Positions 1-64,000 of a DNA stretch of 64,000 nucleotides are shown piece by piece (positions within the stretch are counted from its first letter, which is position 1; every line of letters begins with the position of its first letter). Source of the stretch: Hypanus sabinus (taxonomy: Eukaryota); the NCBI RefSeq assembly GCF_030144855.1, contig NW_026779229.1:124001-188000 (forward strand). Direction: 5' to 3'. The notes beneath the pieces were generated by a model. That model made no database searches. It had not been told where the DNA came from and saw only the letters and a program-made list of their open reading frames with translations. Both the position numbers and the translations under genes were made by a program.

Positions 1-1920
1 CTTTATATTCCTCGAGCACCTCATTTACATCATGCTGCCTATATTTATTGTAGATATCTCTCTTTTTCCGAAACAAGTTTCCAATATCACTTGATATTGT
101 CTCTCTCAAACTTTTAGCCTTTCCTTTCAACCTAACAGGAACATAAAAATTCTGTATCCTCAAATTTTCACCTTTAAATGACCTCCATTCCTGCATTACA
201 CCCTTCCCATAAAACAAATTGTCCCAATCCACTCCTTCTAAACCCTTTCGCATCTCCTCAAAGTTAACCTTTCTCCAATCAAAAATCTCAACCCAGGGTC
301 CAGACATATCCTTCTCCATAATTATATTGAAACTATTGGTATTGTGCTCACTGGACTCGAAGTGCTCCCCAACACATACCTCCGTCACTTGACCTGTGTC
401 ATACCGTAACAGAAGATGCAACACTGCCCCTTCTCTAGTTGGTTCCTTTATGTATTGCTGGAAAAACCTATACTGCCCACATTTTACAAACTTCAAACCG
501 TCCAGCCCTTTAACAGTATGGGTTTCTCAGCCTATGTGCGGAAAATTAAAATCTCCCACAATCACAAACTTGTGCTTACTACAAATATCTGCCGTCTCCT
601 TACAAATTTGCTCCTCCAATTTTCACTCCTATAAGTGTGACTACACTTTTCTCATTCCTCAATTGCACCCAAATAATTTCCCTAGACGAGCCCTCTAATC
701 TATCCTGCCAGAGCACCACTGTAATATTTTCTCTGACAAACAATGCAGCACCTCCACTCTTGTCCCTCCTATCACACCTTAAGCAACGAATTAGAGAAAC
801 ATTTATTTGCCAATCAAACCCGTCCTGCAACCATGTTTCACTACAACATCATATTTCCAGGTATTACTCCATGCACTAAACTCATCCACCTTTCTTCCAA
901 TGCTCCTAGCATTAAAATAAATGCATTTAAGTAATTATCCACCTCTTACTCTCTGTTTGTCACTAACGATGCATACAACTTTACTAGCTTTTTTTTTTCC
1001 TTCTTCACTGCATCTGTTCCTGCAGTCTGGTTCCCCGCCCCCATTGTATCTCGTTTAAATAGACTGGAGCCTCTCTAGCAAACCTACCTGCAAGAATATC
1101 TGTCCCCGTCCAGTTCAGATTTAAACCGTCCCGCCTGAACAGGTCCCACCTTCCCTGGAAAATTACCCAATTATCTATAACTCCCTCCTGCAACATCTCT
1201 TCAGCCACGTGCTGATCTGCACTATCTTACTATTTCCTAACCCTCCTGCACGCGGCACTGGTAGCAATCCTGAGATTGCTATCCTGGAGGTCCTGTCCTT
1301 TAACTTGGCGCCTAACTGCCTAGACTCACCTTTCAGGACTTCCTCACTCTTCCTAGCCACGTCATTGGTACATACAAGGACCACGACATCCAGATGCTCA
1401 CCCTCCCTCTTGATAATACTGAGAACTCGATCCGAGATATCGCGGACCTTGGTTCCAGGGAGGCAACGGGCCATCCGGAATTCTCGATCTCTTCCACAGA
1501 ACCTCTTATCTGTCACCCTAACTATCCAATCCCCTATCACTACTGCTCTCCTCTGTTCCATCTTTACCTTCTGAACAGAGGGTCCAGTCTCGGTGCCAGA
1601 GACGCGACCACTGCATCTTTTTCCCGGTAGGTCATCCCCACTAACAGTATCCAAAACTGTATTCTTAATGTTGATGGGAACGGCCACGGTGGTTCTCTGC
1701 TCATTCTGACTATATCCCTTCCTTCTCCTGAGTGTCACCCAGCTACCTGCCTCCTGACTTTTAGTGGTGACTATCTTCCTGTAACTGTTGTTTATTTCTG
1801 CCTCTGCCTCACGAAACACCCGAAGTTCATTTAGCTCCAGCTCCAGTTCCCTAACTCGTTTTTTCAGGATCTGCAGCTGGATGCACCTTTTACAGGCGTA
1901 GTCATACAGGTGTAGCATCG
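1..1920 (-). mobile_element. CR1 LINE, 5' portion (ORF1 zinc-finger/coiled-coil/SGNH esterase plus decayed ORF2 endonuclease), running off the window start
   Basis: ORF 1175-1918 has CxxC plus coiled coil (CKRCIQLQILKKRVRELELEL) and esterase motifs AVVIGDWIVR, CLPG, VCTND. Downstream on the minus strand are APE-endonuclease fragments (DRRDKSGGAALFVRENIT, VIVGDFNFP-like) with stops. Confidence 0.9.
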
Positions 1921-3059
1921 CGTGTAGAAACAGTCAAATTTCGATCCCTTTAACCCTGAATCCACATGGCCAGTGTGGAGCCCGTGTTTCCACCTGAAAT
2001 CAACAATAAATGAAACATACAAGACCTCACAAAAGAAAAACACAGCGAGAGCAACGCAAACACCCGGCCTCACCCTTGTCTTCCTTCAAAACCATCGCAG
2101 GCAATTGGAGAATTCAGAATAAAGAACTTCCAAAGCAAAACGCCTCAAGACGTATTCTGAAGAATTTAGGATAGTGAGATATGGAGGGCTGAGGCTCACA
2201 TACACTAACACTTCACAGAATTCCGGAAGGATAGGCAGCCTCCGAATTTCGCATCAGTTCCTAGATATCACATATCGCAAGAAGACACAAATTTTCTGCA
2301 ACACGTATGATAAAAAAAGGTGATAAATTCAATCGCCCACCCAAAACAAACTAAAGAAACGCATGACTCCCATATAGCCATTCATGACCGTCGTATTTTT
2401 CTTTCTCTTTCAATTGAACTCACATATGTCCACACCTCCTGCAATACCTTAAATCCGCAATGCAATCATATTTTAAAAATATGGCAGGAAATGGCAAGAT
2501 CTTATTTGTTCAACCGTTTAACAAACATCTGTAATTGTAATCATAAAACATTTAATGAAGCCTTCCGACTCCAAGACAAAGAGACGCAGAAAGTAACGTA
2601 TCGTCCACCAGTTAATATTCAACACAATTAAAATATGACGTCTTCACAACTCCAAACATCCAACGACTTCCAGGGTTTCCCACGTCCAATTTCTGATTAA
2701 TGATAGGATTCGGATTAAATGAACCCCTTGTTGCATAGTATCGAGGCTAATGATCCCCGTTACCACCGCTGAAGCAACAGATTTGTTCACTGTACGGGGA
2801 TCACTGTCACACACACCTCCAACCCGGAACTATTGTCTTTACCGCCTTACTGAATGAGTGAAGGTGTATTCATCTAGTGTGATACTCCCTTTATCATCTC
2901 ACATCTGCACTTCATTCTTCTCCTGCTATAACCATCCATTTCACTCAGTCTGCATGCTTCAGTGAGTGCAAGGACAGAGGGATCTAACAGTATCAACGAC
3001 TTTCTAGATTGTTCGGTGCAGTGAGACAGTAAAGATCTAACCCAGACGGACAGTCAGAC

Positions 3060-4350
3060 AGCCACAGGAAACCAGAGCACAGAAACAGGGTCTTCAGCCC
3101 GTCAGGCCAGTGAGGAATTATTTACACTGCCTACTCCCATCGACCTCACCCGGACCATGGCCATCCATATCCCTCTCATCCGTGTACTTATCCAATCATC
3201 TCTTAAACGTTGAAATCGGAATCTCAATTAGCACTTGCGTTGGTAGCACTGTCTACACTCTGACCACCCTCTGGATGAAGAAGTTTCCCCTCATGTTTCC
3301 CTTAAACATTTCACATTTCACAATTCACCCATGATCTCCAGTTGTATACTTGCACGGCATCAGTGGAGAAAGACCGCTTGCATTTACACTGTCCATCCGC
3401 CTCATATTGTTGTATACCGCTATCAAATCCCCCTTCAGTCTTCTAACCGCTAGGGGATAAAGTGCTAACATCTGTAATCTTTCCTTCTAATTCAACATGT
3501 CCAGTCCCGGTGGTTGAGCAAAATCGTACACATATTTATTTCCAAATTAGGCCTCAGTAAAGTCGTAAATAGCATCAACATAACATCCCAAATCCTGTAC
3601 TCAGTTCCTTGCTCTATGAAGACCAAAGTGCGAAAAGCTGTTTTTACGACCCTTTATAACTGTGCCGCAATTTCAGTGAATTATGGACCTGCATTCCCAG
3701 ATTCGTTTGTTCTATCGTACTCCTCAGTGCCCTATTTCTCATTGGGTCAGACCAACCCTGACTGGTCCTCTCAAAGTGCAACATCTAGCACTTGTCTGCG
3801 TGAAATCCGATCCTTTTTTTTAAGCCCATTTTTCGCGCTGGTCCAGATCCCTTTTCCGGTACCAGGCTCTGGGACTCTTGCTCGCTGTCAACTACATAGG
3901 TAATGCTGCTGTCATCGGCAGTTTGCTGATCCAGTTAAAGACATCATTATCCACATCGTTAATATAGATGACAAACAACAATCAACGATAACAGCAACGA
4001 TCCGTGCGGCACTTCACTCGTCAGAGGTCCCAAATCAGAGAGACAACCATTTATTACCACACTCTAGTTTCCCCAACGTAGCCAATGGCGAAGGCAATTT
4101 AAAAGTTCATCATGAAAGCCAAGCGACTGAACCTTCTTGGGCATCCTCCCCTACGGAACCTTGAGAAGTTCCTCGCTGAAGTCCCTGTTAGACGGCATCC
4201 ACTGCCTTGCCTTCCACACCATTCCAGGTAACTACCTCGTAAAGCTCTGTGAGATTGGCTAGACACGACCTACTACGCACTGGCCCATCCTAACTATCGC
4301 TAATGTTCCTGTTTGTCCAGATATTTCCCTTCATACCTCATGACCGGCGT
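3060..4350 (-). mobile_element. Old CR1 LINE 3' fragment (decayed RT/3'UTR)
   Basis: Reverse-complement similarity to the CR1 3' ends elsewhere in the window; no intact ORF. Confidence 0.75.
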
Positions 4351-4399
4351 AGTCCTAACACCGAGGGCATCTTATCATTACGTAATGCTTGGCGAGTCC

Positions 4400-6530
4400 C
4401 TTCACAGCAATGCAGGTATTCTTGGGAATAATGCACAAAGTGCAAAATCAGTTCATCCCCAGGAAAAGGAAGGATTCAAAGGCGGGAAAGGAGCGACAGT
4501 GGTTGACAAAGGAAGTCAGAGATTGCAGAGCATTAAAAAAAAAGAAGTATGACAGAGCTAAGGTGAGTGGGAAAGCAGATGATTGGGAATTTTTTAAGGA
4601 ACAACGTAACTGAACTAAAAAGGCAATACGGGGAGAAAAAAATGAGGTACAAACGCAAGCTAGCCAGGAATATAAAGGAGGACATTAAAAGCTTTTCTAG
4701 GTATGTGAAGAGAAAGAAGATAGTTAAGAACAATGTTGGGTCCTTGAAGAATGAATTGGGTGTAACTTTTATGGGAAACAGAGAAATGGCAGAAGAATTT
4801 AACAAGTACTTTAGATCTGTCTTCACGAGGGAAGTCACAAGCAATCTCCCAGATGTATGGATGGGCCAAGGACATAGAGTAACAGAGGAACTGAAACAGA
4901 TTGACATTAGGAAGGAAACGGTGATGAGTAGACTAATGGGACTGAAGGCTAACAAGTCCCCAGCTCCAGATGGTTTGAATCCCAGGGTACTAAAGGAGGT
5001 GGCTCTGGAAATTGCGTATGCATTGGGAATCATTTTCCAATGTTCCTTAGATTCAGGATCAGTTCCTGAGTATTGGCGAATGGCTAATGTTATCCCCCAT
5101 TTTAAGAAAGGAGGGAGGGAGAAAGCAGGGAACTATCGACGTTAGCCTAACATCAGTAGTGGGGAAGATGCTAGAGTCCATTATTAAAGATGAAATAGTG
5201 GCATATCTAGATAGCAGTGACGGGATTAGGCCGAGCCAGCATGGATTTACCAAGGGCAAATCATGCTTGACTAATCTATTGGAGTTTTTGGAGAATGAAA
5301 CCAAGAAGTTAGACAAGGGAGATCTACTGGATGTAGTGTATCTCGATTGTCAGAAGGGATTTGATAAGGTCCCACATAGGAGATTGGTGGGTAAAATCAG
5401 AGTTCATGGCATTGGGGGGAAGATATTGACATGGATAGAAAACTGGTTGGCAGATAGAAAGCAAAGGGTAGCGGTGAATGGGTGTTTCCCGTAATGGCAG
5501 GTGGTGACTAGTGGGGTGCCACAGGGCTCGGTATTGAGACCACAGCTGTTTACAATTTACATCAACGATTTCGATGAAGGCATTGAGAATGACATCAGTA
5601 AGTTTGCTGATGATACTAAGCTGGATGGCAGTGTGACATGCGATGAGGATGTTAGGAGAACTTAGGCAGACTTGGATAGGCTGGGTGAATGGGCAGATAC
5701 TTGGCAGATGACGATTAATGTGAATAAGTGTGAGGTTATCCACTTTGGGAGCAAGAACAGGAAGGCAGATTATTATCTGAACGGTGTAGAGTTAGGTAAG
5801 GGAGAAATACAAAGAAATCTAGGAGTCCTTGTTCATCAGTCACTGAAGGTGAATGAGCAAGTGCAGCAGGCTGTGAAGAAGGCTAATGGAATGTTGGCCT
5901 TTATTGCAAAGAGAATTGAGTACAAGAGCAATGAAATTCTTTTGCATTTGTACAGGGCCCTGGTGAGACCACACCTGGAGTATTGTGTACGGTTTTGGTC
6001 TCCAGGGTTAAGGAAGGACATTCTGGCTGTAGAGGAAGTGCAGCATATATTCACAAGGTTAATTCCTGGGATGTCCGGACTGTCTTACGCAGAGAGGTTA
6101 GAGACACTGGGCTTGTACACGCTGGAATTAAGGAGATTGAGAGGGGATCTGATTGAAACATATACGATTATTAAGGGATTGGAAAAGAAAGAGGCAGGAA
6201 ATATGTTCCAGATGCTGGGAGCTTCCAGTACCAGAGGGCATGGTTTAGGAATAAGGGGTGGGTCATTTAGGACGGAGTTAAAGAAAAACTTCTTCCCCCA
6301 GAGAGTTGTGGAGGTGTGGAATGCACTGCCTCAGAGGGCAGTGGAGGCCAATTCTCTGGATGCTTTCAAGAAGGAGCTAGATAAGTATGTTATGGATAGG
6401 GGAATCAAGGATTATTGGGACAAGGCAGGAACCCGGTATTGATAGTAGATGATCAGCCATGATCTCAGAATGGCGGTGCAGTCTCGAAGGGCCGAATCGT
6501 CTACTTCTGCACATATTGTCTATTGTCTAT
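4400..6530 (+). mobile_element. Relatively young 5'-truncated CR1 LINE ORF2 (RT) with few stops/frameshifts and a (TATTGTC)n tail
   Basis: ORFs 4567-5145, 5087-5494 and 5672-6442 contain KSPAPDGLNPRVLKE, QHGFTKGKSCLTNLLEF, YLDCQKGFDKVPH and LVRPHLEYC. FADDTKL is encoded near 5600. The element ends in tattgtctattgtctat. Confidence 0.95.
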
Positions 6531-7754
6531 AAAGCTATCGAGATCATTCGGCAGTCGGTCCTGATATTTATGTCCTATTGTTTTTTTTATTATTATTTTC
6601 TTGCTGTTTATTATCCGACACATTGAGAGTAGTCTGGAAAAGAAAATCGTCATAGCTTGAAATAATTAATCGACTTACTTAACTGTAGCAAAATACGGTA
6701 CGCTCGATCGAGCACAGAACATAGAATATTACAGCACAGTACACCAGGTTCTGAGAGGCTTTCAAATAATGTAAGTTCGATCTAACACGTCCCCCTGCAT
6801 CTGAATCAGAATCAAAGGTTTCAAAGGTACACTTAAGGAATCAGAACAAATTTAATATCACAGACATACGACGAGAAATTGTTAACTTTACGGTAGCAGT
6901 ACAATGAAATACAGGATAAATAAATATAGAGAAAACAAAACTGAGATACTGATGGCAGCGGGGAAAAAAGCTGTTCCTAAATCGCTGAGCCTAAGCTTTC
7001 AGGTTTCTGTATCTCCTTCCCGATGGTAACACTGTGCAGAGGGCACGTCCTGTAGTGGGCAATGATAATGATGGGCGCCAATGTGACAATAATCATCCCT
7101 TGTAACAATGATCAATGAGATACAGAGAATCTGTATTTACCAACAAGTATCTTTTATTATTTCTACTAAAACCACGCAGAGTTACACACTGTCGCTGACA
7201 GCAACATCGCGGGTGTAGTCGACAGTGATGAATAGTACTGGAGCATGAAACGGAATCTGCACCAGCTGGAAAATGGGTTGAAAACACTTGTCTTAACAAG
7301 TAGCTACTCTTCTGAGCATTGTCTCAGGTTTATTGCTCTGATTAGATTGTCCCAGAGTCAAGAATCAGTTCAGAGTCCACGCACTTCACATAACAAATGG
7401 CGACTTGTTTGAGAATGGTCTCAGGTTTAGCAGATCATTACCTGGAGCTCCCTGTGTCCACATTCAGTTCCTCTGATTAAATTATTCCAGAGCAAGAATC
7501 AGTTCATAGCCCACAAATTTGGGGAAAACAGAGAGAACTGGTTTGCCTGCTTCATTTTCCTTGATCAGTCTGTAGTTTCTTTTGGCCAACAATGTTTTAT
7601 GAGCCATTCAATCTGACACGCCGGTATCTTTCTCGTGACTGCTGTCGTCTGTATGTACAGGGGTGGATGATTGTGTTTTTGCAGAAATGCCGAGTGCTGT
7701 AGGGGTGGAAGGGGTTTACAGAAATACGGTGTGATGTAGGGGTTGGAACGGTTT

Positions 7755-8792
7755 TGTTACGTGCCACGTAACGGGTTAAAAGAATCAGCATAAATGGAAC
7801 ACACCTGGAGTCTGGTATTGTTACAAATAAAACACTGTTCAATAGTATCTACGTAATCTCGTAACATAAAACCAGATAAATCAAACAGGTTAGCAGAGTT
7901 TATGCAAAAGTAAGTGTGTAAATATAAAACCCCAAACTTCTTCAGCTTGGCTGGAAAATGATACAGTCTTACGATGGTATAGGAATGAGGTCAGTTCAGT
8001 TCGTGATATTAAGTTGAGTAGAATTGAGGAGAGAGAGAGAGAGAGAGATGATTTGTTTTCCAAGTAAGCTGACGTCGTCGATCTTTCCGTTGCCTTCCGA
8101 AGTCCTGTTAAAGTTTTGTGATCACACAAAAGAGTACCGCCTTCACGCAGTAAAGCTATCAAAGGTTAAACACATCGATAACATTCCACTGGTCACCCCT
8201 TTCCCAAACTGCGATCAAAACCCAGCCTTTCGTGGGCAATGAAAGTTCATCCAGTGTCTATTTCTTCTGCATTTCTGTCCGTGCCTTCTGTGTGTCTGTC
8301 TGAAAAGCCAGCTGACCTTGAATATATCCCAAACATGCTGAACGACAGCTGCCCATTATATAGCCCCGTCCTTCCGTAACCGTGGNNNNNNNNNNNNNNN
8401 NNNNNNNNNNNNNNNNNNNNNNNNNNNNNNNNNNNNNNNNNNNNNNNNNNNNNNNNNNNNNNNNNNNNNNNNNNNNNNNNNNNNNNNNNNNNNNNNNNNN
8501 NNNNNNNNNNNNNNNNNNNNNNNNNNNNNNNNNNNNNNNNNNNNNNNNNNNNNNNNNNNNNNNNNNNNNNNNNNNNNNNNNNNNNNNNNNNNNNNNNNNN
8601 NNNNNNNNNNNNNNNNNNNNNNNNNNNNNNNNNNNNNNNNNNNNNNNNNNNNNNNNNNNNNNNNNNNNNNNNNNNNNNNNNNNNNNNNNNNNNNNNNNNN
8701 NNNNNNNNNNNNNGCTGCACACCAACTATCTCTTTTTTTAAAGGCACGGTCCATATTGAATACACCTTAGCATCTCGTCACAGTCTCGTCAC
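7755..8792. mobile_element. Probable solo LTR (Gypsy-like) spanning an assembly gap
   Basis: Begins TGTTACG and ends CGTCACA (TG...CA with a short imperfect inverted terminus), with an internal (AG)n tract. No TSD could be confirmed. Confidence 0.45.
8386..8713. other. Assembly gap (N run)
   Basis: Run of N. Confidence 1.
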
Positions 8793-8799
8793 AATCCCA

Positions 8800-9430
8800 A
8801 TTCTGGGATTGAGTTTAAGAGCAAAGAGGCAATGTTGCAGCTATATAGGACCCTGGTCGGATCCCACCTGGAGTACTGTGCTCAGTTACAGTTGCCTCAC
8901 TACAGGAAGGACATGGAAACCATAAACAGGGTGCAGAGGAGATTTACAAGGATTGGGGAATTGTAAAGTTATTCCAATTGTTATTCAAAGTTATTCTGAA
9001 TTGGGGAGCATGACTTACGAGAATAGGTCGAGTGAACTCGGCCTTTTCTCTTTGGAGCAATGGAGGATGAGAGGTCGCCTGATAGAGGTGTACAAGATAA
9101 TGAGAGACATTGATCGTGTGGACTGTCAGAGGCTTTCCGCAGGGCTGAAATGGCTCGCATGAGAGGGCACAGTTTAAGTTGCTTGGAAGTAAGTACAGAG
9201 CAGATGTCAGGGGTATTTTTTTTTTACACAGAGAGAGGTGAGTGCATGGAATAGGCTGCCGGCGGCTGTGTTGGAGGCGGAAACGATACGGTCTGTTAAG
9301 AGCCTCTTGGATGGTTACATGGAGCTTAGAAAAAGAGGGCTATGGGTAAAGCCTAGGTAGTTCTAAGGTCGGGACATGTTCGGCACAGCTCTGTGGGCCG
9401 AGAGCCCATATTGTTTTCTATGTTTCTACT
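8800..9430 (+). mobile_element. CR1 LINE 3' fragment
   Basis: LYRTLVxxHLEYC and LFSLEQWRMRGRLIEVYKIM motifs; short TTTCTA-type tail. Confidence 0.9.
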
Positions 9431-10086
9431 CAGACGACGGTCACTGGGTTTGTCTGACCTTCCTTTAATTTGCACTTAATAGTAAATCCCAAATGCCGAT
9501 TGGCCACTCGTTGATTGGTCACCGATTGCTCTATTGCACTGCCGTGAGATGCCCCTCGGACAATGAGCCTTATTGAAGTCCCCTCCTCTCCAGATTTCCG
9601 ATGTCCAGTTTGGCCACTAGTCAAAGCTACTGGACTTAACTCTCAGTGATGACCGTGTCAATGCCAGCAACATGACACTGGCAACCGAGTACATTGTCTT
9701 AGACAAGACACCTGCCAAATCTAATGCCACTCCCCTTCGCACTACATATGGACTGCTGTCTATGTATGCATATTAATCTGTTGTCCCCACATGTTCATTG
9801 ATCTCTTTCCCTCTCTGCAATGTAAATACTCCAGTTAAAGCCATCTCCTGCGTGTGTGCTTCTATTTGATATGTAGTTACACAGACACTATGCAGGCTGA
9901 CATTTGAGTACAGAAGTGATGACCTAAGTTTCTCTATTCCTCCAACCCTGAGACAATTTCAGATCTAGATTCTTTGTTGTTCTCACAGTTCCAGTCCAAG
10001 AGATGCATCTGTCTCTTTCACATTTTGCAAGGGACATGTAAGCAACGGCAAGGAAAAAATACGCAGATAGAACTGTTACTAAAACA

Positions 10087-10092
10087 TTTATT
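10087..10092 (-). promoter_or_regulatory. Candidate polyadenylation signal of the B3GNT gene
   Basis: AATAAA on the minus strand about 340 nt downstream of the stop codon. Confidence 0.45.
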
Positions 10093-10429
10093 GGTGGCTT
10101 ATTATACAAATGCCCCAAGTGAACATGATGCACCTATCTGCACTCAATGCGACAAGGACTGCTCACTTGGAATAACTTTACAATTGACTTAAATTGTGGT
10201 GCTCCTGTCAATATTGTAATGTCATTATGGGTGCATTAATAATTAGGCTGAGTGATGACACCTGGCGGCTTTTCAAACATTTGTAGAATGTAGAAAGGCA
10301 CCAACTCTATGAATTAATGTATACTCCAATATAATTTAGGAATTAACCTTCTTACATTGCATTAACAACTGATTAACACATGTGCACAAACTGCATTACA
10401 TTCCAACAGTTGCTACATCCTCTCATGAC

Positions 10430-11587
10430 TCATGTGGTCCTCTCCGTGGATGCAGACTTCTGGGGAGAACGAACACATTTCAGATTAGCATTATGCACCG
10501 CATCCCACATCAATAGCAGTTCGAAAGGCCGAAAACGGTGCACTAGCAGCAACTCACGGTAATAGCAAGGATTGAAAGATTCATCTTGGGTTGAAGGAAC
10601 CCTGACTCCAGCTGTCCTGAATCCGCTATGGGAGTGTGGGGCTAGTCCAGCCTTGGCCAGACACATCCCCAAAAATACATCATCAATGGGGAATAGTTCA
10701 AGGGCTTGGGCTATGTGGAAAATGATATGAGCTGTATACACAGACATAAGTATCCCCCCTCCACCAACGTATGGTGGGTACGACTTGATTGTGGTCACTA
10801 TTTCTGGCACATAATACTTGCTCCACTTTTGGCGAATTGGCCCAACCCCATAAATGAGACGGCCCACAAACAGGTGTTGGTGAACCTTCATGCCTAGCAA
10901 GTAATCAACCATGTTATCGGTATTGGCAAAGACATCATCATCTCCATTGAAGATGAACTTAGCACTGGGGCAAAATTCACTGACCCACTGCAGCAACTTG
11001 TATTGTTTGAGGGTGAGATTGAAAAAGGTATCCAAGAAATCCCACTGTAGGACATCTCTGTGTTTTCTGTTTTCCATTGCTAACAACTGATTCAATTTCC
11101 TTCTTTCTTTTTTGTTAGGAGAGACACCCGAGATAAAGACTCTCTTAATTAGGACCCCATTGAATTCGCGTTCTTTGCCCCATGTCTTCCTTACCACTTC
11201 CCGCCGATCCTGGTTGAAAGGGTCAGATTTGATCACCAGGAGCAGGAAGACATTCTGAGATCCTTCTCGACAACCACATTTGTCTGGGACATTTTGAATC
11301 ATGTCAAATTCTCGACAGTGTTTATACATCAAGAATTTTTTTATGTGCTCTTTCTCTTGATGAAATGAGGACAGGTGAAGCAATGTCTTGTTCGCGTGGC
11401 ACTTTGGCTTGAGCACTGATTCAGTTGCATCAGCAGTAACAACCTTGAGTAAATCTTTGCGATGAACAGTTGCTGAAGCATCATCAGTCTCTCGACGTTG
11501 GTCATTATCCCAGAACATGAAGAACAATCCCAGTGTAATCAAAACACCCAACAGTACTTTCTCATAGAATCGCCGATGTCTAATCAT
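10430..11587 (-). CDS. b3gnt3-like: Beta-1,3-N-acetylglucosaminyltransferase (GT31/galactosyl_T family), B3GNT3-like, 385 aa, single coding exon
   Basis: Intact ORF with type II topology (basic RHRR, then TM VLLGVLITLGLFFMFW). GT31 motifs: FLLLVIKS, RREVVRKTWG, WDFLDTFFNLTLKQ, GDDDVF (DxD), YPPYVGGGG, FPIDDVFLGMCL, LLLVHRF. A splice acceptor (ttttctctatttcag) lies 7 nt before the ATG (exon starts at 11594), so a non-coding upstream exon is implied. The exact paralog (3 vs 6/7) is not certain. Confidence 0.95.
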   Translation of the reverse strand: MIRHRRFYEKVLLGVLITLGLFFMFWDNDQRRETDDASATVHRKDLLKVVTADATESVLKPKCHANKTLLHLSSFHQEKEHIKKFLMYKHCREFDMIQNVPDKCGCREGSQNVFLLLVIKSDPFNQDRREVVRKTWGKEREFNGVLIKRVFISGVSPNKKERRKLNQLLAMENRKHRDVLQWDFLDTFFNLTLKQYKLLQWVSEFCPSAKFIFNGDDDVFANTDNMVDYLLGMKVHQHLFVGRLIYGVGPIRQKWSKYYVPEIVTTIKSYPPYVGGGGILMSVYTAHIIFHIAQALELFPIDDVFLGMCLAKAGLAPHSHSGFRTAGVRVPSTQDESFNPCYYRELLLVHRFRPFELLLMWDAVHNANLKCVRSPQKSASTERTT

Positions 11588-11949
11588 CTTTCACCTGAAA
11601 TAGAGAAAATATATGGATTAATTCAAAGAAAACTTTACATTTACATAATGTTTGAGAAGAATGGGAAGTTTAAACTGTAATGAGGTTCACTAATGCTTTG
11701 TAATATTGACCCCAAAATGGTGGTGAGGTAAGGAATAGTCAGAGCCCTGCACGCGGCTGAAAGTTGAAATGACCTGAAGCATTCCATCCCAGCAGAAAAA
11801 CAAATCTACATGTAGGATACCATCTCTGGCATTAAACTGAAAATTGCATAGTTTCTTTCAGGGCATTGAAGATATATGATTCCAAAGGCTTTATTCCACC
11901 TCTCTTCACAGCTGTCATCTCTCATCTCGGGGCTTAAACTGAGCTGGGC

Positions 11950-12340
11950 CAGACATAGAGCAATACAGCACAATGCAGGCATTTTGGCCCATGATGTTGC
12001 ATCAAACTTTTAATCTGCTCCAAGATCAATTTATCCTTACTCTCTCAAATAGCTGTCTATTTTTCTTTCATCCATGTGTCTATCTAAATGCCACTTAAAT
12101 CTCACTGCTGCATCTACCCTTATCACTTCCTAGGCTGTGCATTCCATACAACCACCATTTCTATTTAAAAAATACTATTTCTGACAATCCCCTAAACCAT
12201 TCTCTAATCACCTTAAGATTATGCCCCATCATATTAGTCATTTCTGCCCTGGGAAAATGTTGCTGGCTGTCCAATCTATCTATGCCTCTAATCAGCTTAT
12301 ACGCCTCTATCAAATCACATCTCCTCCCCCTTTCTCCCCA
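11950..12340 (-). mobile_element. Old CR1 3' fragment
   Basis: Decayed reverse-strand match to CR1 3' end/UTR. Confidence 0.65.
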
Positions 12341-13394
12341 TTCAGTTTGAGTTCGCAGGTTACTGATACTGTGGAAGATTATCTATTATTGACCATTGAT
12401 TAGTAACTGAATATATGGCAGTGCAGGGAACGTAACGTGTGAGTACAGCTACTGAAAACATCTGATTTTCAGGGCATTTCAACCTGGTCTATGTATGCCT
12501 ACAATAGGAGAAACAAAAAGAAGTATACTCAAGGACCTTGGCTTCCTGCTTCTATTTGAACCAGAGAATTGTATCCAAAGTTAAATTAGCGGTGGCCCAC
12601 CAACCTGCCATCCATTGGTCAAGCCACTTTATGGAAGGCTGCAACTAAGTCATAACTAGTCCCAATGTCAAGGCTAATTCCACCCAGACATTCAGTAGTT
12701 AGCAATTGTGACAAGACAGCAAAGCAATCGCAAGCCCTTATCTATTGAAGGAAAACGGCACCAGCATCGACTATGGCAGGAATTTACGCTTCATGAAGAG
12801 AAGTGAACCTTGGACTCCAGGAGCCCAGAGAAAGCACAGATAACTGATAGCAGAACAGGGCAGATAGTTAGCATGATCCACAATGTGTATGAAGAAAACC
12901 TTGGATGCCAGGAGCCCTGTAAAGACACCAGTGACTGATAGCAGAACGATGTGTACAAGTAAAACTATTTGCACTGGGTGCAACTTGTGTCACTTTAGAA
13001 TTATGGAATCCTAGAGTAATGCAGTCTAAACAGGGCTTTCGGCTCAACTGGTCCATACCAACCACAGAATCCTCCCTGCTAGTCCCAGTCTAGTAACCCA
13101 GGCCCTATAGTGTAAAAAGCATCCTCGTAAATTTCTTCTGCACCTTCTCCAACTTGACAGCGTCCTTCCTATAACAGGGTAAGCAAAATTGTGCAGAATA
13201 TTCCAAAAGTGGTCTCACCAACAACTTATGTAACTGCAAATAAAACCCCGCCCTTAAACCCAACACCATAACTGATGAAGGCTAGCATGCTAACTGCTTT
13301 TTTTCACCATCCTGCCTTTCAGTGAACTGACGTCAGCGCCTTGCCTTTCATTGTACAAGTTCTACTTCATTTGAATGTCCATCACCTCACATAT

Positions 13395-15010
13395 AATCAT
13401 ATAACCATATAACAATTACAACACAGAAACAGGCCATCTCAGCCCTTTTAGTCCGTGTCGAATGCTTAGTCTACCTAATCCCACCGACCTGCAGTCAGCA
13501 CATATTCCTCCATTCCTTTCCTGCGCATACAGCTATCCATTTTGTTAAAATGACAATATCGAACCTGCCTCTACCACTTCTAATTGAGCCTTATTCCACA
13601 CAACTACCACTCTCGTAGTAAAGAAGTTCCCCCTCGTGTTACCCCTAAACTTTTACCTCCTGACTCTCAACTCATGTCCTCTTGTTTACATTTCCCCTGC
13701 TCTCAATGGAAAAAGTTTATCCAAGTCAACTCTACCTATACCCCCTCATAGTTTTAAAAACCTCTATCAAGTCCTCCCTCAAACTTCTACGCTCCAAAGA
13801 ATAATGATCTAACTTACTCAATCTTTCTCTGTAACTTAGGTGCTGAAACCCAGGCAACATTCTAGTAAATCTTCTCTGTACTCTCTCTATTTTGTTGACT
13901 TCCTTCCTATAATTCGGTGACGAGAACTGTATACAATACTCCAAATTTGGTCTCACCAATCCCTAGTACAATTTTAACATTACATCCCAACTCCTATACT
14001 CAATGCTTTTATTTATAAAGGCCACCATACCAAAAGCTTTCTTCACCACCCTATCGATGAGATTCCACCTTCAGGGAACTATGCACCATTATTCCTAGAT
14101 CACCCTGTTCTACTGCATTCCTCAATACCCTACCATTTAACATGTATGCCCTATTTTGAATAGTCCTACAAAAATGTAGCACCTCACATTTATCAGCATT
14201 AAACTCGATCTGCCATCTTTCAACCCACTCTTCTAACTGACCTAAATCACTCTGTAAGCTTTGAAAACCTCCTTCATTATCCACAACGGCACCTATCTTA
14301 GTATCATCTGCATACTCACTAATCCAATTTACCACACAATCATCCAGATCATTAATTTATATGACAAACAGCATTGGACCCAGTACTGATCCTGGAGGCA
14401 CACCAATAGTCACCGGCCTCCAACCTGACAATCAGTTGTCCACCACTACTCTCTGGCATCTCCCATCTAGTCACTGTTGAATCCATTTTACTACTTCAAT
14501 ATTAATACCCAACGATTGAACCTTGCTAACTAACCTTCCGTGTGGAACCTTGTCAAAGGCCTTACTGAAGTCCATATAGACAACATCCACTGCTTTACCC
14601 TCGTCAACTTTCAAGGTAACCTCTTCACAAATTCAATAAGAACTGTCAAACATGACCTTCTTTGCACAAATCCATGTTGACTGCTCCTAATCAGACCCTG
14701 TCTATCCAGATAATTACATATACCATTTCTAAGAATACTTTCCATTAATTCACCCACCACTGACCTAAAAATTACAGGACTGTAATTGCTAGGATTACTC
14801 TTAGAGCCCTTTTTAAACAATGGAACCACATGAGAAATACGCCAATCCTCCGGCACCACCACCTATTCCAGTGATATTTGAAATATTTCTTTCAGAGCCC
14901 CTGCTATTTCTACACTAACTTCCCTTATGATCCTAACGAATATCCTGTCAGGTCCGGAGATTTATCCACTTTTATATTCCTTAATAGCGCCAGTACTTCC
15001 TCTTCTTTAA
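13395..15010 (-). mobile_element. 5'-truncated CR1 LINE (RT + 3'UTR, ATATGGTT-type tail), inserted next to an older CR1 fragment (~13000-13390)
   Basis: ORFs 14611-14862, 14051-14335 (YADDTKIG) and 13732-13959 (VRPNLEYC); tandem tail catataaccatataac. Confidence 0.92.
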
Positions 15011-15013
15011 ACA

Positions 15014-17519
15014 GGTATTTGTAAAGTAACAGTGATAGCGGGGTAACACACCGACGGGAGTAACGTAAATGGACCCATTAGTCCTGAAAGTCATCTGATT
15101 GATAAGGTTATTTTTTCCCAGTAAGTGAACACTAATCTGTTTGTGAAATAGGTTGCATTCGTTTGGACGTGATTATGTATAATTTGTAATCACCACATAG
15201 CTGCTGCCTTGCCCATCATTGTAATGGCCCCATTGTGGACAAATATTTAATATTGCTTTATAAAGTTGTTGACTCTGAGATCGGTGCTGCTCCAGGTTGC
15301 CGGGACACAGTTAAATCTGGCGAAAAGGAATGCCCAGTGTTCAAAAGATTATTCGAAAATAGTAACTTTTTACCAGAGTTCAAGTGGCCCGTCCTGCTGC
15401 TGTGTCTTTCCTATAAGCCCACAGCGATTTCTGCCCTCAGCTGTCACTAGTGTTTATAGTCTGACAGTCAATTGGTCCCAAAGTAAACAATAAATTAATG
15501 CGATGACACCACCAGATCTGAACCAGGATGCGGGTCGCGGTTGCTCCCTGAAGCTGATCAATTTGTCGTGAGATACTGTATGTAATCTTTGCCACCGTGG
15601 TTCAAAATTAAGCCCAGATCGAAGAGTACATCAGAACTATTGGCTGGAATGAGTTTTTGTGTGGTTTAGTTCCTGCGCGGTGGAGCAGGGTCTGGAGTTA
15701 GGTGCTGATGAGTGTGACGTCCAGGTTTATGTGTGTGTAGTCAACTGAACATTACTCTGATTGTGATCATTTACTGTTTGGTCCCACAGAATTCCGGTGT
15801 TCGGATTCGCTGGTAACAGAACCAGGAGCTCAGCACAGAGTAAACACACAGACTGTACTGGGTGGGCAACGTTACGGTGTGTTAATGCGCCGACTCGTGA
15901 CGGCAGGAATTCTAGTGTTTCTACCATTTCACCACTATCTTTAAAATTGTGTGGCTTTGCGGATTAGCCTGCTTTTTTTGCAGGAGTGAGTGTGCTATTC
16001 CAGCAAAGACAACAAGTATCTGTCAGTGATATTTAAAATAAAACTTTTTGAGTTTAAATCTCATTGGCTGTTGATAACAAATGTCTATGTGCACTGTATT
16101 GTGCTCCTCAGTTACCTAATACTGCGGCCATTGATTGTATGTCCGTGGTCTTCTACTGCCGTAGCCCGTCCAGTTCACTGTTCGACACGTTGCGTGTCCA
16201 GTGATGCCTCTCTGCACAGTGCAGTAGTTCGTGATTATTTGAGTTTCTGTCGTCTTCCTGACAGAATGAATCAAACCCGCCTTTCTCCACTAATCTCTCA
16301 TTAACAAAACGTTTTTGCTCCCAGAATTACCGCTACTTGATTTCTTTTTCCCAGCACCATGCTCCGCAAACTGATACTGTTGAACTTGGCAAACCCAAGA
16401 GTTCTGCAGTTCCTGCGATTTTCAAACTGCACCGTCTGGCACTAACAAACATTCCACTCTCAAAATCATCCAGATCACATTTCATCTCCAGGGGATGTTT
16501 GTTGGAGACAGAACGTACCCTGTACAGGATAGGCTGATAAGGATACCCTGATAAGGCTGTGAGTTTAGTTAATGATTATCACCAGGAGCTGACTGAACAT
16601 TAACCAGGGTGTGTTCATTTACTTACAGAACCCGTAACACAGCCTTACTGGGACAGGGTGGTAACAGAATCTGTACAAGGTTAGAAGCTCGATCTACTGA
16701 CATATAAACATTACAAAGGTACTTAGCCACTTTTGTGAACAGTTAAATGAGACTGAGAATGTATTGGGTTGTTCAATCATGCAGCTGTAGCGAATCGCTT
16801 TTGAAAGAATTAATAATTCCCTTCAGCTAATTGCATGCACCGACTTCCTGTGCATGTCCCGCGGGAAACCAGTGTTGTTGGAAATGTTTTAGAAAAAGCT
16901 GCATTTTCAACCCAGCTCCGAATCATCAGCAAAGGCTCGGGAGGTGCTTCCCGCATCTCGGAACTGTCCCCGGGCTACGGCTTGCAACAGCAGGAAGCCG
17001 GTCCGTCCACACTCGGGGATTTACTCATCCCCGACCGAGGGAACTGAGGATTCGCTTTGCTTATTCCTTCAATGGCGGAACCGACACTACCTGTCCACTC
17101 TTGACGACATTTCGTTAGGTAGCTACTGGGTGATAGCGAAATTATTAGAACTACGCGCACTGCATTTTATAGCGGGGGGGGGGGGCGTGTAAAGATGTGA
17201 TGGTTCCATTATAGAGTCATTGGTGAGACCTGTTGTGGATCATCGTCTTGTGTTGATTCCGTTGTGTCAGAAGTGTCTGGGTAGTTGAGAGATCTTTAAC
17301 AGGTTTAACAGAGAGAGATCTGCGCGTTGTGAGTTGTCCTGTGAAAAAACGTCTGTGATATTGGCTTTTTTTTCCAGTGATTGAGAAGGATTTCACATGA
17401 CCTAAATTTACAAAGTATCCTGTGGCGTCTTGACAGAGACGTGGACAAAATAGTTCCTGTTGTGGGAGGAACTGAAGGCAGTTGAAGACAGTTGAAAGCA
17501 GATTATTACAATTAGTTCT
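15014..17519 (+). repeat. ~2.9-kb tandem module, copy A (5' end cut by CR1)
   Basis: Collinear, high similarity to ~26390-29070. Confidence 0.9.
16090..16505 (-). mobile_element. Tc1/mariner transposase-derived relic inside module copy A
   Basis: Same sequence as 27490-27905, whose minus-strand ORF reads MEMKCDLSDFESGMFVCAR...LLGLSRSTVS (Tc1 N-terminal HTH). Confidence 0.8.
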
Positions 17520-17710
17520 GTAATCTCTGCTGTGTAATGTTCCTTGAAGGACAAGTGAGTGAGATGTTACTGGTGAGAGGCAAGATCAAGGCGCTGAGAT
17601 CACAGACAGACCGAGATCGGTCACAGTAAATTCAGCATGTGAACTTTATTAGATCTCCCAACAGCATTCTCTAGCTGGCAAAAATATATCTAGTGATTTT
17701 AATGTTAAAG

Positions 17711-20700
17711 GATGTGTCTAGTTAGGAGTGTTTCGAATGCCCTGTTGTGACTGCCTCTCTGACTACCCATGGCAGATCTTTCCGCGGACCAACTGGTCTA
17801 GGGGAAAACAAAAAACATCTCTGAGATCCTTGTACTTTCTTCTGATCACTTGTATTAACCATTTCAGCTGGGAATTTGTTCCATGTTTTACTGATTACCT
17901 TGCCTTACCAGTATCCAGTGTTTCAGTATAATAATACTATGTAAAGTAATGGAAGGCATTAAAGTAAATTGATATTTAAATTGCATATATATATATCTCA
18001 GTTAGAAGTAAGGCCTGTAAGTGGGCAGAAGAACCAGTTAACATGACTTGATAAAGTGCTGGGTTGGTCTGTAGTGTTAGGTTTTTTTTTATATTTAGCA
18101 AAATACTTTTCCCTTTGCAGGGCTCCTCTATTTTAGGGCCTTATCTTGTCCTTTTTTGTAACTGGCGGGAGGAACTAAGGAAAACTTTTTAAAACCACTA
18201 TTATAAAATGGGCAGCTCGTGGAGACTGTTTCGTTTTTTCTCTATGGGGATGCATTTCGACTTTTTTGTGCCGATTTTCGGGCTTTTTGGGGTGGTGGGA
18301 GGATTGGACTTAGTTTTGATTTACACGATTAATTGTAACATTAATTTTAGTTTTTTGGGGGGGATTTTTTTCCCATTACGGAGTTCCTGAACATGCGCAT
18401 TTTGTGTATGTTTGTACTTAGCAGCGCCAGATTTGATTAACCTGCGCTTGTGTGCTTCCATTTACGTGTTAAATAGAATAATTTTTATGGCAATTAAACA
18501 GATAAATGTTGTAAGTTGAAATGTACGTAGTTGGAATCATCTTATTAAGCGAAAAAAGACTTTTAAAATCATTAAGCCAATACAATTTTTGTTCAAGATT
18601 CGCATATCATAACGGGCGATCAAAATAGATTTTTTTCAAAAGTGGAAGGGCCTTCAATTTTACGCAACGTGTCAAAATAAAACAAAGGAAGTCTCTATTT
18701 TTATTCAATCTAATATTTTATTCATCCAAGAAGAGATTGTGTCAGATATTAATGGTAGATTTTTAATTGTTAAATGAACAATTTGCAATAGAAAAATTGT
18801 TCTGCTTAACCTATATGGACCTAATGTGGGTGATCCTTCTTTTAAAAAGAAAAATGTATTTATTTTATTGTCGGACTTAAATGAATATATGTTGTTAATG
18901 GGTGGTAATTTTAACTTTTGTTTAAACCTTTTGATTGACAAGAGTTCAACAAATCAGCGGCTTCCGAGTTGTTCTGCATCACTTATTAATATTTTTCTAA
19001 TTGATTTTGGCCTGGTTGAAATTTGGAGACATTTATATTCTAATGATCGAGATTATTATTTTTTTTCTCAGGTTCACAAAAAATATTCGATATTCGATTA
19101 CTTCATAGTTGATCACCGATTCTAGTCTAAAGTCCAGAAATGTGAATATGATGCTATAGTTCTTTCGGACCATGCTCCTTTAAGTTTAGCTTTTGAATTG
19201 AAAGATGCAGTTTTTGCAAATTTGCCTTGGCGTTTTCCATAAAATTGATTACGAAGTCCGGACTTTGTCAAATTTATTGAGACTCAGGTAAAAGATTTTT
19301 TTTTCTTTTAAGCAATACGGGAGATGTTTCAAAATTGCTTATATGGGATACATTTAAAGCATATCTGCGCTGTCAGATAATTTCCTATTCAGCTAAGCTT
19401 ACGAAACAGAAAAAAACAGAGTTAGATAAGATTTCCAAACAAATTAAAGACTTGGATAATATTTATGCAGTCTCTCCTAACATTGATTTATTTAAACAAA
19501 GAGTTGAACTCCAATTACAATATAATTTATTATTAACTTATCCTGTTGAAATAAATTTACTTAAATTGAAAAGTCAATTTTATGTGTTTTGACATATAAG
19601 TAACAATCTATTAGCATCTCAATTAAAAGCAGCTGGAGCTAAAAGAGAAATTTTAAAAATTCGTAATGAAGATGGTAGTTTAGTATGCAATTATGAAGAT
19701 ATTAATGAAAAAATTCCAAAACTTTTATATTGAACTTCATAAATCTCAGTTTCTAGTTGATTCTTCTAAAATGAATGCCGTTTTACAAAAGACTGAATTT
19801 CCTCAAATTTTTGCTGAGGATCAACAAACTCTTGATGCTCCTATTACTGAAAGGGAAATTTAGAAAGCGAGTTTTTCATTGCAATCTCGTTAAGCTCCTG
19901 GACTGGATGGGTATTCTGTAGGATTTTATAAATTTTGAATAATTGTTCTCTTCTTATATGTTGGAAACATTTAAAGATTATTTTTGATAGTAGAGTTACC
20001 TCACACATTTTATAAAGCTATTTCTTTAAGAATTAAAAAAGATAAAGATTATACTGACTGTGCTTCATATAGAGCTAGTTCATTATTAAATGTGGATGCT
20101 AAAATTCTCTCAAAAATAATGGCTAATCGGTTGGAAAATTTCTTTACTATCATTATTTCTCAAGATCAAATAGGTTTTATAAGGCTTAAATCTCCAGCAT
20201 CCGCAGATTTCCTCGTGTTTAGGTTTAATAAAGGGCCGTTATTCCTTTTCTAATGTCCGAAGATTTTTAAATGTTATATATTCATTCTTCTTTAAGGTTT
20301 CCCAATGTGTCGTGTCTCTTGATGCTGAAAAGGCATTTGATACAGTTGAATGGAGATACTTATTTAATGTTTTAGAGAAATTCGGCTTTGGTATTAATTT
20401 TAATAAGTGGATTGGAATGATATATAAAGCCCTATTGCTACTGTTATTACTAACATTTGCAGATCTACTTTTTTCGGCTTTCTTTGGGTATGAGACAAGG
20501 ATGTCCGTTGAATACTTTGTTATCTAATTTGGTGCTGGAACCCTTGGCTATTGCATCTCGTAAAGCTAAAGATATTCATGGAATTTTTATAAATGGGACT
20601 TCATAAGATCTCTTTTTATGCTGACGATCATTTAGTTTATATTTCGAATCATGAAGAACCTTATTGAAACTATTAAATGATTCTGGAACGTTTTCAGAAT

Positions 20701-22545
20701 ATAAACTAAACCTTCATAAAAGTGAATTATTTCCTCTAAATGATTATTCTTCTATATATGATGACATTCCTTTTAGAGTTACGGACTCATTTAAGTATTT
20801 TTTTACACTTTCGTTAGTCGGTCGAATTTATGCAGTTAAAATGATGATTTTACCAGAATTTTTATATGTATTTAAAAATATCCCTTTTTTAACTAAGAAG
20901 TTATACGATCAAGTTGATTCCATTATTTCAACTTTTGTTTGCAATAATACAAAAAAGAAGAATTGCTAAATAACATTTTCAAAAATTTAAAAAAATAGAT
21001 AAAGGTCTTGCTTTGCCTTATTTAAGAATGTATTATTGGGCTATTAATATACGTTATATGTGCTTTCGGTTATATGAGGCTGATAAAGATGAACGACCAC
21101 CTTGGACTGATTTGGAAATGAATGCTATGAAACAGTTTCATTTAACCTCATTATTAGGAAATTCTTTGTCTGTACAATTGGCCAAGATTACTAATTTAAA
21201 ATTTATATCCTAATAATATTGAATAAGCAGTCATTACAAATTTGGCTCCAGTTTCGTAATTTTTTAATCTTAAAAAAGCTAAACTTAGTTTAATTTATCG
21301 AAATTATTTAATTAAACCTTCATTAAGTGATCCTACTTCATTTTTGGTGTTTGTTCCTTTCACGGATTTCTTCCAAGATGGCTGACTGATGTCTGTTCAG
21401 AAATTAGTAACTAAATACTTTCTATCGTATTCACATTTCTTGCAATATCTTCAGGTCAGTCACTTCTTACAAAAATACAAAAGTAATTTTCCATATATAG
21501 AAGATTCTGACCTGTTAGATAACGTTTTTAAAATGAATCCTTTAGTTGAGGGTTTTACTGGGAAAATGTATAATTTATTGTTACAGCAACACAATTACCC
21601 TTCACTTACGATTAAGCAAGATTGGGAGAAAGAGCTTCACATGACCTTGATAACGGAAGATTGGTTGCGGACTTTGACGTTGGTTAACTCTTCTTCGGTT
21701 TGTGCCAGTCACTCCTTAATTCAATTTAAACTTGTATATAGTTACAATTTGACAAAGGAGAGACTGTCTAAAATGTTTCCTAATGTTGATAGTCAGGATT
21801 ACAGCCACATTGACACATAGATTTTGGTCGTGTTTTGTGTTGAAACATTTTTGGAAATCTATTTTCTCTGCAATTTCTAAAGCTTTAAAAATTAATTTAC
21901 AACCTAATAAATTGACAGTTTTATTTGGTACAATCCCTCAATATATACATGATATTTCTCCATTAGACCGACATGTAATTGCATTCGTTACATTATTGTC
22001 CAGAATGGCTATTTTGTTGAAATGGAAAGATACCTCTGCTCCTACTTTGATACAATGGTTTTCCCAGGTGATGTTATGTTTTAGTTTGGAAAAAAAATAG
22101 AAGTCGAACTTTTCATCCTCCATTCGATTTTGAGAAAAGGTGGGATTCATTCGCACACTACTATTATCTGATTTGAGTTAATTAATAAGGTTTCATTCCG
22201 ATTTTTCTTTAAGTGGATTTGACTTGGTGGAATTTTTTTTTAATGGAAGATTGTATGATGTACAGCTCCGGGGTGGGCTCCCAATGGGTTTTGCTTTTGG
22301 CTTTTTGGCTTTTTTTCAGTTGGTAGGGTTTTATTTTAGTTATCAGGGGTTCTTTCTTCCTTCTTTTTCTTTTTAAAAATATTCTTAACACTTTACTGTT
22401 CTTATTACTATTGATAAATTGCTTAGGTTTGTTAATCAGTTATTTCCTAATTTAATTCCTTGTTGCACATTATGAAATATTGACTTAATGTACCTTTTTT
22501 TTCAATCTTCAATAATAATGAGTAAACAGATTTTAAAAGGAAAAA
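17711..22545 (+). mobile_element. 5'-truncated, decayed L1-clade LINE (probable ORF1 tail, spacer, ORF2 from ~18487) with a 10-bp TSD AATGTTAAAG
   Basis: EN start MAIKQINVVS*NVRSWNHLIKRKK, LNLYGPN, GGNFN, SDH. RT motifs SLLNVDAKILSK, SLDAEKAFD, TRQGCPL-like, YADD. C-terminal THRFWSC. AATGTTAAAG occurs at 17701-17710 and 22546-22555. Confidence 0.92.
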
Positions 22546-23027
22546 AATGTTAAAGTGATTTTCAACACACAGTAAAGGGAATCAGCTCAGATACCGGTAA
22601 CGAATGTGTGAGGGCGTGGAAACACACCAACGGGAGGAAAGTAAACAGACCCATTAGTCAGAATTTTATCTGATTGATCAGTCTTCTTATTTCCAGTAAG
22701 TGAACACTAATTTGAACGCAAAATACATTCTTATCTTGTTGTACTCTTTAGGGCGTGGTTATCTCCAGATTCTAATGTTGACACAGCTGCTGCCTTGCCC
22801 ATTATTGGAATGGCCCCATAGTGGACAAATATTGAAATTTTCTTTATGAAAGGTCAATGTTCAAAAGAAAATATTATTACAAAATCATAACTTTTCACCG
22901 GAGTTGACAGTACCCATTCTGTTGCTGTGTTTTTCCAATAAAGCCGCAGTGGTCTTTGCCTCCAGCTGTCGCTACGGTTTATAGTCTGAAAATAAATTGA
23001 TCCCCATGCATACAATAAATTAATGCC

Positions 23028-23760
23028 AAACAAGAGGAAATCTGCAAATGCTGGAAATACAAGCAACAGACACAAAGCGCTGGAGGAACTCAACAGGCCA
23101 AGCAGCATCTCCGGAAAAGAGTACAGTCGAAGTTTCTGGCCAAGACCCGTCATCAGGACTGGAGAAAGAAAAAAGATGATATGTCAGAGCTAGAAGGAGG
23201 GGGAGGGGAGTACAGGAAGACGCGGAAAATGATAGGTGAAACCGGGAGGGGGAGGGATGAAGTAAAGTGCTGGCAAATTGATTGGTGAATGAGATACAGG
23301 GCTGGCGAAGTGGGAATCTGATAGGAGAAGACAGAAGGCCTGGAAAAAGAAAAGCAGCGAAGAGAACCCGAAAGAGACGATGGGCAGGCAAGTAGATAAG
23401 GCCAGACAGAGAAAGAGGAATGGGGAATGGTGAAGGGGGGCGGTATTACCTGAAGTCTGAGAAATCGATGTTCATGCTACCAGGTTATAGGCGAACCAGA
23501 CGTAATATAAAGTGTTGGTCCTCCAGTCTGAGTGTCGCTTCACCACAGCAGTGCGGAGACCAGGAATTGACATGTTGGAATGGGAATGGGAAGTGGAATT
23601 AAAATGGCTGGCCACTGGGAGATTTTTTTTCTGGGGGTCAAAGTGTCGGTGTTCCGCAAAGTGGTGCTGCCAAAGGGTCTCGGCCCAAAACGTCGACTGT
23701 CCTGTTTTCCATAGATGCTGCCTGGCCCGCTGAGTTCCTCCAGCATTCTGAGCCTGTTGC
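23028..23760 (-). mobile_element. Penelope-like element fragment (GIY-YIG C-terminus plus pseudo-LTR with a short inverted copy)
   Basis: Minus-strand HFAEH...LPVASHFNSTSHSHSNMSI is typical of PLE endonuclease ends. 23666-23760 is an inverted copy of 23060-23155. Imperfect TSD AATAAATTAATG / AATGAATTAGTG. Confidence 0.85.
23125..23160 (-). ncRNA. Minimal type I hammerhead ribozyme motif (PLE-associated), slightly degenerate
   Basis: Minus strand reads AGUC-CUGAUGA-C-GGGUCUUGGCCA-GAAA-CU-UC-GACU: intact CUGANGA and GAAA cores, stem I AGUC/GACU, stem II with one mismatch. Confidence 0.65.
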
Positions 23761-24039
23761 AATGAATTAGTGTGATGATACCAACTGAACGCAGCCGGGT
23801 TGCGGGTCGCGGTTGCTCCCTGGAGCAGATCGAGTTGTGGACAGATACTGGATGTAATCTGTGTCACCGTGCACTGAGGCACAATAGGAAGCCTGGACCG
23901 AGCAGCACAATAGAATAATTTGCTTGAATCAGCTTTTATAACAATATAACCATATAACAATTACACCAGAAACAGGCCATCTTGGCCCTTCTAGTCCGTC
24001 CCGAACGCTTACCCTCAGCTAGTCCCACCTACCGCACTC

Positions 24040-25410
24040 TGTGTATCTGTCTCTTTCTCTCTGTATCTCTCTCTCTCTTCGTATCTCCCTTTCTCTGTCT
24101 ATCTGTGTGTATGTGTTTGTGTGTGTGTGTATATATCTCTCCCNNNNNNNNNNNNNNNNNNNNNNNNNNNNNNNNNNNNNNNNNNNNNNNNNNNNNNNNN
24201 NNNNNNNNNNNNNNNNNNNNNNNNNNNNNNNNNNNNNNNNNNNNNNNNNNNNNNNNNNNNNNNNNNNNNNNNNNNNNNNNNNNNNNNNNNNNNNNNNNNN
24301 NNNNNNNNNNNNNCTCTGACAATAGACAATAGGTGCAGAAGTAGACAATTCGGCCCTTCGAGCCTGCACCGCCAATCTGCGATCATGGCTGATTAACTAC
24401 TATCAATACCCGGTTCCTGCCTTGTCCCCATGTCCCTTGATTCCACTATCCATAAGATACCTATCTAGCTCCTTCTTGAAACCATCCAGAGAATTGGCCT
24501 CCACTGCCTTCCGAGGCTAATCTATTGGAGTTTTTCGAGGATGTAACCAGGAAGTTTGATAAGGGAGATCCAGTGGATATAGTGTACCTCGATTTTCAGA
24601 AGGCATTTGATAAGGTCACACATAGGTGGGTAATATCAGAGCTCATGGCACTGGGGGGAAGATATTGACATGGATATAAAACTGGTTGACAGATAGAAAG
24701 CAAAGGGTAACGGTGAATGGGTGTTTCTCGGAATTGGCAGGTGGTGACTAGTGGGGGGCCACAGGGCTCGGCATTGGGACCACAGCTGTTTACGATTTAG
24801 ATCAATGATTTAGATGAAGACATTGAGAATAACATCAGCAAGTTTGCTAATGATACTAAGCTGGGTGGCAGTATGACACGTGATGTCAGGAGAATTCAGC
24901 GTGACTTGGATAGGCTGAGTGAGTGGGCAGATACTTGGCAGATGATGCTTAATGTGAATAAGTGTGAGGTTATCCACATTGGGAGTAAGAACAGTAAGGC
25001 AGATTATTATCTGAATGGTGTAGGGTTAGGTAAGGGAGAAATACAAAGAGATCTCGGTGTCTTGTTCATCAGTACCTCTCTCTCACTCTCTCTGTATCTC
25101 TCACACTCTGTGTCTCCCTCTCTCTGTGTATCTCTTTGTTGCATCCCTCTCTGTATCTNNNNNNNNNNNNNNNNNNNNNNNNNNNNNNNNNNNNNNNNNN
25201 NNNNNNNNNNNNNNNNNNNNNNNNNNNNNNNNNNNNNNNNNNNNNNNNNNNNNNNNNNNNNNNNNNNNNNNNNNNNNNNNNNNNNNNNNNNAGTCTGTGG
25301 GTTTCTGTCTGTATGCCTCTGTATGGTTGTTGTGTGTATTGTGTGTGATGTTTGTTTCTCTATGTCTGACTCGCTCTGCTTATTTTCTCTCTCCCTTCGT
25401 GCCTAATTAT
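24040..25410. repeat. CT/GT microsatellite tracts flanking two assembly gaps (24144-24313, 25159-25291)
   Basis: (TC)n/(TG)n-rich sequence adjacent to N runs. Confidence 0.9.
24317..25072. mobile_element. CR1 copy with internal inversion: minus-strand 3' end (24317-24515) fused to a plus-strand RT fragment (24516-25072)
   Basis: Both parts match the CR1 at 4400-6530 (equivalent to ~6330-6530 reversed and ~5270-5840 forward). Confidence 0.85.
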
Positions 25411-25734
25411 TGCTTTTTTTCAGAAGCGAGTAAATTCTATCCCTTACAAAAATATTCCCTCAATTTAGCTGCCATTGAGGAAAGTGCATTGAACTCCGAT
25501 TTCGTGACTTGCCTGAGCTTTCCCCTTCTCAAGCATAGGACCGACACTGTCTATTGACGAGTATAATAGCACATAGCAGGGTAGGTTGCAGTTCAAAGAA
25601 GGTTTAGGTGATTGATACTGGACCATTTGGGTTGTCCTGTGAGGCAACCTATGTGATCTTGGCTTGCTTTCATACATTTAGAACTTTTCCGCTTTGAAAT
25701 AGTTACATCACGTGGTGCTAGATGAATGAGGGGA

Positions 25735-25970
25735 GACTGGATTGTCGACATGTCATATTGTATATGCGGCAGATTATAGCACGGCAGATTGTAAACATGA
25801 CGGATTGTATACTTGATGGATTGTGTACAAGACAGATTGTGTCCATGACGGATAGCATACATAACACACTTTGTACATAACAGATTTTATGCATGACAGG
25901 TTGTTTACAGTACATGATGTATTTTGTAAATGACAGATTGTATACACGACAGACTGTATACATGACAGGT
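25735..25970 (+). repeat. Degenerate 16-bp minisatellite (consensus GACAGATTGTATACAT, ~14 copies)
   Basis: Units such as gacggattgtatactt, gacagattgtgtccat, gacagattgtatacac, gacagactgtatacat in register. Confidence 0.85.
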
Positions 25971-26176
25971 TCTATGTTGATGCACATTAAAAGAACCCAC
26001 TGAGTCTTTACAGGGATGCAGAGAAAATGGATCCTGTTCCAGTGGGGGCTGGGGCGTGGTCGGGACTCAAAATGGGCACCAACAGTTGAAGACTGATGAA
26101 ATGCATTTTGTTCCCTCGCCTCGAGTCTAGTACGTCATTTGAATGATGGTCCTCCACATTCAGAAAAAGAGACTTT

Positions 26177-29070
26177 GTAATCCTGCAGTGTAATGGCGCT
26201 TGATGCACACGTGTGTGAGATGTAACAGGATTGAGGCGCTGAGATCACAGACAGATCTGCGATGGTCACAGTGAATGCGGGATGTGAATGTAATTAAATC
26301 TCCCATCAGCATCCTCTGGCTGACAAAAACACATCCAGTGAATTTAAAATTAAAGGAGTTTTCATCATTCTGTAGGGAGAAACAGCTCTGGTATTTGTAA
26401 AGTAAAGATAAGAGGGGGGAAACACGCCGACCGGAGTAACGTAAATAGACCCATCAGTCATGAAAGTCATCTGATTGATAAGATTATTTATTTCCAGTAA
26501 ATGAACAATAATCAGAAGGTGAAATACATTATTATCTTGCTGTACTCTTTTGGACCTAGTTATCTCCAGTTGTAATCTCCACACATTTGCTGCCTCGCCC
26601 ATCATTGTAATGGCCCCGTTGTGGACAAATATTTCAGATTGCTTTATAAAGTTGTTGACTCTGAGATCAGTGTTGCTTCAGGCTGCCGTGGCACAGTTAA
26701 ATCTGGCGAAAAGGAATGTCCAGTGTTCAAAAGAAAAGTTTGGTCCAAAATCCTAACTTTTTACCAGAGTTCACATGGCCCATCCTGCTACTGTGTCTTT
26801 CCTATAAGCCCACAACGATTTCTGTCCTCAGCTGTCACTGGAGTTTATAGTCTGACAGTAAATTGGTCCCAAAGTAAACAATCAATTAATGCTATAACAC
26901 CAGCCGATCTGAACCAGGATGCGGGTTGCGGTTGCTTCCTGGAGCAGATGGATTTGTCGTGAGTTACTGTATGTAATGTTTGTCACCGTCTACAGAGGTA
27001 CAAAATTAAGCCTGGATCGAATAGCACATCAGAACCATTGGCTCGAATGACTTTTTGTTTTGCTTAGTTATTGCGCGGTGGAGCAGGGTCTGGAGTTACG
27101 TGCTGATGAGTGTGACGTCCAGGTTTATCTGTGTGTTGTCAACTAAATATTGTCCAGAGTGTGTTCACTTACTGTTCGGGCCAACAGAATTCCGGTGCTC
27201 GGATTCGCTGGAAATAGAACCAGGAGCTCAGCACAGAGTAAACACAGAGACTGTACTGGGTGGGCGACGTTGCGATGTGTTAATACGCCCCCTTGTGACG
27301 GCAGGAATTCTAGTGTTTCTACCACTTCATTACTGTCTGTCAAACCGTGTGGATTTGCGGATCCGCCTGATTTTTTTCTGCAGGAGTGAGTGTGCTATTT
27401 TAGTAAAGAGTGCAAGTGTCAGTCAGTGATATTTAAAATAAAACTTGCTGAATTAAATCTCATTGGCTGTTAATAACAAATCTCTATAGGCACTGTATTG
27501 CGTTCCTCCTGTACCTGATAATGCGGCCACTGATTATATGTCCATGGTCTTCTACTGCCGTAGCCCCTCCAGTTCAATATTCGACACGTTTCGCGTCCAG
27601 TGATACCTCTCTGCACAGTGCAGTAGTAACGTGATTATTTGAGTTACTGTCGTCTTCCTGGCCGATTGAATCAGTCCGCCTTTAACCACTGATCTCTCTC
27701 ATCACCAAGAAGATTTTTCTCTCTCAGTATTGCCGCTACCTGATTTTTTTCCCAGCACCATTCTCCGCAAAACTGAGACTGTTGAACGGGACAATCCCAG
27801 GAGTTCAGCAGTTCCTGCGAAATTCAAACTGCACACTCTGGCACAGACAAACATTCCACTCTCAAAATCACTGAGATCACATTTCATCTCCATGGTGATG
27901 TTTGTTGGAGACAGAACGTACCCTGTACAGGATAGGGACAGACCCGCTGATAAAGCTGTGAGTTTAGTTAATGATTATCAGCAGGAGCTGACTGAACATT
28001 AACCAGGGTGTGTCCATTACTTACAGAACCCGTAACACAGCCTCACTGAGACAGGGTGGTAACAGAACCTGGAGCCGCGGTACAAGGTAAGAAGCTCTAT
28101 ATACTGACATATAAACATCACAAAGGTAGTTCGCCACTTTTATGAACACGAATATGATTTATAACGTATTGTGTTGATCGACATTAGAACTGTAGCGGAT
28201 CGCTTTTAAATGAATTAATAATTCCCTTCAGCTAATTGAATGCATCGACTTCCTGTGCATGTCCCGCGGGAAACCGGTGTAGTTGGCGGTGTTATCGGAA
28301 ACGCCGCACTTTCAACCCGGCTCCGAATCATCAGCAAAGGGTCGGGAGGTGCGAGCTTCCCGCATCTCGGAACTGTCCCCGGGCTACTGCTTGCAACAGC
28401 AGGAAGCCGATCCGTCCACACTCGGGGCTTTACCGATCCCCGACTGATGGAACCGAGGATTCGCTTTGTTTATTCCTTCACTGGCGGGATCGACACTATC
28501 TGTCCATCCTAGACGGCATTTCAGTTGGTGATGAAAAGTATTTAACCACCCACATTGGAGATTACATCCGGGGCGGGGAGTGGTCGTGGGGAAAGTCGGT
28601 GTAAGGAGTTGATGGTTGCATTATATAGTCGGTTGGTGAGACCTGTTGTGGATCACCGTCTGTAATATTGTTTCCCTTCTGTCAGATGTGAGTGGGCAGG
28701 TGGGAAATGAAAAGAAGTTTTACCAGACAGATATCTGCCCCTGCGAGATTTTCTATGAGGAAAATGTTATATCTTGACTTGTGGTGTGACATAAAACAGG
28801 GCAGAACTGCTTGTATACATAACTGTTATTTTCAATAACAATATACTTGATTGTATCCGCGGTAATTTGGTAAAATGAATGGAAACTTCGATGAGACATA
28901 AAGTATCCCACGGAGTCTGACAGGGACGTGGACAAAATAGTACCTGTTGTGTGAGGATACCGTCAGTTGAAGACGGTTGAGATGTTATTTCTCTCTCTCT
29001 CTGAGTCCAGTGTGTCATGGGAATGACCGGCCTCAATATTCAGCAGAATGAGAGTCTTTCAGTTAATATT
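26177..29070 (+). repeat. Tandem module copy C (complete, 2894-bp period)
   Basis: GTAATCCTGCAGTGT recurs at 26177 and 29071. Contains the Tc1 relic (27490-27905) and a GC-rich block (28230-28530). Confidence 0.92.
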
Positions 29071-30214
29071 GTAATCCTGCAGTGTGGTGGCCCTTGATAC
29101 ACAAATGAGTGAGATGTTACAGGTGAGAGGCAGGATTGATGAGCCGAGATCACAGTCAGATCTGCATTGGTCACAGTGAATGCGGGATGCCAATGTAATT
29201 AAATCTCCCATCAGCAACTTCTGGCTGACAAAAACACATATCAGTGGGCACTGTACTGTGCACGTCCCGTACCTAATACTGCGGTCACTGATTGCATGTC
29301 TGTGGTTTTCTACATCTGTAGCCCGTCCATTTCAATGTTCGACATGTTACACGTCCAATGACGCCTCTCTGCTCAATGCATTTGCAGCGTTGTTATTTGA
29401 GTTACTGTCGACTTCCCGGCAGATTGAACAAATTTCGCTTTTCCCATTCGATCTCTCTCATTAACAAGGCGTGTTCGCTCTCAGAACTGCCGCTCACTGA
29501 TCTTCTTCCGCGCCATTCTCCGCAAAACTGAGACTGTTGAACGGGACAATCCCAGGAGTTCAGCAGTTCCTGCGAAATTCAAACTGCTCCCTCTGGCACA
29601 GACAAACATTCCACTCTCAAAATCACTGAGATCACATTTCATCTCCAGGGGATGTTTGTTGGAGACAGAACGTACCCTGTGCTAAGGAACAGGACGTGGA
29701 GAGAAACGCTGATAAGGCTGTGGGTGTAGTTAATGATTATCACCAGGAGCTGACTGAACATTAACCAGGGTGTGTTCATTACTTACAGAACCCGTAAAAC
29801 AACCTCACTGGGACAGGGTGGTAACAGAACCTGGAGCCGCTGTACATGGTAAGAAGCTCTTTTTACTGAAATATAAACATTGCAAAGGCAGTCGTCCACT
29901 GAAATGAGACTGAGAACTTATTAAGTTGTTCAACAATTGAACTGTAGCGAATAGCTGTTGAAAGAATTAATAATTCCCTTCTGCTAATTGAATGCATCAA
30001 CTTCCTGTGCATGTCCCACGGGAAACCGGTGTAGTTGGAGGTGTTATCGGAAACGCCGCAACTTTCAACCCAGCTCCGAATCATCAGCAAAGGGTCGGGA
30101 GGTGCGAGCTTCCCGCATCTCGGAACTGTCCCCGGGCTACTGCTTGCAACAGCAGGAAGCTGATCCGTCCACACTCGGGGATTTACCGATCTCTGACTGG
30201 GCGAACTGAGGATT
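29071..30214 (+). repeat. Tandem module copy D with a ~1.15-kb internal deletion ending at the Tc1 left end
   Basis: Jumps from acacatatcagtg directly to ggcactgtact (Tc1 start) at ~29245 and then follows copy C until the CT tract. Confidence 0.88.
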
Positions 30215-30683
30215 CCCCTCCCTACCCCCACTCTCCCTCTCCCCTCTCTCCCATCTCTCTCCCCTTCTCTCTCCCCCTCTCTTCCCCCTCTCTCTCTACA
30301 CTTTCTCTCCCACACATTTTCTCACCCCTCAGCCCCTGTCCCTCTCTCCCCCCTCTCGCCTCCCCTCTCCCCTTCTCTCTCCCCTCTCTCACTCCTCTCT
30401 CACCTCTCACCCCTTTCTCACCTCTCACTCCTCTCTCTCATCTCTCACCCCTCTCTCCCTAAACCCCCTCTCTCTCCCCTCTCCCTCCCCTTCTCTCTCC
30501 CCTCTCTCTCTCCCCTCTCTCCCCCACTCCTCCCCTCTCTTTTCTCCTCTCTCTCCCCTCTCCCCGTCTCCCCCTTTCTCTGTCCCCTCTCTGCCCCTCT
30601 CTCTTCCCCTCTCTCTCCCCTCTCTCCCCCCGTCTCTCCCAACCTTCTCTCTCTCTCTCCCACCCCTCTCTCTCACCCCCTCT
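30215..30683 (+). repeat. ~470-bp polypyrimidine (C/T) low-complexity tract
   Basis: Almost exclusively C/T. Confidence 0.95.
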
Positions 30684-30930
30684 CAGTGGGTCTCTATTTG
30701 CGTTACTTCCGTTGATGTGTTTCCTTGGTATCATACACACTTTACAACTATCTCAGATGATACTCTTTACCGTGTGATGAAAATCCCTCGAACACTAAAT
30801 TCACTGAATGTGTTCTGTCAGCTTGAGGATGCTGATGGGAGATTTAATAAAATTCACATGCTGAATTTACTGTGACCGACCTATTCTGTGATCTCGGCGC
30901 CTTAATCCTGCTTCTCACCTGTAACATCAC
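30684..30930 (-). repeat. Inverted fragment (E) of the tandem module
   Basis: Reverse complement matches 17560-17710 plus 22556-22657 and 26215-26457. Confidence 0.85.
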
Positions 30931-33900
30931 ATGTACCCCCAGATCCTTCTGCTCCTCTACACTGCCAAGTGTCCTGCCACTTACTTTGTACTCTGCCTTG
31001 GAGTTTGCCCTTCCAAATTGTATCACCTCACACTTCTCCGGGTTGAACTCCATCTGCCAATTTTCAGCCCACATCTGCATCCTATCTATGTCTCTCTGCA
31101 ATCTTCGACAATCCTCTACACTATCTACAACACCACCAACATCTGTGCCATCTGCAATCCAACCCACCCTTCTACCCCCATATCCAGGTTGTTAATAAAA
31201 AAAATCATGAAAAGTAGAGGTCCCAGATCAGAACCTTGTGGGACACCACTAGTCACAACCCTTCAATCTGAATGTAATCCCTCCACCACGACCTTCTGCC
31301 TTCTGCGGGCAAGCCAATTCTGAATCCACCTGGTCAAACTTCCCTGGATCCCATGCCTTCTGACTTTCGGAATAAGCCTACTGTGTGGAACCTTGTCAAA
31401 TGCCTTACTAAAATCCATGTAGTTCACATCCACTGCACTACTATTTTCTATATGCCTGGTCACATCCTCAAAGAAATCTAACAGGCTTGTTAGAAACGAT
31501 CTGCCCTTCACAAAGCCATGCTGACGTCCCTGATCAGACCATGATTCTCTGGTAATCCTATATCTAAGAATCATTTCCAACAGCTTTCCCACCACAGACG
31601 TCAGGCTCACTGGTCTATAATTACCCGAACTATCCATACTAACTTTTTTGAACAAGGGGACAACATTCGCCTCCCTCCAATCCTCCGGTACCATTCCCGT
31701 GGACAACAAGGATATAAAGATCCTAGCCAGATGCTCAGCAATTTCTTCCCTCGCTTCATGGAGCAACCTGGGGAATATTCCTTCAGGCACTGGGGTCTTA
31801 TCCATTCCTAATTTATTTTAACAACTCCAACACCACCTCTCTCCTAATATCAACATGCTCCAGGACATCAACCTCACTCATGTTGTTCTCACCGTCATCA
31901 AGTTCCATCTCATTGGTGAATACCGAAGAGAAGTATTCATTAAGGACCTCGCTCACTTCCACAGCATCCAGGCACGTCTATCCACATTTATCCCTAATCG
32001 GTCCTACCTTCACTCCTCTAATCCTTTTGTTCTTCAGATAATTGAAGAATGCCTTGGGGTTTTTTCTTACCCTACTCGCCAAGGCCTTCTAGTGCCCCTT
32101 TCGTGCTCTTCTTAGCCCCTTCTTAAGCTACTTTCCTGCTACCTTATATTCCTCAATTGACCCATCTGATCCTTGCTTCCTAAACCTCATGTATGCTGCT
32201 TTCTTCCACCTGACTAGATTTTCCACCTAACTTTTCACCCATGGTTCCTTCACCCTACAAATCTTTATTTTCCTCACTGGGAAAAAATAATCCCTAACAT
32301 CCTGCAAAAGATTCTTAAACATCGACCACATGTCCATAGTACATTTCCCTGCAAAAACATCATCCCAGTTCACACCCGCAAGTTCGAGCCTTATAGCCTC
32401 ATAATTTGCCCTTCCGAATTAAACACTTTCCTATGCTCTCTGAGTCTATCCTTTTCCCTGATAATTCTAAAGACCAAGGAGCAATGATCACTGTCCCCAA
32501 GATGCTCACCCACTGAGAGATCTGTGACCTGACCCGGTTCGTTACCTAATACCAGATCTAGTATGGCATTCCCCCTAGTCGGACTGTCAACAGACTGTGA
32601 CAGGAATCCGCCTTGGACACATTTAACAAACTCTGTCCCATCTAAACCCTTGGAACTAATCAAGTGCCAATCAATATTAGGGAAGTTAAAGTCACCCATG
32701 ATAACAACCCTGTTAGTTTTGCACCTCTCCAAAATCTACCTCCCAATCTGCTCCTTGATGTCTCTGCTGCTACCGGGGGCCTAAAGAATACCTTCAGTAG
32801 AGTAACTGCTCCCTTCCTGTTCCTGACTTCCACCCATACTGACTGAAAAGAGGATCCTGCTACATTACCCACCCTTTCTATACCTGTAATAGTATCCCTC
32901 ACCAGTAATGCCAAAACTCCACCCCCCCCCCCATCCCTTTTAAAGCACTGAATTCCAGGAATATTGAGAATCCATTCCTGCCTGGGTGCCAGCCAGGTCT
33001 CTGTATGGGCACTACATCATAATTTCATGTATGTATTCAAGCTCTCAGTTCATCACCTTTGTTCCTGAGGCTTCTTGTTTTGAAGTACACACACTTTAGC
33101 TCTTCTACCTTACTACCTTTATACCCTTTATTCTGCTGCTCTTTCCTCAAAGCCTCTCTATATTTTAGATCTGGCTTTACTCCATGCACTTCTTTCACTA
33201 CTCTATCGCTCCGGGTCCCACCCCCCTTGCAAATTATTTTAAACCCTCCCGAACCATGCTAGCAAACCTACCAGCAAGGATATTGCTCCCCCGCGAGTTC
33301 AGGTGCATCCCATCCAATCTGTACAGGTCCCACCTTCCCCAGAAGAGATCCCAATGATCCAAAAATCTAAAACCTTGCCCCCCGCACCAACTCCTCAGCC
33401 ACGCATTCAATTGCCATCTCCTCCAATTCTTACCACCACTATCCCGTAGCACTGGAAGCAACCCTCTTCTCTGTCCCATCCTTCTGCACCACAGGATCAG
33501 ACTCAGTGCCAGAGGCCCTGCCACCATGGCTCACACCTCGTCAGTCGTCCCCGCCAACAGTATCCAGGACGGTAAACTTATTATTCAGGAGAATGTTTAC
33601 AGGAGAGCACTGCATTAACTGTCCACTTAACTTCGCTTTCCCCCCTCGGACTGTCACCCAACGATCTGTTTCCAGCAGCCTAGGTGTGACTACCTCCCTG
33701 TAGCTCTCATCTATGACTGTCTCATTCTCCCTTATGAGTCGAAGGTCGTCCAGCTGCTGCTCCAGATTCCTCACACAGTTTTCCAGATCGCCCAGCCGCA
33801 TGCACTTCTGGCAGATGTGACTGCGGGAGAGGGGAGTTCCCCTAAGACTGCCACATCTCACAGGAGAGGCACATCACCAACTCAGGAGTCATTGTAAAGA

Positions 33901-34020
33901 CTAACTTGGAACAAGCTCGTCCTCCGCCTTTTCTCATCAAAGCCTCTCGAGTCAAAGCCTCAAAGCTCCACTCCTTCACTAGTCCACTCATTCACTGGCC
34001 GCTTTCCCTGTTGCAACCTG
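30931..34020 (-). mobile_element. CR1 LINE retaining 5'UTR, ORF1 and ORF2 pieces, with internal deletions and no 3' end
   Basis: ORF1 CQKC...LEQQLDDLRLIRE (33541-33861) and esterase end DGMHLN (33234-33527); EN VVIMGDFNFP, GDSDH (32391-32732); RT NYRPVSLTS, MDFSKAFDKVPH (31263-31805). Confidence 0.93.
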
Positions 34021-34029
34021 TGCTTATTA

Positions 34030-34410
34030 GACTTGCTGTCGCCTTCCCGGCAGCTAGAATCAGTCTGGCCATTCTCCTTCGGTCTCTCTCATACACACAG
34101 CATTTTCCCGTCCAGCACTGACACTCACCGGATGATTGTCTGTTTCACACCATTCTCTGTAAATCGAGACAGTTGTGTGTGACAATCCCAGAGATATTCA
34201 CACTACACCGTCTGGAATCAACAATCATTCCACTGTCAAAGTCACCGAGATCACATTCTTCCCCAATCTGATGTTTGTTCTGAACAACACATGGACCTCT
34301 TGACCATTTCTGCATGTTTTAATTAAGGTGACTGAGCTGGTGCCACATAATTTGTTGATCAGCATTAACGAGCTGGTGTACAGGTGCACTTTTAAAAATT
34401 ACCACTGAGT
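34030..34410 (-). mobile_element. Tc1-derived relic (right end retained)
   Basis: Matches 36680-37075. Confidence 0.75.
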
Positions 34411-35019
34411 TTATTTCCGAATTAGACAATCCACTCACCCCCTCTCGGATGTTATCAAGAATGGGATCTGGATCTACTTATTCATTCCGCTGTTTCCCAC
34501 AACTGGATGACGCAGACAAGACCGTGAACTAAACATTGTCATGATGACAAGGTTGGGTTAATCTTCGGGAACATAAAATCCTGGAATCTGTGCACTAATC
34601 GCGAAGAGCAAATTCATTTGAACATAGCACAGTATCGCACTTCCCTCTAACAGACGGGATATTGAGGCTGAAGAGAGCAGCTGAAACTATTTTATCGGCG
34701 ACACACGGGCATCATGGAAATGGTCATGAGTAGCACACAAAAACTGAATTCACCTCGTCAGTGGAGTTGTACTGTGAGGCGATCAGGCTCAAGTGCGTTA
34801 TAATTCATGATTAGCATTGATCACTGAAGCCGTAGAAGATGTGCTGTAGATCTGTTGTTTCAGCAGACAAGTTGGAGTGGGTCCAGGTCATTATTCAGAC
34901 AGGAGCTGATATGCTTCAATACTAGACACTCAAAACACTTCAACTGTGGATGTAAGTGCCACTGGGCGATAGCCATTGAGGAATTTAACGACACTCTTCT
35001 CGGGTACCGGTATGGTTTA

Positions 35020-36320
35020 AGTTTCAGTTCGGAGATACAAGGAGTTAAGTTGCAGGAGGAGAGTAAGTTGGTGACTGTCGGCAGAATGAAGTGAAATGAG
35101 CAGCCAGTGCAGACAAGCCCCGTGGACGTGCCCCTCAGAAATAAGTATACCACTTTGAGTATACACCGAGTGAGAGGGACGACCTACCAGTTGGAAGCGC
35201 AACCTCTGGGTCTCTAGCTCGGAAGAGAACAGAAGTGAAGGGGTCTAAAGTGGGTAGAAAAGATTCCATAGTCAGATGAACAGAGACGAGATTCTGGATG
35301 TATGTTGCCTCCCAGGTGACAGGGTCAGGGATGTCTCAGATTGGCTCCATGGCATTCTATAGGGGGTGGGTGAGCAACCAGATGTCTTGGTGTATATTGC
35401 CACCAACGACACGGGCAGAAAAAATGAAGGGGTGCCTGGGAGATAATATAGGACGCGCGGTAGAAAGCTGAGAAACAGGACCTACAGGGTAGTAATCTCT
35501 GAATTGCCTGCTGTGCCACGTGCCAGCGAGGACAAGAGTAGAAAGATTTGGCAGTGGCTGAGGAACTGGTGCAGGAGGCAGAGGTTCATAAATATGGACG
35601 ATTGGGATCTCGTCTGGGCAAGTTATGACTAGTAGAAAAGCGATGAGTTACACCAGAATCCCAGGGGAATCAATATCCTTGCGGGCAGGTTTTCCAGAAC
35701 AATTCAGGAGGGCTAATTTTCCAGGGGGATGGGAACTGGAGTTATGATGCTGAGAATGGGATAGCTGGTTCACAAACAGAGGCAGTTTGCAGTCATAGTG
35801 ATAGAAAGTGGAGGCTGATGATAGGGAAAAACTGCAGTCAATGGGATGACTTGCAACATAAAAGGCAGACAGAATAGGAAATGGAGAGTACAAGACTGTC
35901 GAGGTTACAGTTGAATGCTAACAGAAAACGGAATAACAGTCGAAGGCAGCAAAGTTACATGCATGACATTGTGGATGTCATTGAATCGTGGCTGAAAGAA
36001 TATTACAGCTGGGAGTTTAACATCCAATGATATACACTATATCGAAAGTACAGGCAGGTTGGCAGAAAGGTTTGGCGTGACACTTTGTGAAAAAGTGAAA
36101 TCAAATCATTAGAAAAATGTGACATGGCTAGGAAGGTTTTGAATCCTTGTAGGTAGAGCTAGGAAGCTGCAAGGGTACAAAGGCCCCTTGCCTTTGCCCC
36201 TAGAGAACTCCACTCAGTAGTAATGACAGGGTCCTAAAATTACAACGGGAGACAGAAAATGTGTGTCAGTAGGACAATGTTACGATAGTCATGGGATATG
36301 TTAACATGGTAAAATCGGGT
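35020..36320 (+). mobile_element. Decayed CR1 ORF1 esterase / ORF2 start
   Basis: Remnants of CLPG, ND, ISELPA, NILAGRF, ESWL motifs with many stops. Confidence 0.75.
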
Positions 36321-36529
36321 TGTTATGGTCTTTTATTACCCCACTTGTCACGATAGTATTTTTAGAGTTTCCACCAGTTCAATGCTGTCCAGAAGATTCA
36401 CTAGATTTACGGATGCGTGTTTTCATTTTATTCTGTGGAATTTTGTGAGCAAAGAAGGTGTATATCTGGCAGTGATACTTAAACTAAAAAATCCTGTCGT
36501 AAATCTCAGTCAGTCTTTGTAATTATGGA

Positions 36530-37075
36530 CGTCTGCACTTATCTACTTCCTGCACCTAATAATGTGGCCTGTGAGTGTATGTTTGGAGTTTACCGTGGCT
36601 GTACCTCATCCAAGTCCAATGTTTGGCTTTCAGTGACGCTCTTCTGCTCCCCAGCTTTTGGAGCGTATGGCTATTTAAATTACTGTCACCTTCCTGTCTG
36701 ATTTAATCAGTCTGGTCAATCTCCTTGAGGTCTCCCATTAACAAGGCGTTTTCACCCTCAGAACTGCTGCTCACTGGATTTTCTTTCATTTTGTCTTCAC
36801 ACCATTCTCTGCACACCGAGCGAATTGTGGGTGAAAATCCAAGGAGATGATCAGTTTCCGTAATGCACATGCTACCCTGTCTGGCACCAGCGATCATTCC
36901 ACAGTCAAGGTCACTTAGACAACATGGATTCCAGATTCGGATGTTCCGCCTGAACAACAACTGAACCCCTTGAACATATCTGCATGTTACATCCTTCAAG
37001 TTGCGGCCAAGGGATTAACAGATTCCCATTAATGAGCAGCTGTACAGGTGTACCTAATAAAACGGCCATTTAGTG
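36530..37075 (-). mobile_element. Tc1-derived non-autonomous element, most complete copy in the window
   Basis: ORF 36703-36999 CCLSDLDCGMIAGARQGSMCITETDHLLGFSPTIRSVCREWCE (Tc1 HTH); terminal ACCTAATAA..GGCC motifs at both ends. Confidence 0.85.
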
Positions 37076-37779
37076 CATTTACCATTTACACGGGCCCTCA
37101 CCTATCTCGAATTTGAATATGGGTGAGATTTGGTGCTGATCTTTGCGATTTTCCAACAGGTTATCGCTGACAAGGCAGTTTGGGGTAACCTGGGGAGAGA
37201 GACTGTTACTATTCCTTCTGAGCTGCGCCGGTGTGCGGCTGCGCTGTAATTAAAATGCTCGCGTCACGGAGCCCTTGTTACAGTGCAGATGGATTAAAAT
37301 GCAGCTGAAAAAAAGTTCATGAATCTGAGAGTTTTTCTTTGTTGCACTATAATTTATCATATCCTTCCATTAATAGACAAGGACAGAAGTATATTTTTTG
37401 TCAGTCCATTCTATATATTCATAGATGCGCATTGCAAAAACACACACATCTAAGATGTCGCACTTTTTTCAGGCCGTGTGAAGACTTCCTTCTCGGAGCA
37501 ATGGTTGATCCACGCAGTGGAAAAATAGCAATTAGTGGGAACATTGGAGACCGGAACATGTTAGATTCAATGCATATTAATCACGATTGAATATGATACA
37601 TTACTGTGCTTCATTATGATACTTTATTCTGGTATCTTATTTTATATTCGTAGCTAGCTTGCTTTCATATTCCACCTTTCTTCTGCTTATTCCTTTTTTT
37701 TCATTGCTTTCTTTTAATCATTAAAAGCTCCCCGATTCACTAGATTCTTTCAACTACTTTTGCTATCTAGAACAACTTC

Positions 37780-38690
37780 TTAAATCAATATGTAGATAGT
37801 CCAACAAAAGCAGGAGTTGTACTGACGTTAGGTAATTATGCTAGCTAGATACCCGACCATTTGGTGGGTAAATGGTGAGGGAAGAACTCCTTAAGTTTAA
37901 GAGATCTCCAGAGAAGGAAAGTGTAGACTTTGCGGGAGGGTAATGAATTGGATCAGGGTAAATTACTAATTCATAAGCCAATAACTGTGGAGAGTTGATG
38001 GGAAACAACTGTTTCTGGCAGGTCGACCTCTGACATGTGGAGGGTGTTTAAAGTCCATCTGCACGGAGTATAGGGCGGGTATATTCCAGTACGACGAAAT
38101 GACGAGATTGGCAGCGTCAGAGACCCTTAAATGTGGAGAGAAGTGATGAATTCAGTCAAGCTGGAAAAAGAAAAGTATGTAAAGCTCAGGAAGGTCGAAT
38201 GAAACAGAGCCCTCGAGAATGTGTGTGTGTCCTTAATTTTTAACTTGCATCAGTATTTACCAAGGACAAGGACATGGAGGATACGGAGATCAGTGCGGGG
38301 AGTACTGGTATGCTCGGGCATTTTGAAATAAAGAAAGAGACAGTGTTGGGTCTCTTAAAGTGCATCAGGGCGTTTAAGTTTGCAGGCCCTGATGGGATAT
38401 ACCCCAAGTTACAGAGAAAGGCCAGTGATGAAATTGCTGGGGCCTTGATCAATATCGTTCTGTCCTGCCTCGCCACCAGCAGACTCCGAGAGAACTGCCG
38501 AGTGCCTCATGTTGATCCGTCATTCAAGGCGTGATTCAGGGAATAATCCTGATGAGCATTGAAACTGCCGAGATACAGTCGGCTGTGAACCAAGTGCTGA
38601 TAAATGGGACCAGTGTAGACAGTGAGTGGATGGTCAGAACAGGTATGGCCGACCAAAGGCCTGTTTCCGTGCTGTGTGATCCACCAATCC
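37780..38690 (+). mobile_element. Decayed CR1 ORF2 fragments
   Basis: ASVFTKDK, AGPDGIYPKL, EIAGAL motifs; 3'UTR piece at 38600-38690. Confidence 0.75.
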
Positions 38691-39419
38691 GGACATGCTA
38701 AATTAACGATGGTGGCACCGCAAGGCATTGATTTCAAAACTCCACACCCCTCTCCAAACTGAAATAAACCAGACTGTACCCCTTGTCGCCACTGTGAATA
38801 TCTGTTTCTGTCAAGGGATCATACAGATTGGACACGTCAGCTAAACAACTGGCAACCGATGAAGTTCCTGTGTCTTCTTCCATTAATGTTGCTTCCTTAC
38901 AGCAAAACTAACCCTCTCCCTGTGTCAGAATCAGTGATTAAATCCGGCCCAAAACACTGTGCTTTCATCCCTGCACGTTGCAACTTGAACCATCTCACCG
39001 AGGGTCTGATGGAGACACAACCTCTGTCCTCTACACACGTGCTCACATCTCCCCTGCTTCTGACATTTAAAATCCCCTCAGAATGGTTTTCTGATTCCGT
39101 CTGAAGGTTATGGTACATTCAACTCGTTCTCAGACCTGACAACCCATGTTTTCCCACAGCTGGTTCCACCTGTTGGTGTGTCCTCTTTCTTCCACCTCCA
39201 GGGAAGCTGCCTTTCCATAAGACCATAAGACCTCCTGCCAATCAGGCATGGACTTTTCCATGCTGGAATCTTTGCTGTAATACCATGGGCTCCTAGTTTG
39301 TGAAACAGCCTCGAGTGTGGCTCCTTGTCACAGGCCTTTGGAAAATCCAAGTAGCCAGCATCAACGTATTCACATCTCTCTAACCCGCCTGTTATTTCTT
39401 CAAATAAAAATAGCCGATT

Positions 39420-40660
39420 ATCCTGCTACTAATTCAATATGCCAGCAACAACCTCCGACAAATAAGAGACCCCGTGAATTTAATGTTTCGAGTGTTTCCA
39501 TTACTCATTGATGGAAAACAGTTGATGTATCTGTAAACTAAATGCGATGTCAGGCAAAATCACCCGCAGGAAATGGTCTAAATTTCATATGATGGCGCTG
39601 TGATCCTGCAATTTGTTTCCAGTAAGTGAACAATAAACTGAAGGAGAAGAGCATTCATATCGTGCTGTCGGCTTTGACAGGTTGTCATCTCTGGGAGATG
39701 GTAATCTTGGTACAGCCGCTCCCCAATAACCCATTGCCCAAAGTTTACAACTGCGGGCAACTCTTAAAGATGGCTTTTAAATGTACCAACTTAAAATCAG
39801 TGCAGATGCAGGCTAAGGGGGCACAGCTAAATCTGGAGAAACGGAATGTCCGCTGGTCAAAAAAGAACATTATTCCAAATGTATAATATTCCATCAGAGT
39901 TGAGAGCGCCCTTCCTTCTGCTGTCTCTGCAATAAACCTACAGCGATCTTTGCCCTGAGCTGTCGCTGGAGTTTATAAACTGAAAAAAAAACTGGTCCCG
40001 AGGTGAATAATAAATCCAAGCGACGGCACCAACCGAACGGAACCAGGATGCGGGTTATGATTCCTCTCTGGAGGTGGTAAAATTTTGTGCACTGAATTAT
40101 TAATTCTGGTTTGGAACACAAGTTAGAAAATCTCTTTGAAGCAAGGTGAGTTTGTCTGGGTTAACGCAAGCTTTGTGGAACAATGTGTGGCGTTACATGC
40201 TGAATACGGAAAAGTTCAGGTTTATGAGCGTGTTATCAACTGAACATTGTTCAGGGTGTGTTCACTTGTTGTTAGGGGCATAAAATGCAGAAGCTTGGAT
40301 TCCCTGAAACCAAACCCAGGAGTTCTGCATCAGGTAGGAACATTGACTGTATTCGGCAGTGTTACGGTGTTTTAATAGACCCACTTGTAACGGCAGCATT
40401 TCTAATATTTCTACCATATCAATGTTATCATTGAAATCGCGCGGCTTTACGGATCTGTGTGTTTTATTATTCTGTACGTGTATTTTTTAGGACAGACAGG
40501 GTAGATCTGTCAGTGATATTTATATTAACAAATATTGTGGTAATTCTCAGAGGCCTATATAAAAATAACAAATTCTACCCTCAGTGGGCACTTTACTATA
40601 TACCTCCCGTACCTAGTAATGTGCCCACTGAGTGCATGTCCGGGGGCTTCTGCAGCTGTT
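39420..40660 (+). repeat. Diverged tandem module copy F
   Basis: Shares TTTCCAGTAAGTGAAC, GCACAG(C/T)TAAATCTGG, GAACCAGGATGCGGG, CTGTCAGTGATATTT and the Tc1 left end, in the same order as copies A and C. Confidence 0.8.
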
Positions 40661-41885
40661 CCCCGTCCGATTCAATGCTCTCCACTGCGCTACCGTCCGC
40701 TTCAGTGCTGACCACTACCCTACCGTCTGCTTCAATGCTGACCACTGTGCTACCGTCCGCTTCAATGCTGACTACTACCCTACCGTCAGCTTCAATGCTG
40801 ATCACTGCGCTACCGTCCACTTCATTGCTGACCACTGCACTACCGTCCGCTTCAATGCTGACCAGTGCGCAACCGTCCGCTTCAATGCTGATCACTGCAC
40901 TACGGTCCGTTTCAATACTGACCACTACACTACCGTCCGCTTCAATGCTGACCACTGCACTACAGTCCGCTTCAATACTGACCACTACACTACCGTCCGC
41001 TTCAATGCTGACCACTACACTACCGTGCGCTTCAATGCTGACCACTGCACTACAGTCCGCTTCAATACTGACCACTACACTACCGTCCGCTTCAATGCTG
41101 ACCACTACACTACCGTCCGCTTCAATGCTGACCACTGCACTACAGTCCGCTTCAATACTGACCACTACACTACCGTCCGCTTCAATGCTGACCACTACAC
41201 TACCGTCCGCTCAATGCCCACCACTGTGCTACCGTCCGCTTCAATACTGACCACTACACTACCATTCACTTCACTGCTGACCAATACGGTACCGTCCGCT
41301 TCAATGCTGACCACTACACTACCATTCACTTCACTGCTGACCAATACGGTACCGTCCGCTTCAATGTTGACCACTGCGCTACCGTCCGGTTCAATACTGA
41401 GCACTACACTACCGTCCGCTTCAATGTTGACCACTGTTTTACCGTCCGCTTCAATGCTGACCACTACACTACCGTCCGCTTCAATGCTGACCACTACACT
41501 ACCATTCACTTCACTGCTGACCAATACGGTACCGTCCGGTTCAATGTTGACCACTGCGCTACCGTCCGGTTCAATACTGAGCACGACACTACTGTCCGCT
41601 TCAATGTTGACCACTGTTTTACCGTCCGCTTCAATGCTGACCACTACACTACCGTCCGCTTCAATGCTGACCACTACACTACCATTCACTTCACTGCTGA
41701 CCAATACGGTACCGTCCGCTTCAATGTTGACCACTGCGCTACCGTCCGGTTCAATACTGAGCACTACACTACCGTCCGCTTCAATGTTGACCACTGTTTT
41801 ACCGTCCGCTTCAATGCTGACCACTACACTACCGTCCGCTTCAATGCTGACCACTGTTTTACCGTCCACTTCAATGCTGACCACC
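40661..41885 (+). repeat. 30-bp minisatellite (consensus ACCACTACACTACCGTCCGCTTCAATGCTG, ~40 units) with 90-bp and 180-bp higher-order periodicity
   Basis: Units visible in register; a 1-nt deletion near 41210 shifts the phase. Confidence 0.97.
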
Positions 41886-42369
41886 GGGCTACTGCACCAC
41901 CAGATTTATCAACCTCAGCTTGTTTGATTTAGTAGAATTAGAGGTAAAATGACTTTACCCTCGGGTATTGGATGAATGGGGGCATCTGACAGCATTCGCT
42001 GGTATTAGAAAATCACGGGAGTTGATTTTAGTCACTGTTATTTCGATGGTGAGGAGATTTTACAAATGCATATATTTCAAATGAATTGAGCCCTTGCTGG
42101 ATACATTGAGTATCAAGCGGAGTCCAGGCAGGAATGTGGAGAACAGTTTTGCTGCTGTAGGGATAGCTGAAACTGGAGAAGATACATGAGGCTATTGCCA
42201 GGAGGTGGAAATTCTGTGTGTTTGGCATTCTCGTCCTTAAAGGGAAAGAGAAACAGAGTTTTTTTTTATCTGTTTAATTCCGCAGAACACAGATTCTCTA
42301 CAAACAAGGGAGCGACGTGTTGTGTCGCTGTGATCATAGAGAATGTCGGAACAGGACTGATGGGACAAA

Positions 42370-42700
42370 TGACCTGTTACTAATTCAACACTCTAACAAA
42401 TAAGAGACCCAGTGAATTTAATCTTTGGTGCTTTTGCATCGTTCTCTGACGAGGAGCGATACAACTATGTGTAAAGTAAATAGGATGCCAGGCAAATTCA
42501 CCAGCAGGAAATGATAATAATTTCATATGATTGCTGCTGTGATGTGGTAATTTGTTTCCAGTAAGTGAGCAATAATCTGAAGGAGAAGGGCGTCCTTATC
42601 TTGCTATCAATTTGTCAACTTTGACTGGTTGTCATCTGTGGGGGGGGGGGGGTGCGGGGTATCTCGGCACAGTTGGGGTAAGTGGAGAGAGAGACTGTCA
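42370..42700 (+). repeat. Diverged partial module copy G; candidate first exon/promoter of the NLR gene
   Basis: Collinear with 39420-39700, with a donor-like CCA|GTAAGT at 42561, 1.5 kb upstream of the first NLR-associated acceptor. Confidence 0.7.
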
Positions 42701-44101
42701 CTGTTCTGTGCAGGGAAAACAATGTGCATCCAAAACAATAAACAACTGACATTCAGATCACAAAAATGTGCCACGAACCAGATCATCCGAGCAACCGCCT
42801 GAGGAAACTATTAGTTGCAGGCTACAGCCTCAGTTCAGCGCAGAGACGAGTAAACCTCACGGAGTCCCTCTGCTCCGGCACCGACACCCTGACCATCTTG
42901 AATCTGGCCCGGCACTCAAATCGAGCAAACATGGCGTCATTCCTTGCTCTTGGAACCAGACCCTGCCACTTCGAATTGCTCTGGCCCGGACCCAGCTGCC
43001 TCGATTCCGAACGTATCCAACTTTCAAATTTGACCCAAACCTCGCGCCCTTCCTCAATTCAGGCTCGAATCCTTTGACCATCGCCTTGACCCGGTTCTCC
43101 CGAATTCGCCTTCAAGTCCACTGCTGCTATAGCCAAGCATTGGTTTATTCTCTGCTCTCGAACCTCGGCGCGCCGCCTCGATTCAGCCCGTACAGGTCAC
43201 GATGTAACCCTTCTAAACCTTAGAGACTTCAGTTCTCCCCGCAAAAATGTCAGGTTGTAAAAGCTATTCAAAAGTTCATCTCCGAAAGGGAAGTTACGGG
43301 CTATTGATTGCAGTATCTCCGAGAAATGTGTGTAAATAATACAATAATTTGTAGTTCTGTTTACCAGCGGCAAGGCGTGGTTGTGTCTCACCAGCATCAT
43401 CTTAAACGGGACAGTACAGTTGTTGCTTATAAGGCTCACAAAAATGGTAGTTTTTATATATCCGGAGCTTTTGAAGGCCTACGTGTTAGTCCTTATTTAT
43501 GAGGCCCATTTGATGACTCTGGGCCTGTAGTGAATGGAGTTCAGTGATGGTGGTGGGGCTGGGTGTCGGGGTGTATTTATTTAAACCTATCGAATGCTGA
43601 AAAAACCTGGGCACTGTGAACATGGAGAGGAAGTCTCCATCTGCTCAGAGCGCAAGCTGATCATAAATGTTTTCCTCTAAAACTGCGATGGAGGATTCTT
43701 TTTCTCAGCCAAAGCTTTGTTGATGCGTGAATATGCTGCCATATTTGTGATGGAGGCAATTACTGAAAACATTTATGCCAGAGTTTGACATATTCTTGAT
43801 TGCTAAGTAACTTCGGTGTTACATGAGGAATAAATAGAGCGTTGTGGGGGTGGGTTGGTGGTAATCATAAGGATCGAATAACGTGATTCTGCTCTGATAT
43901 CTTATGTTACCATGACTGAACGATGACTCCTTCATATCAGGTTCTGTGATGTGTGAGGGACAATTACAGATTTATTCACTGAGGTTGCTAAATTTGTCTT
44001 CAATGTTTAAATTCCAGTGAGTTTTGCTTTCAGGATATTGAGCACAAATGTTTTATTCTCCTTTATACTGTTAACATGCTTTATTATCTCTCCAATTAAA
44101 G

Positions 44102-44270
44102 TTAGACCTACGGTGAGAGATTTATTATTAGAAACGCCCACATCTGGAAGCAAACCATGACTGAAGACAAGCGAACATTAACAAGTGAACGAGTCTGAGG
44201 ATTGAGACTAGCAACTGGAGAGAACCCTTCTGACTCAGATTTGCCACTGATTCAGTCAGGAGAGAGGTCG
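44102..44270 (+). other. Probable 5'UTR exon of the NLR gene (13-codon uORF at 44157)
   Basis: Pyrimidine-rich tract ending aag|, donor TCG|GTGAGT at 44271; its ATG frame stops at 44196. Confidence 0.45.
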
Positions 44271-45674
44271 GTGAGTCTCATTGAAACGCTGGTCCTTTAG
44301 ATATTATATACCGGTACAATGGAAGGTAAAAAATAGTTGGAGGGAGACTGAATGTGCCCAGAAGTACCAGTTATGCCACTGCCAGACCCAGTTGCAATCG
44401 CTCCAGGTCTAGTGATGTGCTTTCAGCAGCCCAGCTCTTTAAAGCCACTCACATTCCCTCAGTGTTTGCTCATTTCAAATCTTGCATCTTCCGACGTAAC
44501 TTGTGCTCAGTTCCGATGCTTCCTTGCTTGTCTGCGTTACCGCATAATCATCTCAAAATGTGATAACAATTTATACCATAAATGCTTCGTGCTGTAGTGA
44601 TTGCAGAAATATGGAATTACCATGAGCTACAGTAACATGTCATTGAGGGCTCTGGTTGTTGCAAGCTGCAATGATTTACTTCCACTCGAGTATATCGACA
44701 TAGAAGCCTCAGCTGATAGCAAACCTTTTTGTAACACAATGTACAAACACCACAGTTCATTCAGTCCTCACAAGCAAATGACAACCAATGCTTTATCTTT
44801 GCGCACCCTGACGTCATCAAGTACTTTCTACTAATTACATTGTCAGAACCTGTGAACCAGACATTAAGCAGAGGTGAAAATTCGAAGATATTTTCCCATG
44901 GATGTTCTGTATTAGACTTCAGCAAAATCCTTGATAAGATCCCACATGGCAGCTTGGTCTGAAAGATTAGGCCCCTAATGCGGTCCACAGAAAGAGCAAG
45001 TTAGATGGATTTAACTTTAGCTTAAAAGTAGCAAGCAAAGTATAGTGATTGATGTTTTCTCCTCATGATCAAGGTGGGTAACTAGTGGTGTGCCGCCAGG
45101 GCTACAGGCTATTAACTTTTAAAATTCGTTATTTTGTAGCAATGATTTGAATGCGAGTGCAGAAGTCTTGACCAGTAAGTTCACGGATGACATAAAATTA
45201 GTAGACTGTGCTGACAGTGAAGATTCTCATAACTTATAGGTGATCGAAGTTGGCAGGGGTGGTAAATAGATTGCAAAACCAACAACGGTTTCACGCAAGA
45301 GTTTGGTGATTATGTGAAGGGAACTGCCCGTGTATGAGGCAGGCACAATTGTCTAATTACAGAAGCAGTTGGGATGTGTAGATGGAGTGAGGAATCCAGG
45401 AGAGAACTGGATCCATCATAGGAAATTGGGACCATCTTGGTGGGCACTGTGGTTGGCATTGACTCTTTGGGCAGAAGGATTTGTATCGGTGCTCTGTTGT
45501 CTGTGACTCTATCAGTAGGAAGCGTCAGATATCACTGAACAGACATACAAAAGTTGATAGAAACGGGGAAGGGTTGGCCCCTAATCCAACTGCTGCTATC
45601 ATACAGGGGATGGACCTGTTGTCATATTTTCAATCGTACTCTGACTCACTGTTTGCTTGTTATGTAATTCACAG

Positions 45675-45769
45675 CATCACCAGCAGGTGGAGCTTCCCCG
45701 CGCTGGAAGCAAAGTGTAAACAAGTCGACGACAATTAGCAATCTTCAGTCAGAATCAGAATGGCTACAG
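45675..45769 (+). other. Probable 5'UTR exon of the NLR gene
   Basis: Acceptor ttcacag|, donor CAG|GTATGT; 88-nt intron to the next acceptor at 45857. Confidence 0.4.
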
Positions 45770-45915
45770 GTATGTTCACTGGGAACTTCATAATTAAACT
45801 TCTGTCCTGTTACTGCACAAGATTTTAGATGAGGAAACTTGCACAGATGTTTAACAGATGTTAAAGTTTCATCCAAAAGGGCCATTGATCCTACTGGTAT
45901 TGCGGCCTTGAGTAA

Positions 45916-46033
45916 ATGAACAACGTAACAGTTACAGCGCAGGGACCTGTCACCGGTAATGTTGAAATCACTCCGCTCGCCATGCGAAGCTTCTCTTGTG
46001 TGAAAGAACCAGTAGGTTCCGAATTAGGTGGTG
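45916..46033 (+). CDS. NLR candidate first coding exon (MNNVTVTAQGPVTGNVEITPLAMRSFSCVKEPVGSELGG)
   Basis: Acceptor tttaacag| at 45857, ATG at 45916, donor G|GTGAGT in phase 1. Confidence 0.45.
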
Positions 46034-46613
46034 GTGAGTGAAACAGGAATGCAACAGCAGGTTTGTAGGTTATGTAAAAGTCAAGAGTCAGGGTCTGTTT
46101 TGCCTCTAGAGAGGTACTGATGTGTGAGACATCGCCAACTTTCATTAATAAAACTCAGTGCCAGTTGATAGGAACTTTTCCGCAATTTCAGAAATTGTGT
46201 GATAACACAGCATTTCATGTTTTGGAAAGGCAGCTATCAACCCCCTCTGGTCTTCTTGGCTGCTGCGCAAAGGAGATGAGGGGAGTTTACGAAATGTATT
46301 TTTTATAGCCGAGCCGAGAACATTGCCAGCGTTTGGAATGGCAAAGGATCAGGAGACAACTTACTACAGATATGTAGATATACCTGTGGTTTGTTTCAGT
46401 GTTCTAATACCCCAATGAATGTCTGCGCTGTGGACAAATGGTGAATTTGGTATCTCAAAAAAAAAGAGTTTGAATGCTGAAATATCACAGGAAAAATAAA
46501 ACCACAGGAGACAAACATTGAATCAAAAAAAAAAAGAATCGGGTCAATGTAATGTTATTGGTGTGTCGGAATAAAATGAACCCCATTGCATTTCAAGGTG
46601 GGATCTAGAGCGG

Positions 46614-46647
<34 letters not shown>

Positions 46648-49600
46648 GATGGAGGAACTCAGCAGGTCAGGCAGCAACTATGAAGGGAAATGAATAATCT
46701 AAGCCTGAGCTGAGACTCTGAATCAGAAAATGTGCTCATCCAATCCAATCTCTTGTAATTGAAATGTTCAATTTGATTTGCAATCTCTCCGGTATTAATA
46801 CATCCTTCCTGTAGTGTTGTTACCAGAAACGCACACACTATTCCAACTGATCCAACCAACAGTTTATAGCCTTGTCACAAGATCTCCCTGCGCCTGTATT
46901 CTGCGCTGCAGCTAATAACGGCAAACATTTTGTCAACTCCACGCATTGTATACCTGGAAACTCCGGGATTCAAAGTTAATTGAATTTATTATCAGTGTAC
47001 ATATAGACACCACAAAAATACTGAGGTTATTTTCTTGCGGGCAAGCCAGCCATCTGGATACAATACTGGCTAGGAGGAAGGAATACGAAGGTTAATAATT
47101 GGCGGGCTATTCAGTTTGGAGGCTTATGACCTGCAGTGTGGATGGGCACAAGGTCTACTGTTTGCTCCTTATTTTAAAAATTAGGTAGGTAAAGTTGTTA
47201 ATGTTGTTCGGAAGTTTGCAGGTGTCAGCGATATTGGTGGTAGAACGGACAGTGAAGGGGGTTATGTACATTTACAAGGGGACTGAGATGAACGTGAAAG
47301 GTGCACCAAAGAATAGGTTCATTCTGTAAAATTAAACAGGGCAGGAGATGCATAGCAAATAGTTGTTTTTCACCCAGTGGTGTGGACAGTTTGTTGCACA
47401 GTGAACAAAGTATGTGTGATCAAACGGATAGGACAGTCTGTAATCCAGTGACTCATCTGTGTGTGACACAGGCGATTGGACAGCGTGTAACTAAGGGATT
47501 TTTCTTCTTGTGGAAAATACACTCAGTAATATTTCCCGGTATCACCTGACGCTGTTCCCTTTAGATTTCCTGGTCATCAGCGCCGAGATAGTGATCAGTA
47601 TTACTATGTCTATACTGTTCTTTTTCTGGGAGTGCATGTGTCCCGTCACCGGTTTATCAGAATCAGTAACTAGTAGGAAGTGCAGTTCACGTTCACCAGC
47701 TCAGTCCCAATCCAAATCTGGTCAGCCAGAGTTTTGGCTCAGTTGTGCCCACCCATTGTGAATCCTTGTTCTGCTCAGCTCCAAATCACTTCAGTATAAC
47801 TTGCAACTCATCATTTATTTCAGGTGGGAAATGGTTCTGGACAGCAGTCAAGAGATTCTTCCCAGGCAATGCATCGATGGAAGATGATCAGGACACGGGA
47901 AGCAAGGTACCAAAGCAGAGTCGGATTGAGAGCGTTGTCCCAGGTGGATGCAGTCCGGCTGCAGAGAAAGGCGAACAAAATCAGCCCAGACATAGAGGTA
48001 TCAGGGACACTGATCCGTGCTCTGGAACCAGCACAAGTGGGCTCACGGTCTGTGAGCTCGGAAGCTCATTAAAGACGGAATGGTCAAGTCCCCAACAAGG
48101 AGCGGGTGAGTGAAATATGAGGGTGATGTGTTCGCAGAATGTGGCAGGGAGGAGAACATAAAAACATAAGAGCATAAGAAATAGGAACAGGGTAAGGCCA
48201 TCCAGCCCATCGAGCCTGCCCCGACATTCTATTAGATCATGGCTGATCTGTCTGTAAACTCAGCTCCATCAACCTGCGTTTTCCCCTGAACACTTAATTT
48301 CCTTACTATGTAAAGATCTATCGAACTGTATCTTAAATATATTTAGTGAGGAAGCCTCAACTGCTTCACTGGGCAGATAGTTCCACAGATTCACCACTCT
48401 TTGAGAAAAGCAGTTTCTCCTCATCTCTTTCCTAAATCTTCTCCCCTGAATCTTAAGGCAATGTCCCCTAGTTCTAGTCTCACCGACCAATGCAAACAAC
48501 TTTCCTACTTCTATCATATCTATCCATTTCAAAATTTTGTATGCTCATATAAGATCCCTTCTCATTCTTCTGAATTCCAGAATATAGTCCCAGGCAACTC
48601 TTTCTCCTCTCATAGGTTAACCGCTTCATTTCTGGAATCAACCTGGAGAACCTCCTCTGCACTGCCTCCAAAGCCAATATATCCTTCCTCAAGTATGGAG
48701 AGCAGAACTGCACGCAGTACTCCAGGTGCGGCTGCACCAGTACCCTGTATAGTTATAGCATGAGCTCCCTGCTCTTGATTTCAATCCCTCCAGCAATGAA
48801 GACCAACATTTTGTTTGCTTTCTTAATAACCTGTTGTACCTGCAAGCCAACTTTTTGCAATCCATGAACAAGCTCTCCCAAGTCTTTCTGCACAACAGCA
48901 TGCTGTAATCGTTCACCATTTAAATAATATTTGCTCTTCTATTATTCCTTCCAAAGTGGACGATATTGCATTCAGCATTGTTTATATTCCATCTGCCAGA
49001 CATTGACCTACTCTCTTAACCTATCTATATCCCTCTGCAGACTCTCCACATCCTCTGTACAATCTCCTTTTCCACTCAGTTTAGTGTCATCAGCAAAATT
49101 TTTCTACGGTATACTCAGTCCACTCTTTCAAAACATCAATCTGAATGGTAAACATCTGCGGGCCCAGCACTGACCCCTGCCACAGACTGCCAACCGGAGA
49201 AACACCCATTTTTACCAACTCTCTGCCTTCTATTCGTTAGCCAATCGACTATCCATGCCAATACACTTCCTCCGACTCCGTGCATCCATATCTTATTTTT
49301 AAGTCTCTTGTGCGGCTACTTATCGAACGCCTTCTGGAAATCCAAGTATACGACATCCACATGTCCCCCCGTCTTTTGATACATCCTTTTTCAAAAAGTT
49401 ATGTGACATTTGCTGTCTTCCAATCTGGAGGGTAAATGTGAGGTCTTATTGGAGGGTAGGTCAGAGGGGAGGGGAAATGTGTGGGACTGGTACATGTGAT
49501 GTAGTGGTGCACCGGTTACCCCACTACTGGAAATGTGTACTAGAAAATATGGAGCTGTACAAATGAAGAGTGCATTTCCGGTATGTGAATTAAGGGACAC

Positions 49601-52600
49601 CTGGATGGATAGAGTATCTCTGGTAAGCGAATATCATTGGAATCCCTACCAGTTATTGTCCATCCTAAATTGAACCGAATGAGGGGGTAGAGTGGGGAGT
49701 TTGATTTCTCGCAAATGTGGTCCTTCTGGTTAAGTAACTCCCAGAGGGTTGTTGGGTTGGCTTTAAGGCTAGTGTTGGTTGGGGAGAAAATCTGTGTTTG
49801 TAGCTGAAGGCAGGAGTTTCAAGACATGCTGTGAGTGCTGTAAAAGCGGTGGAGAAGAGGCATATTTGGGTTGGTGTCCACTTCCTCCTTTTTATCTTCG
49901 CAGACCCAGAGTCTACAATCTCTGACCTCCTGGCAGAGAGGGCTGAATATCGACTATACCAACTGACGAAATTCTACAGGGACAGACTGAAACAAGCAAT
50001 AGAAGGAGGTGTTGAAAGACTCAGTTGGATGTTGAGACAGGAGGGGCATTTCACTGCACAGGAACATGGGGTGAGTCTATTTAATGTATTGTCACTGGTA
50101 TCAGAGGGAAAAGTGATCAATATTAATCTCCGACATGTTCTAACATTTCTACATGGCCAACGAAATCCCTGAATTGTCTGCAGAAGAACTGGCCGCAGCT
50201 TTGAAATCTGGTAAGGTGTGGAGTGTTGGGAACTACAGTTTCAGTGTCACATTTTCCTCTCCGGTATTTATCAGTGGGGTATAAGAACAGTGGCTGTATA
50301 TCTGGACTGTTGGAAAGGCATTCAGACTACAATTCAATGCTCATCTCGTCAGGGCTGTCAGTCAAGTTCAGTTGACCCACTGGCTTCACTGCAGTCAGTG
50401 AGGGAAGGAGGGAGGGAAAGCTGCCAATCACACCTGCTCTGCTGTCCATCTGAGTTCCCAAACAAATGGGTGGCTGACCATTCAAAGAGTCATAGAGAAG
50501 TACTGTGCCAGCTATATCATGCCGAACCATTTCAACTGCCTACTCCCATCAACCTCCAAACAGACCACAGCCCCTCCATACGACTACCATCCATATCCAT
50601 ATCGAAATTTCCCTTAAAAGTCAAAATCCACCTGGCATGCTCCACTTTCATTGACCGCTTGTTCCAGACTTTCACGACCATCTGAGTGAAAAGGTACCTC
50701 CTCATGTTCCCCTTGAACATTTTGTGTTAACCCATGACCTCTAGTCGTAGTCTAACCGAACGTTAGTAGTTAAAGCCTGCTTGCGTTTATCCTATCTGTA
50801 AACCTCTATCAAATCTCCCTTCAGTCCTCTACGTCCCAAAGTATTATGAGCGAATTCAGTTAGTAGTATTTCCTTATAATTCATGCCGTCCAGTCCCAGT
50901 AATATCTTGGTCAACTTTCCCTACGCACCTTCAATCTTATTTGCATCTTTCTTGCAGATAGGTGACCTAAACTGCACGCAGTCCTCCAAATTAGGCCTCA
51001 CCGGCGTCTTATACAACTTCAATATAGCATCCCAACTCTATAATCAATATTTTGATTAATGAAGGCCAGAGTTACAAAAGATGATTTACGAACCTATCTA
51101 CCTGTGCCGCCTCTTTCAATGATTTGTGTACCTCTATTTCCAGATCCCTTTCTTCTAGCACATTCTTCAGTGCCTGGCCATTCAGTGTGCAAAACTTACC
51201 CTGGCTGGTCCTTACAAAGTGCAACACCATAATTGTCTGTATTAAACTCCATCTGCCATTGCTCAGCCCATGTTTCCGGCTGGTCCAGATGCCACTGAAA
51301 GCTCTGGTGTTCTTCGGTGTCCACTATAGTACCACTCTTTGTGTCCTCCGCAAAATTTGCGGAACCAGTTAACTGCGTTATTACACAGATCATTGATATT
51401 GACTGCAAACAATAACAGATGCAGTACCAATCACTGCGGCACTCCACTCGTCACAGGTCTCCAGTCAGAGAGGCAAATATTTGCCACCACTCTCTGGCTT
51501 TCCCCATGAAGCCAAAGTCTTATCCATTTTATTAACACATCTTGAATGCTGAGTGACTGAACTTCCTTGACCGACCTCCTATGTGGGACCTTGTCATGTG
51601 CATTGCTAAAGTTCATGTAGAGAACATCAATGTCTTGCCTTCAGCAACTTTCCGGGTATCTTGCTTGAAAAAATCTGTGCTTTTTTTTCTAAGAACCCTA
51701 CACTTCGTGATTTTTTATAAATAACCTGGATGAGGAAGTGGAGGGATGGGTTAGTAAATCTGCTGATGACACAAAGGTTGAGAGTTTTATGAATAGTGTG
51801 CAGGGCTGTCAGAGGTTACACAGGATATTGATAGGATGCAAAACTGGGCTGAAAAGTGGCAGATGGAGTTCAACCCAGAGAAGTGTGAGCTGGTTCATTT
51901 TGGTAGGTCAATAATGATAGCAAAATATAGCTTTAAGGGTAAGACTCCTGGCAGTGTGGAGGATCAGAGGGATCTTGGGGTCCGAGTCCATAGGTCTCCC
52001 AAAGCTGCAAAGCAGGTTGACTCTGTGCCTCTGTGAAGGCATGCAGTGCATTGACTTTAAGAGCCTAGAGTTAATACTGCAGCTATACAGGACCCTGGTC
52101 AGACCCCACTTGGAGTACTGTGCTCAATTATGTTCGCCTCACTATGCGAGGGACGTGGAATCCATAGAAAGGGTGCAGAGAATGTTTACAAGGATGCTGC
52201 CTGGATTGGGGAGCATGTCCTAAGAGAATACGTTGAGTGAACTCGGCCGTTTCTCTGAGAGTGATTGAGGATGAGAGGTGACCTGATAGCGATGTACAAG
52301 ATAATGAGAAGCTTTGATCGTGTGGGTAGTCAAAGGCCTTTCCCCAGGGCTGAAACGGCTAGCACGAGAGGGCATAGTTTTAAGGTGTTTGGAAGTAGGT
52401 ACAGAGATGTCAGGGGTAAGTTTTTTTTTACACAGAGAGTGGTGAGTGTGTGGGATGGGCTGCCAGCGGCTTTGGGGGAGGCGGAAACGATAGGGTCCCT
52501 TAAGAAACTGCTGGATGGCTACATGGAGCTTAGAAAAATAGAGTGTTATAGGTAAAGCCTAGGTAGTTCTAAAGTAGGAATATGTTCCGCACTGCTTTGT

Positions 52601-55600
52601 GGGCCGAAGGGCCTGTATTGTGCTGTATGGTTAATATGTTTCTATTCATTAGACACGACCTGCCACACATGAAGCTATGCTGACGATTCCCAATCACCAC
52701 GTCTATCTAAGTACCAATATATTCCAACCCTTGGAATACCTTCCAGTAACGTTCCCACGACTGGGGTCAGGCTCAGCAACCTATAATTCCCTGGGTTATT
52801 TTAGATCCTTTCTGAAACAAAACAAAAAAAAAACAGACAAAACAAAGACTCACATTGACAAAACCACATAATTATAACATATAGCTACAGCAGTGCAAAG
52901 CAATACCATAATTTGATAAAAGCAGACCATGGGCACGCTTAAAAAAAGTCTCAAGTCCCGATCGACTACAATTGCCCCAATATCAGGCAGCAGAAAGGGA
53001 GAAACTCTCCCTGCCATAAACCTCCAGGCACCAACAACTGATGCATTAGAAGCATCAGACCACAGCAGACTCTGAGTCCGTCCGAAAACATCGAGCCTCC
53101 GACCAGCCCCGCCGATACAGCCTCCCAAGCGCCATCCTCTGCCGAGGGCCTTCGACCTCGTCCCGGCAGCCGAAACAAGCAAAGACGAGGGGTCAGAGGC
53201 CTTCTCCTCCGGAGATTCCGGACCGCACAGTAGCAGCGGCAGCGGAGCAGGCATTTCAGACGTTTCTCCAGATGTTCCTCCGCGCTCTCACGTGTATCTC
53301 CATCAAATCAGAAATGTGCACGGTAACCTACTTAACAAATAACAGATATCGTTCACCGGAGAGACCACGCGCGCTGCGTCGCGCCACCATCTTCTCCTCC
53401 CTCCAACTTTGATTATCCTCTAGTCCTTTGCTTCTTCTGATATCACTAAGGATGATTTTATTATCTCTGCCCGGGCCGTGGCAATGTGTACACTTGCCTC
53501 CCGCAAGCAACACCTAGTCAGGCCTTCGGGATTTATCCACCCTGATTCACCTCAAAATAGCAGACACCTTATCTATAATGTGTATAGATCTTATGAAGTT
53601 GATGCAGTTTGGCCTCACTTCAAAATACTTTGTCCGTCTCCTGAGTATATATAAAAATGTAAAGAATGCATTTAAAATCTCCCCCATCTCCTTTGGCTCC
53701 ATGCATGAATTACCATTCTGATATTCCAGAGGACCAATTTTGACCCCTACAACCCTTTTGCTCTTGACATGTATGAGGAATCCCTTGATATTTGGAATCA
53801 CCTGTCTGCTCAAGGAACCTCGTGCCTTATTCTGGCCCTCCTGATATCCTGATTAAGAGCAATCTTGTATTTTTTCATGCTGACACAACTGTATTTCTAT
53901 GTTGTATTGACTGTTGTACATACTACTTATTATGAAAACAAACACCAGAAAATCTGCAGATGCTGGAAATTCAAGCAATACACACAAAATGCTGGTGGAA
54001 CGCAGCAGGCCAGGCAGCATCTATAGGCAGAAGCACTGTCGATGTTTCGGGTCGAGACTCTTAGTCCTGCCGAAGTGTCCTGCTGCGTTCCACCAGCATT
54101 TGTTGTGTGTTGCTACTTATTATCAATTACTTCAAACTACACATTGCACATTTAGATGGATACGTAACACAAAGATTTTTATTCCTCTAGTATATTAAGA
54201 ATGTCAGTAGGAAAGTCAATTCATTCGATTCACGTCATGGCGGTCAGTGGATCCCACACAAAACATGACTGTAAGGGCAGGACAGGGGCTGCATGTGTCT
54301 CGTTTAAGTGAATCATTTCATTACTTTGAAGATGGTGCCGCCGGCATTTGCCTCGGCATGTTACCCCCAACAGCTGAAGCTGAGCATCACGCAGGGTAGA
54401 TGGTTCTGGCATCAAGTTAATAAATTTTACGTATCCTTTTGCTCCGTCAGGAACTGTCTGCAGTTTGTGCAGAAGTTCAGTAGCACTGATTGCATCTCCC
54501 AAACCTGCAAATCCATCAAACCACAGCTAGGCAGTGGATATGTTGCTCACCGCCACCTGGCGCATCCACTTCACGTCTCAGCTCACCCTGACTTTGGGAA
54601 ATCTCATCGTTCCTTCATCAGCACCGGGTCTTCATCCTGGAGATCCCCGCTCATGGCTACGTGATTTATCTTCATCAGCAGTTATAAACTGTTACTCCTC
54701 AACGGTCAAATAGGGATGAAGAGTCAACATTGGATTTGTAATAGTAGTTATTTAACATGTATTTTCAGATATGATTCCCACCCGTATATGTTCCAGGCCA
54801 TGCTGAATGCCTGTTAATCTGAATGTGGCTGTTCTGATTACCTGCATTTCAGCTTCTGAAAATTCAATTTTCTCCCCATGTGTCTGAGATTCGGTCCCAA
54901 AATTCATTTTTTTTTGCTCCCTCAGCCCCCCCCCCCCTCACTCTTGCTTTTGTTGTTACATGCTGATTTACTCTGCTTTGTTTCCGCATAATTGTGGTAA
55001 TGCAGACCCTATCAGGAACGTCCCTGGAAATTTTTTCTTTGGATGAAAAATAACATTCATAGAAGTCTTTGCTGCACTAATCCTCAAACCTATGGCTAAA
55101 TATGTGGTGTAGGTTTTATATCAGAAGTTGTTGTGCCAGAAGAAACATCTAACATGTCAGACATAAATTCTTAAATTTATTCAATTCTTATTAAAGCAAC
55201 AGGAGCTTACAGGATCATATGTAAACTCTTTCTGACTTTCTATCTGCTCCACAATAAATTCATTGTTTTCCTTTTATAGAAACTCACTGAGCTGACAGAG
55301 AAGGGAAAACGGGCAGAAAGTTCCAGACTCTTCCTCAGTTTGGTGATGGGCAAAGGCTCCCGGACTCGGAGGGCGATGTGGGAATCCTTTGTGACATGGA
55401 GGACTGAGTTACCGAAGTTGGACAGAATACTGAGGGAAATACAGAAGCTCGGTATGTTAAAACCACGCACTGAACACAAAGGCACATTGAAATAAACAGT
55501 TTACATTATTTTAGTTCTGTTTTCAAGGACGTTTTTCTTTGAATTAAACAGACCCTGATCCAGAGGAATACATTGACATCGCCCGAGGGTTATCTGAATT

Positions 55601-55617
55601 ACCCACTCAACTGATAG
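45916..55617 (+). CDS. Chondrichthyan NLR (NLRC3/NLRP3-like) gene, 5' coding exons: join(45916-46033,47565-47720,47824-48105,49904-50070,55280-55451,55552-55617); NACHT/LRR exons expected beyond the window
   Basis: All introns are GT-AG and the phases match (1,1,1,0,1,1), giving 320 uninterrupted codons. The last three exons encode the CARD-like domain typical of ray NLR expansions. Confidence 0.8.
47565..47720 (+). CDS. NLR exon with hydrophobic TM-like segment (DFLVISAEIVISITMSILFFFWECMCP...)
   Basis: Acceptor gttccctttag|, weaker donor G|GTCAGC, 156 nt, phase 1-1, open frame. Confidence 0.55.
47824..48105 (+). CDS. NLR linker exon (GGKWFWTAVKRFFPG...SSPQQGA)
   Basis: Acceptor tttattttcag|, donor G|GTGAGT, 282 nt, phase 1-1, open. 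Confidence 0.75.
48160..49370 (-). mobile_element. Intronic CR1 3' fragment
   Basis: QPHLEYCVQF, ETRTRGHCLKI, FSQRVVNLWN motifs; tandem tail aacataa/agcataag. Confidence 0.9.
49904..50070 (+). CDS. NLR CARD-like domain exon 1 (DPESTISDLLAERAEYRLYQLTKFYRDRLKQAIEGGVERLSWMLRQEGHFTAQEHG)
   Basis: Acceptor ttttatcttcgcag|, donor |GTGAGT; the QLTKFYRDRLxQAIE motif is characteristic of ray NLRs. Confidence 0.9.
51705..52646 (+). mobile_element. Nested CR1 3' fragment
   Basis: ADDTKV, WAEKWQMEFNPEKC, LVRPHLEYC; same subfamily as 8800-9430. Confidence 0.9.
52816..53402 (-). mobile_element. GC-rich non-autonomous retroelement/SINE-like insertion
   Basis: The 5' end on the minus strand is GGAGGAGAAGATGGTGGCG (YY1-like), the 3' end is T-rich, and the element splits the surrounding CR1. 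Confidence 0.6.
53934..54112. mobile_element. Short Penelope-derived inverted-repeat element with an 11-bp TSD CTACTTATTAT
   Basis: Matches 23028-23155; arms AATGCTGGTGGAACGCAGCAGG / CCTGCTGCGTTCCACCAGCATT; TSD at 53923-53933 and 54113-54123. Confidence 0.85.
55280..55451 (+). CDS. NLR CARD-like domain exon 2 (KLTELTEKGKRAESSRLFLSLVMGKGSRTRRAMWESFVTWRTELPKLDRILREIQKL)
   Basis: Acceptor tttccttttatag|, donor G|GTATGT, phase 0-1. Confidence 0.92.
55552..55617 (+). CDS. NLR linker exon (DPDPEEYIDIARGLSELPTQLI) expected to precede the NACHT exon
   Basis: Acceptor aaacag|, donor AG|GTGAGT, 66 nt, phase 1-1. Confidence 0.88.
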
Positions 55618-55799
55618 GTGAGTGATGACATTCCCAGTCGTGGGTCACTTCTTTATACGTTATCTGTCTTTCTTAATCATTCAAAATAATGCAAGGGCAA
55701 GTGAAGCGATCATTCATCAGACCATCATTGCTGTGAGTGGGTCAGAGTGTGATGTAGTTTTGGCTCTTCAGGCTTGGGCTATGGGAAGTATCTGGTAAG

Positions 55800-56520
55800 A
55801 TTCCTTTTTTGTTAGTAATTCCGCATTCCTTATCTGTTAGGGCACAGGAGTGGAGCGTGGAGTGAGAGTACTTCCAGGGGCAGTCTTTTGTACTATTCTG
55901 AGATGTGCGAGTTCTTGGAGACTTCCAGTCTCCTGGACAACGAGAACAGCGGCAGGTGCACCCAGCTACAGCACTGGAGTAGCAACTCGAGGACGTTTTG
56001 CTCATACGGGAGAATGAGGAGGTGATGGATAGGAGCTGCAGGGAGGGGGCAAGAGACAGTGAGCTGGGTGACTGTCAGGAGAAGGAAAAGAAATGCACAA
56101 TCAGTGCAGAGTCTACTTGTGGCCGTTTCCCTCTATAATGAGTATACCACTTTAGATACTGTTGAAGAGGATGTCTAACCAGGGAGAGCTGCATCACAGG
56201 GTTTCTCGGACTGAGTCTGGTGTTGTGGCTTAGAAGGGACGAGAGGTGAATAGGACGGCAGTGGTGATAGGAAATTCCATTGTCGGAGGATAAGCGACGA
56301 GGTTCTGTGGGCACGATAGAGATACACAGATGGTATGTTGCTTCCCAGGTGTCAGTGTCACGGATGTCTCAGAATGGATCCATAGCATTCTAAAGTAGCC
56401 AGACGTCTTGAAACAAATTGGCACAAATGACACAAGTAGGAAATGTGATTAGGTCCTGAAGAGAGATTTTAGGGAGTTACATAGAATGTTGAAAGTCGGG
56501 ACATCTAGGTTAGTTATCTT
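55800..56520 (+). mobile_element. Decayed CR1 5'/ORF1 esterase fragment (intronic)
   Basis: AVVIGNSIVG, VCCFPG, IGTND motifs with stops. Confidence 0.8.
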
Positions 56521-58545
56521 AGAGCAAGAGTACAATGAATTGAAAGGTAAATTTCAGAGGACCTCACGCAGGGGGCGGGGGATCGTCTTGCTGCTTGATC
56601 TTAATCCAACTCAAATATTTTCACTTCTTCATTGGGCAGAAGATACATAAACCTGAAAGTATCAAGGACAAATTTAATTCTGCATTTCTAAGACTAATAA
56701 AAGGTCACATTCTATGTTAAGATGAGCTCTTATTCACAATACATATAATATCAAAGTAAAAAGTAAGTTTATTATCACCCCTCATATGACACCATATGCG
56801 ACCCTAAGATTCATTTTGTTCCTGGCATACTCAATAAGTACAATAACCATAATAGGGCCAGTGAAGGACTGTACCGAACAGGTTGGACAAACAGTCTGCA
56901 AGATACAAAAGACTGAAAATACAGAAGAAATACATAATAATAAATATATAAGCGGATTCATAGGATGTGGGAACAATCCAATGGGGCAAGTGTAGTTTCT
57001 GCTCTGTTTGAGGAATTATTTGTTGAGGGATAATAACTGTTTCTGAACCTATTGGCATGAGTCCTGAAGAGGTTCACTGTTTTAAGTGTAATGTAAATCA
57101 AAGTCTCAGTTCTTTTCTCCATAAATGTGATATGATGCTTTGTTGAAGAAGAGCTGAGAGGTTCTTACAATGTCAGCACCACTAATCCTTCAGCAGCACT
57201 TGTAAAAAAAACTGACCATCTGATCAATTGATTCATTCATCTGTTATTTAAATTACACTTCTTGCAGTGTTGCATTCCATCGGATTGTATTGTCCGTGTT
57301 GTTGATGGGTTTTCTTTCCCTGATTTGCAATTGATGCAAATTGATTCAGGAGCAGATTCTTCTTCTAAGTTAGCCTTCTGAACAGTCCATGAACATGACC
57401 TTGCTAATCCTGCTTTGCGGTATATAGTTCTTTCATTTCTTATTGTCAATTATACTAGTTTTTATGTCCTGTGCTCTACTGTGCCAAAAAGCAACACATT
57501 TCATAACATTTATTAGATATAATAAGGCGTATTCTGCGAGTTGTAAGCCACTGGCATAAAACAACAGAGCAAATTACCTCTTCTGGAGTTTTATTCACAT
57601 GATTTATGAAGGAAGACTGAGTTTATACCTGTTGGAGTTTAGACATTTAAGATTAGATTTCAGTGAAACATAAGATCCTCAGACATTTTATTAGGGTGCA
57701 TTTGAGGGGAGTGGTGAGGACGTCCCCTCCTCTGGGATTATCCAGAAGAAACATCTGCTGTTTAATTTTTTAAAAAGTCCATACTTGAAAGAGGTGAGAT
57801 AATAATAATTACTTTTGAATAATAAGATAAAACGGATCTTTTGCCTAAAGGAGAAATCACAAATAACCCATCAAAATAGCGTCCTATTGTTTTACAATCT
57901 AAATATGAAATTTAACATCATGCATCTCACTACTAATCACCGCTCATTTAGGTAACCACAATATACTTGCGAAGAGCAGAAAGTGTGCGGTAAGGGTATG
58001 AAAGGCTGTAAGGAACAACTGAGAATAGCCAATTCAAGCCAACAGGAAAAGCAAAAAATCATTCACTTTGTTACAATGACTATCAAAAACATTTGATTCT
58101 GTCCCACAGTCATTGTTAATAGTTCATAATGTACATAAATACACACAACACTTGTGAAATTCGCACAATATATGATGAAGCATTGGCGTGCTCAAATCGC
58201 TCTGTCTATTCTCAATCAAAAAAGAACAACCACCAATAAATAAAACGAGATATTTCTCAGTGCGACTCTGAATCCACGGTGGTTTTGCCTGGTTTAAAAT
58301 TTTCTCTCTAATTTACTGAATTGTATAAAGATAGGGTAACAAATTAGCAAATTAAAACATACAGACAAACAAATTATACCTTGGCATACCTTCTATACAT
58401 GGATACATGGATGAATTAAAATTATAGTCTCCATCCATAAAAGGTACAACAATTAATTCAAATAGTAGAGCTATTTTGAAAAGATAGAAACATCAACTTT
58501 GGTCTTGATAAGTGCAGAACATACAACAGATTTTGTAGTATCATT

Positions 58546-60860
58546 AAGATGGCCACTCATGCAAGCAGCCCTGATGGAAATAAATCAAATATTCTCATGT
58601 TAGATTTCTAGAGCTGGAATCCACAATTAAACACTTAAATAATGCAGAAGCAACATCATGTTAAGGCGGCTAAAATCTCTATTGCTACACTATTGCTACT
58701 CAAAGCTGATAAATATCGGATGCTGGTCTCCAGTCGCTAGAGCGTTTCCCCTTTACGGAAAGCAGAAAGCAGAAACTGGGCTGGATTAAAAGTTTGTTTA
58801 CGGAGAAGAGGGTTCATACTTGCATGCAATTTTGCTGACAGATATACAGTTTCTGGAAAATATAATCGAAGTTTGCAGAGGATGATTGTTGTTCAGAAGG
58901 ATATTCCGGATTGTTGTGTTCTTCTGCTTGAGGGAGACCTGGATATACCTGTCATTCTAGATGCAGTTTTACAGATTGCTGACATCACATTTACTATCAA
59001 GATGGGACTGATGAATATTTCAAAGGCAGAGGAGTAGGAGCATGCTTCATTATCCACTGCTGGTGGTGTACAAACATGGCAGTTCTATTCCAGTCCTGCT
59101 CTCTGAACCTGGAAAATCTTGGGAAAAACTATACTCCATTTTATCTCTCATGGGAGTTATCAGCCATCATCTTGGTAGCTGTGTATAGCCCACCACAGGC
59201 CCGAGTCCAACAGTCTCTATTGAGCGGGGCGACAGGCATCAAAAAACAGCACACCCTGATGTTTTCCCCGTCGTCTTGGGGGTTTTTAACCGAGCTAGCG
59301 TGAAACAGTCTCTAAATAGTTATTAACAACATATCACTTGTGGAACCAGAGGAGTAACACATAGGACCACTGTGATGCTACCATCATCTCACTTACAGTG
59401 CCATCCTACACTTGCAATTTGGAAAGTCTGATCTATGGATAGATATTGAAGACCACAGCAACAGTAGAGGGGACCAATAAGGTGTAGATACAGGAGACAC
59501 AGGAGCACTTACAAAACAACTTTGAGTTCATAGACTGGACTGTTCAGCGTTTTTATTCAAATCTGAATAAATACTCCTCAGTTATCACTAACTCTAAAAA
59601 CCTGTGTGGATATGTCTATGCCTACCAGAATATATTATACATAACTGAATCAAAAACCGTAGATGAACCAAGAGATTTGTAAACGTCTGGGGAAGGAAAA
59701 TATCGGTGCATTAAAGTGTGGTGATCCAAGATTGCGCAAGAAGGCCAGGTATGACATACGGAGGATTATCTCATGAGCAAAATAACCATTCTGATTGAGG
59801 TTGGAGGCGTAATTGGATGCACGTCAACTCTGGCAGTGCTTACAGGCCATTACTTCCCACAAAGCGCAAACTTACAATGAATTGCGGAGAAGTTTCGCTC
59901 CCAGTGGGGATTAACAGCTTTTATGCACGCATTGAAATGGAGAATACAACTACTGCAATGAGGGTCACGGCAGCATCCACTGACCCTGGGATCTTTGACT
60001 CGGAAGCCGATCTCGGAAGGTCTTTCAATATGTTAAGTGCTTGCAAGGGAGCTGCCCTGATGCCGTACCTGGTAGGGCTCTGAAATTTTGGGTCAACTAA
60101 CTGTCGTGTGTATTCAATGGTATTTTCAACTTCTCATTGCTCCGATTGTAAGTTCCCACCTGCTTTAATAGGGAGAAGTCATACCAATTCCCAAGAAGAA
60201 CAGGGTGAGATGCCTTAATGACTATTTCCCGCAGCACTCAGTTCCACAATGAAGGACATTGAGAGGTTGACTATGGCTTGAATCAACCCCTGCCTCAGCT
60301 AGGACATAGACCCAATGTAATTTGCATATCACCACTATTTGTCTACAGCGGATGCGATTTCATTGGCTCTTTCCGTGGCCATTGATCACCTAGAGGTTAA
60401 TAATACTTACGTCCGGTATAACATGATCGTTTCAACAGGTATGATCAAAAAGCTCCCGAACTTGGGCTGCCGAACCTATCACTGCAAATGAATCGTTAAG
60501 TTCCTCACCAGAAGACCACTGTCTGTGCGGAATGGAAATAATATCTCCACTTCGCTGATAATCAATACTGGCGCAACTTAATGATGTTTGCTTATCCCAC
60601 TGTTCTTTTCTCTCTGCAGCCATAATTGTGTGGCTAGACGCAGCTCTAGTGCTATCTCTAACGTTGCTGAAGACACAACTATTATTGTCAGAGTTTCAGA
60701 TGGTGATGGAAGTGCGTAGAGGAGCGAAACATTTCAGCATGTTGAGTGGTGTTGTAGCCACAATCTTGTACACAATGTCAGCAGGACAAGGGAATTGATA
60801 TTGGACTTCACAAAAAGTAAGATGAGGGGGCACACACCTGTCTTCAAAAAGGTGTCAAGA
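58546..60860 (+). mobile_element. Decayed Rex1/Babar-like LINE
   Basis: Starts AAGATGGCC. EN remnants CLRETW, ILVAVYSPPQA; RT remnants CLNDY, DPM*FAY, AEDTT. Confidence 0.8.
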
Positions 60861-60869
60861 TCTCTGAGC

Positions 60870-61835
60870 ATCCTATCTGATCCCAACATTGTCTACCTTC
60901 AGATCGTTCATCTTCCAAAGAACCTTCTCTGTAGTAATAGTAACTTCAGACACTAATGACCCGTCAATACCTGGAACTTCCACCATACTGCTCATGTCTT
61001 CTACATGAAGATTGATGCAAAATACTTTTTCAGATCGTCCACCATTTGCTTGTCCCACATTAATACATCTTCAGCCTCATTTTACAGCGGTCCAATATCC
61101 ATTCTTTCTTCTCTTTTATGCATCTGAAGAAACTTCTGGAATCGACTTTTTATATAATTGTCTAGCTTACTGTCATATTCCATCTTTAACTTCATGATTT
61201 TTAGTTGATATTTATTGATATTTAAAAGCTTCCTCTAATTTCCCACTGTTCTGTTATGCTCACTCTCTTTGGGATTGACTTCTTTTGTTAGCCACGGTTG
61301 TGTCTTCTTGTTTTGGGAACGCTTCTTCCTCCTTGGGACGTATATATCATGTGCCATCTGAATTGCTTACAGAAATTCCAGCCATTGCTGCTCTGCCGTA
61401 ATTCCTGCCGGTGTTATTTTCCAATCAATTCTGCACACCTCCTATCTCATGCCTCTATAATTTCCTTTACTCCACTGTAATATTGATATATCTGACCTCC
61501 TTCTCAAATTTCAGGGTGAAGGCCATCATATTATAGTCACTTACCCCGATAGGGTTTTTTACCTAATACTCTCTAATCAATTCCAGTCTATTGCACAATA
61601 CGCAATCCAAAATAGCTGATCCGCTAGTGGTCTCAACCACAGGCATTCAAGAGATTTCCCCTCTTGGAATCCCACAACATCCTGACTATCCAGTCCTACC
61701 TGCAAATTGAAATCCCCCATGACAATTGTGACATTTACCTTTTGGCATGCGTTTTCTATCTCCCGTTGTAACTTTGCGATCACATCCTTTTACTGTTTGG
61801 GGGTTTGTATATAACTACCATCAGGGTCTTTTTAC
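60870..61835 (-). mobile_element. Decayed CR1 ORF2 (EN/linker) fragment
   Basis: KLQREIENACQK...IVMGDFNL motif. Confidence 0.8.
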
Positions 61836-62639
61836 ATCTTCAAAGCCCGATGCTCCGAAGAGGCACATCCATCAGTTAGGAACCGCAGCACTCATGCCAT
61901 GCCCAATTCTTATTGCTACAGTTGGGGAGGAGGTACTGGAGCTTGAGGACATTCACACAAGGAACCACTTTTTCCCCTGTGCCGTCAGCAGAATACAATG
62001 CAACCGATGGATGAATATGAAATATATAAGTATTGTCGATATCAACAAACAATGAGAATACCTCATACTGCAATAAAGGGAAATGCTTAATTGGAATTTA
62101 CTTCAATGCTTAAGAAAATCGGCAATGCAACGGTCAAAATGCAGCATAGTGACAAACGCTTTCGCTATACCTATATTAATATTCTTTTGGCGCAATACGT
62201 TGGTCTGTTACCGATCTGGAAAACTTAAAAAGAAAAAAAGAGGGACTGAAATGAAAAGTTTTAGGAACACATTATGTGCACTCGAACGCGCTGAGGTTAA
62301 GCAATAGCCTATAACTTTCCTTTGGACTTGGAGGCAATTTGATGCGGCAGGGCTGAGGCCGTGAGCCAGGAGAATCCCGAAGTCCGATTGACTTGTGCAC
62401 CAGGCCGAGTTGGAAATGTTGGGTACAGTTCCCCGGAGTATTGAAGTGACAGAACCAGATGTTTGGAAGGCACTGGGGGCCGGGTTGAAGTTGAAAACTC
62501 GGGTACAGGACGATACCGGAGTCTACGCCCCCAGACCGTATCGAAGTGAGTGAAGTGGTGCTTGGATGATGATTTAAGCTCTTGGCCAGACTGATAAACG
62601 ATAGAGTATCAGGGTCTGAGGCGAAAGCGAGGGGCGGTT

Positions 62640-63384
62640 CAACACTGAGGAGTCCAGCAGAACAGAGGGATCTAGGAATACAGATACAAAATTCCCTAAA
62701 AGTGGCGTCACAGCGAGACAAGAGTAGTAAAGAGAGCTTTTGGTACATTGTCCTTTATAAATCAAAGTATTGCGTATAAGAGTTGGAATGTAATGGTGAG
62801 GTTGTATAAGACATTGGTGAGACCGAAATTGGAGTATTGTGTGCAGTGTTGATCTCCGAATTACAGGAAGGATATTAATAATGTTCAAAGAGTGCAGAGA
62901 AGGTTTACAAGGATGTTGCCGGGACTCGAGAAACTGAGCTACAGAGAACAGTTGACTAGTTTAGGAATTTATTCCCTGGAGTGTAGGAGAATGAGGGTAA
63001 ATTTGTTAGAGTGTATATACAATTATGATGGGTATAGATAGAGTGAATGCAAGCCGGCTTTTGCCACTGAGGCTAGGGGAGAAAAAAATAAACAGAGGAC
63101 ATGGGTTAAGGGTGAAGGGGGGAAAGTTTAAAGGGGACATTAGGGTGGGGGGATTCTTCACGCAGAGTGGTGGGAGTGTGGAATGAGCTGTCAGATGAAA
63201 TGGTGAATGCGGGTTCACTTTTGACATTTAAGAAAAACTTGGACAGGTATATGGATGAGAGGGGTTTGGAGGGGTATTGCCCAGGTGCAGGTCAGTGGGA
63301 CTAGGCAGAAAAATGGTTTGGCACAGCCATGAAAGGCCAAAAGGCCTGTTTGGTGCTGTAATGTTCTATGGTTCTATGGTTCTA
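62640..63384 (+). mobile_element. CR1 3' fragment with a (TTCTATGG)n tail
   Basis: RDLGIQIQNSLKV, LVRPKLEYC; tail ttctatggttctatggttcta. Confidence 0.9.
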
Positions 63385-64000
63385 AAAAGATAACGAATGG
63401 AACAACGTCCATCCATGGAAGATATCGCCACGATTTGAGCAGACTAGATTTTGACAAGAACGGCTGGCTCTGAATTGAAGGTTTCATCCCAGAAACAGAA
63501 GGATTTCTTATGGCAACATGGGAACAGTTGGTTAGCACAAAAATATCTAAAATACAAAAGCAAAAGACCAACAAATTGAAGATGATAAATTCAGACAAAG
63601 ACAAGAGATACAATCCAACACATTACAAGATCTTGCAGTATTGATTAATTACAGTGGAAAGCATCATTCATCAAAATATTGCTTCACAGTGCACATTCTT
63701 AAAAGACACAGTACCTTACTATAAAGACAAAACTGATTCAGTTTTAGAATCAGAGTTCTGCAAATTACACTATGGCTGATCCATCTTTACAGATAGGACT
63801 ATGTATCCAGGATAAAAAGGCAAGAAGAACTTACTTACTGATTAGACATAACCATTCCAAACACACGTGACATACAGAAATCAATTGCTGAAAAACAGCA
63901 GAAATCTGCTGAATTAGCAAAATAAACTGAAAGACTGTGCAGCACTATGTCCCAGTAGTAATATCTGCAACTGGTATCATCCCAAAGTCACTACATATTA
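63385..64000 (+). mobile_element. R4/Dong-like (restriction-like endonuclease) non-LTR retrotransposon C-terminal fragment, decayed
   Basis: IHGRYRHDL, PETEGFLMA, TIQHIT, IIHQN, LDITIPN, EKQQKSAEL, TGIIPK remnants. Confidence 0.75.

Follow-up and report, generated by a model that had tools for sequence, protein, structure and literature searches.

A 2.9-kb module repeated in tandem upstream of an NLR gene in the stingray Hypanus sabinus is probably (a likelihood of roughly 60%) a non-coding, multi-exon 5′ leader unit of an NLR family that was amplified at this locus long ago and has since decayed. Pieces of this module are spliced, as 5′ exons, to NLR exons in three Hemitrygon akajei RefSeq models, P0035, P0085, and P0008, and the junctions of the H. 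akajei models fall on GT/AG sites that are kept in copies A and C. These observations sustain the proposal of a preliminary description that the module is the duplicated 5′ end of the NLR transcription unit, but do not favor the mode of use suggested there.

Tandem copies of the module

The copies were mapped across the window (the whole 64-kb stretch of H. sabinus DNA analyzed here) by nhmmer, with unit C (26083–29060) as the query. The search recovered all seven of the copies that had been described, A to G, at the expected places (Table 1), and six of the seven lie on the plus strand upstream of the NLR exons, that is, in the NLR orientation, the one exception being E, as described previously. 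Among the window copies, only C keeps all splice sites. The period of ~2.9 kb is kept even in old copies, the F–G spacing being 2938 bp, and the donor-like site of G is located 1541 bp upstream of 44102, in line with the distance of ~1.5 kb reported for the last copy.

The array is old and decayed, and most of the copies are damaged, with LINE insertions, deletions, and one inversion, such that one or more splice sites are lost in most copies. Copy B is split by a 4.8-kb LINE (17718–22545) that has an A-tail and is flanked by a target duplication of 10 bp (AATGTTAAAG), and is also interrupted by an inverted-repeat element (23063–23760); two assembly gaps (24144–24313 and 25159–25291), both next to CT/TG simple repeats, bracket an 845-bp LINE island within this copy, and its distal half is missing or could be hidden in these gaps. 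Copy D lacks the motif region, which corrects the earlier description, and copy E adjoins a 3′-truncated minus-strand LINE with EN, RT, and ORF1-like parts (~30.9–33.9 kb). In copy F, a 30-bp minisatellite (40663–41884, 40.8 copies) replaces the distal part, and the tail of this copy corresponds to C 28871–29118. Copy G is followed by a high-copy repeat ending near 42860.

Table 1. Module copies, their exon-like pieces (e1–e4), and the exons of the downstream NLR gene in the window.
Feature	Position	Strand	Remarks
Copy A	15012–17498	+	nhmmer; 5′-truncated, adjoins LINE RT fragment
Copy A, e1-like sequence	contains motif at 15115–15128	+	
Copy A, e2	15503–15577	+	followed by /GTATGT
Copy A, e3	16629–16679	+	9-nt deletion; donor GTTAGA
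Copy A, e4	16827–17114	+	CAG acceptor intact
Copy B	17517–26040, in pieces: 17517–17717, 22546–23043, 23507–23938, tail 25874–26040	+	nhmmer
Copy B, e2	donor at 23850	+	donor broken, GGATGT
Copy C	26083–29060	+	nhmmer; sole complete unit
Copy C, motif	26491–26504	+	GTAAAT variant
Copy C, e2	26894–26968	+	followed by /GTATGT; ATG lost
Copy C, e3 (mini-exon)	28027–28086	+	flanks CAG/ and /GTAAGA
Copy C, e4 (CpG-rich block)	28232–28523	+	flanks CAG/ and /GTTGGT
Tc1-like fragment in copy C	~27272–27917	−	HTH_23 and Sigma70_r4, weak (E 0.03–0.07)
Copy D	29068–29239 and 29241–30219	+	nhmmer; internal loss of C 26334–27483 (e1/e2 region)
Copy D, e3	29789–29848	+	intact
Copy D, e4	29984–30214	+	acceptor mutated, AG to TG; ended by CT-rich repeat 30214–30684
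Copy E	30687–30918	−	inverted 230-bp fragment, = C 26215–26453
Copy F	39430–42321: 39430–40767 and tail 42077–42321	+	nhmmer; diverged
Copy F, e1	39572–39773	+	open in P0035 frame apart from the TAA of the motif
Copy F, e2 equivalent	40023	+	no donor
Copy G	42270–42672	+	nhmmer; proximal partial unit, ~400 bp, = C 26173–26554
Copy G, e1	ATG-equivalent 42511; motif 42555–42568	+	second donor-like GTAAGT at 42678
NLR gene, 5′ part	44102–55622	+	
NLR 5′UTR exon	44102–44270	+	
NLR ATG exon	45675–45769	+	ATG at 45760
Further NLR exons	47824–48105, 49904–50070, 55280–55451, ~55549–55622	+	

Module exons in NLR gene models

Homology marks the downstream gene as a probable NLR, given that its N-terminal exons share 85–92% identity with H. 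akajei proteins in which NACHT, NOD2_WH, NLRC4_HD2, and LRR_6 domains follow. The spliced protein was searched exon by exon; the peptide of exon 47824–48105 matches P0001/P0002 at 85–87%, and P0024 shares the N-terminus and runs into NACHT. No Walker A motif or NACHT was found within the 64-kb window; given that the NACHT exon of a paralogue is located ~20 kb after the ATG, the corresponding exon here would fall beyond 64000. Two death-fold-like exons gave no match in Pfam or PDB, so they are called CARD-like by eye only.

Module exons are seen in three of the 87 models of the family, a count based on protein data, where UTRs are invisible, and these H. akajei models are presumably RNA-based; P0085, P0035, and P0008 are named “uncharacterized protein” in RefSeq and lie on contigs of 9.4, 7.0, and 5.6 Mb, respectively. 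In P0085, residues 1–25 match e2 of copies A and C (15503–15577 and 26894–26968), residues 26–123 match e4 of A, C, and D (from 16827, 28232, and 29984 onward; 79% identity, E 4e-30), and the junction between the two (D-T/L-I-E) falls exactly on ACT/GTATGT and CAG/CTAATT of copies A and C; beyond these pieces, the model runs on through the ATG exon and exon 5 to NACHT. In P0008, the 60-nt piece with the flanks TTACTTACAG/ and /GTAAGA is present twice in series; the first 17 residues of this model resemble e4 (28291–28338) at noise level only (score 31). P0035 starts in a G/F-like exon, with residues 1–47 matching G 42511–42642 (62%) and residues 10–70 matching F, and its gene span is 13,191 bp, against a distance of 13,115 bp in the window, measured from G through exon 6. 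Copy G thus occupies the conserved place of a first exon that is annotated as an alternative one.

The best alternative, which we nevertheless consider unlikely, is that the array is pure debris, with intergenic DNA having undergone neutral duplication in tandem and the Hemitrygon “exons” being ab initio artefacts that chain ORF-like repeat pieces. The state of the array fits such an origin: apart from the insertions, deletions, and inversion, no module ORF has stayed unbroken in the window, and the copies drift uniformly, from ~15% divergence between A and C (84.5% identity over 2.4 kb) to 36% between C and F (64% identity), the A–C identity staying level at ~85% and not clearly raised at e1 or e2. 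A word search with the e4 ORF matched no other protein. Rfam and tRNA scans of the window gave no matches. Contigs of a related species diverged by ~5%, aligned over positions 42250–48249, likewise show little or no RNA on G, the depth being 0 and 10.7 in two runs vs 603 and 112 on exon 44102. Against pure debris, however, different module pieces are used in three independent models, the junctions of which are on canonical sites conserved across genera and between 15%-diverged copies, the span of P0035 matches the position of G within 0.6%, and P0008 retains an intron and looks transcript-derived. The suggestion that the module might be only debris of unequal crossing-over is nevertheless partly right, the array being old and most of its copies damaged.

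The donor-like motif

The motif TT(T/C)CCAGTAA(G/A)TGA is present exactly where it was first noted, with 5 occurrences vs 0.15 expected (15115, 22690, 26491 [GTAAAT], 39616, and 42555), and the presence of ETS-like motifs was likewise verified, at 30705 (minus strand), 39567, and 42505. The five occurrences of the motif are copies by descent rather than independent events. In the strict version of the leader model, each copy would consist of a promoter and a first exon that ends in TTTCCA/GTAAGT and is spliced to 44102, the acceptor shared by all copies, as in UGT1 or protocadherins. The retention of GTAAGT, a good donor by consensus, in 4 of the 5 copies, the ETS-like motifs just upstream, and the H. 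sabinus paralogue model P0009, in which an upstream exon does splice into a 44102-type acceptor, all speak for this arrangement. We consider it highly improbable all the same, given that P0035 reads through the supposed donor as exon (CFQSVSN) and that the motif block, with 17 of 20 positions invariant, is one of seven equally conserved 20-nt blocks in 1.4 kb, with the A–C identity at the motif below average. Furthermore, no joint from 42561 to 44102 was found among the relative’s RNA contigs over 42250–48249, the upstream exon of P0009 is unmatched in the module, and both e3 and e4 carry acceptors. Like that of P0009, the upstream coding pieces of P0005, P0007, and P0014 have no match in the window, and the mini-exon e3 is not significantly similar to either the ATG exon or exon 44102.

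Relationship to transposable elements

As reported previously, the module has no recognizable TE coding sequence apart from the embedded Tc1-like fragment, the Pfam search of its ORFs being blank outside weak HTH matches, and no TIRs, LTRs, or target duplications were found for the whole unit; the module thus has neither terminal repeats nor TE-type coding capacity. The embedded element described as Tc1 is not confirmed by Pfam or PDB, although the fragment has weak HTH matches (E 0.03–0.07) and an LSDFxxGxxVGAR-type motif that we take to be Tc1-type. This fragment has two other copies in the window; the sister copy gave no Pfam or PDB match, and no TIR was found for the fragment. The LINE RT fragments beside A, E, and F were considered as a part of the module and rejected because their distances to it differ (~337 vs 50 bp) and E abuts the truncated 3′ side of its LINE.

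In the DNA of the related species, G-like sequence is present at ~35–50x single-copy depth and the NLR 5′ exons at ~25–78x, and in one contig, G-like sequence is continuous with DNA from immediately upstream of the ATG exon. The least credible of the explanations sees in the module a dispersed composite transposon that has no tie to NLR loci and was amplified here by chance. The multiplicity of G-like sequence, the Tc1-like fragment with its other copies, and the adjoining LINE fragments could be turned to such a view; against it stand the lack of TE hallmarks, the differing LINE distances, a copy number matching that of the NLR exons rather than that of the neighboring repeats (500–2000x), and the absence of a pile-up of loose ends at G among the relative’s contigs, in contrast to 42857 and 46691. 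Because its pieces are annotated as spliced NLR 5′ exons in three H. akajei models, the module appears to be a duplicated gene front-end, not a transposon.

A model of the proposed leader array and comparison with known systems

Under the leader-unit interpretation, the 2.9-kb module would serve a large NLR family of elasmobranchs as its 5′ leader unit, and unequal crossing-over would have amplified the units in tandem upstream of the H. sabinus NLR long ago, with later decay through LINE insertions, deletions, inversion, and minisatellite growth. Each unit would contribute four exon-like pieces, namely, e1 with the motif, e2, the 60-nt AG/GT-flanked mini-exon e3, and the CpG-rich e4, which has the highest CpG content of the array (observed/expected ~1.0–1.1) and is better conserved between A, C, and D than any other block. 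Transcripts starting within or before a unit would then run from e2 through e4 to the ATG exon, or from e1 to the first coding exon, yielding alternative 5′ leaders, and may also take up e3 of successive units serially. Because e3 and e4 have acceptors, the units would be chained rather than mutually exclusive. We infer that some copy in the window may still be used; the location of the array 14–29 kb upstream and the full LINE in between count against the leader-unit interpretation. It is a long shot that each intact unit has a CpG/ETS-type promoter of its own, at which the CpG-rich e4 and the ETS-like motifs hint, and that the unit that fires, or the number of e3/e4 pieces in the chain, sets the 5′UTR of NLR members.

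Similarly to UGT1A and the clustered protocadherins, the array consists of tandem paralogous 5′ units in the gene orientation upstream of shared exons, and in P0035, an exon of the e1 type is annotated in the role of an alternative first exon, with splicing to an exon further downstream. The analogy, which was drawn in the preliminary description, is not supported at the acceptors: in the UGT1/protocadherin arrangement, the units have a donor without an acceptor, so that a single one is joined to the constant part, whereas two of the module exons, e3 (TTACTTACAG/) and e4 (CCCTTCAG/), carry acceptors, P0085 joins e2 to e4, and P0008 uses module exons serially. Moreover, the stingray units are non-coding and decayed, and the targets in the stingray models differ (ATG exon, exon 3).

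The exon 1 series of NR3C1, in which multiple untranslated alternative first exons are spliced to a common coding exon, is similar in that the leaders are non-coding, some are located in CpG-rich DNA, and only the 5′UTR is altered; the stingray units differ in being clear 2.9-kb tandem duplicates that also include internal cassette exons. Expanded fish NLR genes have repeated N-terminal exons, and the array shares with them a lineage-expanded family with serially duplicated 5′ exons: the stingray models P0003/P0005 have repeated peptide exons, and P0015 contains six copies of the ATG-exon homologue, so that serial tandem 5′ exons are found elsewhere in the family. Unlike the short coding exon repeats of fish NLRs, however, a whole multi-exon non-coding unit with its introns is amplified here. 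An expansion of NLRs is on record for zebrafish (Howe et al. 2016, as cited in PMC8455134). In its ~2.9-kb period, partial terminal unit, and age-graded divergence, the array resembles a macrosatellite or a segmental tandem duplication produced by unequal crossing-over, but its content is gene-derived, consisting of leader exons of the adjacent gene family, and not anonymous. Our literature search found nothing on tandem leader exons of NLRs.

In genome annotation, there is a risk that module exons are mistaken for coding N-termini, P0035, P0085, and P0008 being cases in point, and arrays of this kind should be kept out of transposon masking. An unused array would be a tandem duplication of the ordinary kind, in decay. 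The regulation of lineage-expanded vertebrate NLR families is poorly understood and, if the cassettes are used, the expansion of the NLR family would have taken a modular 5′ leader with it and multiplied this leader locally, which would open a way to study how promoters and UTRs vary among the NLRs of elasmobranchs. Should unit choice indeed set the 5′UTR, it would in turn determine the translation or the tissue pattern of single genes within this many-copy NLR family, a non-coding counterpart, in innate immunity, of protocadherin promoter choice.

Layout and age of the array

The array upstream of the NLR gene is best read, from its sequence, as a tandemly amplified cassette of leader exons of the NLR family. 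Self-comparison and an nhmmer search with unit C as the query confirmed the tandem array of direct repeats (period, about 2.9 kb) that the preliminary description had proposed. Ungapped identity is 84.5% between copies A and C, 64% between C and F, and 65% between F and G, with an F-G BLAST core at 76%. The minisatellite in F has a 30-bp period (40.8 copies, 83% matches) and is rich in CpG (o/e 1.0-1.2). Neither termini nor domains of transposable elements were found for the unit as a whole.

Features of the array and the NLR gene (window positions)
Feature	Position	Strand	State
Copy A	15012-17498	+	e2 donor and e4 acceptor kept; e3 damaged
Copy B	17517-17717, 22546-23043, 23507-23938, tail 25874-26040	+	e2 donor lost (GGATGT); distal half not seen in assembled sequence
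Copy C	26083-29060	+	sole complete unit; e2 donor, e3 acceptor and donor, e4 acceptor and weak GTTGGT donor all kept
Copy D	29068-30219	+	equivalent of C 26334-27483 lost; without e1 and e2; e4 acceptor TG
Copy E	30918-30687	inverted	230-bp fragment
Copy F	39430-40767	+	distal part replaced by minisatellite; e1 present; without e2 donor, e3 and e4
Tail of F unit	42077-42321	+	equals C 28871-29118
Copy G	42270-42672	+	first ~400 bp of unit; e1 only
e1	G 42511-42642; F 39599-39781		
e2	A 15503-15577; C 26894-26968; B 23775-23849		
e3	C 28027-28086; D 29789-29848; A 16629-16679		9-nt deletion in A
e4	A 16827-17114; C 28232-28523; D 29984-30214		
Minisatellite	40663-41884		in place of F distal half
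NLR exons	44102-44270, 45675-45769 (ATG 45760), 47824-48105, 49904-50070, 55280-55451, ~55549-55622	+	read from sequence

The Jukes-Cantor distance is 0.17 for A-C and 0.49 for C-F, compared with only about 0.05 for orthologous single-copy contigs of a related species, so that even the youngest duplication is several-fold older than that species split, with no homogenisation; the later damage to the copies likewise indicates an old array. Copy B is interrupted by a 4.8-kb LINE, which has an A-rich tail and a target duplication of 10 bp, AATGTTAAAG; copy C shows this site in its single, unduplicated form. Another element in B (23063-23760), inserted between the e1 and e2 regions, has 97-nt inverted arms that are 78% complementary and 504 nt apart. 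Both N runs adjoin CT/TG simple-sequence tracts and enclose an 845-bp island (24314-25158), a piece of LINE in which the junction at 24517 is oddly palindromic; compared with 5271-6527, its initial 200 bp (24318-24517) run opposite to the rest, possibly an assembly artefact. The distal half of B, the expected site of e3 and e4, may be deleted or concealed in the gaps. A near full-length minus-strand LINE (30850-33900; endonuclease 32394-32735, RT 31266-31817, ORF1-like 33544-33873) is truncated at its 3' end at the junction with inverted copy E.

Module pieces match annotated exons in Hemitrygon akajei

A tblastn comparison of 87 family proteins with the window showed that module sequence encodes the N-termini of three H. 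akajei RefSeq models, P0085 (pieces e2 and e4), P0008 (e3) and P0035 (e1). Residues 1-25 of P0085, which contains NACHT, match e2 and residues 26-123 match e4 (79% identity, E 4e-30), and the junction between D-T and L-I-E falls exactly at ACT/GTATGT and CCCTTCAG/CTAATT in copies A and C. Twelve residues later the model changes frame and passes through the ATG exon (45677-45769, score 98), followed by exon 5, exon 6 and NACHT. P0008 carries the 60-nt e3, preceded by TTACTTACAG and followed by GTAAGA, twice in succession in different frames, directly before its ATG-exon homologue. The N-terminus of P0035 is MMIIPYDCYSDVVTCFQSVSNKLKEKG; residues 1-47 match copy G (62%) and residues 10-70 copy F, beyond which the model continues in frame into the counterpart of exon 47824. 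The P0035 gene spans 13,191 bp, and the corresponding stretch of the window, 42511 through exon 6, measures 13,115 bp, so that G occupies the conserved place of the annotated first exon of P0035.

No intact ORF was found among e1-e4 in the window, nor any Pfam domain in these pieces, which are best read as putative non-coding leader exons that annotation sometimes translates. The e4 piece is the CpG-richest segment within the array (o/e 1.0-1.1) and, at 93% column identity, is conserved better than any other block among A, C and D.

These matches support the proposal that the module is a duplicated NLR 5' end, but not the donor named with it, TTTCCA/GTAAGT. A motif search of the window found TT(T/C)CCAGTAA(G/A)TGA exactly where proposed, including copy G (donor at 42561), and the reported ETS-like motifs are present. 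However, P0035 reads through the motif as exon, with CAG-TCN-GTG for CAG-TAA-GTG. Nor does conservation single it out: with 17 of 20 positions invariant in the A-C-F alignment, it is one of seven blocks at 16-18/20 in 1.4 kb, and A and C are less alike around it (65-77% identity) than on average. The RNA contigs of the relative, from small runs of another species, list no 42561>44102 joint, which is weak evidence against this donor. Copy G also bears another GTAAGT, at 42678. In H. sabinus the motif could nevertheless function as a donor.

Copy number and RNA in a related species

In whole-genome contigs from a species about 5% diverged, G-like sequence occurs at 35-50x single-copy depth (13 contigs over 42551), similar to the NLR 5' exons (25-78x) and far under the neighbouring true repeats (about 500 to >2000x at 42650-42860, 44250-44450, 46650-46850 and 48050-48250). 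Repeat boundaries are sharp, with loose ends, at 42857/42864 and 46691, and one high-copy stretch takes in the donor of exon 44102-44270 together with the 3' end of that exon. One DNA contig joins G-like sequence (up to 42447) to DNA at 45141, shortly before the ATG exon. RNA depth in two runs was 0 and 10.7 at 42450-42649, and 603 and 112 at 44050-44249. RNA run X16 of a species about 5% diverged includes a 359-nt contig that matches a 68-nt stretch from the start of G (42328-42395) with zero mismatches and holds, about 225 nt away, a second copy with 6 mismatches; the remainder of G is absent from this run.

The downstream gene

Part of the exon chain is supported by RNA contigs of a relative: X21 joins 44264 to 45674, and a loose end in X16 behind 48105 is identical to the opening 30 bases of exon 49904-50070. 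Neither NACHT nor a Walker A motif was found in the 64-kb window. Used alone as the query, the peptide of exon 47824-48105 matches H. akajei proteins at 85-87%; P0001 has NOD2_WH, NLRC4_HD2 and LRR_6 domains, and NACHT was found in P0003 and P0024. In the paralogue P0002, a NACHT-LRR gene begins 20 kb past the ATG, a position that here falls just beyond 64000. From these matches and the P0002 layout, we infer that the downstream gene belongs to a large NLR family of elasmobranchs (73 matches over rays and sharks). NLR expansions are recurrent in jawed vertebrates (PMC8455134).

The segment 63402-63641 (+) matches the C-terminal 80 residues of P0002, a 317-aa model that stops short of NACHT, at 92.5%; it is a possible alternative last exon, yielding a NACHT-less N-terminal isoform. 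In divergent orientation to the NLR gene lies an intact, single-exon galactosyltransferase gene (B3GALT-like, 10433-11590, minus strand; Pfam Galactosyl_T, E 4e-40), the ORF of which (10433-11587, minus strand) is matched exactly by a product of assembly GCA_030144855.1; no other gene is called there within 10 kb.

Comparison with known arrangements

The preliminary description likened the array to the UGT1 and protocadherin clusters. The first exons of those clusters lack acceptors and are mutually exclusive, whereas the stingray e3 and e4 are internal, with acceptors, and P0008 chains two e3 copies, so the logic differs. Closer are genes with multiple untranslated exon 1s, combined with a family habit of serial 5' exon duplication. 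P0003 and P0005 contain repeated peptide exons. In the H. akajei RefSeq model P0015 the homologue of the ATG exon (45675-45769) is repeated serially about six times in frame (DHHQQVELSCT...RFGMDT repeats), which indicates that tandem 5' exon amplification recurs in this NLR family. The stingray array is a fresh example of an already known type of arrangement, and would gain interest if its units turn out to be independent promoters.
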